From positions 32,001-96,000 of IMG/VR virus record IMGVR_UViG_3300025162_000024: a stretch of 64,000 bases of DNA; one strand, 5' to 3'. The position numbers and the translations under genes were made by a program. The stretch's first letter is position 1, and each line of letters begins with the position of its first letter. Positions 1-64,000 of the stretch are shown here, one piece after another. Under the pieces are notes generated by a model. That model was not told the DNA's origin. It worked only from the letters and a program-made list of their open reading frames with translations, and ran no database searches. The DNA is from a virus.

Positions 1-1454
1 TTGAACGTACCTTCGAGTCCCCCCTTGCCGCTCACGGCAGCCTGGGCGGCCGGGCTCTTCCCAAACTCGGTGAGTGCCTCAGGGGTGAACTTGTAGTTGT
101 TGGTAGCCGGGTCATACCGCAGATTACGAGCCGTGCGGTCGAGATACCCGTGGTATGCCACATGCTGGGGATTGGTCTGGGCGAAGTTCTGCATGGCAAA
201 TGGGAGCATCCCCCTACCCTGGTATAGCTCCTGAGCCCTTTGGGCCTCTGCTAACTGTGCAGGGTTCAAGAGCTTGGAGTCGATCGCATTCTGGATGACC
301 TCGCCACCGTACCCGTAACCAGGCGTGTACTCGCCAGCCGCCTGCTTCTCGAAACGGATATCTGAGACCCACCCCAACTCGACCGCTCGCTTCCGCATGG
401 GTCCATCGAGCAGCCCGTGGACGTCCGCACCCTTGATGAACGCTCGGGCCAGGTCCAGGGAACTCATGTGGGCAATGTACTTACCCAGCTCTTCCGAGGC
501 CTGCTTGGCCCCTATCGGCACCACAAGAGCCCGATCGGAGCTCAGCCCTCTGGAGAGCTTGTCAGGGTTCTCCCCCGGATCCACAGAAGTCAGATAGATC
601 GGAGGAGGGCTGAGCTTCTTGGACCTGCGTTGAGCTTCCTTCTCGGCCTCGCCCTTGATCACCTCGGGGTTCAGCCTCTGGTCCAAGCGGTACCCACCGT
701 ACGCACCGGCCAACGCCGACAGGATCATATAGGGGTAGAGCATGGCCTCGGGGAACGAAGCTCGCTTCTCCCCATCGTCCAGCACCCTCTCCAGGCGGTC
801 GACAAACTCATAGAGGTCGAAACCTGAGGATGCCTTCTTATGCGACTGCCGTTCCCGATCCAAGAGCTTCGAGTACTCTGCTTGGGCCCGGCGGACACGG
901 GCATCGATCGAGGTGTCAGCCTCATCATCGGCATACTCGGCGTCCATCTTCTTCTTGGCCATAAGCCCACCTGCCACGAGGGCCGCAGCCCCCAACGAGA
1001 GGGGAACGGTCACCCCAGGGTTCTGGTACCAGGAGCCCCGGCCAGTAGCGGCCCCGGCCGCGGACGATGCATAATCCAATCCCTTAGATGCGGCGGTCCC
1101 CACCCCACTCGCAATATCCCCAGCCCGGTCCCCGGCAGCCACTATCAGCTGGGGGAGGGTCATGGCCAACTTCGGCTCTGTCTTCTTCTGCTGTTCTTGG
1201 TTAAGCCTATACAGGTGGTATGCCAGAAGGCCTAGACCCCCGGCCCCGATAGCCCCCATCCCGAACGTGGCCATCGTGGATCCCTGCTGGGGGCCCCCGG
1301 ACAAGTACTTCATCAGCCGGTTGGAATCATAGGGGTGGTTCCTGGACCAAACACCAAGATCCTGGGTCAATGCAGAATCGAGCAGCTGCTTACCCTCTAC
1401 CTCGGGCACCTCGTCAGCAGACTTCGTGAGGAAACTTGTGCGTTCGGTGGCCAT
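1..1454 (-). CDS. Putative virion/internal protein, partial (runs off the left edge)
   Basis: Not in the ORF track. Hand translation from ATG at 1454 (MATERTSFLTKSADE...) stays open to the window edge (~484 codons); Gly-rich hydrophobic segments and repeated K-x-A motifs (TKSA, PKLA, KKAS, EKRA, AKQA, EKQA). Confidence 0.75.
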   Translation of the reverse strand, partial: MATERTSFLTKSADEVPEVEGKQLLDSALTQDLGVWSRNHPYDSNRLMKYLSGGPQQGSTMATFGMGAIGAGGLGLLAYHLYRLNQEQQKKTEPKLAMTLPQLIVAAGDRAGDIASGVGTAASKGLDYASSAAGAATGRGSWYQNPGVTVPLSLGAAALVAGGLMAKKKMDAEYADDEADTSIDARVRRAQAEYSKLLDRERQSHKKASSGFDLYEFVDRLERVLDDGEKRASFPEAMLYPYMILSALAGAYGGYRLDQRLNPEVIKGEAEKEAQRRSKKLSPPPIYLTSVDPGENPDKLSRGLSSDRALVVPIGAKQASEELGKYIAHMSSLDLARAFIKGADVHGLLDGPMRKRAVELGWVSDIRFEKQAAGEYTPGYGYGGEVIQNAIDSKLLNPAQLAEAQRAQELYQGRGMLPFAMQNFAQTNPQHVAYHGYLDRTARNLRYDPATNNYKFTPEALTEFGKSPAAQAAVSGKGGLEGTF

Positions 1455-1463
1455 ACTTGGATT

Positions 1464-1799
1464 TTACCCGGATTGGAACGAGAACTGGCCGTTATTGCTC
1501 CTGAGACCGCGATTGGCGTGTTCAGGATACTGGAGTGCAAACTGGGTCCACCGGACAAGGACAATGAACTTACCGTCCACAAACTGACGGTCCTCTACGT
1601 GGATCTGGGCATAGCCCTTGGCCGCCAGGTTAGTGATCTGCCTATATTTCTCCAGATGCTTCTCGTCACTCAGATTCAGGAGATCGACGAACCCCTCAGG
1701 GTTCACGACCAGCCCTTCATCCCCCCGCTCAACTAGCGACGATTGCTCTTCCAGGATCGGAAGATTCTGCTCCCTGTGCACTGGTACTCGCGTCTGCAT
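1464..1799 (-). CDS. Hypothetical protein (virion module)
   Basis: 111-aa ORF with AGGAG SD, co-oriented in the cluster. Confidence 0.65.
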   Translation of the reverse strand: MQTRVPVHREQNLPILEEQSSLVERGDEGLVVNPEGFVDLLNLSDEKHLEKYRQITNLAAKGYAQIHVEDRQFVDGKFIVLVRWTQFALQYPEHANRGLRSNNGQFSFQSG

Positions 1800-2106
1800 C
1801 TGTCTCCTTGATGTTCAATTTCCGTCGAAGTTCCCGACTGTTCCGCTCCAGGTCGGCCAACACCTGAGCCTTACGCATCTCGTCCAACTTGCTCGAAGCG
1901 TCCGGGGTCAGCATCCGGCTCGCTCCGTAGCCCACGGCGGCCCCGGCCAAGGGCGGAACGGCCAACGTCAAATAGGCTACGGCATCCGCCAGGTTGGCGA
2001 GCATCGAGGTCTCACCCTGCTTGTTCAGCTGGGCCTCTAGCTCACCGGGTGTGACACCCGCATGGGCCAAGGCCGAGGCAATCCCATATCGGAAATACTG
2101 TCCCAT
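1729..2106 (-). CDS. Putative virion protein with Gly-zipper segment
   Basis: 125 aa; GGAGG SD; NKQG motif followed by PPLAGAAVGYG hydrophobic segment. Confidence 0.65.
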   Translation of the reverse strand: MGQYFRYGIASALAHAGVTPGELEAQLNKQGETSMLANLADAVAYLTLAVPPLAGAAVGYGASRMLTPDASSKLDEMRKAQVLADLERNSRELRRKLNIKETDADASTSAQGAESSDPGRAIVAS

Positions 2107-2115
2107 GTTAGCCTC

Positions 2116-2562
2116 CTAGCCGAAAAAGTGGTGTAACTGGTGATCGCCGACCAGGCCCAGGTTGATCCCAAACGAGAGAATCTCCAACCTTTGGGCTGCC
2201 CGGAGCAACGCACAAGCATGGGGCTGACAATGGTCAGGCCGTAGTCGATTGGGTATGACGAGCATGGACAATGCCAGTATGGTCAGCGCGAGTACGACGA
2301 TCATGTCCTGCCTGGTATACCCCCCAAGCAGGAGTAGGGCGAGGACCCCCGCATTGGCCCCAAACCCGGCTATCCGCCACCTGCGTTCCCTATTCGCCTT
2401 CCACAGCTCGAGCAGGCAAGCACAAGGGCAACTGGTGGCCAACGGTGAATCACAGGTCAGGGTGAGCCGGCTGTCTACAGCCTTGAGCTGAACTTGACAG
2501 CCTGGGACGAGCACCCGGAGCAACGTGAGTTTCAGTCTTGGGATTAGATTCAGCAGACGCAT
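2116..2562 (-). CDS. Hypothetical membrane protein
   Basis: Two to three hydrophobic helices (AGVLALLLLGG, MIVVLALTILALSMLVI); start moved to ATG 2562 after GAGGA. Confidence 0.55.
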   Translation of the reverse strand: MRLLNLIPRLKLTLLRVLVPGCQVQLKAVDSRLTLTCDSPLATSCPCACLLELWKANRERRWRIAGFGANAGVLALLLLGGYTRQDMIVVLALTILALSMLVIPNRLRPDHCQPHACALLRAAQRLEILSFGINLGLVGDHQLHHFFG

Positions 2563-2566
2563 AGGG

Positions 2567-3448
2567 TCATCCTCGCCAGATTCCACTTGCACGTAACAGC
2601 CCACCTACTAATCCTATCCGGCCCAATGTTTGCTGGAGTTCGGGGGGAGCCCCGAACACAGCGCCCATCGTCCTCCCGACCAGGGAGCCCGCGGCATACC
2701 CCAAGCCCGCTCCCATCGCTCCCCGGACCAAGTCTCCCGTGGTGATCAGCCCCTGGTCGTTCCGGGACTGCATGGCCCCCGCCAACGTCCGGAAGGCAGT
2801 TGCTTTCTCCGCCGGGTTCAATATAGGATCTGTGATCAGCGTGCCTGCGGCTACCCCCGGATCGATCCGAGCCCCCCAGACCATGGCCGCAGGGAGCAAT
2901 GACTGTTGCCCGAGGAACTCTGAGCTCTGCTTCTCTCCATCCAGCTTGGGCGGTAGCTTCATCCAATTCTGGAGGTCATCGTAGCTATGACCCCCGGTCT
3001 CCTCCAGATGCTTCTGGAGCTGCATAGAGTTCGGATACGTCTGGTTCAGCTGCTCTTGGGTCATCGGCTGACCGGTAGGCGGGTGCAGCGTGTTCTCGGT
3101 CTGGGCCCCTATGTACATCTTGTGCAGTGCCCCGGGATCCGCCCTGTACTTGTCTGCGAAAGCCTGTCTCGCGTTGCCCAGGTTAGTAGCGTGAATATCC
3201 AACGCTCCCCAGCCGGCACCGGCCCCAGCCCCTAAAAGGGCACTGACCAGGCCAAGACGGCTCTCATCAAACTGGGGGAAGAAGTGGGCCAATGGTTTGG
3301 ACAGAAGGTAACCGGTCCCGGCCCCCACCAGCGTCTTCATCCCCGCACTCAGCCAGGGACCGGCGATCCCCTGGGGGAATGGCCCGGGGTATCTCCCGGT
3401 CATGTGCTCTGCGATCCCCACAGGATTTTTGTACCACTCGTTGGCCAT
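2567..3448 (-). CDS. Putative virion protein with Gly zippers
   Basis: 293 aa; GAGTGY, GAGAGAGWG and GAGLGYAAG segments; EKQS motif. Confidence 0.7.
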   Translation of the reverse strand: MANEWYKNPVGIAEHMTGRYPGPFPQGIAGPWLSAGMKTLVGAGTGYLLSKPLAHFFPQFDESRLGLVSALLGAGAGAGWGALDIHATNLGNARQAFADKYRADPGALHKMYIGAQTENTLHPPTGQPMTQEQLNQTYPNSMQLQKHLEETGGHSYDDLQNWMKLPPKLDGEKQSSEFLGQQSLLPAAMVWGARIDPGVAAGTLITDPILNPAEKATAFRTLAGAMQSRNDQGLITTGDLVRGAMGAGLGYAAGSLVGRTMGAVFGAPPELQQTLGRIGLVGGLLRASGIWRG

Positions 3449-3452
3449 CGGT

Positions 3453-5279
3453 CTACTTCTCCGAGGACGAGGTCTGGCTGGCTGTACCGACGGTGGCCGC
3501 TGTCTGCTTGGAGGGTCCGCCCGAGGAGGTTGGTGTTTGGCTCGCCATGGGTTTGACCGCCGGTGCCTGGGGAGAGGCGGGTGCCTGCTGAACCTTTGGG
3601 ATGCCCTGTGTCAATCCTGCCTCGGGAAGTTTAGAGGCCAGAGAGGCGAAGACCTGCTCAGCACTCCACTTAGAGTGAGGGGTCATCCCACGGATCAGAG
3701 CCTTTGCCACTTGGACCGCCGCACTCTTGGTCGACGATTGCTTGGAACCGCCGGGGACCGCCGACAGACTCTTGACCGCCGGGCTCGGGGCAGAGGGCAT
3801 AGCAGTAGGCTTAGGAGTTGGTGCAGCCGCCGGCATGCTCGCCGTATCCCTTCTCCCGAAGTTAATCCCACCCGGCTGAGAGTCAGGCTTAACTATCGAG
3901 TTAGGATTGTCCCTCATGGGCATCGCTGGAGCTGTCGGCTTCGGGGCTGCAGAAGGCATACTCGCAGGCTGAGTAGGCCTAGTCTGTTGCTTGGCCATGT
4001 ATGCGCCTGCCGCGGCCACCCTGCCCTTCTGCGCATCGTACGCTGCACTCTCGTTTGCAGTCCAATTTGACGGACCAGGTGTCTGGCCCGGTCCGAACTT
4101 AATTGGAGGGAGTGCCCCGAAGCTGTTACCATTACTCTGAAAGGCGGAGACATTACTAGATACGCCGTCAGCTGCCATTTTCGGACCGGCCGGTGCCTGA
4201 GGTACCTGTGGAACTTGCGGGACTTGGGGCATGCCGGCGACCGAAGCATGTGACGCAGCTTCCTGATGTAACTTGTTGCCCTGGCTCTTCTTAGACTGTG
4301 AAGCCAGCCGGAGTGACTCTTTCATCCTCCGGTACGACGGGAGGTTCTGAATATCGTAGCGGTTCACAGGGGGCAATGCCCCAGGCTGCCCCGGTGTCTG
4401 AGGTTGACCTGGTGCCGGGGGCTGCTGCATATCAGCTGACTTCTTGGGAATTGGCATGCCCATTGAAGATCCGCCCAGCATGCTCTTGCCGGCTTCTAAA
4501 GCATGGCCTGCTGCCCCCGTAACCTGCGATGCACTTGGAAGCATTTTCACCTGGTTTGCTCTTCCCAAGTAATCTCGAAGACCCCCAAGGAATCCTAGCT
4601 TATTGCCGTTCTGATCTTCCCCAAGCGGCCGGAAGGCTCCAAGCTCCTTCTGATACTGCCGATCGCCGGGCGGTGTGGCGTGAGAGAACATACTGCCGAC
4701 AAAGTCACGAATACCGCCGGTTTCAATCGGCTTATGCGGAGCACTAGCGGAGACTGCTCCCGCCACTCCAGAGAATGGTGAGAACGCTGGCTTGCCCGAA
4801 GGTGCAAAAGCAGCTGAAGCCGCCCCAGCCACTCCAGAGAATGGTGAGACCGCTGGCTTAGCCGCAACTGGAGCAGCGTGGGTGTTGCCAAGGTACGGTG
4901 ACTGCAGGGGCATCTGTCCGGCCTTGCCGCCTTCTGGTGTGCCGTATACCGGCATATCGCCCGCCTCTTTGACCAAGCGGGTCATCGCCTCGCCATACAG
5001 GGTCTCGACCAGGGCCGCTGCCTTCTCCATCGACCCGGTCCGCCGGTACAGGTCGAGGACCAAGAATCCAAGCTCCTGGGCCCGGTCCATGACCTCTACC
5101 TGCTTAGCGGCCTTCTCCGGGAGATCCTTGCGGGGGGTCGCAGCGAAGTCATGAGCGTCCTGGGCCGACATGGACCTGGCCGCCTCTCGGATCTCGGGGC
5201 CAGCCTTTTTCAGCTTGCCCTTCTTGTACTGCTCGACCATGGCCATGAATCTCTGCTGCTTTTGACTGGTTGCTGGCAT
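3453..5279 (-). CDS. Pro/Ala/Gln-rich putative virion protein with N-terminal DUF3008-like domain
   Basis: N-terminus MPATSQKQQRFMAMV...DFAATPRKDLPEK resembles DUF3008-like phage domains; remainder low complexity with several K-x-A motifs. Confidence 0.7.
   Translation of the reverse strand: MPATSQKQQRFMAMVEQYKKGKLKKAGPEIREAARSMSAQDAHDFAATPRKDLPEKAAKQVEVMDRAQELGFLVLDLYRRTGSMEKAAALVETLYGEAMTRLVKEAGDMPVYGTPEGGKAGQMPLQSPYLGNTHAAPVAAKPAVSPFSGVAGAASAAFAPSGKPAFSPFSGVAGAVSASAPHKPIETGGIRDFVGSMFSHATPPGDRQYQKELGAFRPLGEDQNGNKLGFLGGLRDYLGRANQVKMLPSASQVTGAAGHALEAGKSMLGGSSMGMPIPKKSADMQQPPAPGQPQTPGQPGALPPVNRYDIQNLPSYRRMKESLRLASQSKKSQGNKLHQEAASHASVAGMPQVPQVPQVPQAPAGPKMAADGVSSNVSAFQSNGNSFGALPPIKFGPGQTPGPSNWTANESAAYDAQKGRVAAAGAYMAKQQTRPTQPASMPSAAPKPTAPAMPMRDNPNSIVKPDSQPGGINFGRRDTASMPAAAPTPKPTAMPSAPSPAVKSLSAVPGGSKQSSTKSAAVQVAKALIRGMTPHSKWSAEQVFASLASKLPEAGLTQGIPKVQQAPASPQAPAVKPMASQTPTSSGGPSKQTAATVGTASQTSSSEK
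4762..4859. repeat. Intragenic 32-bp direct repeat, 66-bp period
   Basis: gccactccagagaatggtgaga(a/c)cgctggctt at 4762-4793 and 4828-4859; encodes KPA(V/F)SPFSGVAG. Confidence 0.9.
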
Positions 5280-5293
5280 AGTTCCTCGTTCCC

Positions 5294-8200
5294 TTATTCT
5301 ACATCACCCTGTGTCTTGTGCGACAGGTCGTTCCATCCCTTGACCAGGCTCTGGACCCTGGGATCTTCGTACTTCACTGGCTTTGAGCCTGCGGAGTCCT
5401 CCGCGTACTGGAAGCCACCGCCTGGCCGGGGCAGCCTGAAGATGCCTGATGGTTTGCCAGCGGCGTCGTTCTGGGCCCCGTAGAACTTATCCCCAAGCTT
5501 CTTCTCCCCTTGGGCCACTCCGATCCTACCGCTCATAACCTCTGAGTCCGGGCCGGGCAATATGCCTCTGACGAACTGGCCCAGGCCGAGTACTGGATGG
5601 ACGTTGAGCGATCGGCCTATGGCGTCGGTGGTCGCGTCGATCGGCCCGAGCTTCTCGCCCTCTGGGCCTACCCCGTAGTCACGGAAGGCTCCGATCGTTG
5701 TGTTGTGCTGCCGCTGCATGATCCCGTTGGCCTCTGAAAGGGCCTGGGCCATCCCCGGATCTTCCCGTCCCGCACTCATCTCACGCACCCTGATATCCTT
5801 GGCCAAGGTCAACATACGCCCTCCGTCCAGGCCGCCTTCGACCAGGGCCCCGGCCCCGCCCACGGCCAACCCCGTCTTCAAAGCTTTAGTCGAAGCCTTT
5901 GCCCCACTCAGCACATGTCGAACTGTGTTAGCCCCCATCCATACGCCCATCCCGTTCAAAGTGAGCTTCTCAGCCGCCCTCTGTCTGTCTTCAAATGTCT
6001 TTCCGGTCACGACACCAGATAACCCGGTGGCCGCCTCTTGGGCCATCCCGGGGGCCATCGCGACCATGGCCGGGGCCATCGCCGGATTGACCATGGCCGT
6101 CAAGGGCTTGACCCCTTCTTCATATGTATCGGAGTTCTTGGCTGCCTGGGACCGGCCGGGGTATGCCGGGTCCTCCTCGGGCAGCTTCTGCCCCGAGTCC
6201 ACCCTTATCTGCTCTTTGGCCCGCTCCTCTGGCTGCAGGTCCCAGTCTTTCATGGAGACGCTGGAGATCCCTGCTCTAGGATCTTCCGTGGGCTTTGCCT
6301 GTCCAGCTCGGTAGGCTCCGAGACCGGCACCGCCCACTCCGCCCAGGCCCGCTCCGATCAAGGCATTCTTCAGGTAGTCTTTCAGCTTGGGCCTCTCCTG
6401 GAGCAGGGTGATCAGAGCACCTAGGCCTCCGCCGGCCAGGGCCCCGGCCCCACCGTAGACCGCGGCTGAGGTCCCGGCATCTGCAGATTGCTTGGGCTCC
6501 CCCTGGTTAAAGGTGCGGACGTAGCCGGGCATAAGCCGGGACATCTCGGCATCGGGGAAGCCCCCCTCGTTCTCCTCTACATCCTTAAAACGAGGATGCT
6601 CAGGGATCGCGAAGCTCTTGGAAGGATCCTTCGGATCAGGCGCAGTTTTTCCCATGTTCTGCCTGAACCAAGAAATAGCTTTCAACGCGTCTTCCGGCGT
6701 ATGCACCGGCTGCCCGGTAATGTCCGAGTACAGCCGCTTGATGTCCGCAGCCGCATTCGACAACTCAAGCTTACGGTTAGTCTCCAAGGTAGTCCACCGG
6801 GTATCGTTCCTTTGTAGACTGTGGCCAACCTCGTGCCTTCCGAACATCAGCTGCAGAGCACGATTAGTCGCGGGATCTGCGGATGACGCCTGATCTGAAG
6901 CGATATCATGATGGGCTATATACTTAGATACCGGAGCAGGTCTACTCAGGTAGCTTGAGACTGGCTCTGATCTCGATTCTCTCGCCCCGTTGACAAACGA
7001 GGCCGGAACATTAGTCTCCCCGCCAGCCGAGTAATTCGACTGTTCGGTCGGCACAGAGTGCAATGCCAAGGGCCTATCGGCCTTGGACAAGTCTTGATCC
7101 TCCAATTCGGTCATCTTATGGGAGGCGGCGTACCCTTTGGCCAGGTCTATCTCACGATTGATACCGCCAGGTAGCTTTGAGTAGGCTGGAGCCAACGCCT
7201 GCCTCGGGGTCGTGACAGCCTCTGCCCCCACTCCTCTGAGTTTGCCCATCGGTGTAATGTCCGGAAGATCAAGCTTCTCCACTGGTAGCCTTGGTCCCGG
7301 TTCCCCCGCCTGCTTCGGTCCAAAGGTCCTAGCATATCCTGGAAGTTGGTTTACTGGCTGGTTACTGACCACACCGGGCATAACCTGGGCTGCCCAGTCG
7401 TCGGGGAACCCGCCGTTGTCCTCGTACACCTGATAGTCCAGGGCGGTCGGGATCTTCCCGGTGTTCTTAAGCATCTCACGACCCATAACCTCGTTTTGCT
7501 GCCCAAACCTGGGAGGCAACAGATCAGAAAGCCCCGGCACATTCTTATACAGATCCGACGGGATCCGCTTAGCAAGCCAATCTCTAGCTCGCTCAAGTGT
7601 TCCCCATTCGCCCCTGGGATTGAAATTATGAGTGGCAGTATTCACCCGTCGGGCCTGCTCAGGATCAGTGTTCTGCCTGTACCAGGCCAGAGCCTCACTA
7701 GCCTCCTGAGGGTTAGTTACAGGTTTACCCGTGTGCAGAGCGTACTGCCGCTTGATCTCACCAACATTGTTAAGAAGCTCTATAGGCCGGTTTATGTGCC
7801 CCATTCCATCCGACGGAAGTTTCTCTAAACCCAGATCAGCGGCTGTGTATGGTCTGCCCATTAAACCAGCTATATCTTCGGACTTCTGACTTCCATGCCC
7901 GCCTATTTCATGCGCAGTAACCGCAGACGCCATGCTCCCAAGAGGGGCGGTCCCCGGACGAGGAACAAACGCCGTAGGTCCCGAGCTGTCGAGCGTAAAA
8001 GGACCGCCAAAGGCGTTGCGAGCTTCTGGAGCATACGCAAACCTGGCAGTAGGGGCAGCCCGGCTACCAGGCACTTCGGGGCGTACGACACGATACAGCC
8101 CACTCTGAAAACCTGCCTGAGCCTTCTGGGCAACTTGTGGGTCGGATTCCCAGTATGTCTTAGCATCGGCATAAACCTTGTCAAGACCTCCCGGAACCTT

Positions 8201-9394
8201 CGCGTACCACGGGGATAACACGTTGTACGGTGAAGTTGGTGGCAGAACTTCGTTGGAAACAGATAAGGAAGTCCGCGGATCATGTTTACCGTAGGCGTTC
8301 ATTCCGCCAAATGCGGCTCCCATCGCTCCGCCTGTCAGAGCACTGTTACCTACCCCCTGCCCGATGCTGCGATTAGGATCAATCGTATTTCTGGCAATGA
8401 CGTTGCTTGCGGCAGTGTGCAGCCCGCTGAGATCCGCACTTGCAAGTCCGCTGCCGAGCACTCTACCAAGTGTTCTCCCAGCGACCCTTCTCGTGATATC
8501 TCCGCCAAGCTGGCCTACCACCCGCCCACCAGTACCAGCTACTGTCGGGAACGCCGCCCCCATCACTCCACCAAGCCCAGCATTGCCAGCCCGCATGGCC
8601 AGAGCCTGCCCAGTGCTTATATTCTGCCCATTCTGCCTGGCCCTGGCAATCTCCTCGGCCGCCGATAGATCTCCAGACACCCCGCCCTGCCCAGCGAATA
8701 AGGCCGTAGCAGCCAACGGAGCCTTTACAGCCATCAACGGGGCTGTGCCGGCCACCCCCCCACCAATCCTGGCTACTGTGTTCAGTGCTGTATCGGCCGT
8801 CGGATTACCCAGTGAGGTCATCTCATGGTAGGCATTGGCATCCTGGCCACTGACCAGCCCAAGTGCATGTCCAGCCGGTAGGAGTGCCGAGTCGACAATA
8901 CCCTTGTTGAAAGAGTCAAGAGCCTGCTGGGCTGTTCCAGCGTTAGCCTCGCCCTTGGCCTGCAGATTATGCTGATACTGCTGCCGAGCTGTGTTCTCAT
9001 CCCCACCGGTCAATGCCGCATTCTGATGTCTGGCGATAATCCCCATGCCCAGCTTAGGGGTGTACCTGCCGGCAGTCTTCAACTCCTGAATGTCATTACC
9101 GGCATTAACCCTCCACTGAGGGGTGCCCTCTGGAAGCACAGGAGCAGCCTTCGGAGTGCTAGGGGCAATCGGGGTCTTTCCGGAGGTCCCGGGGACCAGG
9201 GGGGCGGCTGCTGCTTGCTTCGGAGCCTGTCTCCCCATCTGCCAGGGTGTCGCGTTATTAACCACACTGGCCTTCATCCGGGCTATGGCCTGGACCAGCG
9301 GGAGACTTACGCCCCGGCCGTGGGGGAGGGGCTGGACGGGCAGGGTCTGGCCGTCGAGGGCAGAGGCGAGCTTAAATAGGAGCTCTGAGGTCAT
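5294..9394 (-). CDS. Large putative internal/ejection protein with two zincin-like metallopeptidase domains
   Basis: HEIGGH and HEVGH motifs, each in a duplicated domain; Gly zippers; likely start ATG 9394 because the longer 9472 start lies inside a terminator. Confidence 0.75.
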   Translation of the reverse strand: MTSELLFKLASALDGQTLPVQPLPHGRGVSLPLVQAIARMKASVVNNATPWQMGRQAPKQAAAAPLVPGTSGKTPIAPSTPKAAPVLPEGTPQWRVNAGNDIQELKTAGRYTPKLGMGIIARHQNAALTGGDENTARQQYQHNLQAKGEANAGTAQQALDSFNKGIVDSALLPAGHALGLVSGQDANAYHEMTSLGNPTADTALNTVARIGGGVAGTAPLMAVKAPLAATALFAGQGGVSGDLSAAEEIARARQNGQNISTGQALAMRAGNAGLGGVMGAAFPTVAGTGGRVVGQLGGDITRRVAGRTLGRVLGSGLASADLSGLHTAASNVIARNTIDPNRSIGQGVGNSALTGGAMGAAFGGMNAYGKHDPRTSLSVSNEVLPPTSPYNVLSPWYAKVPGGLDKVYADAKTYWESDPQVAQKAQAGFQSGLYRVVRPEVPGSRAAPTARFAYAPEARNAFGGPFTLDSSGPTAFVPRPGTAPLGSMASAVTAHEIGGHGSQKSEDIAGLMGRPYTAADLGLEKLPSDGMGHINRPIELLNNVGEIKRQYALHTGKPVTNPQEASEALAWYRQNTDPEQARRVNTATHNFNPRGEWGTLERARDWLAKRIPSDLYKNVPGLSDLLPPRFGQQNEVMGREMLKNTGKIPTALDYQVYEDNGGFPDDWAAQVMPGVVSNQPVNQLPGYARTFGPKQAGEPGPRLPVEKLDLPDITPMGKLRGVGAEAVTTPRQALAPAYSKLPGGINREIDLAKGYAASHKMTELEDQDLSKADRPLALHSVPTEQSNYSAGGETNVPASFVNGARESRSEPVSSYLSRPAPVSKYIAHHDIASDQASSADPATNRALQLMFGRHEVGHSLQRNDTRWTTLETNRKLELSNAAADIKRLYSDITGQPVHTPEDALKAISWFRQNMGKTAPDPKDPSKSFAIPEHPRFKDVEENEGGFPDAEMSRLMPGYVRTFNQGEPKQSADAGTSAAVYGGAGALAGGGLGALITLLQERPKLKDYLKNALIGAGLGGVGGAGLGAYRAGQAKPTEDPRAGISSVSMKDWDLQPEERAKEQIRVDSGQKLPEEDPAYPGRSQAAKNSDTYEEGVKPLTAMVNPAMAPAMVAMAPGMAQEAATGLSGVVTGKTFEDRQRAAEKLTLNGMGVWMGANTVRHVLSGAKASTKALKTGLAVGGAGALVEGGLDGGRMLTLAKDIRVREMSAGREDPGMAQALSEANGIMQRQHNTTIGAFRDYGVGPEGEKLGPIDATTDAIGRSLNVHPVLGLGQFVRGILPGPDSEVMSGRIGVAQGEKKLGDKFYGAQNDAAGKPSGIFRLPRPGGGFQYAEDSAGSKPVKYEDPRVQSLVKGWNDLSHKTQGDVE

Positions 9395-9451
9395 ACCACC
9401 AGTGTACATCGATCTTAGCCCGTAAGGAGAACGTGTACGTATATCTGACAG

Positions 9452-9482
9452 AAAAAAGGCCGGCTGTGTCATTCAGCCGGCC
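9452..9482 (-). terminator. Rho-independent terminator
   Basis: Minus strand ggccggctg-aatgaca-cagccggcc followed by T6. Confidence 0.85.
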
Positions 9483-9519
9483 CACGCAAACACTGCCGGG
9501 TGCACCCGGCTACGGTGTA

Positions 9520-9927
9520 TCAGTTCTGAACCTGGCCCGAGACGATAAACGCGGTCCTCGCACTCGGGACAGAAAACCCAGTTACGTTCCCGGGCTTGAG
9601 GATGTAGCCGGCTTCAGGATCGACCGGGATCGAGACGGCCTGGATATTAAACCCGCCGTTCTTCTGCAGGACACAGAGTCCGGGGGACCAGATCTCCAAG
9701 GGCTGGGTATCGCTGAGGGGTTGCCCAGGGGTCACAGCGGGTCTCACAAGGTATAGAGTGCCATTCTCCTCTTGGTTCTCCACCAGAAGCTCCACGACGT
9801 TCCCCACCTTTAGCTGGCGGCCGCGGACTGGGAGACCTCCTAACTTAGCGGTGTCGGCCGCCTCGAACAAGCGTAACCGCTCAACCGCGTAGTCCGTTAA
9901 CTGCTTTGAGGGTAAGGAGTTGGGCAT
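9520..9927 (-). CDS. Hypothetical protein
   Basis: 135 aa; GAGGA SD; followed by a terminator. Confidence 0.7.
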   Translation of the reverse strand: MPNSLPSKQLTDYAVERLRLFEAADTAKLGGLPVRGRQLKVGNVVELLVENQEENGTLYLVRPAVTPGQPLSDTQPLEIWSPGLCVLQKNGGFNIQAVSIPVDPEAGYILKPGNVTGFSVPSARTAFIVSGQVQN

Positions 9928-9933
9928 AAGTCC

Positions 9934-10110
9934 TCATATCTGCTGCCACCCGGTCCAGCGGATCACAGATCGCTCAGACGCCAGTTGCCACTCGTAGATA
10001 TCACGGATGCAGTTCTTCTCCGCCTCGCTCGGCTCCAGGTTCAGCTTATGCAGGGGGATGGTGACTATGAGGGGCTTGTCCGGGGCCGGATTGGGCTGCT
10101 CAGTGGTCAT
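9934..10110 (-). CDS. Hypothetical protein
   Basis: MTTEQPNP... after GAGGA; fills the gap after the portal gene. Confidence 0.5.
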   Translation of the reverse strand: MTTEQPNPAPDKPLIVTIPLHKLNLEPSEAEKNCIRDIYEWQLASERSVIRWTGWQQI

Positions 10111-10120
10111 TTGCAGATCC

Positions 10121-11875
10121 TCATTGGGCCTGCTGCTGCCCTTCGTTCTGCGTCTCTTGACTTTGGCGAGCCAGCTGCATTTTTGCTTTGACCAAAGACC
10201 AGAGCGTTTCATCCGATTGCTTCAGCTTCAACATTTCGGATTTTCTTTGTTCGTACGGTATCTGTAAGAGCTTAGTAGCCAATTGCTCAGCCTGCTGTGT
10301 AAGTTGCGGGAGGCTCGTGCCGCCGCCGGACCCGCCAGCAGAAGGCTGACTCGGCTGTCCGGTGACCCCTGCAGCCTGGAGCATGGGGCTCTGCTTGGAC
10401 TGAGCTTGTTGCTGCAGTATAGAAAGGTCCGAAGAAAGTTCCATCTGAGCCTCAGCCTCAAGACGCTGACTGCGGAAGCGATTCTTCCGATCCTGATCGG
10501 GGTCCACGCCCATCCGCTCAAGGATCGGGCCCATGTCGATCCGCTGGCTGGTCGCAAGACTCATCACCATCTGCCGGTTCTCAATATCATCGGCAAGCGT
10601 GACAGGCTTGAACTTAGCGTCACATCCTTCCCAGGCCATGGCCGTGGATACTGTCTTGTTCAACCATGACAACCAAAGATTTATGCCGGATAGGTAGTCC
10701 GAAAAAGTTTGCTGCACAGTCCTCAACGCCACAGGCAGTACGTCGAACTTCATGGTGCCGCGGTACATCTCCGCAGGGACACCGGAAGCATTTAGCATCT
10801 CGTCGGTGGCCGCCCCGATCATGTCATGGGTGATCATCTGGGTGCCTTCACCTCCGAGGCACTGATATGCGATTGGCGAGCCCACGAAATTCCACCCCCC
10901 AGGATTTCGCCGATGCTGTTTGAGCATTTGGCTCACCATACCGTTGAACATCGCGGGGTTTATAGCGGAGGCGTCGATCCCCGCCTGGGGTGCTGCAGGA
11001 CTGATCACCCGGAACGGAACTATATATTCTTGCGCGAGAACTTCATTATAAAGCTTAAGAGTCTGTATATACCATGCTTGTGAGAACAGGTGAAGGAAGT
11101 TCCCGATCCCCCATCCCTTAACATCAACGCCCGCGAGCGTCTTGTTCCGCATGTGGAAGACGACCCCCGGGTTGAACTGGAACAGTTTCCCGGCCTGTAT
11201 GGCTCGTACGATATCCCATGGCATCGTCTCCAGCGTGAACGGATCCCCCTCCTTGAGCTCCTTAACAATCTGGGGATCAGGGTCCCACGAGTAAACGCAC
11301 TTCCCGGAGATCGGGTGTTCCTTGATCTTCATCCGATGGGGGGTCCAGCGGATGACATGGATATCCTCTTCCATCGGCCGCCGGCGGTCTATAGGCTTCT
11401 CCGTCACCTGGTTAGACTTGCACTTCCCACACTTCCAGATGAATTTGAAGTCCTTGAACTTGTAGTTGACCCGATCGATCCTGAGCTCTTGGCCACACTC
11501 AGTACAGGCCAGGAACCGGGAGAACGGCAGGTAGACGGAAGAAAAACTGTTGGCGTACGCCATGTAATCGTCGCCCAACGCAGCAGCCGTATTGAGCACG
11601 TCAAACGGCCCGTTCAGGAACTTCTCGACCCGTTTCCTCTGCTGATCCGAACAGTTGGTGATATCCACGTCGGTCAGGAAGTACCGGACCATCCGCTTCA
11701 TGGCCTGGGCATAGGTAGGCGACCGGTACCACAGATGCTCGCACCACCGGAGCAGCTCAGGGACCGACCGGGGCATCTGGGCCGTGGAATAAGAGAGGAA
11801 TGGGTTCGGATAAGTCCGCATCCGCTGACCTTCAACGTTCTGGGCCTCTCCTGTATTGCCGTCGAGCATTCCCAT
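10121..11875 (-). CDS. Portal protein (putative) with Zn-ribbon insert
   Basis: 584 aa; YPNPF...LLRWCE N-terminus, VFHMRNKTLAG..GWG segment and Gln-rich coiled C-terminus, as seen in portals of large phages; CTEC/CGKC pair. Confidence 0.7.
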   Translation of the reverse strand: MGMLDGNTGEAQNVEGQRMRTYPNPFLSYSTAQMPRSVPELLRWCEHLWYRSPTYAQAMKRMVRYFLTDVDITNCSDQQRKRVEKFLNGPFDVLNTAAALGDDYMAYANSFSSVYLPFSRFLACTECGQELRIDRVNYKFKDFKFIWKCGKCKSNQVTEKPIDRRRPMEEDIHVIRWTPHRMKIKEHPISGKCVYSWDPDPQIVKELKEGDPFTLETMPWDIVRAIQAGKLFQFNPGVVFHMRNKTLAGVDVKGWGIGNFLHLFSQAWYIQTLKLYNEVLAQEYIVPFRVISPAAPQAGIDASAINPAMFNGMVSQMLKQHRRNPGGWNFVGSPIAYQCLGGEGTQMITHDMIGAATDEMLNASGVPAEMYRGTMKFDVLPVALRTVQQTFSDYLSGINLWLSWLNKTVSTAMAWEGCDAKFKPVTLADDIENRQMVMSLATSQRIDMGPILERMGVDPDQDRKNRFRSQRLEAEAQMELSSDLSILQQQAQSKQSPMLQAAGVTGQPSQPSAGGSGGGTSLPQLTQQAEQLATKLLQIPYEQRKSEMLKLKQSDETLWSLVKAKMQLARQSQETQNEGQQQAQ

Positions 11876-11877
11876 CG

Positions 11878-12117
11878 CTATTCCTTTGCATCAGCAGGAG
11901 TTACGGCCAATGTACGCAGACGTTGGCAGGGGCACCGGAGACGCCCACAGTCGTCAGCCGAAGCCTTGATCAGCGGGTCTCCAGCCTCAGACTTGAATGC
12001 TGGCTCATAGGCCTCGGCAGAAAAGATAGGCTGACCGAGCACCTCCCGCTGGGTGAGAGGTCGCCTGAAGCATTCACACCAGGTGGTGCCCGCCACTGTA
12101 TTTGCGTGCTTTTCCAT
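11878..12117 (-). CDS. Small Cys-containing hypothetical protein
   Basis: 79 aa; CEC and CGRLRCPC; GGAG SD. Confidence 0.6.
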   Translation of the reverse strand: MEKHANTVAGTTWCECFRRPLTQREVLGQPIFSAEAYEPAFKSEAGDPLIKASADDCGRLRCPCQRLRTLAVTPADAKE

Positions 12118-12131
12118 CAGACTCCAGTCTA

Positions 12132-12884
12132 TCAGGCCTCGGGCTGCGTGCTCTCCGCCCCCAGGATCAAGAAGTCAGTAAGCTCCAGGCCCCCTGAGAT
12201 AACATAGGTCTGCCCGGTGTACGCACAGGTAATGAGCTGACCATCGATCAGCAACTGGATCTTCGAGTCGGCATCCCCACTCTCAAACTGCGGAGGACGG
12301 CTCCCACCCCCCTCTGGGTTCCACACAAGGAGGAGCCCAGCCTTGTTCGGGGAGAGGATCACGTCGTCATACCCAACGGCGATCCTCATCTTGTCGATGA
12401 TGAACGTGACAGCCACCCGCTTCCGCCTTGGGGCCTGGGCGGTCTGTGGCGGTATGCGTACCACTCGTCGCTCTTCGACCTGCTCGGACACCATAGGCTT
12501 AGTCTGAATCGTTTCCAACGGCTTCCTCTCCTCTGAGGTCCACACCTGGTCCTGCCCCTGGTCTTCACCCATCTCTGACATCGGTTCCTCCACTTTGGCC
12601 GGTCTGGCCATCCTCGTCGGTTCCTGGGGTCGGCGCGAGCCTGGCTGGACCGGGACCGCCCGATCGCCTACGACCTTTGCCCTCTGTGCGGCTCGGGGCC
12701 CTCCAACCTTGACCTTAGACATGCTCCGGCCATCCTTTGACACTACGTCCACCTCGAACTCCGCATTTGGATCGATCATTCCACTTGACCATTCGCCCAG
12801 CGTCCGGGCCTGCCCCGGTTCGACCACTTCGACATCTCCGCCGGCCGATGAGTCAGATCCGATAGTTTTGAAGGCGAGTGCCAT
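12132..12884 (-). CDS. Hypothetical protein
   Basis: 250 aa; GGAGG SD. Confidence 0.7.
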   Translation of the reverse strand: MALAFKTIGSDSSAGGDVEVVEPGQARTLGEWSSGMIDPNAEFEVDVVSKDGRSMSKVKVGGPRAAQRAKVVGDRAVPVQPGSRRPQEPTRMARPAKVEEPMSEMGEDQGQDQVWTSEERKPLETIQTKPMVSEQVEERRVVRIPPQTAQAPRRKRVAVTFIIDKMRIAVGYDDVILSPNKAGLLLVWNPEGGGSRPPQFESGDADSKIQLLIDGQLITCAYTGQTYVISGGLELTDFLILGAESTQPEA

Positions 12885-13062
12885 TAGACCTCCGCTGCCC
12901 GTTGACCATCAGATGTACGTGGTTCTCCGGACTCGTGTAGACCGTGGACTCGAACTTATTGTTGGGGTCTATCTGTGCCGATGGAGTATCTCGGTCAACT
13001 CCGAGTACTGCCATCTCCTCTTCCGTGAACTCAATGCCCGTCGCTCTGTATGTGAATGCCAT
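12853..13062 (-). CDS. Hypothetical protein
   Basis: MAFTYRATG...; TATACT 7 nt upstream of the ATG. Confidence 0.6.
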   Translation of the reverse strand: MAFTYRATGIEFTEEEMAVLGVDRDTPSAQIDPNNKFESTVYTSPENHVHLMVNGQRRSNGTRLQNYRI

Positions 13063-13080
13063 GCCCAAGAGTATACCGCG

Positions 13081-13449
13081 TCAGCTGATCCCAAGCTGGC
13101 CAAAGGGTGCCGGGCGGTCGGTGTTCTCCACATTCGTAACGTCGAATGTGCCACCAGCACCCACTGCAGTACCCAGTACATTAGCCGGATCCAATGTTCC
13201 GCCAGCAGAGACCATTACTTTGGCTACGGGCAGGGTCCCCCCGGCTGAGGCCAATACACTGGCTAATGGAATCGTGTACTGAGGATCTCCGATGCCCGGG
13301 GACCCGCCTACCCTATTAAATACGGAAAAGGTGTCCGCGACATCCGCCGAGTACTGGCCATTTGAATAGGTCATTACCACGGCGTCCTGGGCCCCCGCCT
13401 GTGTCGCAGCATACAAGTTCAATCCTGCTGATCCGTTCCATGTAATCAT
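13081..13449 (-). CDS. Putative tail/virion accessory protein
   Basis: 122 aa, rich in G/A/T/V, directly downstream of the tailspike-like gene. Confidence 0.6.
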   Translation of the reverse strand: MITWNGSAGLNLYAATQAGAQDAVVMTYSNGQYSADVADTFSVFNRVGGSPGIGDPQYTIPLASVLASAGGTLPVAKVMVSAGGTLDPANVLGTAVGAGGTFDVTNVENTDRPAPFGQLGIS

Positions 13450-13462
13450 CTTGGCATCTCAT

Positions 13463-15385
13463 CTACGCGATAATCTTCGAGACAATTCGCCACACGCACC
13501 CGGTCCCAATCCCATCGCACTCCAGGGTCACGGTGTCACCCAGGGCATCAATCGCCTCGAATGATCCCGCCCCTTCAATAGAGCAGGTTGCCAGTGGCGG
13601 CAGCAAGGCCACGAGGCAGCCGGTCTGATTGCCCGCCGCGGCTAACACTGCATTCGTGGTCAGGGTGATCGTCCCCGCCCCGGTATTGACGCTGGCAATC
13701 GCGTAGACCCCGGCTTGGATATTGGCCTTTTGCCCGATGGCAACCTTGTCGCCAGCGAGCGCCGCTGCAAATGTCGCTCCGACCGTGCAGACACTGCCGC
13801 CGCCAGCATCCGTTACCGGCGTGTTGGAGTTCTTGGCAGCCCAGTAGGGTACGATGATCAGCTTCTTGGCATCGGCCGAGATCTTCTTGAACGTGATTCG
13901 TCTCCCGGACATATCGCGGTTGGCGTTGAAGGTGTCCTGGAGGAACACAACGATGTCCACCGTGTTGGAGACCGTGATCAAGCCGAGATGCCTGCCATCC
14001 AAGGCGGTCGTCGCCTGTGCGTTGTACGTGTGTGTTGCTTCCGGCCCGGCATTGTTGAACACCTGCATCGCCGGGGAAAACGCGCTCCCGATCGTAGTCG
14101 GGGCCGTATTCCACCGGTTCCCCGTGATGACCCCCTGGGTGACATACGTGGACACCGCCGCGAAGCTCACCGAGCACTCCGAGTTATTCCCCTCGATCAC
14201 CGCATGCCCGCCCCCGTAGAAGTAGATGCCATTGGGCGAGCCTGCCATCACATTGCCGGTGACCGTCAGGTACACGATGGCGCCATCGAAATTAGCCGTG
14301 GCATCGTTGAACCGGATCAGATCCGTTCCTGCCCCGTTGAGCAGGTTGCCGGTGATCGTGATCATCCCCATCGTCTGCGGATAGGCAGTTACGAAGTGCA
14401 GGGCATAACGAGGCACGTTGGCGGTGTAGGTGAAGCGGTTTCCTGTGAAGGAGTACCCATTGGCGGTCGAAGATGCCTGGTTGTCCAGGTACACGGTGTC
14501 ATACGTGTTGGCCGCCGTGAACTTCGGGTAGAAGTTATTGTCGCTGAACGTGACATTGACCGACGGTGGAACGTGGATCAGATGATCGCTGATAGTCGCA
14601 GTGCTCTGCCCCACGTGGTTAGACCGCACGTACAGTCCGTTCAGGTATCCCGCATTGCCAACCGTGCCATTTACGGTGCAGTCAATGAATGGCCCTGCGT
14701 TGTCGATCGCGAAGCATTCGCTGATCCAGATCGGGCCGCATATCTGACCCGATGGAATGTTGAAATACACAGCCGCCCCAGTGCTCTGCTCGAATACACA
14801 CTGCAAAACCCGATGCTCCCACTGTTGGCATAGCTCAATAGCACTGCCAGCCATGGAACTGAACCAGATGTTTACAAACTGGATGTCGATCCAGGCGTTC
14901 TTGGTCGGCCCCGTGGTAGAGGGCATCTGCACGATCCCGCGCAACGGGTTCGTCGTCCCATTCCATGCCGACTGATTGGTGCGGTTTCCATGCATCCGAA
15001 AGTCCCGGAACATGCTCAGAGCGTTCGTGGTATAGAACCCGCCGGTCGTCGGATCGAAGGGCATCAACTTGATCATGTCGCAGTTGGCGGCATTGGCCAG
15101 ATACAGCGTTGTGTGATCGGACCCGGTCCCACACATCATAACGCGATTGGTCAGATTGATAGTGGCACTGATGTAAAACGTGCCGGCCGATAAACGAATG
15201 GTGCCGGAGCCAGTAGCCGCAATCAGGTCATGTGCCGCTTGGATCTGTACATCGTCTGCCGTGCCGTCGCAAACAAACTGAGCTCCGGCTTTCGCCGAAA
15301 GCGGAGCGTCAGAAGCAGCCACCACGATCTCGAAATGCGAGTCACGAATGCCCTGGGTGAGGCCGTCTTGAGTTACTAGTGCCAT
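13463..15385 (-). CDS. Tailspike/receptor-binding protein with right-handed beta-helix
   Basis: CDGTADDVQIQAA...GTIRLSAGTF pectate-lyase-3-like start; repeated xxTGN/xxDNN beta-helix rungs. Confidence 0.8.
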   Translation of the reverse strand: MALVTQDGLTQGIRDSHFEIVVAASDAPLSAKAGAQFVCDGTADDVQIQAAHDLIAATGSGTIRLSAGTFYISATINLTNRVMMCGTGSDHTTLYLANAANCDMIKLMPFDPTTGGFYTTNALSMFRDFRMHGNRTNQSAWNGTTNPLRGIVQMPSTTGPTKNAWIDIQFVNIWFSSMAGSAIELCQQWEHRVLQCVFEQSTGAAVYFNIPSGQICGPIWISECFAIDNAGPFIDCTVNGTVGNAGYLNGLYVRSNHVGQSTATISDHLIHVPPSVNVTFSDNNFYPKFTAANTYDTVYLDNQASSTANGYSFTGNRFTYTANVPRYALHFVTAYPQTMGMITITGNLLNGAGTDLIRFNDATANFDGAIVYLTVTGNVMAGSPNGIYFYGGGHAVIEGNNSECSVSFAAVSTYVTQGVITGNRWNTAPTTIGSAFSPAMQVFNNAGPEATHTYNAQATTALDGRHLGLITVSNTVDIVVFLQDTFNANRDMSGRRITFKKISADAKKLIIVPYWAAKNSNTPVTDAGGGSVCTVGATFAAALAGDKVAIGQKANIQAGVYAIASVNTGAGTITLTTNAVLAAAGNQTGCLVALLPPLATCSIEGAGSFEAIDALGDTVTLECDGIGTGCVWRIVSKIIA

Positions 15386-15391
15386 TACCTG

Positions 15392-15397
15392 AGTATA
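15392..15397 (-). promoter_or_regulatory. Putative -10 box (TATACT) of a leaderless transcript
   Basis: TATACT-N6-ATG just downstream of a terminator; similar geometry at 13070-13075, 9401-9406 and 1461-1466. Confidence 0.55.
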
Positions 15398-15415
15398 CCC
15401 TAGCCCCTGATAGCT

Positions 15416-15447
15416 AAAAAAAAGCCTCTCCCCGGGTGGAGAGAGGC
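15416..15447 (-). terminator. Rho-independent terminator separating accessory and virion modules
   Basis: gcctctc...gagaggc stem followed by T8 on the minus strand. Confidence 0.85.
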
Positions 15448-15486
15448 CTTATGAACCTGCCCACACGGGCAGATAAAGGAGCTAGG

Positions 15487-16566
15487 TTAACGCATACCAG
15501 GATTCTTCCGATAGCAGTCCTTGGCCAGGGTCGTCGGATTCTGGTAGTCGAATCCGACCTCTGGTGAGTCAGAAGAGCACTTGGAGACACAGGTTACAGT
15601 CCGGGCCACTGGATAGCGTTCACCCTCTGGGTACGAGAACAGCTTGTCCCAGAGTCTGCACCATCCGTCAGCACACAGATACTCGTAGACACCTCCAACC
15701 ACCCGGAACCTGGGCTCAGGCTTCTTCAGGTAGCAGGCCGAGGCCTTGGCACACATGGGTGACGACGAGGCTTGCCAGATGATGGCCCCATCCGAACCAC
15801 TTCCGACCGAGTGGGCCCTGACCTGTACGTATCCGCCCGGGGCGTCAGAAGAGGGCATCCACAGGGCATCCCCCAGATTGAACCGGCCATCGGCACACTC
15901 GTACATCTTGAGCTTCTCGGGATACACCGTGTAGCACTTATCTCTGTGAGCTACAAACCCACCGCCGAGCGTGATCAGCCCATCGGCGGCCACCGATCGC
16001 ACCGGATAAGGCCCTTTCACCGGGTACATCCCACCCGTATGCACATAGAGATCATCCCCGACCTTGAACTGGCCGTCGGCACACGTATGCTGCCGAGGAT
16101 CCTGAAGATAGCAGTCCTCTGGAAAGGCCACAGTGGTGCACGCGTTGATCTTGCTGGCCGCAAGCAGTATCGCTATCTTACCGTAGCATCCCTTATACTG
16201 TGTGCCAAACGATCGGACCTGCACCCAGTCATCCCCGTAGCGCGTCCAGAGCTTATCCCCGACCTTGAACTGACCGTCGGCACACTTCCAGGTGTCCACC
16301 GCCTTGGGCTGCAGCTGGGCAAACTTCTCCTTGACCTCTTCCCCGATACTCGGGTCGATCATATCCTGGGCCGTAGCCCACCCCCGGTCCCAGGCGTTCC
16401 ACAGGGCGGGTGTCGTCTTCGTATACGGGTTCTTCTCCCGGAGAATGCCCAGGGCGTAGTCCTGGGCCCCTCGCTGAACGACCTGGGAGATCTGCTGGGT
16501 TAGAGCATCTCCCACCGTATTCTGGAGCCATTCTTCGCCCGCCACTTCAATCGTCTTCTTCGACAT
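15487..16566 (-). CDS. Protein with four CADG-F-x-x-GD repeats (possible small beta-barrels)
   Basis: CADGQFKVGD x2, CADGRFNLGD and CADGWCRLWD, each unit ending in CY...P; AAGGAG SD before ATG 16566. Confidence 0.8.
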   Translation of the reverse strand: MSKKTIEVAGEEWLQNTVGDALTQQISQVVQRGAQDYALGILREKNPYTKTTPALWNAWDRGWATAQDMIDPSIGEEVKEKFAQLQPKAVDTWKCADGQFKVGDKLWTRYGDDWVQVRSFGTQYKGCYGKIAILLAASKINACTTVAFPEDCYLQDPRQHTCADGQFKVGDDLYVHTGGMYPVKGPYPVRSVAADGLITLGGGFVAHRDKCYTVYPEKLKMYECADGRFNLGDALWMPSSDAPGGYVQVRAHSVGSGSDGAIIWQASSSPMCAKASACYLKKPEPRFRVVGGVYEYLCADGWCRLWDKLFSYPEGERYPVARTVTCVSKCSSDSPEVGFDYQNPTTLAKDCYRKNPGMR

Positions 16567-16576
16567 CTTCTTCTCC

Positions 16577-17209
16577 TTAAACAAGTTGGGTGTCAGCCGG
16601 ATACAGGCAGGCACTAAACAGATCCTGGTTCAGCACAGACCTGGCCGTGGACAGGAAGAACGTCTCTGCCTTATCCCAGGACCAGGCCTGAAGCCTTTCC
16701 GCGTACGGCTCATGCTTCAGCTGCCATTCGAGCTTAGATGGACGCAGCAGATCCCTTCGCTCAGTGGCCAGCATCCGGTTGTCGATCTCGTGGATCTCGG
16801 CTTGGATCGCCTCGGGGATCGGCCAGGGCAACCCCAGCCGCTGGGCTATAGCCTGCCGGTTGAGCTCTCCTATGGCCTTGAACTGGGGGATTGCAGCCTT
16901 GATCGGCCGGGGGAGATCCTTGGTATAGGCCTCCTCCGCGTCATGGAACAGGAGCCAGGCCCTGGCATCCAGAGAGGCCCGGTAGCAGCATTCAACCGAG
17001 TGCTGGGCCACAGAGTAGGGAACGATACTCGCACCCCCATACCTGTTCTCGATCGACAGGTGATGTGCGATATCCCCGAGCCACACATCCTCCGGCCGCG
17101 GATCGCACGTCCAGTAGGGGACCCCCAGGTAGGTCTGGGTCCAGTACCCCTTGCGATCTGAGCCTATCTCTGGCCTCCAGTTCTCGTAAACGACGTCAAT
17201 CTCTGGCAT
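16577..17209 (-). CDS. HD-domain phosphohydrolase (YfdR-like 5'-deoxynucleotidase)
   Basis: DIAHHLS..NRYGG, YSVAQHS, LLFHDAEEAY..DLPRPIK and DNRMLATERRDL motifs. Confidence 0.85.
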   Translation of the reverse strand: MPEIDVVYENWRPEIGSDRKGYWTQTYLGVPYWTCDPRPEDVWLGDIAHHLSIENRYGGASIVPYSVAQHSVECCYRASLDARAWLLFHDAEEAYTKDLPRPIKAAIPQFKAIGELNRQAIAQRLGLPWPIPEAIQAEIHEIDNRMLATERRDLLRPSKLEWQLKHEPYAERLQAWSWDKAETFFLSTARSVLNQDLFSACLYPADTQLV

Positions 17210-17430
17210 TAAGGTCCTTTCCTCTCTGCAGGCAGCCGGCCATCCAGGTAGTAGAACACGGGTGAACCCGTGGTCAGATCTGACCTGTACTGGGCGGCCC
17301 CGGCCACTACCGCCTCCCTCTGACATCTGTCCTTCGCATACGATTCCCCGATGCTCTCGGCTACAGCAAACACTAGAAATGTCCAGATCAGAATCACGAT
17401 CGATACTGCGGATTTCTCGTACCCGTCCAT
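17209..17430 (-). CDS. Small membrane protein (paralog 1)
   Basis: One TM helix followed by AVVAGAAQYRSD.TTG..F. Confidence 0.7.
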   Translation of the reverse strand: MDGYEKSAVSIVILIWTFLVFAVAESIGESYAKDRCQREAVVAGAAQYRSDLTTGSPVFYYLDGRLPAERKGP

Positions 17431-17431
17431 C

Positions 17432-17644
17432 TCAAGGTCCTTTCTCTACAGGGGCCGTCGTTGGCCGGGGGAAGAACACAAACTGGGTCTGCCCAGTCCG
17501 TGGATCCGCCCGGTACTCTCCGGCCCCGGCCTCCACAGCCCGCTTATTAAACTCAGACTGGCCGCAGCCCTGGCCAATAGCACACCCTACGCCTACTAAG
17601 ATAGTAGCCGCTATGCATCCCGCGATGAACTCGTCAAAGGTCAT
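17432..17644 (-). CDS. Small membrane protein (paralog 2)
   Basis: One TM helix followed by AVEAGAGEYRAD..TG..F. Confidence 0.7.
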   Translation of the reverse strand: MTFDEFIAGCIAATILVGVGCAIGQGCGQSEFNKRAVEAGAGEYRADPRTGQTQFVFFPRPTTAPVEKGP

Positions 17645-17760
17645 ACTGCTTTCTCCTGCTTGTTCCAACCAGATTGGCCCATGCCCTGGCCAATCCCGAA
17701 CCCGATGAGCCCCGATAGGCCGGCGACCACGCAGCCCTGTACACGATCACCGCCAGTCAA
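17641..17760 (-). CDS. Short membrane peptide (truncated paralog 3)
   Basis: Hand translation from TTG: MTGGDRVQGCVVAGLSGLIGFGIGQGMGQSGWNKQEKAV, matching IGQGCGQSEFNK of the neighbour. Confidence 0.5.
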   Translation of the reverse strand: MTGGDRVQGCVVAGLSGLIGFGIGQGMGQSGWNKQEKAV

Positions 17761-19549
17761 CCATGCCGCCATCTGCTGCTTGCGAGAGCGTCCAGTCGCC
17801 AGGCCCCCTCAGAAGCAGGTCCATGTACGCGTCGTACGCCTTCGACCGGAGCGTAAACATCCGATCGGGGGTCGGCAGGCGATTGTACATCGCTATCTGC
17901 ATAAGCTCGGGCATCCGTCCGTCGAGCTCGCCCCGCTCTGACATCTGTACCAGGTCGCGGCAGGAGACTCCGCACATCTCCCGGACCCATGCCGGCTGCT
18001 TCTCATCACTCAGAGCGTACTGAGACCGAATACCCCGTAACCGAGCCTTGATCGCCTTCCAGAGGTTGGCGAAGGCTGCAGTTCCGTTATCCGCATGAAC
18101 AGTGGTCTCAGAGCCCTTGGCTGGCTGGGCCGGACGATGCGGGATAGCCGCCAGCGCGTGCTGCCCGCAGGATAACCAATCTGCGTACGCCTTGATGGCC
18201 TGTGTTCCTTCCTGAAATCTTTGCGATGGCCGCGGAAGCTCGGCCGTCTTAGCCAACTCCACAAGCCCCGGGTATTTCTCTTTCAACGTTCCAACCGATG
18301 CCATAGCCTCGATATCGTACAGGCTTACTCCGCATACAGCTGTGATCCAGCGTGCGCGACTATGCCCATTACATTTGCAAATCTCAGGCAGGCCCTTCAT
18401 CCGAAAGGATAGAACGTGCCAAAGGGACCTGAATACTGCTTTCGGAGTAAGTGACAGGCCATCCCACGCGGTCGTAATATCCACGCTAGCCGGCGGTTCC
18501 TGCAACCACTTACCTTGGCCACCTCCGAGCTTCTCTACTGGCGTATGTGCAGGCTTACTCTGCGTAATCTGGTTGGCAGTTAGCCACATGCTATATATGC
18601 GATGACTAGCATTACCAGCCTTAAACAAGCTGTCTGGACTCGGGAACGGAGCTGTCTCTGCCAGCTTAAGCAGAGCTGGCAATCTGGTCTCAAGCTTCCC
18701 GGCTGCCGCCATCTCCAGCAGTTCCAAGTGACTACAGCCGCACATCGCGTTCACCATCTTACGCCGCCCGTATTCCTCATAAACAGCACTGATACCCCGC
18801 AAACCGCGCAGCCTGGGTAAGATGGCTTTCCAGAGTGCCTTGAAAGCCAACTCCGCCGTCGACCTCACCTCGTGATCGCTGAGCTCGGGAGGACAAGTAT
18901 TACTCCTGAAAACCAGATTATCAGGACGCCACATGCTGTAAATACGGTGGCCGTCGCTTCCTTTCTGAAAGACATCGTCAGGTGATGGAAGCATAGACGT
19001 CTCGGTCATCCGTATCAGCTCCGGTAACTTGACATCAAGCTCTCCGGCAGCCGCCATATCCAACAGTTTCCAGTAAGAACAGCCACACAGTGCTTTCACC
19101 CACCGGCTCTTACCACACTCTCCGTAAATGGAGTTAATTCCTCGCAGACCCCTTAACCTTGCAAGAACCGCCTTGCCGAGTGCCTTGTACGCTGCGTCCG
19201 CCGCAATCTTCGCATTGCTGGTGCTAAGCACAGGATTGATCGCCACTTCTGTACTTGTACTGCGGACTGCAGATACCTCGCTCTTGGCTGTAGCCGTCTT
19301 CTTCGTCTCCACGCCCACCGCATGAGCCTGCTTCTGGGGCACGGGGGTCTCGGCCAATGCCTTCATGAACACCGCACCCAACTTCTGCAGCCCCTCGAGG
19401 GCCACGCACATCCGGGAGAGGATGGCCGGGATAACCTCTGGCCGTTTCAACAGATCGCCGACCGTACCGCCACCGGTACCCCAGGCGTCTGTCGTATACA
19501 TCTCCACTACTGACGCGAACGGAACTTGACCTTGAATCTTCTCGTCCAT
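17747..19549 (-). CDS. Protein with four ~88-aa repeats containing an HTH-like CG(V/C)S motif
   Basis: Four copies of LwKAi..RlrG...W...CGvS..l..M...G.L..P.L...P.P...F...Y; AAGGAG SD. Confidence 0.8.
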   Translation of the reverse strand: MDEKIQGQVPFASVVEMYTTDAWGTGGGTVGDLLKRPEVIPAILSRMCVALEGLQKLGAVFMKALAETPVPQKQAHAVGVETKKTATAKSEVSAVRSTSTEVAINPVLSTSNAKIAADAAYKALGKAVLARLRGLRGINSIYGECGKSRWVKALCGCSYWKLLDMAAAGELDVKLPELIRMTETSMLPSPDDVFQKGSDGHRIYSMWRPDNLVFRSNTCPPELSDHEVRSTAELAFKALWKAILPRLRGLRGISAVYEEYGRRKMVNAMCGCSHLELLEMAAAGKLETRLPALLKLAETAPFPSPDSLFKAGNASHRIYSMWLTANQITQSKPAHTPVEKLGGGQGKWLQEPPASVDITTAWDGLSLTPKAVFRSLWHVLSFRMKGLPEICKCNGHSRARWITAVCGVSLYDIEAMASVGTLKEKYPGLVELAKTAELPRPSQRFQEGTQAIKAYADWLSCGQHALAAIPHRPAQPAKGSETTVHADNGTAAFANLWKAIKARLRGIRSQYALSDEKQPAWVREMCGVSCRDLVQMSERGELDGRMPELMQIAMYNRLPTPDRMFTLRSKAYDAYMDLLLRGPGDWTLSQAADGGMVDWR

Positions 19550-19563
19550 CTTGGGTCTCCTTA

Positions 19564-19597
19564 GACCTAAGACCTACTCCCTAGGTCATATGACCTA
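19564..19597. promoter_or_regulatory. Putative operator array (four GACCTA half-sites including a 16-bp palindrome)
   Basis: GACCTA at 19564 and 19571; perfect palindrome TAGGTCATATGACCTA at 19582-19597, adjacent to the SD of the four-repeat gene. Confidence 0.6.
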
Positions 19598-19640
19598 CGG
19601 ATAGCTGGCCCCAGTGAAATTCACCGGGTGGCCGCGATCG

Positions 19641-20048
19641 TCAGACAGTGGCTAGGTTAAGGACGTGATCAATGAATGACTGGGCTACCTCGCGGGTCGA
19701 ATAGAGATCGTTCTGATCCACCTTACGCCAGGCACCACTCTCCAGGAACTCTACCTCCATCACCCAGCTAACAGCTCCCTGGGGCAGGATCCCCTGGACC
19801 TTTACGGCCAGGACCTCACGCTCATCCCCGAACCAGTATAGGATACGCCCCGGATAGATTGGCTGGCCGTCCCCGGTACTAGGCAGGCAGTAGACCAGCT
19901 CGTCACGTTCTCTGACAGCCTGTACAAGCCAGGTTAGTGCCGGCCGTACCTGTGGCCACTCTGATAACTTGCCAGGAAGCGTTTCCGGACTTCCAAAATG
20001 GCCTGAAATGATCATCTCAACGATCTCTATCGGTGTCAGATTTGGCAT
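19641..20048 (-). CDS. Modular hypothetical protein (EMIISGHFGSP module + DGQPIY module)
   Basis: N-terminus shared with 26142..26504; C-terminus shared with 20036..20593. Confidence 0.7.
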   Translation of the reverse strand: MPNLTPIEIVEMIISGHFGSPETLPGKLSEWPQVRPALTWLVQAVRERDELVYCLPSTGDGQPIYPGRILYWFGDEREVLAVKVQGILPQGAVSWVMEVEFLESGAWRKVDQNDLYSTREVAQSFIDHVLNLATV

Positions 20049-20593
20049 AATCGGTCCTCTCTCGCCTTGTCAGCTGCAGCCTGGGCCAGCCCACGGGTGG
20101 AATAGAGATCCTTGGCATATCGATCACTGCTGGAACCTGTGCTCGGTCCCTCCAAGATATCCACGATCACCGTCCACTCCCGGCTCCAGTCACTGTAAGA
20201 GTAGTGAGCTACTCGCCCCTCTCGGGGGTCACTGTACCCGAAGTAGCAGTACAGCTTACGCCCTCGGTAGATGGGCTGCCCGTCCGCAGTCTTCGGCAGG
20301 CTCTCTCGAATCTTTACGAGCTCTTCGACGGCCGGCTCCAGCAGTTCCTCGGCATCGACCCCGACCAGAGAGCAGAGGGTCATGCACAGCCCCTCACGGG
20401 TCTCCAGGTGCTGGTGTAGGACTTCACAGTCTCTGGTCAATATCTTCAGCAACTCAAAGGTATGGCTGAGAACGGCACTCACCATTACCAGGCCTCCACC
20501 GAGGTCAATTGAGGTCTCGTCCACAACCTGCCTGGCCTTTCTCTCCACTTTGTCCACAGCCTCTTCAACATCCTTCAGCGTAAATGCCATCAC
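20036..20593 (-). CDS. Modular hypothetical protein (DGQPIY module)
   Basis: LPKTADGQPIYRGRKLY...DLYSTR; AGGAG SD. Confidence 0.7.
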   Translation of the reverse strand: MMAFTLKDVEEAVDKVERKARQVVDETSIDLGGGLVMVSAVLSHTFELLKILTRDCEVLHQHLETREGLCMTLCSLVGVDAEELLEPAVEELVKIRESLPKTADGQPIYRGRKLYCYFGYSDPREGRVAHYSYSDWSREWTVIVDILEGPSTGSSSDRYAKDLYSTRGLAQAAADKAREDRLCQI

Positions 20594-20688
20594 GTCTCCT
20601 TATCTGTCGACAAACACATGGGTTACCTCAGGGTAGCTCGAGCCATCCTGGGTGACGACCGTCCCCAGATACCGCATGTAACAGCCGC

Positions 20689-21543
20689 CTACTTTCTAGG
20701 GTTTCTCATGATCAACACTTCGGGCCCCACCTCATTCGTCGACTTCCGCCCCACCAGGTGCTTCCATACCCAGCGGCTCTCTGGGTACAGCTCCCGGATG
20801 AGTGGGATATCGTAGAAGCGTATCACTATCCTGGCCTGCTTGAACCCGTCCAATGCCGTAGCCAGCTGCTTATGCTGGTCCAGGGTGAACTTGTGCTTGT
20901 AGAGCTCCCCAGGCCCCGGAAACGGAGGGTCCATGTACAACCCGTTGGCCGGGATATCCGAGCAGTTCCCAATGAACTGAATGGCGTCCATGCACAGGAA
21001 GTTGCACTTCCTGAGCCACTTACGGGCCTCTACGATCGAGCGAACGGCGCTCCAGTAGTGCTTTGCACTGTCCCCACCACTCGATGACCACCTGAAGCTG
21101 ATCCCGCCCGAGAACTCATTGAACGTCCCGGCCCGGCCATGACGGCCCATCCAGCTGCAGACAAAGTATCGTTCGGCCCAATCAAGGTCCGCCAATGGCC
21201 GAGCCTCATTCTCCTGCTCCAGTCGGGCACAGTACGCCTGGGCCTCCAGAAGCTCCTGCTCGTGGTAAATCTTCCGCCTAAGACGGCGGTAGAGCTCTGG
21301 GCCCTTCACCGAGTCGGCCATCACCCGGGCTAGGTTCATCAGATGGCTGTGCAGATCATTGACCAGGATGGATCTAGCTGTCATATAGGGGATCTCGGAC
21401 ATCGACCCGGCGAACGGGACCCCCACCCAGTTGCAGCCCTCGAGCTCATGGCCGACCACATGAGCCAACATTCTGTTGCTTCCGAACCAGCTCGCAATAG
21501 CCGTGACCGCCGCGGGTTCTGTGATTATGTTCCTAGCCGCCAT
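20689..21543 (-). CDS. DNA adenine methyltransferase (Dam-like)
   Basis: WFGSN, PFAGS, NDL motifs and catalytic DPPF. Confidence 0.8.
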   Translation of the reverse strand: MAARNIITEPAAVTAIASWFGSNRMLAHVVGHELEGCNWVGVPFAGSMSEIPYMTARSILVNDLHSHLMNLARVMADSVKGPELYRRLRRKIYHEQELLEAQAYCARLEQENEARPLADLDWAERYFVCSWMGRHGRAGTFNEFSGGISFRWSSSGGDSAKHYWSAVRSIVEARKWLRKCNFLCMDAIQFIGNCSDIPANGLYMDPPFPGPGELYKHKFTLDQHKQLATALDGFKQARIVIRFYDIPLIRELYPESRWVWKHLVGRKSTNEVGPEVLIMRNPRK

Positions 21544-21555
21544 CTGTCTCCGTTC

Positions 21556-21798
21556 TTACTTACAAATAGAGGGATAGGAAGTCTTGTGCTGCTGGGATTG
21601 ATAGTTGACTATGGAGTACGGAAGACTCCCCCGAGAAGCAAACACCACTTCCCATCCCTCTGTCCAAGCCCCATACTCCACGTCCTTAAGCCTCACCATT
21701 TTACCTACAGTGGCGATGTCTGTCGGAATCCAACTCACCATTACCTGACATCCGCCCGCAACCTCACGGCGGAGTTCACACTGCGAATACATACCCAT
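21556..21798 (-). CDS. Hypothetical protein
   Basis: 80 aa; AGGAG SD. Confidence 0.6.
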   Translation of the reverse strand: MGMYSQCELRREVAGGCQVMVSWIPTDIATVGKMVRLKDVEYGAWTEGWEVVFASRGSLPYSIVNYQSQQHKTSYPSICK

Positions 21799-21805
21799 CT
21801 GTCTC

Positions 21806-22042
21806 CTAGTCCCCAGACTTAACTGGACGAATGACGACCGTGGCCCCAGGCTGCGGTACTACGAGTGCACTTGGCCCAAACGGAAGCAGTCTGCCATCCG
21901 TAAGCCTGACGCCCCCTGGACGCTCGTAGGACGAGGTTACCGACTGCTTGATGTACAGCACATCGTGAAACGAGAAGACGTCTCCTCCGCAGAGGGTCGC
22001 GAACTCTACGGTTACCTCCCTACTTTCCATGTCTATTTTCAA
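21806..22042 (-). CDS. Hypothetical protein
   Basis: 78 aa; AGGAG SD. Confidence 0.6.
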   Translation of the reverse strand: MKIDMESREVTVEFATLCGGDVFSFHDVLYIKQSVTSSYERPGGVRLTDGRLLPFGPSALVVPQPGATVVIRPVKSGD

Positions 22043-22051
22043 GGCGTTCTC

Positions 22052-22246
22052 CTATCTGTACTCGGTACTACTCTGATCAGGCTCCAACACTACTCGAGTC
22101 CCCAGGTCCTGAACTGCTTGCAGGTCTGACCAGATGTCGTCATCCCACGAGGTAGTCTCACTCCCACCCTCTCGGGTCCCAGCCATCTTGACTTGGGCAT
22201 CACCCGGCATCCGCTGCAACTCTGCGATCAGCTCAGATACGATCAT
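22052..22246 (-). CDS. Hypothetical protein (MxVxELIxxL type)
   Basis: MIVSELIAELQRMPGDAQV, a common small phage protein start. Confidence 0.65.
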   Translation of the reverse strand: MIVSELIAELQRMPGDAQVKMAGTREGGSETTSWDDDIWSDLQAVQDLGTRVVLEPDQSSTEYR

Positions 22247-22659
22247 GTTCCCTCGAATTTCTTCTTTAACCGAGCGTACTTCGCCCGCTCCTCTGCCTCT
22301 TCCCGACTCTTTTTCACGGCTCTTGCCTTGAGCTCAGAGGCAAACTTGGAAGTGATCCGCAACTTGGCCTCTGCCTCCCAATCCGGACTGTACAGCCACC
22401 GGATAGGTAATTGCAGCTCATGGTACTCGTGCCCTCCATACGTCCAGAACTCGTCCCCCGAATAACAGATATACTCAGTCGAAAAGTCAGAGAAACTCAA
22501 GTACTTCTCGGGGGTTAGGCTGATGGAGAAGTCATCTTCCTGCTCGTATCCGGGCACCGTCTCCCGCTCAAGCTGACAATAGCGTCTCAGGAGCCCCACT
22601 GCGTCTACCTGGAGCTGATCGTCCAGCTCTTTCCAGGTGTCGAACTTAGCTTTGTCCAT
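22243..22659 (-). CDS. Hypothetical protein
   Basis: 138 aa; AAGGAG SD; ERAKYARLKKKFE C-terminus. Confidence 0.7.
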   Translation of the reverse strand: MDKAKFDTWKELDDQLQVDAVGLLRRYCQLERETVPGYEQEDDFSISLTPEKYLSFSDFSTEYICYSGDEFWTYGGHEYHELQLPIRWLYSPDWEAEAKLRITSKFASELKARAVKKSREEAEERAKYARLKKKFEGT

Positions 22660-22992
22660 TGGTCTCCTTCTTAGCCGACATAGACCTCCATGGGTGTCAC
22701 CCTCTCCACATACTCAGCGGTCAAGCTACTCACGCACCTTTTTTCTCGCGACCGCAAAGCCTTAACCAGGCGTTTCCTGCACCTCTTTGACGCCGGGCTC
22801 GGAAACTTGTAGTCGGTGATCTCGTAGTCCTTCATCCCGATCTTCCGCACTTTGTCGAGCATCACTGTGTCCTTTCCTGCCAAAGGCTCTCGCCCAGTTC
22901 TGGGCCAACACCTCGTCCGATACCTGCTGACGCCTGCGTTTGTCTCCCTTACCGTTCTGCATAGAAGGACATATCCTATCACTTTACGCAGA

Positions 22993-23445
22993 CTAAGGCT
23001 TGGGCAACCTGGCCAATGCCTCTTCGACCGTCTCGAACTCATTACCAGGAACAATCTTCAGTGCCCCGCATCCCATGCAGTTCACGACCTCTGCAGACGT
23101 GTGGGGAGTCTCGTAGACTATCGTAATCTGGTCACAGCACTCAGCACAGACCAGCTTGAGAGGCATGTACTTGTACGTCCAGATGGGTGCCGGCCGCTCG
23201 TCGGTCACCTCGAGGTACTCTATCTCCCGGATGATAGTGCACCTGTCTGGTGTTTTCGACCAGACCTCGTATATAAGCGTAGGAAGCCACTCCCCATTCG
23301 GGCCGGCCTGGGCATGCTCATACCAGGATCGGCCCATATGCGTCCACCATGTCTTCCGAATCAGCCGGGTAGGCCCCTGCATCCGGATAGAGACAGCCCC
23401 TGTCGGATTCTTCTTCAACGTGTTCAGATCGATCAATACCTTCAT
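22993..23445 (-). CDS. Hypothetical Zn-ribbon protein
   Basis: CAEC and CMGC pairs. Confidence 0.65.
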   Translation of the reverse strand: MKVLIDLNTLKKNPTGAVSIRMQGPTRLIRKTWWTHMGRSWYEHAQAGPNGEWLPTLIYEVWSKTPDRCTIIREIEYLEVTDERPAPIWTYKYMPLKLVCAECCDQITIVYETPHTSAEVVNCMGCGALKIVPGNEFETVEEALARLPKP

Positions 23446-23648
23446 ACCGATGCTCCTTCCAGCTTTATAGGGAATCCTGGTCTATTCCAGACCTCGGGCC
23501 ACTGCTCCCTGGCCATATGCAACAGTTCCCCGCCCGACAGGGTAGCACGAGCCAAGAACACTGAGTTGCACCCCGGCCTAGTATCTCCCCCACTCCGATC
23601 CCAGAAGGCGACTGCGGTCCACCCGTCCTTCTGGGCCCCTTCTTGCAC
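23442..23648 (-). CDS. Hypothetical protein (GWT..FWDRS type), possibly 5'-truncated
   Basis: GWTAVAFWDRSGGDTRPGCNSVF; overlaps the tail of the upstream ORF. Confidence 0.5.
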   Translation of the reverse strand: MQEGAQKDGWTAVAFWDRSGGDTRPGCNSVFLARATLSGGELLHMAREQWPEVWNRPGFPIKLEGASV

Positions 23649-24148
23649 TTACATCCGCCACCGCAACCTGGGGCCTTGGCATCGACCTCTTCGTACAGCT
23701 TGTTCAAGAGTTTGACCCGCTGGGCGGTTGTCAGGCTGTTGCATATCTCATGCATCATCCAACGGGCCTCTTCCGCCTCGGCCTCGTCCGGATCGTATAC
23801 CAGCGTGCCTGGGGGTACCTCCTCGATGACCCCCACCTCAAACTCCTCCTTGGCCTCCTCCGTAACCTCTCTCAGAAGCTGGTCCAGCTCATCCTCATCC
23901 TCTCGCTTGGCCTGCTCCCGCCGCCTGTTTTCCCTCTCCAAAGACACGGGCATCCCCAGGACGGCACAGTAGGCAAAGGTGAGCATGGCCGATCCGAGCA
24001 ATGCCGGGATCCACCATGGGTCGCAGAACATGGCTAGGACAAAGCAGGCTACGGCCTCCAGGGCCACGCAGATCGAGGCTGCCACTAGCTTCGCCCGCAG
24101 AATGTGAAACGATCTACGCAGATACTGCTCTCGCTCGTTACTGGTCAT
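23465..24148 (-). CDS. Hypothetical membrane protein with acidic domain
   Basis: Two TM helices then an acidic stretch; GAGGAG SD; 3' end uncertain. Confidence 0.55.
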   Translation of the reverse strand: MTSNEREQYLRRSFHILRAKLVAASICVALEAVACFVLAMFCDPWWIPALLGSAMLTFAYCAVLGMPVSLERENRRREQAKREDEDELDQLLREVTEEAKEEFEVGVIEEVPPGTLVYDPDEAEAEEARWMMHEICNSLTTAQRVKLLNKLYEEVDAKAPGCGGGCKCKKGPRRTGGPQSPSGIGVGEILGRGATQCSWLVLPCRAGNCCIWPGSSGPRSGIDQDSL

Positions 24149-24157
24149 GGTCGCTCC

Positions 24158-24418
24158 TCATCTGAAGTTACACTTGGGGCACGGGCAGCGGATCATGTGG
24201 ACACACATGGACCCGTCCGACTTTATGCCCGTACCACAGCACTCCGGGCACCCATCATGCAGACATGGCTGCCAATCACCATCGAGATGATCCCTGATCC
24301 GCTCGATATGCCGCCGCTGCCGTTCACGAAGGTCTCGATCATACTCTTCCCGATCCACTCGCTTGAAACCATCGAACCACCGTCCGGTGGTCGTCGAAGC
24401 CCAGGTTAATCCTGACAT
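24158..24418 (-). CDS. Cys-rich Zn-finger protein
   Basis: CLHDGCPECCGTG...CVHMIRCPCPKC. Confidence 0.65.
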   Translation of the reverse strand: MSGLTWASTTTGRWFDGFKRVDREEYDRDLRERQRRHIERIRDHLDGDWQPCLHDGCPECCGTGIKSDGSMCVHMIRCPCPKCNFR

Positions 24419-24425
24419 AGGCAAT

Positions 24426-25409
24426 CTACTTCCTGCCATCCGATAGGATAGCGTTTCCACACGTGATTCGGCTGGAGTCCTCTTCCCGACTGGCGATAAA
24501 CACCAGAACATCAAACCCCGCTGATTTCAGCCTGCTCTCCATATCCTGGTAAGGGTGGTACGTCGGGTAATCCCCAGCCGTCTGGATCCCGGCCTGGGTG
24601 GCCGCGGTCGTCTTGTGCATGGGGGTCAGCTTGCAAATGAAGTACGCAGGGCTGAACATGGAGGCCAGCTTCTGGGCGTCCACGGTATACTCGGCAACCG
24701 CAAAGTTCAGGGTGATCTTCCGGCCGCGGGGGACGCCACTCTCCTGCATGACCCTCAACATCATCTCACTGGACTCAGCCAGGGGCATGGCATTCCCCTT
24801 GAACATGGCGGAACGCTCTCCCTCATCAGTCGAATTGATGCTCAGCTGGAGTCCGGCTTCGCCCAAGAACTGCTCATTCTTCAGCCTCATCCACTGACTC
24901 AGGAAATGCCGCAGGTACACGTTTCGCACAGGGAGCATAGTGCTGACCACGGGGTGGATCGTCTCGAACCCTAATCCTAGGCCAGCCCGCAGCTTAGTGG
25001 CGTGCTCGATGACCGTCTGGTTCCAGGTTGGCTCACCCATCCGGGCATAGTGGATATTGAGCCGGCGGCCGGAGCGGACCGTAGGGTGCAGGCTCATGGC
25101 CGTCGAGATCTGCCCGTTCAGATCGGCTAGCGTAGCATTACGGCCCGGGCCAACCTTTGGCACATCCCAGAACGAGCAGCCCATGGAGCACCCGTATTGA
25201 GTGCTTATGGTGATAACCCACTTCTCTTCCAGGGGGAGCATTGGCTGGTGTCGGACCTGATCTGGCTCCCGGAAGAGGCCCATAGCATCGCACTTGAGGT
25301 TGACCTGCTTGCCATAGTCGCCCAGGGATAGACATTCGAGCAGGCCCCGATCCCCCTGCACGATCAGGATGTGGCCGGTCGGGACCTCAATCACTTGCTT
25401 TATGTGCAT
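24426..25409 (-). CDS. Radical SAM protein, RlmN/Cfr-like, with CxxxCxxW variant
   Basis: ISTQYGCSMGCSFW, MGEP, LQLSINS and C-terminal TCG. Confidence 0.8.
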   Translation of the reverse strand: MHIKQVIEVPTGHILIVQGDRGLLECLSLGDYGKQVNLKCDAMGLFREPDQVRHQPMLPLEEKWVITISTQYGCSMGCSFWDVPKVGPGRNATLADLNGQISTAMSLHPTVRSGRRLNIHYARMGEPTWNQTVIEHATKLRAGLGLGFETIHPVVSTMLPVRNVYLRHFLSQWMRLKNEQFLGEAGLQLSINSTDEGERSAMFKGNAMPLAESSEMMLRVMQESGVPRGRKITLNFAVAEYTVDAQKLASMFSPAYFICKLTPMHKTTAATQAGIQTAGDYPTYHPYQDMESRLKSAGFDVLVFIASREEDSSRITCGNAILSDGRK

Positions 25410-25855
25410 GGGATTTCTCCGTTTCCTTCCAAAAGGGTATTGCCATTCCTATAGAGCATGGTCACCCCGTACCCATACTTACGTTGAACATCGTAGAAAC
25501 CAGGAGGGCACGTCCTGTAGGCCTGGGCCGGGATATTCTCGACCTGGGCTGCGGCGTAACCTGTGCTGCACCCGATAACCGTGCAGTTCAAGTGGCCTGC
25601 TATCCCCCAGCCGCGGATGGCCCCTCCAGCTTTGAGGACCAGCCCATGCCCCTTGGGCCGATCTATGCCGATCCCAATCAGGTTATCCCTGACCCAGACG
25701 GTGGCCTTGGCCGGGACGGTAAACGTGTACCCATTGCTCAACAGACTGCGGACAACCATCCGTCGGGGGCATACCATGTCCCGGTCCAAGATCAGGTCTG
25801 GAGCCGCCCACCGATGGGTCCAGAAGTAGACAAGATCCACAATACGCTTGAACAT
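25400..25855 (-). CDS. Hypothetical protein
   Basis: 151 aa; AAGGAG SD. Confidence 0.6.
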   Translation of the reverse strand: MFKRIVDLVYFWTHRWAAPDLILDRDMVCPRRMVVRSLLSNGYTFTVPAKATVWVRDNLIGIGIDRPKGHGLVLKAGGAIRGWGIAGHLNCTVIGCSTGYAAAQVENIPAQAYRTCPPGFYDVQRKYGYGVTMLYRNGNTLLEGNGEIPCT

Positions 25856-25870
25856 GCAGGCTCCTTCAGG

Positions 25871-26140
25871 TCATTTGACCCGCTTAAGCTTACCTTTGAC
25901 CAGGGTGTACGGCTGACCCCGGACCTCTACGCACTCTGGAACCACGATGAACAAGGCTGTGTACGGCCCGTTCTCCTTGTCCTCCAGCCCCTTCTTCAGC
26001 TCCTCCTCCATATACTTCCGGGCCTGATGCTCCTGCCCGAAGTAATCGCTGTTGATGCACTTGCCGTCCTTGTCGTGTATGTGGTACCCGTATTCTTCTC
26101 GGCCCACGCTGATCGTGACTGTTCGGTTGATCTTGCCCAT
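25871..26140 (-). CDS. Hypothetical protein
   Basis: 89 aa; AGGAG SD. Confidence 0.65.
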   Translation of the reverse strand: MGKINRTVTISVGREEYGYHIHDKDGKCINSDYFGQEHQARKYMEEELKKGLEDKENGPYTALFIVVPECVEVRGQPYTLVKGKLKRVK

Positions 26141-26141
26141 A

Positions 26142-26504
26142 TCACTCCTGGTCTGGCATGTCCTGTACTGCCCGCCTGGCTATCCCCTGCAGGTAATGCG
26201 GGTCCTCTGCCAATCTGACGGCCATCGCCCCATCTAGCTGCTCGCCAGCCTTCAGAGATTCACGCATATGCCGGATCGGGTCCGCAATGGACCGTACAGC
26301 TGCCTCAGCCGTCTGGAGCCTGGCTAGTATCCGGCTGAATGCCGGACGTACCTGAGGCCACTCGTTTAACTTGAACGGGAGCGTCTCTGGACTTCCGAAA
26401 TGCCCTGAAATGATCATCTCGAGGATCTCGACGTCACCGATCTTGAACACTCTCTTACCGTTGTTCATCGCCCACTCTTTCTCTTGAACTCTACTGAGAT
26501 CCAC
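26142..26504 (-). CDS. Modular hypothetical protein (EMIISGHFGSP module)
   Basis: Shares EMIISGHFGSPETLPxKLxEWPQVRPA with 19641..20048; true start may be MNNGK. Confidence 0.7.
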   Translation of the reverse strand: MDLSRVQEKEWAMNNGKRVFKIGDVEILEMIISGHFGSPETLPFKLNEWPQVRPAFSRILARLQTAEAAVRSIADPIRHMRESLKAGEQLDGAMAVRLAEDPHYLQGIARRAVQDMPDQE

Positions 26505-26863
26505 CGGTTGTTCGCGAACTGGCCGGGCATCGCCCTGTCGTACACGTCAGTCACCTGCTTGAACCTGGGCTTATACCGCTGGAGGAAGAAGTCCTGGCCC
26601 AGGTCTACGTACCGCCCAGCCCGCTCGTCCCACTCAGGGTGGGTCAGCAGCCGGTTCAGGACCCCGCAATGGCCGCATACAAACTGGCACTCACCGGGGT
26701 GCCAGGTATCTCCCCCAGTACATCCGTGGGGACCCTCATACCAATGCGTTTGGATCAACTCGGTATTGGCTATCAGTTGCCGGCGTTCACAGCTGACACA
26801 GGTGATGGACTTACTCAGAAGTTTGGTCGACATGAATACCTTCCTGTCCGGCAGCACTGGCAC
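26465..26863 (-). CDS. Hypothetical Zn-binding protein
   Basis: CVSC, PHGCTGGD and CGHC; true start probably MSTK. Confidence 0.65.
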   Translation of the reverse strand: MPVLPDRKVFMSTKLLSKSITCVSCERRQLIANTELIQTHWYEGPHGCTGGDTWHPGECQFVCGHCGVLNRLLTHPEWDERAGRYVDLGQDFFLQRYKPRFKQVTDVYDRAMPGQFANNRWISVEFKRKSGR

Positions 26864-27303
26864 TGGAAGTCAGCGGCTGGCGGAGGGGTCCACACCACTG
26901 GCTTACCCATATTGGGCTGGATCCCGGCGATAGTCGCAGGCTTCTCTGGGAGTTCCATGGGAATGTTCTTCCTCCAATGGGTCACCTCAATGAACTCATC
27001 ATCATTGCGATCGAGCCAGCCCCAGTCCTCGGAGGCCCATCTAGCCTCTCCCAGAAACTCGAAGCGTCCGCAGCCCTCGACCCCGATCAGAACATACTCG
27101 CCCTCAGCCGGGAGCCGGTCTCGCACGGATATCCACCGCTGTGAAGCTCTGAACTCCTGAAGCTCGCGAAACGCATCTAGTCGGATACGGCTCTCAGCCA
27201 CTTCCTCTTCGGTATCCTGGCAGCCCGGGTGAGCCCCGTAGTTCTCAACCGTCCACTCGTCGTCAGCTATCAGACTCATCAGCACTCTGTCAGATATGCT
27301 CAT
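26815..27303 (-). CDS. DUF551-domain protein
   Basis: WISVRDRLP...VTHW signature. Confidence 0.75.
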   Translation of the reverse strand: MSISDRVLMSLIADDEWTVENYGAHPGCQDTEEEVAESRIRLDAFRELQEFRASQRWISVRDRLPAEGEYVLIGVEGCGRFEFLGEARWASEDWGWLDRNDDEFIEVTHWRKNIPMELPEKPATIAGIQPNMGKPVVWTPPPAADFQCQCCRTGRYSCRPNF

Positions 27304-27512
27304 TATTCGTCATTTCTCCGGTGCTCTCCGCACCAATCCGAGGCCTCAACTTCTGGGCGTACGTACTCTACGTCACGGAAATCTCCATCAGGAAAGGTCA
27401 TAATATGCACAGTTGGAGGATACCGCATACAATCTCCAGGCGACTCATCCGTGTGTGGAGGACCATCGTAAGCCCTCCAAAACCTGCAGCTTTCACAGAG
27501 GTCCATAACCAA
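27303..27512 (-). CDS. Small Cys-rich protein
   Basis: CESCRFW..GDCMRYPP..P.V...DWCGEH. Confidence 0.7.
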   Translation of the reverse strand: MVMDLCESCRFWRAYDGPPHTDESPGDCMRYPPTVHIMTFPDGDFRDVEYVRPEVEASDWCGEHRRNDE

Positions 27513-27771
27513 CTTCCTTTCGTTGTGTCAAGCAAGATACTCCGCCGCGCTCGAACTCACGGCAGACCTCTGGCCTGTGCTCGTACTCGGCACACCGCCC
27601 ATCCCCATTCAGCCAGATGCACCGGGCCAGGTCGTCGTAGTCATCTGAGGTCAGGTAGTCGTCTATCTGCTGTACGAGGTTGGCGGGCAGCCCAGCCAGC
27701 TCGTAGGGCATGAACGGAGGACTACTCTGGTTCCAGCAGCACACTCCGCAGTCCAATGGGCACTGGATCAT
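27493..27771 (-). CDS. YkgJ-family (CxxCxxCC) cysteine-cluster protein
   Basis: CPLDCGVCC...CIWL..GRCAEYEHRPEVCR. Confidence 0.8.
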   Translation of the reverse strand: MIQCPLDCGVCCWNQSSPPFMPYELAGLPANLVQQIDDYLTSDDYDDLARCIWLNGDGRCAEYEHRPEVCREFERGGVSCLTQRKEVGYGPL

Positions 27772-27854
27772 CGACAGCCCCGTATGATGGCGACGACCAC
27801 GCCCACCACGACCAGCAGGACCATGCCCCAGACACCTGCAAGCTCTAGTGACAT
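27768..27854 (-). CDS. Single-TM micropeptide (28 aa)
   Basis: Hand translation MSLELAGVWGMVLLVVVGVVVAIIRGCR; ATGA overlap with the next gene. Confidence 0.55.
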   Translation of the reverse strand: MSLELAGVWGMVLLVVVGVVVAIIRGCR

Positions 27855-27855
27855 C

Positions 27856-28161
27856 TCAGTCTCCTGTGTTGAAGAAACGCCAGTACTTATGCTTAAGGCT
27901 GGCGATGTGATCGCACATCTTCAGCCATTCGCCACGGGCCCCCTGAGGAGTGGACCCGGCCGCCTCGTAGCACATCTGGCAGATCAAAGGATTCCCATCG
28001 CAGCCGGGCATATCATTGGTGTAAATTCCGCCAAACGACATTCCTTCGCGTATCCGGTCTCCACAGAACCCGCAACGGAAGCGGGCCTTATCCCCGGACC
28101 AGGCCGCATTCACATCCCGCTCCGTGGCCTTCCGGAACTCGATGATCCAATAGTGGCTCAT
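27856..28161 (-). CDS. Zn-finger hypothetical protein
   Basis: CGFC and CQMC. Confidence 0.65.
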   Translation of the reverse strand: MSHYWIIEFRKATERDVNAAWSGDKARFRCGFCGDRIREGMSFGGIYTNDMPGCDGNPLICQMCYEAAGSTPQGARGEWLKMCDHIASLKHKYWRFFNTGD

Positions 28162-28549
28162 CTAATCACCCCACCGGTCTCTGGGCCCGCCGCACACGAA
28201 GATGGCTGTTCCGACGATGACCGCGGATACCAGCAGAGCACCCAGGGTAAGTCCGGCCAACTGACATAGGCTAACGCTTGCTATCAGCATCTTTCTCCTT
28301 TTTCTGGCCAAAGAGCTCTTCAGCCATCTTGGCCAGCCGCTTGGCCTTCTTCTGACTCGTTTTCCCCTTGAACCGAGGAGTACGCTGCACTGGGGTCTCG
28401 AATGGCTTGTCCGGCCTCCAGTTGGCATTGGCTAAAGCCACTTGACTCCCTTCCCGCACAGACGGCACCTATGATTATCTCCGGACCAGCGGAACTCACT
28501 GTTCTTGGTCGGGCGGTACCAGTGCAGCCCCAAGTCGCAGAACATGAGC

Positions 28550-29563
28550 TTAAGAAGGGTACGCATTGGACCGGCCCCTCTTGTACTCGGAGAGCATTGA
28601 CAATATGCAATCGGGATCGTGCAGTACCCCTGACTCAACATCTGCCCGTTCCGCACAATCACTACACCAGTATGCGCCAGACACAACGTCAAACTCGACA
28701 ATATTCTCACACAGTGTCTCTTCCAGCTGATCGATCAGGGCATCAGCCTCCTTCAGCCTGTACTCAGCCGTCTTACCAGCCTTGGCCATACGGAAGATGC
28801 CGCGAAGATCATCGCAGTTCTTGGCCTTGGAGAGCCTCCGGCACTCGTCACTCCCGCACTTTCCGGCTACGCACCCCGTACACACCCAATACTCGTCGGT
28901 CTCCGGGACCAGCTCGTAGGAGACCCCGTCGATCACCCCGGACCAGAGAACCTTTGGCTCGACCTTCTTCGCCCATTCGGCCAGCGACTTCTTAGCCTGC
29001 TCATCCGGTATCCGCTTCAAAGAGCTCGAATCCTCTGTGCGTGTGGCAGGCTCTGACTTCCCGTCATCCCGGTGGAAGACACCGGCGGGGAACTCGTAGA
29101 TCCCGTGACGACCCTCTCCGATATCGTAATACCGAGGCTTCTTCTCCCTCTCAGCCGCCCACCGGGCCATGATCCCCCTGGCCAACCTGAGCGAGATCGG
29201 GCGGATGCAACTGTTATCCTCTTCGGACAGGGCCGAGGCGATCCCCTCTTTCTGGTGGACGAGGCGGGCCGGGAACTCCCAGATCGCCCTGATCTCTTCG
29301 TCTGTGGTCGATGTAGACGCGTAGAACCGGACGGACTCTGCAGGCTTCCACGGGAATTCGGAGAGGAACGGGGCTCGAAGCACGTAGCTATCCCCGTACG
29401 CCCCCTTCAACAGGCACTGGCCGTCGTAAACCGCCAGGTCCTCGTAGGTGCACGGTCCGACGGCCAGCACCGGCAGCAGCCGGTCAATCCATACGATCTT
29501 GTCTCCAACACGGATCGGCTGACCCTGTTTGGGGTCGCCATTTGCATATGTAGGGGTCATCAT
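28550..29563 (-). CDS. RWY-repeat family protein (2 units + IDGV-Cys module)
   Basis: RFY..IWEFPA and RYY..IYEFPA units; WSGVIDGVSYE...CTGC; C-terminal CSDC..H..C. Confidence 0.75.
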   Translation of the reverse strand: MMTPTYANGDPKQGQPIRVGDKIVWIDRLLPVLAVGPCTYEDLAVYDGQCLLKGAYGDSYVLRAPFLSEFPWKPAESVRFYASTSTTDEEIRAIWEFPARLVHQKEGIASALSEEDNSCIRPISLRLARGIMARWAAEREKKPRYYDIGEGRHGIYEFPAGVFHRDDGKSEPATRTEDSSSLKRIPDEQAKKSLAEWAKKVEPKVLWSGVIDGVSYELVPETDEYWVCTGCVAGKCGSDECRRLSKAKNCDDLRGIFRMAKAGKTAEYRLKEADALIDQLEETLCENIVEFDVVSGAYWCSDCAERADVESGVLHDPDCILSMLSEYKRGRSNAYPS

Positions 29564-29574
29564 TTCTCCTTATC

Positions 29575-29667
29575 TCACGGCAGAATCCACCGCAACAAGT
29601 AAAGTACAAGTCCGGCCACCCCGGCCAGACTAACCAAGATCACGACTGCCTTCTCCACTCTGCTCAC
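29575..29667 (-). CDS. Single-TM micropeptide (30 aa)
   Basis: Hand translation from GTG: MSRVEKAVVILVSLAGVAGLVLYLLRWILP. Confidence 0.5.
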   Translation of the reverse strand: MSRVEKAVVILVSLAGVAGLVLYLLRWILP

Positions 29668-30089
29668 TTGGCCCTCGCCTTCTTCCACCGGGCTATCTGG
29701 GCCAAAGCCACCTTCTGAGAGATACGCTTGTCCTTAAACTCCTGGCACATCTCCTCAGGGCAAGTTGGCCATGATTCGCCGCGTGGGAAGTACACTTTTC
29801 GATCCGGGTAACTCCGAATAATGTCCCTACACCGATACCAGCGAAGAGCCGGCTTTGTAGTCTTCTTCCATGTCCGCAGGGCTCTCCCGATCTGGATAGC
29901 CAGATCCTTGGCCGCCGTAAGATCGAGGTTTAGGAGATTACCGTTGAATCCATGGGAGATAGCCAACCTATCGTCTGCAGTGAACTGTAGGCTTCCACAG
30001 AGACCAGTGCCTTTCAATGGGAAGCCCCATGTGACATTCCCCGCCCTCAAATATTCTCTCGTATACCGCTTAGAACTGCGTTTGGTCAT
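29664..30089 (-). CDS. RWY-repeat family protein (1 unit)
   Basis: LRWYRCRDIIRSYPD...ISQKVALAQIARW. Confidence 0.7.
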   Translation of the reverse strand: MTKRSSKRYTREYLRAGNVTWGFPLKGTGLCGSLQFTADDRLAISHGFNGNLLNLDLTAAKDLAIQIGRALRTWKKTTKPALRWYRCRDIIRSYPDRKVYFPRGESWPTCPEEMCQEFKDKRISQKVALAQIARWKKARAK

Positions 30090-30309
30090 TTTCGGCCTCC
30101 TCAGCCATCTGTTCTGCTATCCGCCAATCACGAGCCCTACGAGCTTCCCGGGCACGGTCATCCGCAGCCTGAATCTCCCTGCGGGCCTCCGCCGCCCGCC
30201 ACCCATCCTGGTAGTCGCGGGCATCCCTTTCCCATCCATAGTAAAGACGGCTGCCTGTACGGCCCAGCCCGTAATCATCAAAGCCCTGATCGTACGTCTT
30301 TCGGCTCAC
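30070..30309 (-). CDS. Hypothetical protein
   Basis: GTG start after AAGGAG; YDQGFDD...YQDGW. Confidence 0.55.
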   Translation of the reverse strand: MSRKTYDQGFDDYGLGRTGSRLYYGWERDARDYQDGWRAAEARREIQAADDRAREARRARDWRIAEQMAEEAENDQTQF

Positions 30310-30473
30310 TTTGCTCCTTTCTTGGCCACATGCGGATCCAACCGCTTCAGGTACTTGCATATGCATCGGCCGTAGTGCCGCTGCTTACGCCCGTCCATAC
30401 ACCCGTGCTGCTTTATTTGCCGCGGGGTCATTGCCCGTCTGTGCTTGCTGCAATAGGCTGCACGTAGTTTCAT
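30306..30473 (-). CDS. Small basic Cys/His protein
   Basis: Hand translation MKLRAAYCSKHRRAMTPRQIKQHGC...; AGGAG SD. Confidence 0.55.
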   Translation of the reverse strand: MKLRAAYCSKHRRAMTPRQIKQHGCMDGRKQRHYGRCICKYLKRLDPHVAKKGAK

Positions 30474-30713
30474 TCAGCTCCTGAGCTTGACGGAGGTCTC
30501 CGCACTCTTCAGCAGGGTCTGCCCGGCCACGGTCAGCATGGTAACCCTCTGTGTGGACCCAGTACGTTCCAGTACAGTGTTGAGCAGGGCCGCCTGCTGG
30601 ACGACCGCCGAGTATACAGCATCCTCGCCCGCCGCATCATGGACGTTGCACGTGGTATGGAGCTCGTCACCCTCGGCCATCGTCCGGAGCTTCAGGATCT
30701 CTCTGTTCTTCAC
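30474..30713 (-). CDS. Hypothetical protein
   Basis: 79 aa; translationally coupled. Confidence 0.55.
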   Translation of the reverse strand: MKNREILKLRTMAEGDELHTTCNVHDAAGEDAVYSAVVQQAALLNTVLERTGSTQRVTMLTVAGQTLLKSAETSVKLRS

Positions 30714-31189
30714 TCTGACTCCGGGTAGCCCCTACGATACTTGGCGATCGCCTCACAGGTGCCCCGGTAAGACCCAGGGTAGGGACTAAAGCGATCCTCG
30801 ATCTCCCCGATCAGCTTATTGGCATCCGCCAGCTGCCGGTTGAGCCTGTCGTTGATACGACTCATAATCCATAGCCTACCCTCAGCCTGCGACATGCTCA
30901 CAAGCTCGTCGCTAGTCTCCGGAAATATACTAGGAGTGGTCCTACCGTCATAGTGGCAGACGCTGGCCGGGAACTCCCAAATCACCCAGGGAGGGTTACA
31001 ACCCAACTTCGATCGGTAGTAGCGTGGACCTTCCTCTTCCGCGGCCTTCCCGGCCAGCTCCTCCTTGATCTCCTTCTTCAACTCCTGGCCGTATGCGGTG
31101 ATCGCCTCGGCCAATCCATGGGCCTCCGGGACGAGCATACTGGTCTTGGTATAGATATCGTCGTACAACTTCTCGGTCTTCGTGTCCAT
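30710..31189 (-). CDS. RWY-repeat family protein (1 unit)
   Basis: PRYYRS..VIWEFPA...MSQAEG; AAGGAG SD before MDTK. Confidence 0.7.
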   Translation of the reverse strand: MDTKTEKLYDDIYTKTSMLVPEAHGLAEAITAYGQELKKEIKEELAGKAAEEEGPRYYRSKLGCNPPWVIWEFPASVCHYDGRTTPSIFPETSDELVSMSQAEGRLWIMSRINDRLNRQLADANKLIGEIEDRFSPYPGSYRGTCEAIAKYRRGYPESE

Positions 31190-31199
31190 CCCAGTCTCC

Positions 31200-31508
31200 T
31201 TATCTGGGCAGGGCCAGGGCCGCTGCCAGTTTGCATCCTTGGTCGTGGCCCTCCTCCATGGGAAAGCCACACTCGGGGCAGAACGAACTTCCGTACTCGC
31301 CACACGCATCAAGCCCAGGCTGCCACTCCACTGCTTTCAAGGCCTTTTCCATCGCCCTGATCTTCTTGTCGGCCGTGTCCAGCATCCTCCTCAGGTCCGC
31401 AATCCTCTTCTGCTGGCCGACATCAGCCTCCTCCAGCAGCTGGAGCCTGGACCGGGCACAGCCACTGAAATGAAGGTCTCCACGGCATTTCATGTCACTC
31501 ATCTTCAA
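31200..31508 (-). CDS. Coiled-coil + CxxC..H..C protein
   Basis: FCPECG..EEGHDQGCKL. Confidence 0.6.
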   Translation of the reverse strand: MKMSDMKCRGDLHFSGCARSRLQLLEEADVGQQKRIADLRRMLDTADKKIRAMEKALKAVEWQPGLDACGEYGSSFCPECGFPMEEGHDQGCKLAAALALPR

Positions 31509-31991
31509 ACTCCAGGCTAGTCATGTCATGATCGCAGGTAACCGAGGGGCTGGTCAGTGATTCTCCGGCCAAGGCTGCGTGGTACACCGCTCGCAGGTCC
31601 CTCTTCAGGTCTTTCATCTCTGTAGCAGACATCCCACTCTGGCCCTCAGCGTTCGCCACGGTACACGCCTTGATCAGCCCTTCCAGGACATCGAGCACCC
31701 CATAGGCCTTTACAGCCTCGTCAATGGCCACCCTAAGAAATGGACTTATCATGCTTCTTTCCTCTCCGGGCTTCCCGCTTCTCAGCGGCACTAAAGCTCA
31801 ACCATCGCTCTACCGCCTCTTTGAGACAGGCAGGGCACATCTTACGGGTCAGGTTGGGGTCTCCACCGGTTACTCGGACCACGGTAAAGCAGTGATTCTT
31901 GCACTTACAACAGATATGTCTCTGTCCGCGGCCCCTGGTTGGGTATGCCATGCTCGCCCACGGGGCTCTCTGTTCTTTGGCCATGAGTCTC

Positions 31992-32237
31992 CTACCGGTT
32001 GAACCAGACAACGTGCGTTGCGTCGGACGGGATATCCTCGGCGGCCGTAGACGGGCAGATGACTATGGACGTATCCGACATCCCGTCTCGAACAGGATGG
32101 CCGTATCCATCGTAGTCTATGAACGCACCGCTCTCAACGGCCTGTATGAACTCTGCAACGGTATAAACGTCGTCCTCGTGCCCACACCCATAACAGTTGG
32201 TTTTGCTGAACTTAACTGGCTCGGTGTACGCCATCAC
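31992..32237 (-). CDS. Hypothetical protein
   Basis: FIDYDGYG...THVVWFNR. Confidence 0.7.
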   Translation of the reverse strand: MMAYTEPVKFSKTNCYGCGHEDDVYTVAEFIQAVESGAFIDYDGYGHPVRDGMSDTSIVICPSTAAEDIPSDATHVVWFNR

Positions 32238-32884
32238 TTCTCCTTATTCTCTTCCACCCATTTACGCAGGTATGTCTTAACATTCCGATGCCATTCACGG
32301 GGATCATCGCTCGGCAGGTTCATTGCCGCATACCTGGTCGTAGTCAGACCCATGGCCTCTTGCAGCTCCCCTGATGCTCTAGCCAGTGGCAAATATAGCC
32401 ATGACGGGGTCAGCACAATAGCCAGCTTGTCCGCTACGCACAGACGAGAGAACAGCTTCCCATCCCGCTTAGCGTAGAACCGGGAGTGATAGAGGCAGAA
32501 GTCTTGCCAGTAAAATCGCAGCTGACAGCTGCAATACGGGGCCTCGACAGACACCCATTTAGTCCTACAATGGGGGCACTTCCACTCTGAGCAGTTGATT
32601 CCCGGATAAGTGTCATACCATTCGCACTTCTCGGCCCCCTTCTTAATGAAAGGCCGATCGAACAGCCAGTGCATCAGGCGGGCACCAAACTCAACGTGCT
32701 TCTCGCCCTCGGCATCATCCATTTTCCGACAGCCTACGTACCCCAAATCATGTGTGAAGAACGCCACCCAGAGCCTGGGATCCCAGGGGAAACCATAAAG
32801 AGACCACCATGCCCACATAACGAACCAGCCATGGAGAAGAAAGCAGTGGGCTCCGAATAGAACTGACTTAGTCCCTCGCGTCAA
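32234..32884 (-). CDS. HD-like hypothetical protein with Cys-rich insert
   Basis: GTKSVLFGAH...HDLGY...H...HSRF...ADK; CPHC/CSC insert. Confidence 0.65.
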   Translation of the reverse strand: MTRGTKSVLFGAHCFLLHGWFVMWAWWSLYGFPWDPRLWVAFFTHDLGYVGCRKMDDAEGEKHVEFGARLMHWLFDRPFIKKGAEKCEWYDTYPGINCSEWKCPHCRTKWVSVEAPYCSCQLRFYWQDFCLYHSRFYAKRDGKLFSRLCVADKLAIVLTPSWLYLPLARASGELQEAMGLTTTRYAAMNLPSDDPREWHRNVKTYLRKWVEENKEK

Positions 32885-33101
32885 CTGAACCCACCTTCCC
32901 CCATCTCCTAATGGCCTTCTTCATATCCTTCATGAGCACAGGGACATCCACGGTCTTCCTGACGATCTCATTGCCGCCAGTCCCATCCCTGCGTATAACG
33001 TCCACTACGAGCAACCCGGTTGTCTCGTTGAAGAAGAACGACAGGCTATGGCCGTTGGCCAGCTCTACGTAATGATTGTGTATGATGTTTTCTTCATCCA
33101 T
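32868..33101 (-). CDS. Hypothetical protein
   Basis: 77 aa; coupled to neighbours. Confidence 0.6.
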   Translation of the reverse strand: MDEENIIHNHYVELANGHSLSFFFNETTGLLVVDVIRRDGTGGNEIVRKTVDVPVLMKDMKKAIRRWGKVGSVDARD

Positions 33102-33309
33102 TGGCCTGCTTCTCCGTAAACGCTGTCAAGGTCTCCCTGAACGCCAGATTCTCTTCGCAGATCTCGGCCAACTCCGTGGCCTGCTGGATCTGCTTGAGCC
33201 ACCCGGGGGCCGCCGGGCAATCTGGCCAATTCGTATACTTCCGCTGGAACTCCGCAGCCTGCTGTCGGTAGTTAGCTGCCCGCTCCGCTATCCGCTTTGA
33301 ACTAGGCAT
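33094..33309 (-). CDS. Hypothetical protein
   Basis: 71 aa; GGAGG SD. Confidence 0.65.
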   Translation of the reverse strand: MPSSKRIAERAANYRQQAAEFQRKYTNWPDCPAAPGWLKQIQQATELAEICEENLAFRETLTAFTEKQANG

Positions 33310-33321
33310 TATCCTCCCATC

Positions 33322-33357
33322 AAAAGAGCCAGGCCCCAGACTGGCCGGGGCCTGGCT
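33322..33357 (-). terminator. Rho-independent terminator
   Basis: 11-bp stem agccaggcccc/ggggcctggct followed by cTTTT on the minus strand. Confidence 0.75.
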
Positions 33358-33450
33358 GACCTGTCTTCATCCCTACCGGCTGACGAGCTCGGCTACCCGC
33401 TTCTCCAGCCTGGAGATCGTCTCACGCTGATCATAGTTCAGCTGCCGCTG

Positions 33451-34713
33451 TTAGGCAGCCCAGTCCTCGAGCTGCTTGATCTTCTCATTTCGCTTGACGA
33501 GCTCAGCACTCTCCTCCTCGTTCAACTCTTTGAACTGAACCAGGCGAGTCTCGAGATCCTTGATCAACGTATCCCGCTCCTTGAGCAGCTGATCGTGGAG
33601 CTTGACGGTGACAAACTCTACATCACCCTGCACCGTACTGTAGGGATTCCTGATTCCGGCACGAATCACATGCATACCCTCTGAATCCTGGCGAACAGTT
33701 ATGCACGGGCTCTGCTCCGGATTCCAGACATTAGCCGGCTTCTTCGCCTTCTTCCACCCCGCGATCAGCTCTTCGGCCTTCTCGGCAGTGACCAGCTTGG
33801 CACCCCAGCCAATCGCTTCTTGCTCCGAGCACTCGCACGCTTCGCCCTCTGGAATACTGCAGCTGTAGAATCTGCCTTCGGGGAACGCACGTAGAGTGTT
33901 GTTATGCCTGAGCAGATACCAGCGGGTTGCCGGCTTCGGCTTCCACCCTGAGATGACTCTCTGGGCTTCCTCGGGTGTCACCTTCTCTGTCTTGTCCCGT
34001 ATAAGCCACCACTCACGGCCAACATGGGAGATCGCGGATCCATCTGGCTGGGAACAAATATAAAACATACGCCCCGGGTAGGTCCAGAGAACAGTCTTGT
34101 CAGAGCTCCGGTACCAGCGCTCGCCCGGCATCTGCTGAACACGCCAGGCGGCGATCATAGCCTTGGCATCTTCCTCCGGGATCAGCTCGCTCCCGTTGGT
34201 CTTGACCTCAGACTCAACGATAGCCACGCGGCCTTGCGGATAGTTCGACGTATAGAACTTACCGGCCGGGTACTCCCAGAGCAGATTCTCATCCTTCAGA
34301 TACCAGCGGATGGCCTCTACAGGCTTCGGAGTCCACTGAGCAATGAGCTCCTTGGCCCGCTCCTGGGTGACCTGAGGATGCCCGTCTCGGATCACTTCCC
34401 ACTCGGATACATAGCACTGGAAGCCGTCTGAACGCCCTGAACCATACGCCAGGCCGGCCGGGAACTCCCAGAGATACATCGAACTCGCGTACCAGCGGAC
34501 CAGGCTCCGACTTTCCCGTTTCCACACCTCGATCCTGGCCCTAGCCTCTTCAGCCGAGATCAGCTTATGCTTTCCCTTGTGGAAATCCTCAGTGTCCATG
34601 GCCAGCCCGCCCCCCGTGTTCCCCTTGTAGTAGAATCTCCGGGCAGGATATTCCCAGATCCCGTCATTGTCCCTCAGATACCAGCGGGTCTCTTCTGTTG
34701 TCTTGGTGTTCAT
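33451..34713 (-). CDS. RWY-repeat family protein (5 units + coiled coil)
   Basis: Five RWY..W.(Y/F)P..(I/V)(S/T).E.A...W units; reading frame continues past the TAA to 33373. Confidence 0.85.
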   Translation of the reverse strand: MNTKTTEETRWYLRDNDGIWEYPARRFYYKGNTGGGLAMDTEDFHKGKHKLISAEEARARIEVWKRESRSLVRWYASSMYLWEFPAGLAYGSGRSDGFQCYVSEWEVIRDGHPQVTQERAKELIAQWTPKPVEAIRWYLKDENLLWEYPAGKFYTSNYPQGRVAIVESEVKTNGSELIPEEDAKAMIAAWRVQQMPGERWYRSSDKTVLWTYPGRMFYICSQPDGSAISHVGREWWLIRDKTEKVTPEEAQRVISGWKPKPATRWYLLRHNNTLRAFPEGRFYSCSIPEGEACECSEQEAIGWGAKLVTAEKAEELIAGWKKAKKPANVWNPEQSPCITVRQDSEGMHVIRAGIRNPYSTVQGDVEFVTVKLHDQLLKERDTLIKDLETRLVQFKELNEEESAELVKRNEKIKQLEDWAA

Positions 34714-34736
34714 AGCAATCTCCTTTGTTTGGCATG

Positions 34737-34761
34737 GGGGCCCTCCACGGTGGAGGGCCCC
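34737..34761. other. Intergenic GC-rich hairpin
   Basis: ggggccctccac-g-gtggagggcccc between two RWY genes; no T-tract. Confidence 0.6.
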
Positions 34762-34777
34762 TAGGACCTAGACGTGG

Positions 34778-36046
34778 CTAGGCCGACTTCTCGTTGATCT
34801 CTTTGAGCGTACCTTGCAGCTCGCGGATATGTCTGGCCTGGGCCAGTCCCCGATCAGTCAGATCCGAGATCTTCCTGCGAAGCTCTGTGTCCTGCTCTTT
34901 CTGAGCCTCCCAGCCGGCGAATACAGCTTTCGCCACATCCATCGAGATCTTCACATACTCGCGATCAGGGCCTGAGTAGACCGATTCGTGCTCATACCCA
35001 TAGAGCTTACCTCCCTTGGGCTCGTGCGGGCTGTAATAGGTGTGATCAGGGTAGGTCACGATATGCTGCCCGCCCGTCGCCAGATATGCCCGCTTCTCCT
35101 CGACCTTCGGAGCTCGCCACTCAGCGAGGAGCGCCTGAGCCTGCTCAGGAGTGATACTGAGGTACTGCGAACCCATATCTTTCTCTCCCCATTGGAGGGT
35201 ACGGCCATCGGCAGAGTATTCGGAGTACCCTTTACCGGCCGGGAACTCAACCAGAAACTTGTGGTCGGAGGTGATGAACCACCGGACCTTAGGGGCCTTC
35301 CACTCAGCGATCTGCTTCTCGAACTGCTCCCGACTGATCTGGGTGAAATCTTTGTTCTTAGAATAAACGGTCTCCGCCTCTTCCCCCGACAGTTTCACGC
35401 CATTCAGATTGTTCTGGCGGTAACAGATGCAGTCCGGGTACTCCACGATATTCCCAGTCACCTTCGACTGGTGATACCGCTTCGGAGCCCAGTCCGCCAG
35501 CTGCTTCTTGGCCTCCTCCGTAGAGATCCGGGCGTATCCACGCCATTTGCCGGAGATGACGTCGGACTCGGCCATGCACGTTGAATCCCCTGCCCTGGTC
35601 TCAGAGTTGTAGTACATGTTCGCCGGGTACATCACCAGGTGCAGCCCGTCATGAAACCTGTACCACCGTTCCTCCACTAGCTGGGTCGGAGACAGACGAT
35701 CGTCAATCGCCTGGTTGATCGCCTTGGTCAGCCGGGTGGCGGCCGATCCGTTGTAGCCATCCTGGGCCTCTGCCAACGCCATTTCAACCTGGTCTTTTAC
35801 CTTGTTCATGGACCTCTCCTTTATCCTTTGAAGTTTCTCGTATATCTGGGCCAGACGGTTGTCCTGCTTCCAAGACAACCGGCGTGACCGCCATGACCCG
35901 CTCAGGCTGAGGACGAACCCGACTTCCCAGTAGGTAAGGTCACGGTCCGCCCCCAGCGCACAATCCAGCATCTCACACTGCTCTGCAGTCACCTGGTATA
36001 TCCTGCCGGACAATGTCCGGCCCTGGATAGGTGTGGCTATTGCCAC
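34778..36046 (-). CDS. RWY-repeat family protein (4 units); may include a separate upstream gene
   Basis: Four units; internal AAGGAG SD before MNKVK. Confidence 0.8.
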   Translation of the reverse strand: MAIATPIQGRTLSGRIYQVTAEQCEMLDCALGADRDLTYWEVGFVLSLSGSWRSRRLSWKQDNRLAQIYEKLQRIKERSMNKVKDQVEMALAEAQDGYNGSAATRLTKAINQAIDDRLSPTQLVEERWYRFHDGLHLVMYPANMYYNSETRAGDSTCMAESDVISGKWRGYARISTEEAKKQLADWAPKRYHQSKVTGNIVEYPDCICYRQNNLNGVKLSGEEAETVYSKNKDFTQISREQFEKQIAEWKAPKVRWFITSDHKFLVEFPAGKGYSEYSADGRTLQWGEKDMGSQYLSITPEQAQALLAEWRAPKVEEKRAYLATGGQHIVTYPDHTYYSPHEPKGGKLYGYEHESVYSGPDREYVKISMDVAKAVFAGWEAQKEQDTELRRKISDLTDRGLAQARHIRELQGTLKEINEKSA

Positions 36047-37389
36047 AAAACTCGGACCAGCTGCTTGGTCTGAGCCAGCTGAAGCTCCTCCCGGAGATCG
36101 GACAGCTCCTCTTTGAGCTCGGAGACCTGCGTAGTCAGCTCGTTGATCTCATCCTCGTCCTCGTCCGCGGCCGTCTCGAGCTCGTCGATCTCGTCCTGGA
36201 GCCCGTTGTTCTCCTTGTGGAGCAGTTCGATCTGCTCCCGGAGCCCGGTACGCTCTAATCCCATCTCAGACAGGCGACGATCACTGTCCTTCAGAGCCGA
36301 CCGCAGGTAGGCCACATCCCCCTGAAGCCCTTCGATCTTCTCCTCGACAGCCGGCTGCTTGGGAAAGGCCCTCTGCTGTTCCCAGGCCTGGATCTGGGCA
36401 GCGGCCTCCTCGGCAGAGATCGGCTGATGGTTGGCATCTCTCTCAAGATCTCCTGCACGAACCGGACCATCGTAGGCATCCCAGTAGACACCTGTGCCGT
36501 TCGCGTACTTCCAGATCACACGGATAGGTCCGCCCACGCTCCGATACCAGTGCTCTTCCCGGGCCTTACGGGCATCTTCCCAGGCCTTGACCTGGGCCAT
36601 GCCCTCTTCTGCCGAGATCCGAACATGATAAGTGTCAAGCTCGTGGTCCGGCGCTGGGAGTGGCCCACAGGCCTTATTCCAGAACTCACCTTTTCCGTTC
36701 TGGTACCGCCAGACAACCGTACGATCGCAATCGGTATACCATCGCACCTCAGCGATCTTCCGGGCCTCTTCCCAGGTCTTGATCAGCATCTGGGCGTCCG
36801 AGGCCGCGATCGGAACTGTCATCAGTGACTCGTAGCAGCTTGAAGGTCTCGGACCGCCCCCTTCATTCCAGAACTCGCCCTCGCCCGCTACAAACCGCCA
36901 GATACCAGAGCGGTAGGTATCCGTGTACCAATGCTCTTCCCGGGTCTTGCGAGCATCTTCCCACGCCTTGAGCTGAGCCTGCCCCTCTTCTGCAGAGATC
37001 GGCAGGTGCCACGAGGCGGTCTCGTCATCCGTAGCCGTGAACGCGATGCGGTTCTTGTTCCACCACTCACCCTTGTGATCGGTATACCGCCAGATGGTCA
37101 GGCCCGTGACGTACCCGGTGTCCTCGCTCTTATACCAGCGTTCTTCTACGGGCTGGGGTGTCTCTCGGGTCAGCGGGCCGTACTGAACGAACTCCAGGCC
37201 ATTCCCGGTCCGGGCCCAGACCACTCCGCCATCCGGGAGGCCGAGGCACACGCCCAGCTCCTGCGAGAAGCACTCCACTTCGCCCATCTGGCCGAGGCTG
37301 GTCCGCACCACATGCCCGACTTCAACCGGCTGTCCGTTACGGACGCCGCGAGTATAGTAAGGACGCTCTGTCATATTCTTCGATTCCAT
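36037..37389 (-). CDS. RWY-repeat family protein (4 variant units + acidic coiled coil)
   Basis: WY..W(R/K)Y..GE.WN...ISAEE..AQ.KAWEDARK units; 36/40-nt repeat at 36551-36590 vs 36932-36971. Confidence 0.85.
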   Translation of the reverse strand: MESKNMTERPYYTRGVRNGQPVEVGHVVRTSLGQMGEVECFSQELGVCLGLPDGGVVWARTGNGLEFVQYGPLTRETPQPVEERWYKSEDTGYVTGLTIWRYTDHKGEWWNKNRIAFTATDDETASWHLPISAEEGQAQLKAWEDARKTREEHWYTDTYRSGIWRFVAGEGEFWNEGGGPRPSSCYESLMTVPIAASDAQMLIKTWEEARKIAEVRWYTDCDRTVVWRYQNGKGEFWNKACGPLPAPDHELDTYHVRISAEEGMAQVKAWEDARKAREEHWYRSVGGPIRVIWKYANGTGVYWDAYDGPVRAGDLERDANHQPISAEEAAAQIQAWEQQRAFPKQPAVEEKIEGLQGDVAYLRSALKDSDRRLSEMGLERTGLREQIELLHKENNGLQDEIDELETAADEDEDEINELTTQVSELKEELSDLREELQLAQTKQLVRVLWQ

Positions 37390-38008
37390 CTTCAAACCCT
37401 TTCTCGGCCATCTACGTGGCCTTAAGTTCATTCCACTAGATCTGCACGATCCTCAAACGCCTGGACAAGGTTGTCCCACTCATTCCTGGAATACTTGACA
37501 CTCACGTTCAGCCTGTAGGTAACCGTCACCTGGTCATAAGCCACATACCGCATGGGGCTCCCACCGCCCAGGTCAGGCCAGACCTTGGCCGGTAGATCCC
37601 GACAATCAGAACAGCGGACTCCACCACTCCCACGCAGCCGGCACCCGCACTGGGCACAGACCCGGCCACGGACGCTGCACTCTGCCTCGTACCGGGCCTC
37701 GCACTCATTGGAGCAAAACGGGAAGCGGTGGGAAGGGATCTTCCCACCGCACATCGGACACAAGTTCCTGTCCAACCGACCTCCTTGGGTAATCCGAATC
37801 CTCTGCGGCCTTGAGCATAGCGGCGATCGTCGCCTTATCAACAGTCGCCTCCCCCTGCATCGACCTATGCCACTCAAAGCAATTCTCAGAGCAGCAGAGG
37901 AATACCCCGTATTGGTCTTTCAAGAGATCTCCACACACGGGGCAAGTCCGCAGCCTGCCCTTCTGAACCTTCGGCGTTAAACTGCTTCGCCCTCGCATAA
38001 ACACCTCC

Positions 38009-39094
38009 TCAAGTCGCGGCCTCCTTGGACGGAGCAGCAAAGGATTTCATAACGCTGTCAGATACGCCCTTCGGACCTGCTGCCCTCGCTGCATCACGGT
38101 CTTCCGTACGCCGTGGGATGATAACCCCAGGAAGTGGAGCATCGGGATCGTATGCCACATTCCAGAAATTATTCGTCCAGTAGCAGTCCCAGGCCAGCAG
38201 ACAATGTACGTAAACTTCGTGCTTGCTCGGAAGGCGTTTACTCGCGGTATCTTTGCGGTCCTCCCTACGCTCGGATACAGCCTCCTCTTCAAGCCATCTT
38301 GCCAACTGGCGCGTAGCACTGTGGAAGCTGCCGTGCTTCTTGTTCTGCACCAGACCCCAGAATTGGTTCAAGCTCTCTGTTCCGCGATGTCTATTCCAGG
38401 TGGCGAGCATAGCGGCCACCACCCCCTCGCGAAGCATGTAATCTGGCCGCAAATAGGGCTTCGCCCAGACCATAAAGTCAACGAACTCGTGGCATAGACA
38501 TGCTCGGTCCTCCTGTGACATTGTTCGCCTTCCGCCACTGACGTTCATGTCGATTCCACCGGTCAGCGTGGTCATGACCTTGGCATTTGTGCCTCTGAGC
38601 TTGGGCTCCTTATCGAACTCCGCTCTGTGCAGAATCTCCTGATCCTGCTTGGCCTCGAAGTTATGGCCGCGCTTCCTACCGCCTCGCTTACCCGGCTTCA
38701 CAAGATCCGTCGGCTTCTCTGGCTCTGCGTCCTTTGCAGGAATCTCCAATTCCAGGACCTTCGCAGGCTTCGCCTTGACCTCTCCCGGTGCCAGTTTCTC
38801 TGGAGCCGGGGGAAGATCCAGTGCAAGATCATCTTTCGCTGGCTTGATCGACTCTCCCCCCACGGGATCTGCCGCGACCACAGGCCTAACCTCCTTGACC
38901 GGAGCGGGAAGCATAATAACCTTCTGCTTGACCTCTTTCGCAGGGATCAGCGGAGCCTCACTCACAGGCTCCTTGCTCCAATCAAAGCCGCTGGCGAATG
39001 CAGAGAGGCCTATCTTACCCTGGGCCACAGCGATACCGCCCGGGCCTCCTGCCACACTCAGCTCAATACCGTAAACTCCATTACTAGTTTCCAT
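38009..39094 (-). CDS. Hypothetical protein with Pro/Lys-rich linker
   Basis: AGGAG SD before METS; helical C-terminal domain. Confidence 0.7.
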   Translation of the reverse strand: METSNGVYGIELSVAGGPGGIAVAQGKIGLSAFASGFDWSKEPVSEAPLIPAKEVKQKVIMLPAPVKEVRPVVAADPVGGESIKPAKDDLALDLPPAPEKLAPGEVKAKPAKVLELEIPAKDAEPEKPTDLVKPGKRGGRKRGHNFEAKQDQEILHRAEFDKEPKLRGTNAKVMTTLTGGIDMNVSGGRRTMSQEDRACLCHEFVDFMVWAKPYLRPDYMLREGVVAAMLATWNRHRGTESLNQFWGLVQNKKHGSFHSATRQLARWLEEEAVSERREDRKDTASKRLPSKHEVYVHCLLAWDCYWTNNFWNVAYDPDAPLPGVIIPRRTEDRDAARAAGPKGVSDSVMKSFAAPSKEAAT

Positions 39095-39104
39095 ACTCAA
39101 TCTC

Positions 39105-39641
39105 CTACTTTCTGGTCTTCCAACCGGTACTGGCCAGCATCTCCATGGCCTGGCCGATCCCCTCACCCCGGAACCTCGAGGCGACCAGGGACATACAGGC
39201 CGTCACAAGATGGGCCGTCTCCTGCCCGAGCACTCTTCGATCAATCCGTTTAGCTCGGATCGTGCCTGGCGTGCACCTTACGATATACACGTGCTGCTGT
39301 TGGGCCCGGGTCAAAGAGGATAGGACATCCGAGGCATCGAACCGTCCCTGGCACTCACTGAACCTGTGGGGAAGGTGCTGGTGCATGGGGATCTCGCAGA
39401 GCTCGGCTGCCCCTATGAGATGGATACACGCGGCACCCACCGATTCCATGCCCGCCTCAGGCCCCCACCTGACAGCCTGTCCTATCTGGTACAAGCCTAT
39501 CGCGAACCGGAGCAGGCTACCCCCGCCATCCCAATCGCAGTACTGGCGGATCCACTCACAAGACTCAAGAACCAGATCGGGGTCAAACTGGTCCACTACG
39601 CACGCCGGGAAACTGCTGTTCTTGAACTCGGGGATCATCAA
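39105..39641 (-). CDS. Hypothetical protein
   Basis: 178 aa; coupled to thyX. Confidence 0.6.
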   Translation of the reverse strand: MMIPEFKNSSFPACVVDQFDPDLVLESCEWIRQYCDWDGGGSLLRFAIGLYQIGQAVRWGPEAGMESVGAACIHLIGAAELCEIPMHQHLPHRFSECQGRFDASDVLSSLTRAQQQHVYIVRCTPGTIRAKRIDRRVLGQETAHLVTACMSLVASRFRGEGIGQAMEMLASTGWKTRK

Positions 39642-40330
39642 ACGGCCACCGGAACGATGTCATCGAACAGTACGGGTACCGCGGCCTTGAACATGACAAG
39701 GGCCTTGCAGGCTAGGTCCCGCATCTGAGGATGAGCCGCAGTCGCTGTTCTCAGCGTGAAGAAGTGTCGCCACTCCCGCATATTCGCGGTCATCACAATC
39801 TCTGTCTTCAAACTATTGGGGAGCACTGAGCGAGCTTCCTGGGCTGTTGCTCCCTCTGCAATCAGCCTAAGATACTGCTTCTCGACGTACTGCATAGTCT
39901 CAAACCAGGTGTCGAATTTCACCTCATCCTTGCCTCCAGGACCGCGATCCATCCAGAACACGGGATCCACGTAGGTTACCTCGCCGCCGAATCCATCGCG
40001 GCTGTAGTTGCAGTACCGCGTGCTCTCCTGGCTATACGAATCGGGGGATGGATGAAACATGTCCTCGTGTTCATCGTGGATCGTGGCTACTCGGTGCCGG
40101 ACCTGCTCGTGGGTCACACCCCGGTCGGTGACGAACAGCATCGAGGCTGAGACATGCTCAATGACGCTGGCATGACCACTCTTCATGATTCTACGGACGA
40201 ACTCCGCAGCACTATCTGCAGTGATCTTTGCCTCGCTCTTGTAGCAAGTTCGACCTGCCCGCTCGATCACCTGTAAGGCGTCGGCAGGCAACTCCTGAAT
40301 CCACTTACACGACTGTTCGACAATCCTCAT
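39638..40330 (-). CDS. thyX: FAD-dependent thymidylate synthase
   Basis: AGRTCYKS, GHASVIEH, RHR...SYSQESTRY, EARSVLP, NMREWRHF and AHPQMR. Confidence 0.92.
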   Translation of the reverse strand: MRIVEQSCKWIQELPADALQVIERAGRTCYKSEAKITADSAAEFVRRIMKSGHASVIEHVSASMLFVTDRGVTHEQVRHRVATIHDEHEDMFHPSPDSYSQESTRYCNYSRDGFGGEVTYVDPVFWMDRGPGGKDEVKFDTWFETMQYVEKQYLRLIAEGATAQEARSVLPNSLKTEIVMTANMREWRHFFTLRTATAAHPQMRDLACKALVMFKAAVPVLFDDIVPVAV

Positions 40331-41022
40331 AACTTAGTTTCCTCTTCATTAACAACTTCTGTGGGTACCCGATTTGGCGTCGTCTTACCTTCGCCAAACG
40401 AGCTTTCTCGACAGATTAAACCAACTGCCTGGGCATCCGGCCAACCTCGCCTACGTCTTGTGCATATCAATCTGCTATCAATCCCAGCCACTCTCGCCCA
40501 CTGAGCTACAGTGCGGGTAAAGCCTCCTGCCGTAATCCAAACATTAGACCGCATGTTACTAGCCTGCTCAAACCGCGGAATCCACTTACAATTCGAAGGC
40601 TCATAATCCCCGTTAACATCTACTCGCTCAAGAGAATAACCAGAAGGACGCGGTCCCATGTCCTTGATGAAACTGTTAAATGTCTGCCACCGATCGCATA
40701 CTTTTATACCGCGGCCGCCGTACCACTTAAAAACGGCACAAGAGATGTTGGAGCACCTGTGTTTCATCGCTGCCCAAATTGAGTGAGTTGGAGTGCGGCT
40801 CAGCCCGAGCTGACTACGCCCCGCTCCACGGCATCCGCAAGAAGACGTGTGACCATTTCTAAGATGACCCTGCAGCACCTCTACGACGTTGCCACACTTG
40901 CAGTGGCACACCCACTGCTTCTTAACGTTCTTCTTATACGGTACAAGCGAGACAACAGTCAACTCTCCGAAGAGCTGTCCAGTGAGGTCTGCCCCTCTCG
41001 TGATTGATCTACTAGATGCCAA
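40327..41022 (-). CDS. HNH homing endonuclease (free-standing)
   Basis: DLTGQLFGELTV, CHCKCGN, SCGC, YGGRGIKVC and SLERVDVNGDYEPSNCKW; visibly more AT-rich than its flanks. Confidence 0.88.
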   Translation of the reverse strand: MASSRSITRGADLTGQLFGELTVVSLVPYKKNVKKQWVCHCKCGNVVEVLQGHLRNGHTSSCGCRGAGRSQLGLSRTPTHSIWAAMKHRCSNISCAVFKWYGGRGIKVCDRWQTFNSFIKDMGPRPSGYSLERVDVNGDYEPSNCKWIPRFEQASNMRSNVWITAGGFTRTVAQWARVAGIDSRLICTRRRRGWPDAQAVGLICRESSFGEGKTTPNRVPTEVVNEEETKL

Positions 41023-41273
41023 TTATGTCAATCTCCAGTCAGAATCTCTCGCATCGCATTGTCATACGGTTCCATCAGATACATCAGTCTGCATCCTCCT
41101 AATAAAGACCTCAGTCGGCCACTCACTGTACGGATCACACTCCCACTCGTCCAGGGGCGGACACGGGCAGTCTGCTACGTGCCCCCCGTGGATCAGGCAT
41201 AGGAAGTCGTCACACTGATCGCACCGGACCCAGGCAGCCTGGGCCTGGGTCCGGGTTAGAACTCGATCTCGGC

Positions 41274-41687
41274 TCACTCCTGGCCGCCGACGAGGACCCC
41301 GCACTTGTGGGGTGTGCCACCGTTCTCGGAGATCAGCTGCGGACTATCCAGCAAGTCTGAGAACAACCGTCGACTTGTACTGGCCCCGATGAACACACCT
41401 GCTTCGCTGATCTCTACCACACGACATCTACCGATATCAGGGTAGATAATCTCGCACGTGCCAAGGTCCGGGAACGTCTCGAGCGTGTACGGAACCCACT
41501 TGGCGGGTTCCGGCTTGTTCCGTAGGCTTGTCTCAAAGAAGTAATTCCAGGTCAGCTCACCGGTTACACTGCTCCTGTACTCCACAAAATACGTGGTCTT
41601 CTCTGCCAACCGGGTGAACCCAGCAAGAGTCACGTCCATCCACTGGTCGTTCCTCTTCATCTGAATCGGCTTGGTCGTATCAATCAT
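41274..41687 (-). CDS. Hypothetical protein
   Basis: 137 aa; AAGGAG SD. Confidence 0.7.
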   Translation of the reverse strand: MIDTTKPIQMKRNDQWMDVTLAGFTRLAEKTTYFVEYRSSVTGELTWNYFFETSLRNKPEPAKWVPYTLETFPDLGTCEIIYPDIGRCRVVEISEAGVFIGASTSRRLFSDLLDSPQLISENGGTPHKCGVLVGGQE

Positions 41688-41718
41688 CTCTCGATCTCCT
41701 TTTGTTCGTCGTTTACCG

Positions 41719-43452
41719 TTAGCTAGGCTTGTTCACATAGAGCTGCTTGGAACCTGACCACGTACCTGACGTGAACCAGACTTGATCCCCACCGTATTTG
41801 GCGTCAACCCGGGAGACAACCATCTGGTACGGATCCAAACTCCTGGAGGAGGGCCTGAACCAGAGGGTATCCCCTATGTTGAACCGGCCGTCGGCACACT
41901 CATACTGACCCTGCTTCTTCTTCGGCTGGATAGGCTTGTTCACGTACAGATGTGAGGGTGTTGCGTACGTCCCCTCGGTCAGCCAAACCCTGCGACCACA
42001 TTCCATGTCTTCTACCCGCTCTACAACCACTTCTTCTGGATCCTTGTCAGGTTGGCTGTAGTCGAACCACAGGGTGTCACCCAGGTCAAATCGGCCATCG
42101 GCACACTCGTACTGCCCGTTCTTCTTCTTAGACTTGAGCTTGGTCAACTCCTCCTGCAGCTCGTCGATCTGGCTGATCCGCTCATGGGCATCATCCACCA
42201 GCTCATCGGCATCATCCTCCAGCTGCTTGATCTTCTCGCTCTTGGTCACAAGTGTGTCCTTGAGCTCCATGACCTGAGTCTGCAGCTGGGTGATAGTCTG
42301 GGCCTGCCGGTTGACCTTGCCCTGGAGGCCGCGGACCACCTCGTTCTCGCCCCGAATCTTCTGGGTCAGATCGTTGATCTGCACATGCTGCTCCAGATCA
42401 GACTTCTGGAACTCAGCGATCGTCTTGTACTGCTCAGAGTGCATGCGGTCAAGACTCTCGATCTCCTTGGCCTGCCTGGCGTTTTCATCCTTGAGCCTGC
42501 TTACGTGCAGCTCACAGGTGATCCCCGATGGTGGGTCTATCGCCTTGACCAGCTTGGCCAAGACCTCTGAATCTGGAGTCAAGCTTGGCGACGTCCACCG
42601 AACGCTGATATCCCCAGTGATCACCAACGGTGCAGAATCCGGGCACGACGCATACCGCCCAGCCGGCTGCCACCGGCTAAGTATTTCCTGGGCCTCCCGC
42701 ACCGAGAGCGGCTGACAGTCCCAGAGGATGCAGTCCTTTTCCGAGACGGGTACCTTGATCCCTTCAGGGACCAGCGTCTCGTGATACCCACGGGTGGCCG
42801 GGAACTCGTAGATCCGGCCAGTCTCCTTGTTCTGATACCAGCGAACTGCTTCGGTCCATGTCCGGCGGATGGCCTGGGCCTGAGCAGGGGTGATACTGAA
42901 GCAATTGTGGTCCGCCTTGACCTCCTGCTCAGTGGACGACGACTGGCACCCGTCCGTTCGATACGAGCGGCTGTAGTGAACGCCCTTAGGATACTCCCAG
43001 ATAAACATCAGCCCATCACTGGAGTAGAACCTGGGCTCTTCCTTCGGCCGGAAGTCGCCGGGGCCCAGCTGCTTGTGGCCATTCTTGATGCAGTCAAACT
43101 CGGTCCATGAGGTGCCACCCCCGTTGATCTCGCCAGTCTTATCGTCACAGAACCTGGCGTCCGGATATTTCCGAACGTACCCGCTCTCTTCCGCGTACCA
43201 CCGTACCGGCTCGGACCACGATCGCCGAACGGCCTGAGCCTGCTCCTGGGTAATCCGGAAGACACCGGAGTAGCCCAGTACGGTCTGTTCGGAGATCGCA
43301 CTGCTCGTGTAATCAGCACTGTAGGCGTTCGCAGCCGGGTACTCCCAGACGTACGCCAGGCTCTTGCAGGTATAGAACCGCGGCTCTTCTCTGTGCTTGA
43401 GCACGCTAACCACGCAGCAGCCATTTCCACAATTGCAATCACTTTTAGCCAT
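41719..43452 (-). CDS. RWY-repeat family protein (4 units + coiled coil + 2 CADG units)
   Basis: Four R(W/F)Y..(Y/F)P units; YECADGRF(D/N)(L/I)GDTLWF x2; AAGGAG SD before MAKS. Confidence 0.85.
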   Translation of the reverse strand: MAKSDCNCGNGCCVVSVLKHREEPRFYTCKSLAYVWEYPAANAYSADYTSSAISEQTVLGYSGVFRITQEQAQAVRRSWSEPVRWYAEESGYVRKYPDARFCDDKTGEINGGGTSWTEFDCIKNGHKQLGPGDFRPKEEPRFYSSDGLMFIWEYPKGVHYSRSYRTDGCQSSSTEQEVKADHNCFSITPAQAQAIRRTWTEAVRWYQNKETGRIYEFPATRGYHETLVPEGIKVPVSEKDCILWDCQPLSVREAQEILSRWQPAGRYASCPDSAPLVITGDISVRWTSPSLTPDSEVLAKLVKAIDPPSGITCELHVSRLKDENARQAKEIESLDRMHSEQYKTIAEFQKSDLEQHVQINDLTQKIRGENEVVRGLQGKVNRQAQTITQLQTQVMELKDTLVTKSEKIKQLEDDADELVDDAHERISQIDELQEELTKLKSKKKNGQYECADGRFDLGDTLWFDYSQPDKDPEEVVVERVEDMECGRRVWLTEGTYATPSHLYVNKPIQPKKKQGQYECADGRFNIGDTLWFRPSSRSLDPYQMVVSRVDAKYGGDQVWFTSGTWSGSKQLYVNKPS

Positions 43453-43480
43453 TTTCTTCTCCTTTTGGGTTGAATCACTT

Positions 43481-43795
43481 CTAGTACGGACGATCCTCGT
43501 CCTCCCACGGTAGGTCATCAACAGCCTCTCCCGCATCCCACTCCAGGCCCCTGCTCATAGCCCGAGGCTCGCTATCCTCCGTCTGCCCCATGTTCAGAGT
43601 CTCGCACAGCTCGTCTATCTCCTCATCGGTCGGCAGGCTGAGCTCCTCATCCGTGAAATACATCTGGACCATTTCATCGCAGAGCATGTCGCCCCGAAGA
43701 TCCTGAAACATCCTGAGAGACATGAGCACAGTAGCCAACAGCTTAGGACTGAGCTTTACTGGCTTGTCCTTTCCTACTTGAACCTTAGTCGACAT
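43481..43795 (-). CDS. Acidic hypothetical protein
   Basis: 104 aa; AGGAGG SD. Confidence 0.65.
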   Translation of the reverse strand: MSTKVQVGKDKPVKLSPKLLATVLMSLRMFQDLRGDMLCDEMVQMYFTDEELSLPTDEEIDELCETLNMGQTEDSEPRAMSRGLEWDAGEAVDDLPWEDEDRPY

Positions 43796-44043
43796 CTTCG
43801 ACCTCCTTTGGCATCCAGACCCATGCTTGGACCCACGTACCGTGTGGTGCTACGCTGAACGCTGCGTCCTCGTCGATCTCCAGGTTGTCATCGCTCGGAT
43901 CGGCATAGACCCGGGTGGCCAGCTCCCTGAGTGCCCGGTCAGCTCGGCTCCGCATAGACCTGTGCTCATTGTTCAGCCTGCGGACGATACCCTCGAACCC
44001 GAATGAGGCTAATGCCTGCTGGACGCCCTCGTACTCTTTGGGG

Positions 44044-44571
44044 TCAATCCTGATCCACATCCTGATCCCCCCAAAGACGATGGTACGCCGCTCGGAGGTA
44101 TCCGCTGGCATCCATGAGTTCGGCGGAAACACAACCGCAAACAAGGCTGAGAGACGACTCATCCTTACACGACGTTACGCACACCACGTCATTTCCGTCG
44201 CAGAATATCCGGATGTGCTCATCGTGCTCGAAGCCGATGTTGTCAGCAACCTCTTCCCTCGCCATCTTCAAGGCATTGAGCGCATCTCGCTGGGTTGCGT
44301 ATTCCGCTCGGAGCATAGCCGCACACCCTAACTTTTCCTTGGGCTTGCTCAGGTCGAAGTAGGTCCCGCCCTGCTCCTCGCAATACTTTTTCATCTTGTC
44401 CACGTACCGCTGGGCATCGGCAATCACCCTATCGTGCTGTACCTCCAGATCACGGTTGAGAGTGCGGAACGCAGTCATCATAGCACTGCGAAGTCCAACG
44501 TCGCTGTCCTGCCCGCCAAGCGGAAAAAGTACCCGGCTAAGCTGGTACTCGAACTCTTCTTGTGTCAGCAT
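44044..44571 (-). CDS. Hypothetical protein
   Basis: 175 aa; AAGGAG SD. Confidence 0.6.
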   Translation of the reverse strand: MLTQEEFEYQLSRVLFPLGGQDSDVGLRSAMMTAFRTLNRDLEVQHDRVIADAQRYVDKMKKYCEEQGGTYFDLSKPKEKLGCAAMLRAEYATQRDALNALKMAREEVADNIGFEHDEHIRIFCDGNDVVCVTSCKDESSLSLVCGCVSAELMDASGYLRAAYHRLWGDQDVDQD

Positions 44572-44583
44572 CTTCGTCTCCTT

Positions 44584-45480
44584 TTAATTGACCGAACCAG
44601 GTTCTACGTAGAACTTCCGATACAGATCGGCATCCGAGTTCATCCAGGTCCACAAGACCTGAAGATCATCGTCCTTCTGGTACTCTTTGGGTATCTCCTG
44701 ATGCCCTGTGCCGATCCCGCCCCGCCCGGGCATCCCCTTGATCCCCACGGCCGATGGGACCTGCGAAGGCCTCCAGATGGTTCCACCCGTCGCCCAAATA
44801 CGCAGGTCGACAAACGGATTATCCCCGTCCAATGACTCTCTCAGCGCCCTGTACTTCTCTGGCCTCAGCCCTGTTTGGCACAGACTGGCATGCCCCAGGT
44901 TGTCATGGATGAAATACCGGCGGGCTGCAACGTTGTAGTAGTGGGCTAGACCTTCACCGGCCAGCTCGTGATCGTACAAGGCACATGCCATCAGATCCAG
45001 GTAGTTCGGAGAGTAGTAGTCGTCATCCTCTATGAACAGGGTGGCCTCCCCCTGCAACACCCCGGGCTCGAACGCTGCCCTGAGGTTGGCACACAGGGTA
45101 TGGCCCTCTCCCGGGGCCCGGCGTACCACCTGCTGGACAAAATGGGTGTGAGTCTCCTTGCGTCCGTCGTCGACCACCACCCACTGGATCTTCCCCTTAT
45201 ACGATTGGTGGTACATCCAGAGCTCGCACAGGTCGAAGGCCGTCGGACGATCACCGGTACACGTCAGCAGCGTCAAACTCTTCAACTGCCTGCTCTGATC
45301 AATGACCGGCTTGGAGACAAGTTTGATATGGGCGTCCTGGGCCATCCTTGTGAGCTGGGCGGCCACCGAGTTGTACTCCATGCCCTTGAGCAACCCGGTC
45401 AACGCCTGCCTCAACCTCGGGTCAGGATTCTTCATCTCGGGGAGCTTCTGGAGCAAAGCTTCAGTCTCCTTCTGATTCAT
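44584..45480 (-). CDS. Glycosyltransferase, GT-A fold (GT2-like)
   Basis: TCTGDRP, VVVDDG and IEDDDYY (DxD). Confidence 0.8.
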   Translation of the reverse strand: MNQKETEALLQKLPEMKNPDPRLRQALTGLLKGMEYNSVAAQLTRMAQDAHIKLVSKPVIDQSRQLKSLTLLTCTGDRPTAFDLCELWMYHQSYKGKIQWVVVDDGRKETHTHFVQQVVRRAPGEGHTLCANLRAAFEPGVLQGEATLFIEDDDYYSPNYLDLMACALYDHELAGEGLAHYYNVAARRYFIHDNLGHASLCQTGLRPEKYRALRESLDGDNPFVDLRIWATGGTIWRPSQVPSAVGIKGMPGRGGIGTGHQEIPKEYQKDDDLQVLWTWMNSDADLYRKFYVEPGSVN

Positions 45481-46271
45481 CTCAAAAGCTCCTTGTACTT
45501 CGATTGGGTCAGTCTAAGCGAGAATCGCAGAGCACTATGATCGACGACCGTCGCGGCCCTATCCAAGTCCTCCATCTCACTCATCTTCCTCTGGTGTTCG
45601 GAGTCTGCGACATCCGGACGACCTCGGGCCGCTTTGGCCCCGAACTCCGCCCTCGACTTCGTCCAGTAGTGGTTGATCGCCATTCGCGAATAGCATACGG
45701 GACTAACCAGAGGACCGGTGCACGGGGTTAGCCCGGTGTCCACCGCCAGCCGGCTCTCAGTATACGAAAACGAGTGGATGCCCACGCCGTTCGGGCAGAC
45801 GCATTCTGGGCGAACCAAGCTCTTTACGTGCTGGCACACCGGATTCGAGTCAGGCACACGCATCACATAGTTATCCATCACCAACCCTGGCGGTTTAACC
45901 GGGTGCCCAGAACTCCCAAACATCTTCCAATGGAGGCAGATCCCAACCTGGTCCTCGAACGGACTGAGATCAAGGCGATCGCCCTCCTGGGGGATGATGA
46001 ACTCATCGGCATCGATCACAGCAAGCCACCGGGTATTCCCCCGGGCCCGCATCAGTCCGTCACGGTAGACGGGCCTCTGCTGGACCCTGCCCGGCCAATC
46101 GATGAGCTCATAGAACTCCTTGAACGGCTCCAGGGCCCGGCACAAATCGTCAGAACTCTCGTTATTGAAAATATAGAAATGATCGACACCCAGCAGTAGA
46201 TGATGGACCAGCCATTCCCTAAGGTACGGAGCTTCGTCCTTGACCATGACCAGCACAGATAAGTTGTACGT
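45477..46271 (-). CDS. Glycosyltransferase family 92 / GT2-like
   Basis: KDEAPYLREW, GVDHFYIFNN, IDADEF, HVKS and NHYWTKS; SD points to an ACG at 46271 (ORF track start GTG 46256). Confidence 0.85.
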   Translation of the reverse strand, partial: TYNLSVLVMVKDEAPYLREWLVHHLLLGVDHFYIFNNESSDDLCRALEPFKEFYELIDWPGRVQQRPVYRDGLMRARGNTRWLAVIDADEFIIPQEGDRLDLSPFEDQVGICLHWKMFGSSGHPVKPPGLVMDNYVMRVPDSNPVCQHVKSLVRPECVCPNGVGIHSFSYTESRLAVDTGLTPCTGPLVSPVCYSRMAINHYWTKSRAEFGAKAARGRPDVADSEHQRKMSEMEDLDRAATVVDHSALRFSLRLTQSKYKELLR

Positions 46272-46500
46272 ACGCCCTCCTGTTCACAGATCGAGGATCA
46301 CGTTGTTCACGTCACCCTCTGGATCGAAAAACACATCGGCAAAGTCCTCTGGGTATATGGAGTCCGCACACGGATTTTGTGGGAAATGCGTGGCCATCCC
46401 TCCAGGTTACCCCAGGGGGCTCCTACTAACCTGGGGGGTCCCCGGCCGACCTGAGAACCCCCCTGGACCAGACCATGGCCACCGCAGGAGCGGCGCAAGC

Positions 46501-46659
46501 TTACCACCACATGCGGCATATCCCGTAGACCATGCAGACGATGACCGCGGCCACCACGGCCATCCCCACCCACAGGCCCAGGGCGTGACACATCTCTTCG
46601 AGAAGTGTCCGCCTTGGCCCCATGACCGAGGCTACTTGCTCATCTCTTTTTTTAGCCAT
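46501..46659 (-). CDS. Small membrane protein (52 aa)
   Basis: Hand translation ending ...LGLWVGMAVVAAVIVCMVYGICRMWW; GGAGG SD. Confidence 0.55.
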   Translation of the reverse strand: MAKKRDEQVASVMGPRRTLLEEMCHALGLWVGMAVVAAVIVCMVYGICRMWW

Positions 46660-46672
46660 TGGCCTCCGGCGA

Positions 46673-47425
46673 TCACGTATATACCTGGCAGTCCGGCATA
46701 TTGTCCAGAGCCGAGAAATCCTTGACCCGACTTCCGTACAGTCGCACGCAACGCAGCTTGCGTAGTTTGGCGAGGGGCCGTACGTCGCTGACCGAGGTGC
46801 CCACTATACTCAGCCATCTCAGGTTCCGGCAGTGGGCCAGGGCCGAGATATCCTTGACCCCCGTGTCTCCCAGGTTCAGGTCATCGAGCTTCATGCAGTG
46901 GGCCAGGGACGAGATATCCCTGACGTTGGTATCAGTCAGATAGAGATTACTGAGTCTCTTGCACTTGGCCAGCCCGCTGATATCTCGGATCGTAGTTCCA
47001 CTCAGATCCAGCATCTCCAGTTTCGGGCACTCGGAGAGCCTCTCGCTGACCACCGCCGCCTTGATCCCTCGCCTGTATGGCATGTCGAGTTCGGTAATAT
47101 CCCGAAGGAACCTTTGGGGCAGGATCTCAAACAGGTTGTCGGCCGCCGCATTCAAGTCCGCGGCTATCATCCGATTCAGGCGGCCAGCGGCTATATCTCG
47201 GAGCATCCCCCGGGGTACTCCTTGGCGGCCCTCGCAATCCTCTCCCCAGGTCACCCCGTGCACCCTGCGGATTGCACTGTGCCCGACCGCCTCCTCCCAG
47301 GTCATCTCCCCATTCGCGATCAAGGCCTTCACATCGTTGTCCGTGTTCCAGACTGCCTTGGCCTTTTTTCCAGTAGCAGTGTAGGTCGCACCCGTGATCC
47401 AACTAGGTATATCGCACATGTTCAA
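46673..47425 (-). CDS. Leucine-rich-repeat protein (internalin-like 22-aa LRRs)
   Basis: LxxLxLxxTxVxDISxLAxC repeated about five times. Confidence 0.88.
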   Translation of the reverse strand: MNMCDIPSWITGATYTATGKKAKAVWNTDNDVKALIANGEMTWEEAVGHSAIRRVHGVTWGEDCEGRQGVPRGMLRDIAAGRLNRMIAADLNAAADNLFEILPQRFLRDITELDMPYRRGIKAAVVSERLSECPKLEMLDLSGTTIRDISGLAKCKRLSNLYLTDTNVRDISSLAHCMKLDDLNLGDTGVKDISALAHCRNLRWLSIVGTSVSDVRPLAKLRKLRCVRLYGSRVKDFSALDNMPDCQVYT

Positions 47426-47447
47426 ATCTCCTTGTTTGTCAGCACTC

Positions 47448-47783
47448 TCACGCCACTCTTCTCGTGTGTACCGGTGGATCAGGGATCCAAGCCAGGTACT
47501 GGTCCCAGCCCAATCCCCACTCCCTGCGGTAGACGATCCCCCCGAACTCCAGCAGAAGACTCATCTGTAGCCTTCCCTTCCGATCAGGCTGGTAACTCGG
47601 CAGGGTCCTGGACCCTCTGTAGATCAGGATGTCCCCGGCCTTCGCCAGGATCGCGGGCGTCCCGTCCATCTCATACAGGTTCAGGGCCTGGATGACCTCA
47701 AACCGCTGGCCACCCTCCCAGAGATGCCCGTCTTCTCCCAATACCACATGATCAGGCTGATACTTCTCAGATGCTCGACGCAT
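47448..47783 (-). CDS. Hypothetical protein
   Basis: 111 aa; AGGAG SD. Confidence 0.6.
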   Translation of the reverse strand: MRRASEKYQPDHVVLGEDGHLWEGGQRFEVIQALNLYEMDGTPAILAKAGDILIYRGSRTLPSYQPDRKGRLQMSLLLEFGGIVYRREWGLGWDQYLAWIPDPPVHTRRVA

Positions 47784-47818
47784 GATATCTCCTGGTAAAA
47801 ACTCAAACCAGATTCAGG

Positions 47819-48475
47819 TCACGCTGCAGTCTCCCGCCGCTTTCGCTCGTCTTGGACCATCTCGATGAGCCCGGCATAGCCCGCAACGTCCACGATCGAG
47901 TCTCGGTGCCCTGGACTCTGTACGAGCCGGGCAAGCTTTGTCCCGACCATGCACAAGATCGCTTGTTCAGGAGTAACCTGAGTTCCTAGGATCTCCGACC
48001 AGATCCGAGCTGTACGCCCCCAGTTGTCCAGCGGATGGCCGTACGCCGCCTGTCTGTTCTGGTTGATCAGCCGATGGGCTTCGACCAAGACCGGCTCCGA
48101 TGCGGGTTCTGCCACCTTGGCCACCTGTGGAGATGTGGGCTTGATCTGCACTACAGGCTCATCCTGGATATATGAGTCCTTGAGGATCTCCCGGATCTGC
48201 TCCATGAACCCGCTGTTCGCCGGATCAGTCAGAGGCACGGCCATCGCATGATCAAGCTTCTCCATGGTCTCAGCCAGGATCATTGCTGCAACGATCGCTT
48301 GGGGCTTGAATGAGTGTCCGACACCCTCGCTGAATCGTTTCCGGATAAAGTCACGCAGCTCGGAGAGTAACGCAGTATTCTCCGGCTTCCACTTAGTCAT
48401 GGATCCCGTCGCGTAGACCAGTGCGTTACACACCTGCCCTACATACGTCTCTACCGCTTTGAACTCTTCGCTCAT
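47819..48475 (-). CDS. DUF6378-like protein (possible nucleotide pyrophosphatase)
   Basis: RQAAYGHPLDNW..IWS...KLARL..HRDSIVDVAGY. Confidence 0.8.
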   Translation of the reverse strand: MSEEFKAVETYVGQVCNALVYATGSMTKWKPENTALLSELRDFIRKRFSEGVGHSFKPQAIVAAMILAETMEKLDHAMAVPLTDPANSGFMEQIREILKDSYIQDEPVVQIKPTSPQVAKVAEPASEPVLVEAHRLINQNRQAAYGHPLDNWGRTARIWSEILGTQVTPEQAILCMVGTKLARLVQSPGHRDSIVDVAGYAGLIEMVQDERKRRETAA

Positions 48476-48677
48476 CTTACGTATCTCCTTTTCTATCGTT
48501 CTCTCGAGAGCCGGGCCGGTGTAGCCATCCGCCCATCGAAAACTCGGTCACAACTGGCACAGAGGCTAATACCGGGCAACCTCGGCTCCTTGCGGCACTT
48601 AGTACACAACTTCCGATCAGCTGCTCTGACCACTGGCATTGGATACCGGTTCGGAAGTCGGTCTCCTTTGTACCCGG

Positions 48678-48977
48678 TCAACGAGTAGCCCGGCGGGAGC
48701 CTTTTCCTTGCCAACCTGAACCTCCTCCGTAGCCTCCAAGGTCTTTCTTCACCAGATTCCCAAACCCATGTTGGGCCAGGAACGCGTCAGCCTGCTTCTC
48801 CAGGTCCCCGCCGCCCTCCGCAGCCCGCCGCTTTAGCTCTGCGTCTGCCTCGTCCGCCAGATTAGCGAAGTCCCCGTCCTGGAGCTCCCCGACCATCCAC
48901 CGCAGATAGTCGTCGGGGAGCTCGCTGATCTTACTGCCCTGATAGTTTCCGAATGGAATACGCGTAGAAGAACTCAC
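48678..48977 (-). CDS. DUF3820-like protein
   Basis: IPFGNYQG.KISELPDDYLRW. Confidence 0.75.
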   Translation of the reverse strand: MSSSTRIPFGNYQGSKISELPDDYLRWMVGELQDGDFANLADEADAELKRRAAEGGGDLEKQADAFLAQHGFGNLVKKDLGGYGGGSGWQGKGSRRATR

Positions 48978-49492
48978 TAGTAGACCTCCGCCATCGCCTG
49001 CCAGTCCACCTTACCCGCCGACCGGAAGCTGCTCCCGACCTGAGCCCCAAGCTCGACCCGGGGGAAGCCCGGAATGCAGATCTCGCCGTCGGCCGCGAAG
49101 TAGAAGCCGTACACTTCCTCGAACTCGGCACAGGGCGTTCTCCGCACGGTCAGGATGCTCGTCGGACTCTCTGGCAGGGTCCATCCGGCTTCCCAGGTGC
49201 CTGCCGTCGGCAGCTGGAGGCTCTCTACACGCTTATCCAGGAGCGACCCAGTGAACCGGCGGAGCCACCCAGGCAACCGGCTTGGATCTGTGTTCTTCAC
49301 CCGCTGGAGACCTCGTACTACGATCAGCGATCGGCTCACGGCGTCCATCCGGGCGAGCATCTCACCGTTCGTCGCCAGGATGGTGAACGGCGTGTCATGA
49401 TCCATGTAGATCTGGTGATAGTCCTCGATCGGCGAAACACGCCCCGAAGGGACGATGAAGCAGCACTTGGTCACGAGAAATCCTTTCCCCAC
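48977..49492 (-). CDS. Hypothetical protein
   Basis: 171-aa ORF; start uncertain. Confidence 0.6.
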   Translation of the reverse strand: MGKGFLVTKCCFIVPSGRVSPIEDYHQIYMDHDTPFTILATNGEMLARMDAVSRSLIVVRGLQRVKNTDPSRLPGWLRRFTGSLLDKRVESLQLPTAGTWEAGWTLPESPTSILTVRRTPCAEFEEVYGFYFAADGEICIPGFPRVELGAQVGSSFRSAGKVDWQAMAEVY

Positions 49493-49503
49493 GCCGGGGA
49501 AGT

Positions 49504-49632
49504 TCAGGTTTGCTTGCGTACGGAGAGTGCAACAAGCACTACTCCTAGAGCTCCGAAGAGCAACGGGCTAGTCAGCAAAAGCAGCAGTAAAATAAGCATG
49601 CCGCTCAGCTTCAGACCTAAGTTAGTATTCAT
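49504..49632 (-). CDS. Hydrophobic micropeptide (42 aa)
   Basis: Hand translation MNTNLGLKLSGMLILLLLLLTSPLLFGALGVVLVALSVRKQT. Confidence 0.5.
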   Translation of the reverse strand: MNTNLGLKLSGMLILLLLLLTSPLLFGALGVVLVALSVRKQT

Positions 49633-49995
49633 CTTAATATTTCAGCGCGCTAAAATATCTCCAGAAAATTCACCTCAATTTAGCCGTGTATTCTGAGCCT
49701 GTTTTCACTTAAGTGCAGTTTGTACCTACACTTATGAATCTCACGCTCAGACACATTCTCCTGATGTTGGTTTCCAGAAGCCACAAAAGGTCGTTTGCAG
49801 AGGTTTGACAGGCTATAGATCAGGCCTGTTCGGCCCTAAACTAGCCTGTGGACCCCCCTGTTAGGCCACTTAGGAGCAGCCTAAATCAACTCGTGTAAAC
49901 TTCTCAGCTCTGTAAACCACCTCAATCAGGTAAATGTTACCCAGCTAGATCGCAGATCTCCTCGGTTTGCGCCGACGGGTTTACAACCAATAGAC

Positions 49996-50029
49996 AGAGG
50001 AGACCGGTCGTCCGTGACCGACCTCCTCT
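49996..50029 (-). terminator. Hairpin downstream of the 50044 gene (possible terminator)
   Basis: agaggag..ggtc-loop-gacc..ctcctct; weak T-tract. Confidence 0.45.
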
Positions 50030-50043
50030 CGTAGGCCGGTGGA

Positions 50044-50658
50044 TTACGCCAGGAGCTTGCGGATGGAAGCGGGAAGGATGGTCATTGCGTCGAGCGACCC
50101 GAGCATCTTCTGGCCTTCGTCGCTACTCCCGAGTGATGCACGGGTCAATTTGGCCTGGGCAACACGGGCCGCAGTCGGCAGCTTGTTGATCGCCTCGTTC
50201 AGCTCACAACGAAGGCCGTGGAGCTCCTCGAAGTTCTTGGCCGCTCTGTCCAGCTCCTCCGCCTTCTTCTGGTAGGCAGGGGACGTCTTGGACTTGATAT
50301 CGAACGAGAATCTTACCTGGGCACTTCCCGTGATCTGCCCGTCGGAGACCCGTTCTTCAACGGTCAGGCTGTACTCGATCTTGAGCCGTTTCAGGAGCTC
50401 TTCGATCTCGGCCAGGCCCTTGATCGAGGCCCTAGCCTCTTCCGTGCCCAACTTCTCCAGGTCCTCGCGGATCCGGGTCATGCCGGCCTGGACATCTTTG
50501 ATCTGCCCGTTGGTCTCGAGTACCTTCTCTTGCAGCAGCTGCTCGTTCTCCGCGACGAGCATGTTGATAACGTCTGCAGATCCCAGATTGATCTTCAGGG
50601 CGATCTCGGGCTTACTCGAATCAACCGCAGTCGCCTGTACCTGTTGCACCTTCGCCAT
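50044..50658 (-). CDS. Coiled-coil hypothetical protein
   Basis: AAGGAG SD before MAKV; heptad-rich. Confidence 0.75.
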   Translation of the reverse strand: MAKVQQVQATAVDSSKPEIALKINLGSADVINMLVAENEQLLQEKVLETNGQIKDVQAGMTRIREDLEKLGTEEARASIKGLAEIEELLKRLKIEYSLTVEERVSDGQITGSAQVRFSFDIKSKTSPAYQKKAEELDRAAKNFEELHGLRCELNEAINKLPTAARVAQAKLTRASLGSSDEGQKMLGSLDAMTILPASIRKLLA

Positions 50659-51229
50659 CAGAATTCTCCTTTGACACGCCCGCCGTATCCTCTTCTTGGA
50701 GGAAGGCTGGCAACTCCAGACCACTACCCACTAACCGGACACGCACCAATCCGCAGCCCGGAACCTCTTGGATATCCGAGCACACCACGATCAGCCCGCC
50801 ATCCGCCAGGCGGTAGAAATCAGCCGAGAGCCGTACCCTGCCCTTTCCCCGTTTCTCGGCCTCGAGCCATAGCCAATACCTGAACTCATCACTCTTCAGG
50901 ACGACCCACGCACTATCCCCACGGGCCGCGGCCAGCCTGATCCTGCGTATATCCCCTCTCTGGGGCTCTCCTACGAGTGGCGGGCTCTCCCCGTACGCTG
51001 GCTGGACCGGGAACAGCTGATCATCGAAATCCTGTACTTCTAGCAGCTCTGCCCACAGCTTGGGCACGCTCAGGGTAGCTGCCTTCTCCACTGCCAGCCT
51101 CCGGTCTGCCGGGGTCAGATCCCGGATCACCTGTATATCTTTAGGAGATAGGTACTCACGACCCAGATAGAGAGACACCCTAAGCAATCGGACGGCCGCA
51201 TCTACGTCTGCCAATAACCACCCCGCCAA
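50621..51229 (-). CDS. Hypothetical protein
   Basis: 202-aa ORF. Confidence 0.55.
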   Translation of the reverse strand: MAGWLLADVDAAVRLLRVSLYLGREYLSPKDIQVIRDLTPADRRLAVEKAATLSVPKLWAELLEVQDFDDQLFPVQPAYGESPPLVGEPQRGDIRRIRLAAARGDSAWVVLKSDEFRYWLWLEAEKRGKGRVRLSADFYRLADGGLIVVCSDIQEVPGCGLVRVRLVGSGLELPAFLQEEDTAGVSKENSDGEGATGTGDCG

Positions 51230-51658
51230 CTTCTTGCATACCCTTGACTACCCTGACCGGCACGATCGTGGACCACAAAGCACTCTCGATCCCGCACCCA
51301 TACCGCCTGATTAGTGTCGAGAGTTACCTGCACTCTCTCCTTACACACACTCTGGACTGTTCCGAACCTTCGACAATGGCCATCGAACGGTATGTTGACC
51401 CTCAGCCCGTTAAACAGCCGCTCTCCACAGCATGACACGGCTTCATACACCGGTCATCTCCTTTCAACCTGCAGCCAGCCTGAGCTGACCTGGTACTACT
51501 TCAGATCGTTCTGCTCTGCTCGCCTTGCCCAAGGCCTCCTTGGCCTTACCCGCAGCTTCCACCAGCTGCTTACGACCGGCAGGGGACCATGGGCGTACCT
51601 TGAGCTCGTCCAGGGCCTCTCCGAGGTTCTGGATTACTTCTTCATAATTTGTCATAGG

Positions 51659-52114
51659 TTATGGAAGAGAAAGGACTGTGATCGGGGCCAACCCGAGCTT
51701 CTGCTGCTCTTTGATCAGCTTCCTAATCTCTTTCTCTTCCTTGATCACTATCGCATAGATCTCGAGGAGCTTGGAGTACCCGGCTAGGTCCCCAGCCCTC
51801 AGCGGCTGGCTGGGAAAGTCCGGATCTCCGACCATCTTTGCCAAAGTCACGAGCTCACCTACACTTCCAGACCAGTCGAAGCTCGGACCGACCCCTGTCG
51901 AGAGCAGGGTGCTCATGGGGAGCGCAGGGTCATATATGAACTGGATCAGACCAGCGCGTTCCCCGAAAATAACCAGGGCCCAGCTCTGCCCTTCTTCGCC
52001 AGTATCTATGGCCGTAGCATAGACGAAAAACTCAACCTGCCGGTGGGAGAGTGGGATGTCCTGGCCCGGAACCGGCTCTTTCATCTTCACAGGACTAAAT
52101 CCTGTTTGTTCCAA
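51659..52114 (-). CDS. Hypothetical protein
   Basis: 151-aa ORF. Confidence 0.6.
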   Translation of the reverse strand: MEQTGFSPVKMKEPVPGQDIPLSHRQVEFFVYATAIDTGEEGQSWALVIFGERAGLIQFIYDPALPMSTLLSTGVGPSFDWSGSVGELVTLAKMVGDPDFPSQPLRAGDLAGYSKLLEIYAIVIKEEKEIRKLIKEQQKLGLAPITVLSLP

Positions 52115-52782
52115 AGTTTACCCATCCTTTCTGAGGGTAGACCGACCAGAGCACAAAAGATGCGTGCCGTGGCCCGGACGTCGGCCAATGCGTCATGTGC
52201 ACCGACAAACGCACACTTACAGAGCTTCTGGTGGGCTTCCTGGGCCTTTGGCCATTTGTAACCATTGCGGGTCCCTGGGATCTTGCAGATGTCCGTGGAC
52301 TGGCGCATGGTGCAGATCACGGGTTTGGCCAGCTCTAGGGACATGTCGATCCCGGCCCTGTGGGCAGCCGATCGCATGATCTTCAGATCGAACTCTAGGT
52401 TATGCCCCACCTGGATATCCGAGACGGCCAACAGATCCTTCAGCAGTCTGACCGCGGACGCCCTGGGCACCCCCATCTTCCGAGTCTTATCCCGGGAGAT
52501 TCCGTGCACCTCAAATGCCCCTTGATCGACAGGGATCTCCCCATGGACCAACAGGCTCAACTGGGAAATGATCTCTACATCCCCCGTCTCTGAGGCCTCC
52601 GGTACGCTCAAGAGCATTGCAGCCAGCTGGACGATGTCCGGCTGGCTCGGATCCTCTGGCGGCAGATTCTTGGTGAATCCGGTAGTCTCGGTATCCCAAA
52701 CGGTGTACAGCATACGATCACCTCGGCTAGTTGCGGGCTCCGGACTCCCGGGACCCGCGTCAAACTCGGTTATTACGCTCAT
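52087..52782 (-). CDS. DEDDh 3'-5' exonuclease (DnaQ-like)
   Basis: WDTETTG, GHNLEFD and AHDALAD; true start may be MLYTV. Confidence 0.9.
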   Translation of the reverse strand: MSVITEFDAGPGSPEPATSRGDRMLYTVWDTETTGFTKNLPPEDPSQPDIVQLAAMLLSVPEASETGDVEIISQLSLLVHGEIPVDQGAFEVHGISRDKTRKMGVPRASAVRLLKDLLAVSDIQVGHNLEFDLKIMRSAAHRAGIDMSLELAKPVICTMRQSTDICKIPGTRNGYKWPKAQEAHQKLCKCAFVGAHDALADVRATARIFCALVGLPSERMGKLWNKQDLVL

Positions 52783-53042
52783 TTGAAACCTAGATCATTT
52801 AGTTTGCTTCGGAATTCAGTGGCCACCACATTCAGTGCCTTCCGATGCTCGTCTTTCAATGCCTGCAGATCAGCGAGTATCTTGCGGCCAGCCTTGCCCT
52901 CTACGAGTCTGGATGGCTTAAACAGGTATCCCGGACCGTACCCCTTGATCTCAACGCTTTCCCCGCTCATCTTCACGACCCGCCCGCCAAGATAGTACGG
53001 GAACAGATCGTAGGGCCAGAACGCGTACAGCTCATCTTGCAT
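52779..53042 (-). CDS. Hypothetical protein
   Basis: LYAFWPYDLFPYYLGG. Confidence 0.65.
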   Translation of the reverse strand: MQDELYAFWPYDLFPYYLGGRVVKMSGESVEIKGYGPGYLFKPSRLVEGKAGRKILADLQALKDEHRKALNVVATEFRSKLNDLGFK

Positions 53043-53466
53043 TGATCTCCCTCACCTGTTTAGCAGTAAGGACCCTCATAAACTTGATCGATCCAGCAAT
53101 CAGCCATTCTCCACCCTGGTTCTTAGGACGAGGAAAGCGGTAGAAGCCCCCTGTTGGCATATTCCCCATCAGATCACCGGAAGGCGTCATGTCCGCCAGC
53201 CACTGCCAGTCAGATCCGGGGATCCTCGCTTCGACCCACACCCGGTCCTCGGCAAGCGTCCCATCCCGCTTCAGCAGATGAGGAGCCCAGGGCTTTATAC
53301 TCACGTGCCAACCCGGCCTGACCGCGTACCCCGTGGTCTTCAGGCACTCTGCAGGCATCCACCTTCCGAACAGTACAGGTTGGCTCTTTCCAATGAACAG
53401 CGGAAAGAGCTGTCCCGGCCTGCTCTTAAGCCTCCTCAGTAACTTGTAACACTTTAACGTCTTCAA
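53032..53466 (-). CDS. Hypothetical protein
   Basis: LFPLFI..GYAVRPGWH..PHL..RVWVE. Confidence 0.65.
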   Translation of the reverse strand: MKTLKCYKLLRRLKSRPGQLFPLFIGKSQPVLFGRWMPAECLKTTGYAVRPGWHVSIKPWAPHLLKRDGTLAEDRVWVEARIPGSDWQWLADMTPSGDLMGNMPTGGFYRFPRPKNQGGEWLIAGSIKFMRVLTAKQVREINAR

Positions 53467-54238
53467 CCGACTTCTTCCTTTTGCTAAGTCCTTCTATCGC
53501 CGGGATCAGCCTGTCCAGGGCGTCTCTAGCCTTACCCAAGTCTGCAGTAAACCCGTGAGGGACTCCGGCCATCACCTGGGCCAAAGCCTCCTGCCTATTG
53601 TGAGTCCACCGGCCAAGGTTCTCAACGTCAACCCCGAGCCCGACCAAATCCGCTCTGAAATCCTGGAGGGCATGTACACTCTGTCGGATATGGTTGTTCT
53701 CATCCTGCAGGGCTGTCATCTTCTCTCGGATCTTACCTTTGATCTGGTATGAAATGTCAGAAGCGGCCCGCTTACTCTCAAGGCGAGCCCGCCACAACCC
53801 CAACCGGTACTCCCTGTTATCTGAGTCTGGCGGACCCAGCCGGCACATCAGTATGTACCTGTACAGGTCCTCAGGGACCTGTACCTGCCTGCTCGGAGCC
53901 TTTTTCTTCGTGGTCAGCCCGCGGCCCGTCTTCTGCACCCAGAGAAGGCCGGCTTCGGCCGGCAACTCTTCAGGCTTGATCAGACCGCTGGGGCAGACGA
54001 AGTAGAAGTCAGTACAGAGCGGCAGATAGTTCCTCCACTTAGTGTCACGCAGAAAATCTCCGCGATCGACCTTGACCTCGTAGCCGTAGCTGATCGGGTT
54101 GGACCAGCTCTTGAGCATGGCCCAGGCGTCCAGACGCAGGTGATTGCCGTAGACGGTCGGACCATCTTTGCACTCTTGTACAAAGACGTCCGCAGCATGC
54201 TTCGCAGCCAGTAGTTTTACGATCTGATCAGCGGTCAA
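53426..54238 (-). CDS. MmcB-like PD-(D/E)XK nuclease
   Basis: LDAW..YEVKVDRGDFLRDTKWRNYLPLC..FYFVCP..ELPAEAGL. Confidence 0.8.
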   Translation of the reverse strand: MTADQIVKLLAAKHAADVFVQECKDGPTVYGNHLRLDAWAMLKSWSNPISYGYEVKVDRGDFLRDTKWRNYLPLCTDFYFVCPSGLIKPEELPAEAGLLWVQKTGRGLTTKKKAPSRQVQVPEDLYRYILMCRLGPPDSDNREYRLGLWRARLESKRAASDISYQIKGKIREKMTALQDENNHIRQSVHALQDFRADLVGLGVDVENLGRWTHNRQEALAQVMAGVPHGFTADLGKARDALDRLIPAIEGLSKRKKSVEDVKVLQVTEEA

Positions 54239-54640
54239 TCACACCCAATTTAAATCAATACACAACTTCAGCAACTTGATCGAACGGCAGAGAATGGTTC
54301 CATCCGGAAGACTGTCCATTTTAGTTCTTTGAAAGCCGCCCTCAATTCGCTGCCAAGCGTGCTTGCTTCTGGAGAGTACCGCCTCACACCGATACACCCG
54401 CCACCCGTAGTCTCCGAACAACTTTCGTGCGAAGTAACGAGCCTGCCACTCGTAGTCAAATGCACAGAGCGGCCCGCAGTCAGCAGCAGGCTTTACCGTT
54501 CGTCCGATCTTATATTTCACCGGCTTCAACACTCGAAGATTAGATCGAACCATCCATGACTTGTTGCCGGCGACCGCCGACAGCAGGCTAAACCGGACCA
54601 CCTTGTACACCTGAATCGTCTTCTGTCTTCTCTTGACCAT
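54239..54640 (-). CDS. Hypothetical protein
   Basis: 133 aa; AAGGAG SD. Confidence 0.6.
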   Translation of the reverse strand: MVKRRQKTIQVYKVVRFSLLSAVAGNKSWMVRSNLRVLKPVKYKIGRTVKPAADCGPLCAFDYEWQARYFARKLFGDYGWRVYRCEAVLSRSKHAWQRIEGGFQRTKMDSLPDGTILCRSIKLLKLCIDLNWV

Positions 54641-55574
54641 TGCTCACTCCTTGTTCATCCACAGGCGGATCCACCTGTCCATCGATCTTCACCTCTCCCT
54701 TGCCCATCCAACTGCACCAGACCCGTTCAGCCCTACGCGGTAGCTTCGTATGCCCCTGACTACTCCGATTAGGAACGTCCAGGGCCAGCCAACCCCAGGG
54801 GAGGGCTTCTTCATACAGCTGGCTGGGAGCCCCCATGATCATCACCAAGTGGCCCTCTGCGGCCCTCGCTTGGGCCAGCCCCAACATCTCCCGATGACGA
54901 TCGTCGGACATCTCTCGCTGGCCAAAGATCCTCGTACTGGTCCTACACGACTTCACATACGGAGGATCCAGCAGGTAGAGGAACGGGCCTGGGAACATCG
55001 TGAGCCTGATGCTCATCACTCTGCTGAAGTCCTGGCAGGTCACATTGGCCCCTTTGAGGACAGCGGCATACTCATCCAGATCTCGTAGAAACGTGTTCCA
55101 CGCATGGAGACTCTCGGGCTCTCCACCCCGCAATCGCTTAGCCTCACAGAATCCTCCCATCAGCCCGCCACGGCTAAACCGGCGGACGACTGTTGAGACG
55201 ATCGCCGTGTGCAACACATCTGCGGTCTCCCCCGCATCTCTCATTCGCCGATATTCCGTGCGATATGTCAGAAAGGTGGGTTTGTCGTAGGTCAGAGGGA
55301 GGAGGGCCGCTTTGTACTTGGCGTATAGCAGGGGCTCTGCCAGGCACTGAAAGATCGAGGCCAGGAACGGATCCACATCGTTCACCACGCGACGAACGCC
55401 GGGAGGAGCGTTAAACACGATACTCCCCCCGCCACAGAACGGATCGACCAGCGTCGAATAGGGGTGGCCCCTGGCCAGGTCCAGGATCCTCCGGCAGGTG
55501 TAGAACCGACCCCCATGGGTCTTGACCACCGGCCGATATTTTGCTCGCGTAAAGGTCAATATCTTCTTCGGCAT
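54588..55574 (-). CDS. DNA adenine methyltransferase (Dam-like)
   Basis: HGGR, DPFCGGGS, NDVD and catalytic DPPY. Confidence 0.85.
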   Translation of the reverse strand: MPKKILTFTRAKYRPVVKTHGGRFYTCRRILDLARGHPYSTLVDPFCGGGSIVFNAPPGVRRVVNDVDPFLASIFQCLAEPLLYAKYKAALLPLTYDKPTFLTYRTEYRRMRDAGETADVLHTAIVSTVVRRFSRGGLMGGFCEAKRLRGGEPESLHAWNTFLRDLDEYAAVLKGANVTCQDFSRVMSIRLTMFPGPFLYLLDPPYVKSCRTSTRIFGQREMSDDRHREMLGLAQARAAEGHLVMIMGAPSQLYEEALPWGWLALDVPNRSSQGHTKLPRRAERVWCSWMGKGEVKIDGQVDPPVDEQGVSNGQEKTEDDSGVQGGPV

Positions 55575-55580
55575 AGCGAT

Positions 55581-56099
55581 CTACCCTCCTTTCTCAGAGT
55601 CGGTTTCCCATCCGGGGATGACCGCCCGCATCTTCGGCCCGTTCTCCCTGAACCACTTCGAGTCAATCACCCGCAGTCGGACCAGTGGGTGATATTTTGC
55701 CATCCGCTTGAGCTTGGTCTTGCTCTTAGGGTCGAGCCAACCTTTTACTTCGTGATAGATTATTGCTCCATCTCGCTCTGTGACCCGGAAGTCTGGAAGG
55801 TAGGACCGGACCCCTCTGCGGATCTTCTCGAACCAGAAGGTCTCCGGTTCGTGAGCCCAGCCTACGATCTGGCCCTGGTCGACCAGGAACTGGAGGTAGC
55901 AAGCATAGTTGTACTCCCAGCGGCTGCGAAAGAAGATCTTCTTCCCGGCAATCTCCCGCCAACCCGCTTTACTCGTGTGCGTCCCGCCCTTGGTTTGTCT
56001 GAAGTTCATAGCGGCCCATAATTGTACTGGGGTGATCTGGTCTCCTTTCTCCAGCCTAGGAAAACTGGGATATACGCCAAAACAAGAGCGGCGCGACAC
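55581..56099 (-). CDS. PD-(D/E)XK endonuclease (DUF1064/TnsA-N-like)
   Basis: FRSRWE...HEP..F...YLPDF...HEVKG. Confidence 0.8.
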   Translation of the reverse strand: MSRRSCFGVYPSFPRLEKGDQITPVQLWAAMNFRQTKGGTHTSKAGWREIAGKKIFFRSRWEYNYACYLQFLVDQGQIVGWAHEPETFWFEKIRRGVRSYLPDFRVTERDGAIIYHEVKGWLDPKSKTKLKRMAKYHPLVRLRVIDSKWFRENGPKMRAVIPGWETDSEKGG

Positions 56100-56130
56100 A
56101 GTATGTCGCGCCGCTCTACACGTCAGCCGG

Positions 56131-57432
56131 TTACTTCTTCAAGCTCGCTTCGAGCTTCCAGAGGTCAAGAAGCTTATGAGCGTCCTCGGCCGAGATCAGC
56201 TTGCAGCACCGCTGGCAGTTCCTGGTCAGGTAGGACTCCTCGACAGCGTTACTTGTGCCACTCAGGCACCACTTCGCATAGAACATATTGCCAGGATACT
56301 TCCGCAGCTCTGTCGACCCGTGATAGTACCAGCGCTCCTCTGGCTTCTTCCAGCTCTCGATAAGCCTACGAGCCTCTTCGGCCGTCACCCGCTTGCAGCA
56401 GGTGAGAGCGGTTACCGCTTTCTCCTCTGCGAACGCGTCGAACCCGCCCGTGCAGTTCTTGGAATAGAACTTCTTGGACGGGAACAGCCAAAGGCAGTTG
56501 TCTGTGGAGCACAGATACCAGCGTTCCTCGGGCTCCGCCTTCTTCGGCTGCCAGCTCTCGAGGAGCTTATGTGCCTCGTCAACCGAGATTCGATCGTTGG
56601 GATATAGCGAGTCCTCGGTCTCGATGGCGTAGACCGGCTCTCCCTTGGGGATACAGCAGCTGTAGAATATGCCAGCCGGGTACACCCGTAGACATCCGCA
56701 GGACTTGTACCAGCGTTCGGTGGGCTCCGCTTTCTTCACCTTCTCAGCCTGTGCTCTAGCCCACCCGGCGATCATCTCGCGGGCCTTGGCCGGAGATACA
56801 CGCTGGTTCTTCCACGTGGTGATAAGCGACCGCTCATCCGAACTGTTAGAATAGCCCTCGGGGGTAGCTGCATCGTATGTCTTCTGCTCTGGGAACGACC
56901 GCAGACTGAGCTTTCCCGACCACTCTGAGGTGTCCAGAAGCCACCGCTCTGGCTGGGACGCCCACCAGCCTTCGATCTTCTCAAGAGCCTCTTTCTCGGA
57001 GATGCTCTCGTAGTTCAGAGTGATCAGACCTTCCTCAGTGGACGCGGCGTATAACCCGGCTGGCGTGCCCTTCGTGTGACAGATCTTTGAAGGGTAGGTC
57101 CAGAGAGCCCCGTTCCCAGTGTACCACCGGGAAACCCCCTGGAGGGTCCATGCGGCGATGATCCTGGTGGCCTGTTCGGACGTAACCTCTTTATGGCTTG
57201 ATTGCACCTGTTGCTCGGTGTTAGTCTCTGGATGTGCGCTGGGAGCGGTCCGCGTATACTTCATGGCCTTCGGATAAACCCAGAGGATCCCGTCGCTTGT
57301 GTCCAGATACCAACGGGGCTCTTCTCGGGCCTCTTTGGCCTTTTTACAGCCATCGATGATCTTCTGGGCCTCGGCCGACGAGTCCTGATACCGATGAACG
57401 TTATCCACGTATTTGTAAGCTTCCTGAACCAT
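56131..57432 (-). CDS. RWY-repeat family protein (6 units)
   Basis: Six RW(Y/L)..L..(Y/F)P..(I/V)(S/T).E.A...W units. Confidence 0.85.
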   Translation of the reverse strand: MVQEAYKYVDNVHRYQDSSAEAQKIIDGCKKAKEAREEPRWYLDTSDGILWVYPKAMKYTRTAPSAHPETNTEQQVQSSHKEVTSEQATRIIAAWTLQGVSRWYTGNGALWTYPSKICHTKGTPAGLYAASTEEGLITLNYESISEKEALEKIEGWWASQPERWLLDTSEWSGKLSLRSFPEQKTYDAATPEGYSNSSDERSLITTWKNQRVSPAKAREMIAGWARAQAEKVKKAEPTERWYKSCGCLRVYPAGIFYSCCIPKGEPVYAIETEDSLYPNDRISVDEAHKLLESWQPKKAEPEERWYLCSTDNCLWLFPSKKFYSKNCTGGFDAFAEEKAVTALTCCKRVTAEEARRLIESWKKPEERWYYHGSTELRKYPGNMFYAKWCLSGTSNAVEESYLTRNCQRCCKLISAEDAHKLLDLWKLEASLKK

Positions 57433-57433
57433 G

Positions 57434-57961
57434 CTAAGCTCCTTTCACACGAACAATCCAATTGCCGGCCGACACGACTTCTGGAACACCCAGAACCTCT
57501 TGTACGGCTTTCATCACTCCGGGCCAGCCCTCTACGTAATCGTGGCCCCCGATATACCCACCTGCCTTCACCTTGGGCAGCCAAAGCCCCGAATCCTGCT
57601 TGACCGCCTCGTAGGTGTGTGTCGCATCGATGTAAACAAAATCCTGGCTTCCGTCCAGGATCTTATGAGATGCCTCGAGGCTCGACATCTTCATCTTGAA
57701 CACATTCTCCAACGGCTTCGTCCGCCGGTCGAAGATTGCCTCAATCTCGGCCATGGGGCAGCAGGAGGACGCCGGGTCCCCCGCATCATACCCAAGCTCC
57801 CAGCTGTCCACGGCACACACCGAGAGCATGTACTTGGCGAAAATACAGGTACTCCAGCCAGCATACGAGCCGACCTCGACCATCCGCCCACCCCGGACCA
57901 GATCGAGAAGTGGTTTTAAGCCATCTTCTCTCCCCGAGTCATCCATCCACGCAGTATCCAT
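57434..57961 (-). CDS. Class I SAM-dependent methyltransferase (Methyltransf_24-like)
   Basis: VEVGSYAG, VDSW, FVYIDATHTYE and GGHDY. Confidence 0.85.
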   Translation of the reverse strand: MDTAWMDDSGREDGLKPLLDLVRGGRMVEVGSYAGWSTCIFAKYMLSVCAVDSWELGYDAGDPASSCCPMAEIEAIFDRRTKPLENVFKMKMSSLEASHKILDGSQDFVYIDATHTYEAVKQDSGLWLPKVKAGGYIGGHDYVEGWPGVMKAVQEVLGVPEVVSAGNWIVRVKGA

Positions 57962-57993
57962 TCACTGTCCTTTCAAATTGTTTCGTGATTATA

Positions 57994-58425
57994 TCAATCT
58001 CCTTTTACTGAGTCCTCGTAGATCTCCGCCATCGGATGTGCCTCTCTCCAGGCGGCGACCGCCCTGGCCAGTGTCGGATGCCTGGCCGAGAACTGCCCGT
58101 CTCTCTTCTTTGGGTGGAACATGAGCTTCAGGTGTCGCATACACGGGTTTACCTCGACGCGGATCGCCATATCATGGGCTAGAAAAACCAACCTGGTCAA
58201 CATGTCAAAGTCGAACGTGGATAGGCATCCATCGTCCCAGAGCAGCTCTTGCCAGATGGGATTGGCCCAATCGACTTTAGCCAGGTGCTTCTCCTGAATG
58301 TGATGCAGGCCTACCCATCGGTCCAGAAGGTCGGCCACCCTGAGCCCTGATTCGCTAGGGGATCGGCCGACCTTTAGGCACCGCTTGACATGAGAAAGTA
58401 CTCTGGTCATTCGAGGCTCGAGCAT
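57994..58425 (-). CDS. Hypothetical protein
   Basis: LSTFDFDMLTRLVFLAHDMAIRVEV...RHPTL. Confidence 0.7.
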   Translation of the reverse strand: MLEPRMTRVLSHVKRCLKVGRSPSESGLRVADLLDRWVGLHHIQEKHLAKVDWANPIWQELLWDDGCLSTFDFDMLTRLVFLAHDMAIRVEVNPCMRHLKLMFHPKKRDGQFSARHPTLARAVAAWREAHPMAEIYEDSVKGD

Positions 58426-59807
58426 CAGCGAGACCTCAGGTTGTGCTCAAACCGCCAGTTCTCCAGAAGCTTGAGGGCCTCGTCCTGGGTCACTTTTCGA
58501 TAAGAGCCACACTGAGTTGCAGTCTCGTCCATCCCGGTCGGCGACCCATCTGGCTGCGAGTAGGCATATCGCATGCCGGCCGGATACTTGAACAGACTGC
58601 CCAGCGAGTGCAGATACCAGCGGGGCTCCTCGGGCTGTACTGCAGACCGGACGAAGATCACCTGGTTATTGCCACAGTGGAACGTTTTGGCAACAGGACT
58701 AACCCAGGGACCCTGGCAGGTGCTGAGGAACGTGCATCCCGCACACTTCCACCGAGCGTACTGAGGGCCTGAGGTGGGCTCGGGCCGTGTCTCGTACTGA
58801 ACACCGTCGATGATCCCGGTCCATTTGGGCTTGGCCTCAGCCTCTCTCTTGGCCTTTTCCTCGTCCCACTTGGCAATCATCTCCCGAGCCTTCTCAGTGG
58901 TCACCCGGTGGGCTGTGGACTCGGCTACCCCCTTCACCCAGTTAGATTCCGGGACCGTGATCGTATCACCCTCAGGCTTGAGCGAACTGTAGAAGATGGC
59001 CGCCGGATACGCCACGAGACTATAGGACGTAGCATACCACCGCACATCCTGCTTCATCCAGAGCCCTTCCCTGAGCTGGTCTGCCTGCTTAGAATCGATC
59101 CGGACGATGCCTCCCTGCAGGATGTACGACTCTTCGGATGCTGAGGCCTTGGCCCCCTCAGGATTGCCAGTATAGACCCGGGAGGCCGGAAACTGCCCAA
59201 ACCAGGCGATCCGCTCGCTCTTGTACCAGCGTTCGACAGTCGGCTGGCTCTTGGCCTCGGTCCACGCCCTGATCAGCATCTGAGCCGTTTTGGCCGGGAT
59301 CAACTTGGTCGTAGATAGGAGCTTTACTCTCTCCTCAGACTCTAAGGATACATCGGCCTCGGGGAACATCGCTGTGTACACCTTATGCGCTGGATACTCT
59401 CTGAGCAGCTCGCCGTCGTCCGTGTAGTACCAGCGGGACGTCTCCTTCCGCCAGCCATCCAGGATCCGGATGACCGTGTCATATGAGATCTCTTCGTCAG
59501 TCCCGCTCACGAATGATTCGATGGCCGTAGCCGGATACCCCTTAGGATCGCTCCGGGTATAGCACGTAGCCTGGGGATATACCCTGAGCAGCTCGCCGTC
59601 CGGTGATCGGTACCAGCGGTAACCCTCAGGCTTGGCCGGGGCCAGGACCTCTCGAGCCACCTGGTACATGAGACTGACCTCAGCAGCGGCCAGCTTCTGG
59701 TATCCCTCGAACTCTGTGAGATCCCCGGACTCCACCCTCGTCCCGAGATTGGCATAGGTGTTGGTCAAAACCTGAACCTTCATCTGATCCACTGATCCAT
59801 TAGACAT
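58425..59807 (-). CDS. RWY-repeat family protein (5 units + IDGV-Cys module)
   Basis: Five RWY units; WTGIIDGVQYE...CAGC; AAGGAG SD. Confidence 0.85.
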   Translation of the reverse strand: MSNGSVDQMKVQVLTNTYANLGTRVESGDLTEFEGYQKLAAAEVSLMYQVAREVLAPAKPEGYRWYRSPDGELLRVYPQATCYTRSDPKGYPATAIESFVSGTDEEISYDTVIRILDGWRKETSRWYYTDDGELLREYPAHKVYTAMFPEADVSLESEERVKLLSTTKLIPAKTAQMLIRAWTEAKSQPTVERWYKSERIAWFGQFPASRVYTGNPEGAKASASEESYILQGGIVRIDSKQADQLREGLWMKQDVRWYATSYSLVAYPAAIFYSSLKPEGDTITVPESNWVKGVAESTAHRVTTEKAREMIAKWDEEKAKREAEAKPKWTGIIDGVQYETRPEPTSGPQYARWKCAGCTFLSTCQGPWVSPVAKTFHCGNNQVIFVRSAVQPEEPRWYLHSLGSLFKYPAGMRYAYSQPDGSPTGMDETATQCGSYRKVTQDEALKLLENWRFEHNLRSR

Positions 59808-59863
59808 CGCAAACTCCTTTAGGACAAAGACTTATAGTTGCCTTCAGAACACCTGGAGGCCTG

Positions 59864-60196
59864 CTAACTGCAGTAGGCAGGCCTCGTGGCCTCTTCTCCC
59901 TGCCCAACCCGCTCAGCGACACACTCAGGGCACCTCTGATACTCTCCGTGCTCCGGTGTAAACCGTTTCCGGCATATGGAGCATCCACGGGCACCGCGGA
60001 CAACGTCAATCGCTGACCTCAAGGCAGCCAAGAACTCGGGGTGAACCAGGGTGTCATACCTGTCTAACTTGAAGCCACCATTATACTTAGAGATCAAACA
60101 GTAGGCTTCTCCAGAGGTGACCTCGACTACCCCATTGTCGTATACAGTTACCTGGGCTATCCCGATAACCCGCGGAAGACCTTTCAAGTCCATCAA
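59864..60196 (-). CDS. Hypothetical protein with C-terminal Zn finger
   Basis: CSIC...CPEC; GGAGGAG SD; first gene downstream of the inverted repeat. Confidence 0.65.
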   Translation of the reverse strand: MMDLKGLPRVIGIAQVTVYDNGVVEVTSGEAYCLISKYNGGFKLDRYDTLVHPEFLAALRSAIDVVRGARGCSICRKRFTPEHGEYQRCPECVAERVGQGEEATRPAYCS

Positions 60197-60246
60197 ACTC
60201 CTCCAATCAGTTAAATGAAGTCCATAGACAGGATCAAGACCCTGAC

Positions 60247-60522
60247 TAATGATGGCGTTTACGCCTTTCTATCTTCGATAGAAAGAGTAATACGAAGAAA
60301 GAGAAGAAGAGGAGGAAGGGAAAGAAGACAGAGAAATAAAGAAGTAAATCCATATTGTAGCAACATCTCGTTAAGATATTGGAAAAGCGGAAATGACCAA
60401 CTTGCAAGTCGGTCACCAGGCACGGACTTGGTCTCTTCTCTTCTCTTTCTTTTCTTCCTCTTCTTCTCTTTCTTCGTATTACTCTTTCTATCGAAGATAG
60501 AAAGGCGTAAACGCCATCATTA
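60247..60522. repeat. Perfect 67-bp inverted repeat with 142-bp spacer
   Basis: 60247-60313 is the exact reverse complement of 60456-60522. Confidence 0.95.
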
Positions 60523-60544
60523 TTGGGCAGTTGCGCTGCTCTAC

Positions 60545-61426
60545 CTACTCAGGTTGACCTTCAATGGTCTCTGGGGATAGAGATGGACTTGGGAGAGCCT
60601 TGGACTTGGGAATGCTCTTTATCCCGAGGATTGGATCAAATCTGCGGTCTCCTTTTACGCCTATGCCACGTATGGCTTGGGCTATTCCAAACCGGGTAGC
60701 GAGCTTGGCTGGATCGAGCTTCTCGTCCAGGAACAGGTTGTTGACGTATGGCTCGTACTTGCTATTGAGTCCTACCAGAGGCTGGTCGTGGGTGATGAAC
60801 AGGTACAGAGCGTGGCGTGTCTCTCCGAGCTTGACGTATACGGAGTACCCTTCTGCCTCTCGTCCCAGGTTCCTCCTGAGCCATTGGCCCATGTTGTTAC
60901 GGCCCTTGGCTAGGTCAGCGACGGTCTCGAACTCTAAGCCTATGGTTGACATAAGCTTACGCTCGAAACCCGCTGATCCCCAGGTGCGCCATGCCCTGCT
61001 AAGCTCAAAGACAGAACAGAACAGGCACTCTCGGTACTTGCACCTATGGAGCTTTACGGCCTCGGATCGTCCGCCGTTCTTTGTACGCTTCCTATGGGCT
61101 GCCCTCGCTATCTGCCGATAATTAGGGCAGAAGAGCAGGCCTTTGAAGTGAGGGTCCATGGGCGTCTTGTTCAACTCCAGGTTACGCTTTGCAGCCTCTG
61201 CTCTCCCCCGGAGATTGTCCATGTACGCATGAACAGCTCTCAGTTTGATCTTCCAATGACTATCTGGTTCCGGGTCGGTCGGAGGCTGTTGTCCGGCCAG
61301 CTCCTTGTACTGGGCCTCATACGTAACGTTCCATCTGGCTCTCTTCCAAACTAAGCGACGTTTGTCCTTCTCACGCTTGACTTCTTTGCCCAGTTGGCTG
61401 AGGACCGCCCTCTTCTCTTTGCTCAT
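60545..61426 (-). CDS. Basic hypothetical protein, possibly Rep/HUH-related
   Basis: CKYRECLFC resembles the CxxRxCxxC of Rep_1/IS91 proteins; no intact HUH motif; AAGGA SD before MSKE. Confidence 0.6.
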   Translation of the reverse strand: MSKEKRAVLSQLGKEVKREKDKRRLVWKRARWNVTYEAQYKELAGQQPPTDPEPDSHWKIKLRAVHAYMDNLRGRAEAAKRNLELNKTPMDPHFKGLLFCPNYRQIARAAHRKRTKNGGRSEAVKLHRCKYRECLFCSVFELSRAWRTWGSAGFERKLMSTIGLEFETVADLAKGRNNMGQWLRRNLGREAEGYSVYVKLGETRHALYLFITHDQPLVGLNSKYEPYVNNLFLDEKLDPAKLATRFGIAQAIRGIGVKGDRRFDPILGIKSIPKSKALPSPSLSPETIEGQPE

Positions 61427-61501
61427 CCGACTTCCTTTCACAAATGGTAGAGGGGCGACCTGGGCAATCCCAGGCCGCCCCAAATAGTGTCTACCTGTCT
61501 C

Positions 61502-61837
61502 TCATCGACCCAGCTGCAGACGGGGGCTGGCGGCTAGGACTGGCCTGCCACAGACGATCGAGGTGATCCTGGGGGCTCGACGCCCCTCAAGCCTCCGCCT
61601 CTCTCTGAGTTCGTCCTGTAGCCTTTGCTGAAGGGCCAATCCCTCCTCAATCCCCTGCGCATAGGACTTCTCCCAGCTCCAATCTGCTATACTGCTAGTG
61701 GCCTTGGCCGTCGGTGTCAGCTGTGTCTCTTTCTGCGTGAGCAGGTCACGGACCTGTCCGCAGATAGTAGAGAACAGCTTGACCCCCTGGCCGACGCCGT
61801 AGATCACTGGGTCCAGAGAGGACTCCGGGTAGCTCAT
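61502..61837 (-). CDS. Hypothetical protein
   Basis: MSYPESSLDP... after GGAG. Confidence 0.5.
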   Translation of the reverse strand: MSYPESSLDPVIYGVGQGVKLFSTICGQVRDLLTQKETQLTPTAKATSSIADWSWEKSYAQGIEEGLALQQRLQDELRERRRLEGRRAPRITSIVCGRPVLAASPRLQLGR

Positions 61838-63752
61838 GCAGACTCCAATAGTGCCGCCAGCCTCGGGTAGGAACTTAGTACCCGACCTGCTCCGTGTGTT
61901 GACGGCGGCCAGCACAGAGCTCGGCCAGGCACAGGGAAACGCTTATGCGACGTCCGTGGCCGTCGGTAATCTGTATCGATCCATTGGATCTTTGCGTCTC
62001 CCGAATATAGCCCCTGTACTCCCCTTGCTCATGTCAATCAAGGGCAAGCCAATGTCCCTCACCTCGCGGTTCCCGTTTGAGGTGCTGTTCAAGATGGTGG
62101 GGGTGCCCAGGAGACTGACGCTGGTCACAGGACGTCAGGTCTCGAAAACGACAAGCATCTTCTCGTCTGAGATAGTGACCAGGAGCCTGCCGAACCCTTA
62201 TTTCAACTCAGCATTCGTCCAACCGCAGTTCGACCAGATCCGCAGGTTCTCTACCACTGTAGCCCGCCCGATGCTCCTTGATTCTCCTATACGATCAATG
62301 ATCGTCGGGGACTCTGTGGTAGCCGCTGGCAACGTGCTGCAAAGGACACTGAAGAATGGGTCGAACATATTCTTTACGTTTGGCGGTGTGGATACCGAGC
62401 GCAATCGTGGTATGCCCCTGGACAGCCTGATCATGGACGAGGCCCAGGATTTCAGTGTGGACGCTGCCGAGATCCTTGAGGCGTGTCTGGACGCTTCGGA
62501 CTGGAAACTGATCAGAAACAGTGGAACTCCCAAGACCGAGTCCACCTTCCTCCACAACCGGTGGATGGACAGCTCCCAGGCCCAGTGGACGATCCCCTGC
62601 TCCTGCGGGTATACGAACACCTGCTGCCGGGCCCTGGACATGGATCAGATGATCCAGCCAAAGGGCCTCTCTTGCCGGAAGTGCGGGGCTATCGTCAACC
62701 CTAGGCTGGGGCATTGGCAGCATATGGTGACCGGCGGAAACCGCCTGACGTTCCATCATGGGTATCACATCCCTCAGACTATCATGCCCATGCATTGCGA
62801 GAGGCCCTATGAATGGCGGATGATCCTCGCCAAGAAATCAGGAACCTCTCAGGTCACGTACGTCAACGAATGCCTTGGAGAAGCTGTAGGGGTCAGCCAG
62901 GGCCTGATCACCGAGCAGCAGCTCCAGGCGGCCGCGGTCCTCCCCTGGAACAACCGCCTGGAAGAGGCGGTCCCGCTACGTAACAAGTACTCGTTCCGCG
63001 TGCTGGCCGTGGACTGGGGCGGCGGGGGTGCCGGCCAGGTCCGGTACCGCAACGGGCGTATCACGGTCCAGAACGGTACGTGCTCATTTACCCATGTGGC
63101 TATCCTCGGGTTCCTCCCCTACAGCCTGATCCCGCACGTCCTGTACGCTGAGAGATTCCCGATCGAGCTGGACGAAGTGGACGAAGTGGGCCGCGTCCTT
63201 CGCCTGTACGCCTCGTTCAACTGTGACCTGCTCTCCCATGACTTCGGGGGGTCCGGAGGCGTACGAGATACGATCATCCTCCGCAATGGGTTCCCCGCCA
63301 ACCGGTTGTTCCCCTGCCTGTACGTAGCTTCCAGGAACAAGATCCTCGTGTACAAGCACGAGTCGGACAACGTCGATGGCCGGATGTATTACGGAGTGGA
63401 CAAAGCCCGATTGCTGCGGCTGATGTGCATGGCGATCCGGACCCAGCCGACGGTCAACGGCGGACATTTCCCCCGCTGGGAGAGCTCCAGGACCTCGGTA
63501 AGCGACTACCTGGCCCTGCTCCCAAACCGCCACTCCTCGGAGTCCGGTGCCGAAGTAACCACGATCATCCGTGATCCGACGAAGCCCGATGACTTCGCGA
63601 ATGCCCACGCATACGGGTGCGCCGCCTACTGGTTCACCCGCCAGCAGTACCCCGATTTTGCCCCTGAACTGGTCTTCCCCCAAGGATCGGCCATGCAAGC
63701 GGTGCTCACCCCGGACTACGGGGCGGGACTCGCCGGATGGGATCCAGGATAG
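61836..63752 (+). CDS. terL: Terminase large subunit (GpA-like)
   Basis: GRQVSKTT Walker A variant, LIMDEAQD Walker B, SGTP motif, Cys-rich insert, LAVDWGG and PDDFANA nuclease motifs; start uncertain. Confidence 0.88.
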   Translation: MQTPIVPPASGRNLVPDLLRVLTAASTELGQAQGNAYATSVAVGNLYRSIGSLRLPNIAPVLPLLMSIKGKPMSLTSRFPFEVLFKMVGVPRRLTLVTGRQVSKTTSIFSSEIVTRSLPNPYFNSAFVQPQFDQIRRFSTTVARPMLLDSPIRSMIVGDSVVAAGNVLQRTLKNGSNIFFTFGGVDTERNRGMPLDSLIMDEAQDFSVDAAEILEACLDASDWKLIRNSGTPKTESTFLHNRWMDSSQAQWTIPCSCGYTNTCCRALDMDQMIQPKGLSCRKCGAIVNPRLGHWQHMVTGGNRLTFHHGYHIPQTIMPMHCERPYEWRMILAKKSGTSQVTYVNECLGEAVGVSQGLITEQQLQAAAVLPWNNRLEEAVPLRNKYSFRVLAVDWGGGGAGQVRYRNGRITVQNGTCSFTHVAILGFLPYSLIPHVLYAERFPIELDEVDEVGRVLRLYASFNCDLLSHDFGGSGGVRDTIILRNGFPANRLFPCLYVASRNKILVYKHESDNVDGRMYYGVDKARLLRLMCMAIRTQPTVNGGHFPRWESSRTSVSDYLALLPNRHSSESGAEVTTIIRDPTKPDDFANAHAYGCAAYWFTRQQYPDFAPELVFPQGSAMQAVLTPDYGAGLAGWDPG

Positions 63753-63949
63753 GCCTCGGCCGGCAGCCGATCGGCAGGCTTGGTGATCAGCGTGGTTCTC
63801 TGCTGGGAAGCGAACTGATCTGTGGGCGTCGAGCTCACATTTGTTATGGTCAGATCAGGATGCTCCTGAGAAAACTTGCTGACCCCGGCATTGATCTGAT
63901 AAGAACTCGACTCGAAGACCCAGACGTTCGGGGCTATCTGCTTGGTCAC
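63716..63949 (-). CDS. Hypothetical protein
   Basis: 77-aa ORF convergent with terL. Confidence 0.4.
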   Translation of the reverse strand: MTKQIAPNVWVFESSSYQINAGVSKFSQEHPDLTITNVSSTPTDQFASQQRTTLITKPADRLPAEAYPGSHPASPAP

Positions 63950-64000
63950 CGGTGAGATCGATACTTTCCCAGTGATGATCGCAGCGATGATCGCGACGAT

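Follow-up and report, generated by a model that had tools for sequence, protein, structure and literature searches.

Multi-paralog expansions are known from large viruses, for which the ankyrin-repeat families are a comparable case. The RWY unit, a domain of ∼58 aa, occurs 35 times in 10 genes of the virus record studied here (124,318 bases) and the family makes up 9.5% of that record. RWY is a new domain family inside the known phage habit of orphan-domain expansion. Unlike expanded orphan domains such as the N4 gp3-like families it is predicted as a beta-meander with a helix and not as all-helical, and shows no sequence relation to them. In contrast to one-domain-per-gene expansions, its copies are found mostly in tandem inside proteins (up to nine) and are fused to coiled coils.

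As far as it is characterized in PMC10834534, lambda Ea22 is a tetrameric protein that has a coiled coil in addition to its C-terminal and short N-terminal domains; its gene is among the earliest transcribed and its host ligand is given there as unknown. RWY proteins resemble such early-region proteins of temperate phages (Lar fusions, Ead/Ea22-like proteins), which join a variable N-terminal module, a coiled-coil oligomeriser and a small alpha/beta domain. However, Ea22 contains no tandem arrays, and no RWY protein gave a threshold Pfam match to Ead_Ea22 or Lar. The Ead/Ea22-like family (PF13935) was detected neither in the nine proteins of the window (the whole 64,000-nucleotide stretch of viral DNA analysed; E≤1) nor in 10 relatives outside the phage (E≤0.1). 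ESM Atlas led from these outside relatives to Ead/Ea22-like clusters with a score of 0.81, the cut-off asked for being 0.9.

Further close candidates are the N-terminal domain of the Bacteroides fragilis protein 2ra8_A, the WGR domain (PF05406) and Tis1, which confers immunity to the type VI effector Tas1 (PDB 6ox6 chain B). No match to the Pfam WGR model was obtained with the nine proteins (E≤1) or with 30 units taken singly (E≤10), whereas E. coli YehF, run as positive control, was matched at E 1.2e-16. When the 30 units were compared with an 11-row WGR alignment built here, hhalign gave a probability of just 0.6%. Two wide VIA fold searches showed no PUR/Whirly-like beta4-alpha chain among the 50 matches listed by each. 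No cognate toxin gene adjoins the RWY genes among the nameable neighbours, which are ThyX, methyltransferases, a glycosyltransferase, exonucleases, an LRR protein, a helicase and a polymerase; many neighbours have no assigned family and might include a novel toxin.

The first-pass annotation had described about 32 copies of the unit in nine genes. The seed HMM drew its 16 units from g33451, g56131 and g58425 alone; it was searched against all 915 ORFs (six frames, stop to stop, minimum 40 aa) of the whole window. At i-E<1e-3, 25 domains were identified: the 16 seeds and nine in four non-seed genes, namely four in g34778, none of whose units had entered the HMM, three in g41719 and one each in g29664 and g28550. 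After four rounds of iteration, 32 domains (i-E 1.6e-21 to 9.8e-7) were found in nine of the 915 ORFs, all on the minus strand and none on the plus strand. Copy number, the nine minus-strand ORFs with their positions, and the counts per gene (2, 1, 1, 5, 4, 4, 4, 6 and 5 from g28550 to g58425) agreed with the earlier description; the ends 31189, 37389 and 43452 given there are internal ATG starts and not ORF ends. Public gene calls also start at the internal ATG for two of these genes (450 and 577 aa). With either HMM, no domain at i-E<1e-3 was obtained from 915 reversed or 4,575 shuffled ORFs; the iterated HMM gave i-E<0.05 for two shuffled ORFs.

Pairwise identity among units is 26% on average (range 12-46%). 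In the hhalign control, one half of the units matched the other with a probability of 99.2%. The four variant units of g36037 matched the other 26 with a probability of 97.4% (E 1.3e-11) and, judged by profile similarity, are genuine family members. Two units are truncated, unit 2 of g41719 and that of g30710, the latter being the weakest member with a seed-HMM i-E of just 0.16. Coordinates and domain layouts are given in Table 1.

Table 1. RWY genes, their units and other features; positions are those of the window unless stated otherwise.
Feature	Position	Strand	Description
g28550	28550..29563	-	337 aa; N-terminal beta module, 2 RWY units, Cys-rich module, coiled-coil-like segment
g28550 units	29153-29332, 28967-29137	-	iterated HMM
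hairpin after g29664	29609..29631	-	10-bp stem, 33 nt past stop
g29664	29664..30089	-	141 aa; one C-terminal RWY unit, net charge +7
g29664 unit	29679-29846	-	seed HMM i-E 6.4e-10
g30710	30710..31312	-	200-aa ORF; 159 aa from ATG at 31189; one truncated RWY unit without C-terminal helix motif, then coiled-coil-like segment
g30710 unit	30869-31027	-	i-E 9.8e-7, profile positions 1-52
hairpin after g33451	33327..33357	-	13-bp stem, T-rich tail, 94 nt past stop
g33451	33451..34713	-	420 aa; 5 RWY units; 98-aa C-terminal region, coiled-coil-like end
g33451 units	34516-34689, 34327-34500, 34138-34311, 33937-34122, 33748-33927	-	iterated HMM
g34778	34778..36046	-	422 aa; 125-aa N-terminal region, 4 RWY units, short C-terminal coiled coil
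g34778 units	35483-35671, 35294-35482, 35111-35287, 34904-35095	-	iterated HMM
g36037	36037..37431	-	464-aa ORF; 450 aa from ATG at 37389; N-terminal beta module, 4 variant RWY units, long C-terminal coiled coil
g36037 units	36955-37143, 36766-36936, 36574-36747, 36376-36555	-	iterated HMM
ThyX	39638-40330		neighbour of RWY genes
g41719	41719..43536	-	605-aa ORF; 577 aa from ATG at 43452; Cys-rich N-terminus, 4 RWY units, coiled coil, two C-terminal beta modules
g41719 units	43210-43383, 43048-43206, 42850-43035, 42664-42846	-	iterated HMM
GT2 glycosyltransferase	45477-46256		neighbour of RWY genes
LRR protein	46673-47425		neighbour of RWY genes
RNase T-like exonuclease	52087-52782		neighbour of RWY genes
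D12 adenine methyltransferase	54588-55574		neighbour of RWY genes
hairpin after g56131	56085..56117	-	15-bp G+C-rich stem, T-rich tail, 14 nt past stop
g56131	56131..57432	-	433 aa; 6 RWY units
g56131 units	57145-57318, 56959-57132, 56755-56949, 56545-56718, 56344-56526, 56155-56337	-	iterated HMM
remnant helix, lost unit	57334..57378	-	g56131 N-terminus, aa 19-33; C-terminal helix of unit
Methyltransf_24	57434-57961		neighbour of RWY genes
g58425	58425..59807	-	460 aa; 5 RWY units; Cys-rich insert of 78 aa separating units 4 and 5
g58425 units	59445-59621, 59256-59438, 59052-59234, 58860-59045, 58452-58625	-	iterated HMM
tenth RWY gene	G000:C1:110375-111697 of whole record, outside window		3 units

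The conserved scaffold consists of R2, W3, Y4, Y15, P16, Y21, G28, E35, I46, A51 and W58. Conservation reaches 60% or more in 12 of the 60 profile columns; the remaining ones, with ∼3 bits of entropy and 10-15 residue types each, are nearly free, in agreement with the fixed aromatic scaffold and variable intervening residues noted at first pass. AlphaFold modelled a single unit as a beta-meander with a C-terminal helix (pLDDT 96.0, pTM 0.79), and units 1-3 of g33451 together gave a pLDDT of 90.8 and a pTM of 0.64. In the predicted fold, a meander of four or five short beta strands is accompanied by a short helix and, at the C-terminus, by an amphipathic one. The aromatic positions are spaced like the strands and like one face of a helix (A51, I55, W58), the pattern expected of core residues. 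Net charges of the units span -4 to +7 (mostly -4 to +3, one unit +7), therefore their surfaces differ; the whole proteins are near neutral (pI 5.0-7.4). No TM-like segment was detected, the maximum Kyte-Doolittle 19-residue mean being 1.09.

The RWY unit, predicted to fold on its own, is a domain not described before. It had already been reported as unrecognised, and searches of Pfam, PHROGs, NCBIfam and PDB sequences indeed returned no match, while the Foldseek and VIA fold libraries listed no clear one. The family is very rare, being known essentially from one phage lineage and 10 metagenomic proteins, and these outside relatives share the phage's set of partner modules. Solenoid or propeller repeats of the classical kind were considered and rejected: no Pfam repeat model (ankyrin, TPR/Sel1, LRR, MORN, WD40, Kelch) matched in the repeat regions, and each unit of 58 aa is modelled as a whole domain that has a core of its own.

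The units are arrayed in tandem, as had been proposed, with linkers of 0-12 residues (mostly 0-8). A crude heptad scan placed coiled-coil-like segments C-terminal to the units in 6 of the 10 genes. The statement that several members end in coiled coils holds to this extent, but not strictly for g28550 and g41719, because further modules follow the coiled coil there. Weak matches of g41719 to coiled-coil families were also observed. For the C-terminal coiled coil of g36037 (aa 350-464), self-association modelling resulted in a score of 0.42 compared with 0.00 for the best of three controls; 21 of 30 solved homo-pairs, but none of 23 single chains, came up to the mark. Residues 362-460 were modelled as a parallel, in-register homodimer with a contact agreement of at least 97% and a partner pLDDT of 85, which lends weight to the oligomerisation suggested earlier. 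Partner modules recur as well. The Cys-rich insert of g58425 is homologous to aa 200-258 of g28550 (E 2.8e-7), a module that also matches outside protein P0020 (E 8.6e-5). The N-terminal module of g28550 matches outside protein P0018 (E 2e-7), and the C-terminal modules of g41719 recur in P0018 (E 6e-10) and in ORF 15487-16614.

A comparison of copy number in related phages, suggested at first pass, revealed that the counterpart of g56131 in near-identical strains is a 655-aa allele with nine units, compared with six here. The remnant helix in g56131 gives a weak partial HMM match (profile positions 48-63) and has a Cys in place of the family's invariant Trp; in the 655-aa allele, the equivalent helix ends the third of three extra units. 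Units are thus gained or lost block-wise between nearly identical strains. Otherwise, strain-level variants differ by few scattered substitutions and one mosaic tract, and in strain variant P0061 the invariant Trp of one unit is replaced. Because these variants are almost identical, there is no sign of ongoing arms-race hypervariation. The basis of the ‘repertoire’ proposed earlier is confined to old divergence between paralogous units.

Where neighbours could be named, the RWY genes are located among replication, nucleotide-metabolism and DNA-modification genes and not among virion genes. Two of them flank a methyltransferase, with a Dam-like methyltransferase just downstream, and the tenth has a DnaB-like helicase on one side and a family-A DNA polymerase on the other. 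This context fits an intracellular accessory role without identifying it. ORF 15487-16614, with the C-terminal module of g41719, adjoins a tail-spike-like gene (13463-15385, a pectate-lyase-like minor tail or pre-neck-appendage gene), and the shared module makes a virion role conceivable for at least g41719.

The explanation preferred here, although tentatively, is that RWY arrays are soluble intracellular multivalent binder arrays, serving as accessory host-interaction proteins. About 12 residues would hold the unit together and the rest would be free to vary; the phage would use it as a generic scaffold. The 35 copies, old and strongly diverged, are strung one to six per protein (nine in the sister strain) on very short linkers and combined with shuffled modules (N-terminal beta, Cys-rich, C-terminal beta and parallel coiled coils), the coiled coils being predicted to pair or bundle the chains. 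Each unit would present a different surface. We infer that the units bind ligands; the most likely site of action is the interior of the infected cell, where the proteins would serve takeover or counter-defence as arrays of multivalent binders or adaptors.

Alternatively, the arrays could be parts of the virion surface or fibres, with aromatic-rich beta domains on coiled-coil stalks acting as carbohydrate or cell-surface adhesins like decoration or whisker proteins. The conserved aromatics (W3, Y4, Y15, Y21, W58), the coiled coils behind the arrays, the g41719 module beside a tail/appendage gene and the variable unit number point in this direction, copy-number variation being common in surface repeats. 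However, such a role is unlikely: the nameable neighbours of all 10 genes lie outside head or tail blocks, the repeat region matched no PHROG structural category, and the aromatic positions are placed as core residues would be. It is likewise improbable that the units are nucleic-acid- or replisome-binding modules (WGR, PUR or Sm-like) that organise or protect phage DNA during replication. Both WGR comparisons argue against this, pI and unit charges are not basic as in DNA binders, and unconserved surface positions would be unexpected with a common nucleic-acid ligand.

Restriction alleviation would be the expected role if the unit were a zinc-less descendant of a Lar-type zinc ribbon. Three of the 10 outside relatives (P0017, P0021, P0022) indeed carry an N-terminal Cys ribbon directly before the RWY unit, with weak matches to Pfam Lar_restr_allev (E 0.045, 1.5e-4 and 0.019, respectively), and for P0017 a Lar cluster (0.84) is among the ESM Atlas leads. 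The methyltransferases around two RWY genes, the 3-5 Cys in some units and weak Foldseek matches to the zinc-ribbon-like UPF0434 proteins 2hf1 and 2jr6 are also in line with it. Yet these Lar matches are all below the Pfam cut-off of 28.6 bits and N-terminal to the unit, the Atlas scores are under 0.9, and PF14354 matched no RWY protein or unit and nothing in the whole virus record at E≤1. hhalign of 30 units against four Lar-like N-termini, a shallow target alignment, gave 0.1%. In addition, the unit has no conserved Cys column: Cys is the commonest residue in none of the 60 profile columns, and 13 of 32 units lack it altogether. A Lar origin is thus very unlikely. That the arrays are evolutionary debris, repeat expansions without selected function, is hardly credible. 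One allele lost three units without destruction of the gene and P0061 tolerates a replaced Trp, but at 26% mean identity the same 12 scaffold positions and open frames are kept throughout, the family occupies a large share of the record, the domain is retained in outside relatives, and the folds are predicted with high confidence.

If the RWY units are binders, as preferred here, they would be a compact natural scaffold whose few fixed residues tolerate almost any surface, of relevance to phage-host biology and as a design scaffold; the phage would spend nearly a tenth of its known genome on one family, and host proteins or defence systems could be screened with 35 defined surfaces. Whatever its function, the RWY unit adds a confidently modelled domain unnamed in current libraries. 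The most far-reaching reading, speculative and rather doubtful, is that the arrays are phage ‘poly-inhibitor’ proteins, in which each unit would be an independent, immunity-protein-like module with its own target among the defence effectors or signalling proteins of the host. Through tandem arrangement and coiled-coil pairing, the ten genes would then form a broad-spectrum, high-avidity counter-defence panel of 35 specificities, tuned to the local host population by gain and loss of units as in the alleles of nine and six.

Hairpins were observed downstream of three RWY genes. The one after g33451 closes the gene trio g36037-g34778-g33451, and that after g56131 has the longest minus-strand stem within 45-62 kb.

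The nine ORFs reported for the repeat in the first-pass annotation were all present in the window, and the ~58-aa RWY unit could be recognized in them by eye as R-W-Y ... Y-P ... Y ... G ... E ... I-S-x-E-E-A ... I ... W. A seed HMM made from 16 units of three genes was run against the complete set of 915 six-frame ORFs of 40 aa or longer in the window. At i-E<1e-3 it detected 25 units, of which nine lay in four genes absent from the seed. The iterated HMM identified 32 units, and the nine ORFs that contain them are without exception encoded on the minus strand; the total matches the earlier estimate of about 32 copies, with identical counts for every gene. No domain was detected at i-E<1e-3 in the controls (915 reversed and 4,575 shuffled ORFs). 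When one half of the unit set was compared with the other half, hhalign gave a probability of 99.2%, and the units of g36037 (RWY genes are designated by their start in the window), previously set apart as a variant, proved to be true homologues of the other units (97.4%, E 1.3e-11). Searching the whole record added a tenth gene with three units, giving a total of 35 units in ten genes; of the length of the record, 9.5% belongs to these genes and 5.0% to the units themselves.

In the 60-column profile of the unit, few columns are kept and the rest vary, as expected from the proposed aromatic scaffold with differing intervening residues. Strongly kept are R2, W3 (97% aromatic), Y4, Y15 (100% aromatic), P16, Y21, G28, E35 (94%), I46 (100% hydrophobic), A51 and W58, and columns 12 and 55 are hydrophobic in every unit. 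The remaining columns have an entropy of ~3 bits and hold 10-15 residue types each, and the mean pairwise identity of the units is 26%. With an input alignment composed entirely of 30 paralogous units, AlphaFold2 predicted the single unit with a mean pLDDT of 96.0 and a pTM of 0.79; the predicted chain forms three to five short strands, continues through a short helix and a further strand, and closes with a helix at the C-terminus. The spacing of A51, I55 and W58 along the sequence corresponds to one helix face, which suggests that these residues pack in the core. A stretch of three units of g33451 was modelled with a pLDDT of 90.8 and a pTM of 0.64, from which it follows that the units fold independently, and the mutual orientation of neighbouring units is probably at least partly defined. 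Linkers between units are mostly 0-8 residues long. The net charge per unit ranges from -4 to +7, and the whole proteins are near neutral with a pI of 5.0-7.4.

The domain had been described as unrecognized, and indeed it is new to every library searched. In Pfam, the repeat was unmatched when whole RWY proteins were used, and the 30 single units at E<=10 hit seven families, each matching just one of the 30 units. PHROGs and NCBIfam returned nothing except coiled-coil noise on the window proteins P0003 and P0004, and the search of PDB sequences with the unit profile gave one row with an E-value of 0.24. Foldseek against the PDB yielded no matches at E<=0.001 for either the single-unit or the three-unit model. 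Against BFVD there were likewise none at E<=0.001, the best being an uncharacterised 68-aa protein of Cronobacter phage CR3 (E 0.26, probability 0.91). Two compact neighbours recurred in the fold searches across both models. Because the N-terminal domain of 2ra8 is WGR-like, membership in the WGR family was tested by hhalign using E. coli YehF (annotated PF05406, confirmed with E 1.2e-16) together with diverse WGR sequences, and was not supported (probability 0.6%). Three relatives from outside this virus showed weak Lar matches before their unit, and therefore a zinc-less Lar-type ribbon was also considered; hhalign gave 0.1%, there is no conserved Cys column, and PF14354 (Lar) had no matches in this phage. 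By these tests, the unit belongs to neither family. No description of an RWY motif, domain or repeat was found in the literature searched, and none of the 12 of 36 term matches shown for PMC7824862 dealt with a repeat of this kind.

In the RWY proteins the units are accompanied by a small set of other modules, which are recurrent as well. An N-terminal beta module is common to g28550 and the outside protein P0018 (E 2e-7), and a Cys-rich module to g28550, g58425 and the outside relative P0020 (E 2.8e-7 and 8.6e-5). Two copies of a C-terminal beta module are present in g41719, and the module is also found in P0018 (E 6e-10) and, several times over, in ORF 15487-16614 (blastp E 1.5e-9 to 7e-6 against the g41719 module), for which no Pfam or PHROG family was found. 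This ORF (minus strand, 375 aa) adjoins a tail-spike-like gene, and its copies are of the ~65-aa beta module that ends g41719.

That several members end in coiled coils was borne out in part: a crude scan for heptads placed coiled-coil-like segments behind the arrays of six of the ten genes, and g36037 and g41719 had weak matches to coiled-coil families in library searches. Complex modelling covered the dimer of one coiled coil, residues 350-464 of g36037. This was predicted as a parallel, in-register homodimer with a score of 0.42 compared with 0.00 for the best of three controls; among the references, 21 of 30 solved homo-pairs attained the mark used, as did none of 23 single chains. Runs agreed in at least 97% of contacts, with a pLDDT of 85. 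Since coiled coils are a textbook case, the model shows the likeness of the g36037 C-terminus to such a homodimer and is not a proof.

The unit profile was searched against 1.84 billion representative proteins at E<=0.001, which resulted in 23 matches. Eight came from the window itself or from clusters sharing at least 90% identity with its proteins. Another five were discarded as unrelated repeat proteins, since each matches a portion of the profile repeatedly (P0014, P0025, P0026 and P0030, which were inspected, and P0027). P0014 (1013 aa) is Cys-rich, has ~14 near-perfect repeats of ~70 aa matching profile positions 11-47, and looks like an unrelated false positive. The other ten (P0017-P0024, P0028 and P0029) are true outside relatives with one or two units each, and several of them share the layout zinc ribbon, RWY unit, in some a Cys module, and coiled coil. 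The arrangement of P0018 is like that of g41719, and P0029 is the counterpart of the g36037 variant. Viral contigs contained no match for P0005, P0017, P0018, P0029, P0023 or P0024. For P0021 the sole match was L010:805-1125 (+), a stand-alone Lar-like zinc-ribbon ORF on an otherwise unrelated viral contig, which is 47% identical to the P0021 N-terminus and has no RWY unit; ribbon and RWY unit are thus separable modules. Neither metagenome contigs nor genome contigs gave anything with A2 or P0017, and none of the ten outside relatives was located on a contig. Among 50,697 phage records, tblastn with P0005 and P0017 found no cultured phage that has the domain, and blastn of 33451-37431 against phages gave no match. 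The ESM Atlas had no usable match for P0005 and leads for P0017 that were all below 0.9, and the profile of the 30-unit alignment found five clusters among longer proteins, every one the window's own.

Many contigs, up to 124 kb in length and drawn from three data sources, encode proteins at least 90% identical to those of the window, the differences being a few scattered substitutions. In the variant P0058, unit 2 of g36037 contains a mosaic tract of ~35 residues, which looks like the product of recombination with a diverged allele, and in P0061 the invariant Trp of the family is changed to Arg in unit 4 of g41719. The comparison of copy number in relatives, which had been proposed as a check, revealed the clearest difference between strains, which lies in g56131: a length of 655 aa and nine units were found for two members of the cluster, whereas the window allele has 433 aa and lacks a 226-aa segment bearing three units. 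Of the third extra unit it retains the last helix only, with Cys for Trp, and there is a 4-aa linker indel. This third extra unit is 58% identical to window unit 3, whereas every other nearest-neighbour pair has an identity of 28-46%, frequently with its two units in different genes. The expansion is therefore old; it involved the duplication of at least one block of three units, and blocks are still being gained or lost.

The window spans bases 32001-96000 of a linear IMG/VR virus record (124,318 bases; CheckV completeness 61%), and judged from its genes the virus is a tailed phage. Among cultured phages, Salmonella phage Arash and Vibrio phages (181-188 kb) come nearest, yet its terminase is only ~25% identical to theirs, and 118 of 147 genes lie on the minus strand in a crude gene call. 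Every named neighbour of the window RWY genes is non-structural, further ones being DUF6378 and an RNase T-like exonuclease, with DUF1064-like and MmcB-like matches below the Pfam cut-off. Expansion of orphan small domains in non-structural regions is a known habit of large phages. The two methyltransferases, the glycosyltransferase and ThyX hint at DNA modification by the phage. The neighbouring protein with clear leucine-rich repeats (LRR) belongs to the same non-structural block, and such proteins are uncommon in phages; its 115-aa N-terminal part had no family, and a hidden RWY or WGR-like domain in it was rejected, as none was seen by eye or matched by HMM in the six-frame search.

Coordinates of phage hallmark genes, neighbours of the RWY genes and the replication region (positions prefixed G000:C1 refer to the whole record)
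Feature	Position	Strand	Remark
Minor-tail or pre-neck-appendage-like protein	13463-15385		Beside ORF 15487-16614
ThyX	39638-40330		Neighbour
GT2 glycosyltransferase	45477-46256		Neighbour
LRR protein, 250 aa	46673-47425	-	LRR_4, E 5.8e-21
D12 N6-adenine methyltransferase	54588-55574	-	Brackets g56131 with Methyltransf_24
Methyltransf_24	57434-57961	-	Between g58425 and g56131
Large terminase	61836-63752	+	PHROG 675, E 6.6e-34; Pfam GpA_ATPase
Replication module	G000:C1:107010-119319		Family-A DNA polymerase with 3'-5' exonuclease, DnaB-like helicase, DEAD/ResIII helicase, SbcC/SMC-like ATPase
Tenth RWY gene	G000:C1:110375-111697		Embedded between DnaB-like helicase and family-A DNA polymerase; SbcC-like and DEAD-box proteins near

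The RWY proteins would be soluble, intracellular, oligomerising arrays of small domains, each with a core that is fixed and surfaces that are free to vary. Together with the replication and DNA-modification context, the features of the arrays favour, tentatively, a reading as multivalent binders or adaptors with an accessory role in host interaction. A role in the virion as fibre or adhesin, to which the module common to an RWY gene and a gene near the tail spike points, is considered unlikely, and so is a nucleic-acid or replisome function, with which the genomic context and the topology are consistent. Descent from a Lar-like restriction-alleviation protein failed every test run and is improbable, and it would be very surprising if the genes were functionless debris.

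Secreted or membrane proteins were rejected because a TM-like segment was not found, and an acidic DNA mimic of the Ocr/ArdA type because of the pI and unit charges. A hypervariable, DGR-like repertoire was rejected on account of the near-identical strain variants, which also argue against a fast arms race at present. The anti-defence decoy or sponge role suggested in the first-pass annotation is a speculative possibility. The domain family is of interest for the size of the genomic investment, a fold predicted well without a structural relative, the tandem-plus-coiled-coil design and the block-wise change of unit number between strains; the rarity of the domain limits its general weight.

Terminator-like sites were not above shuffles in two scans (11 vs 9.6±3.2 and 10 vs 10.9±3.1), nor were promoter-like sites (9 vs 6.4±2.5 and 7 vs 6.8±2.4). 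What stands out is a set of three hairpins with T-rich tails, the longest on the minus strand in 28-62 kb, which are found shortly downstream of g56131, g33451 and g29664; these genes may close transcription units. In the signal scan a sigma-70-like site was seen at 60225-60253 (+) and a hairpin at 60415-60432 (+). Two stretches of ~550 bases each in the tightly packed block, 49493-50043 and 32885-33450, have no ORF of at least 80 aa on the coding strand, and the latter holds a 13-bp hairpin after g33451.
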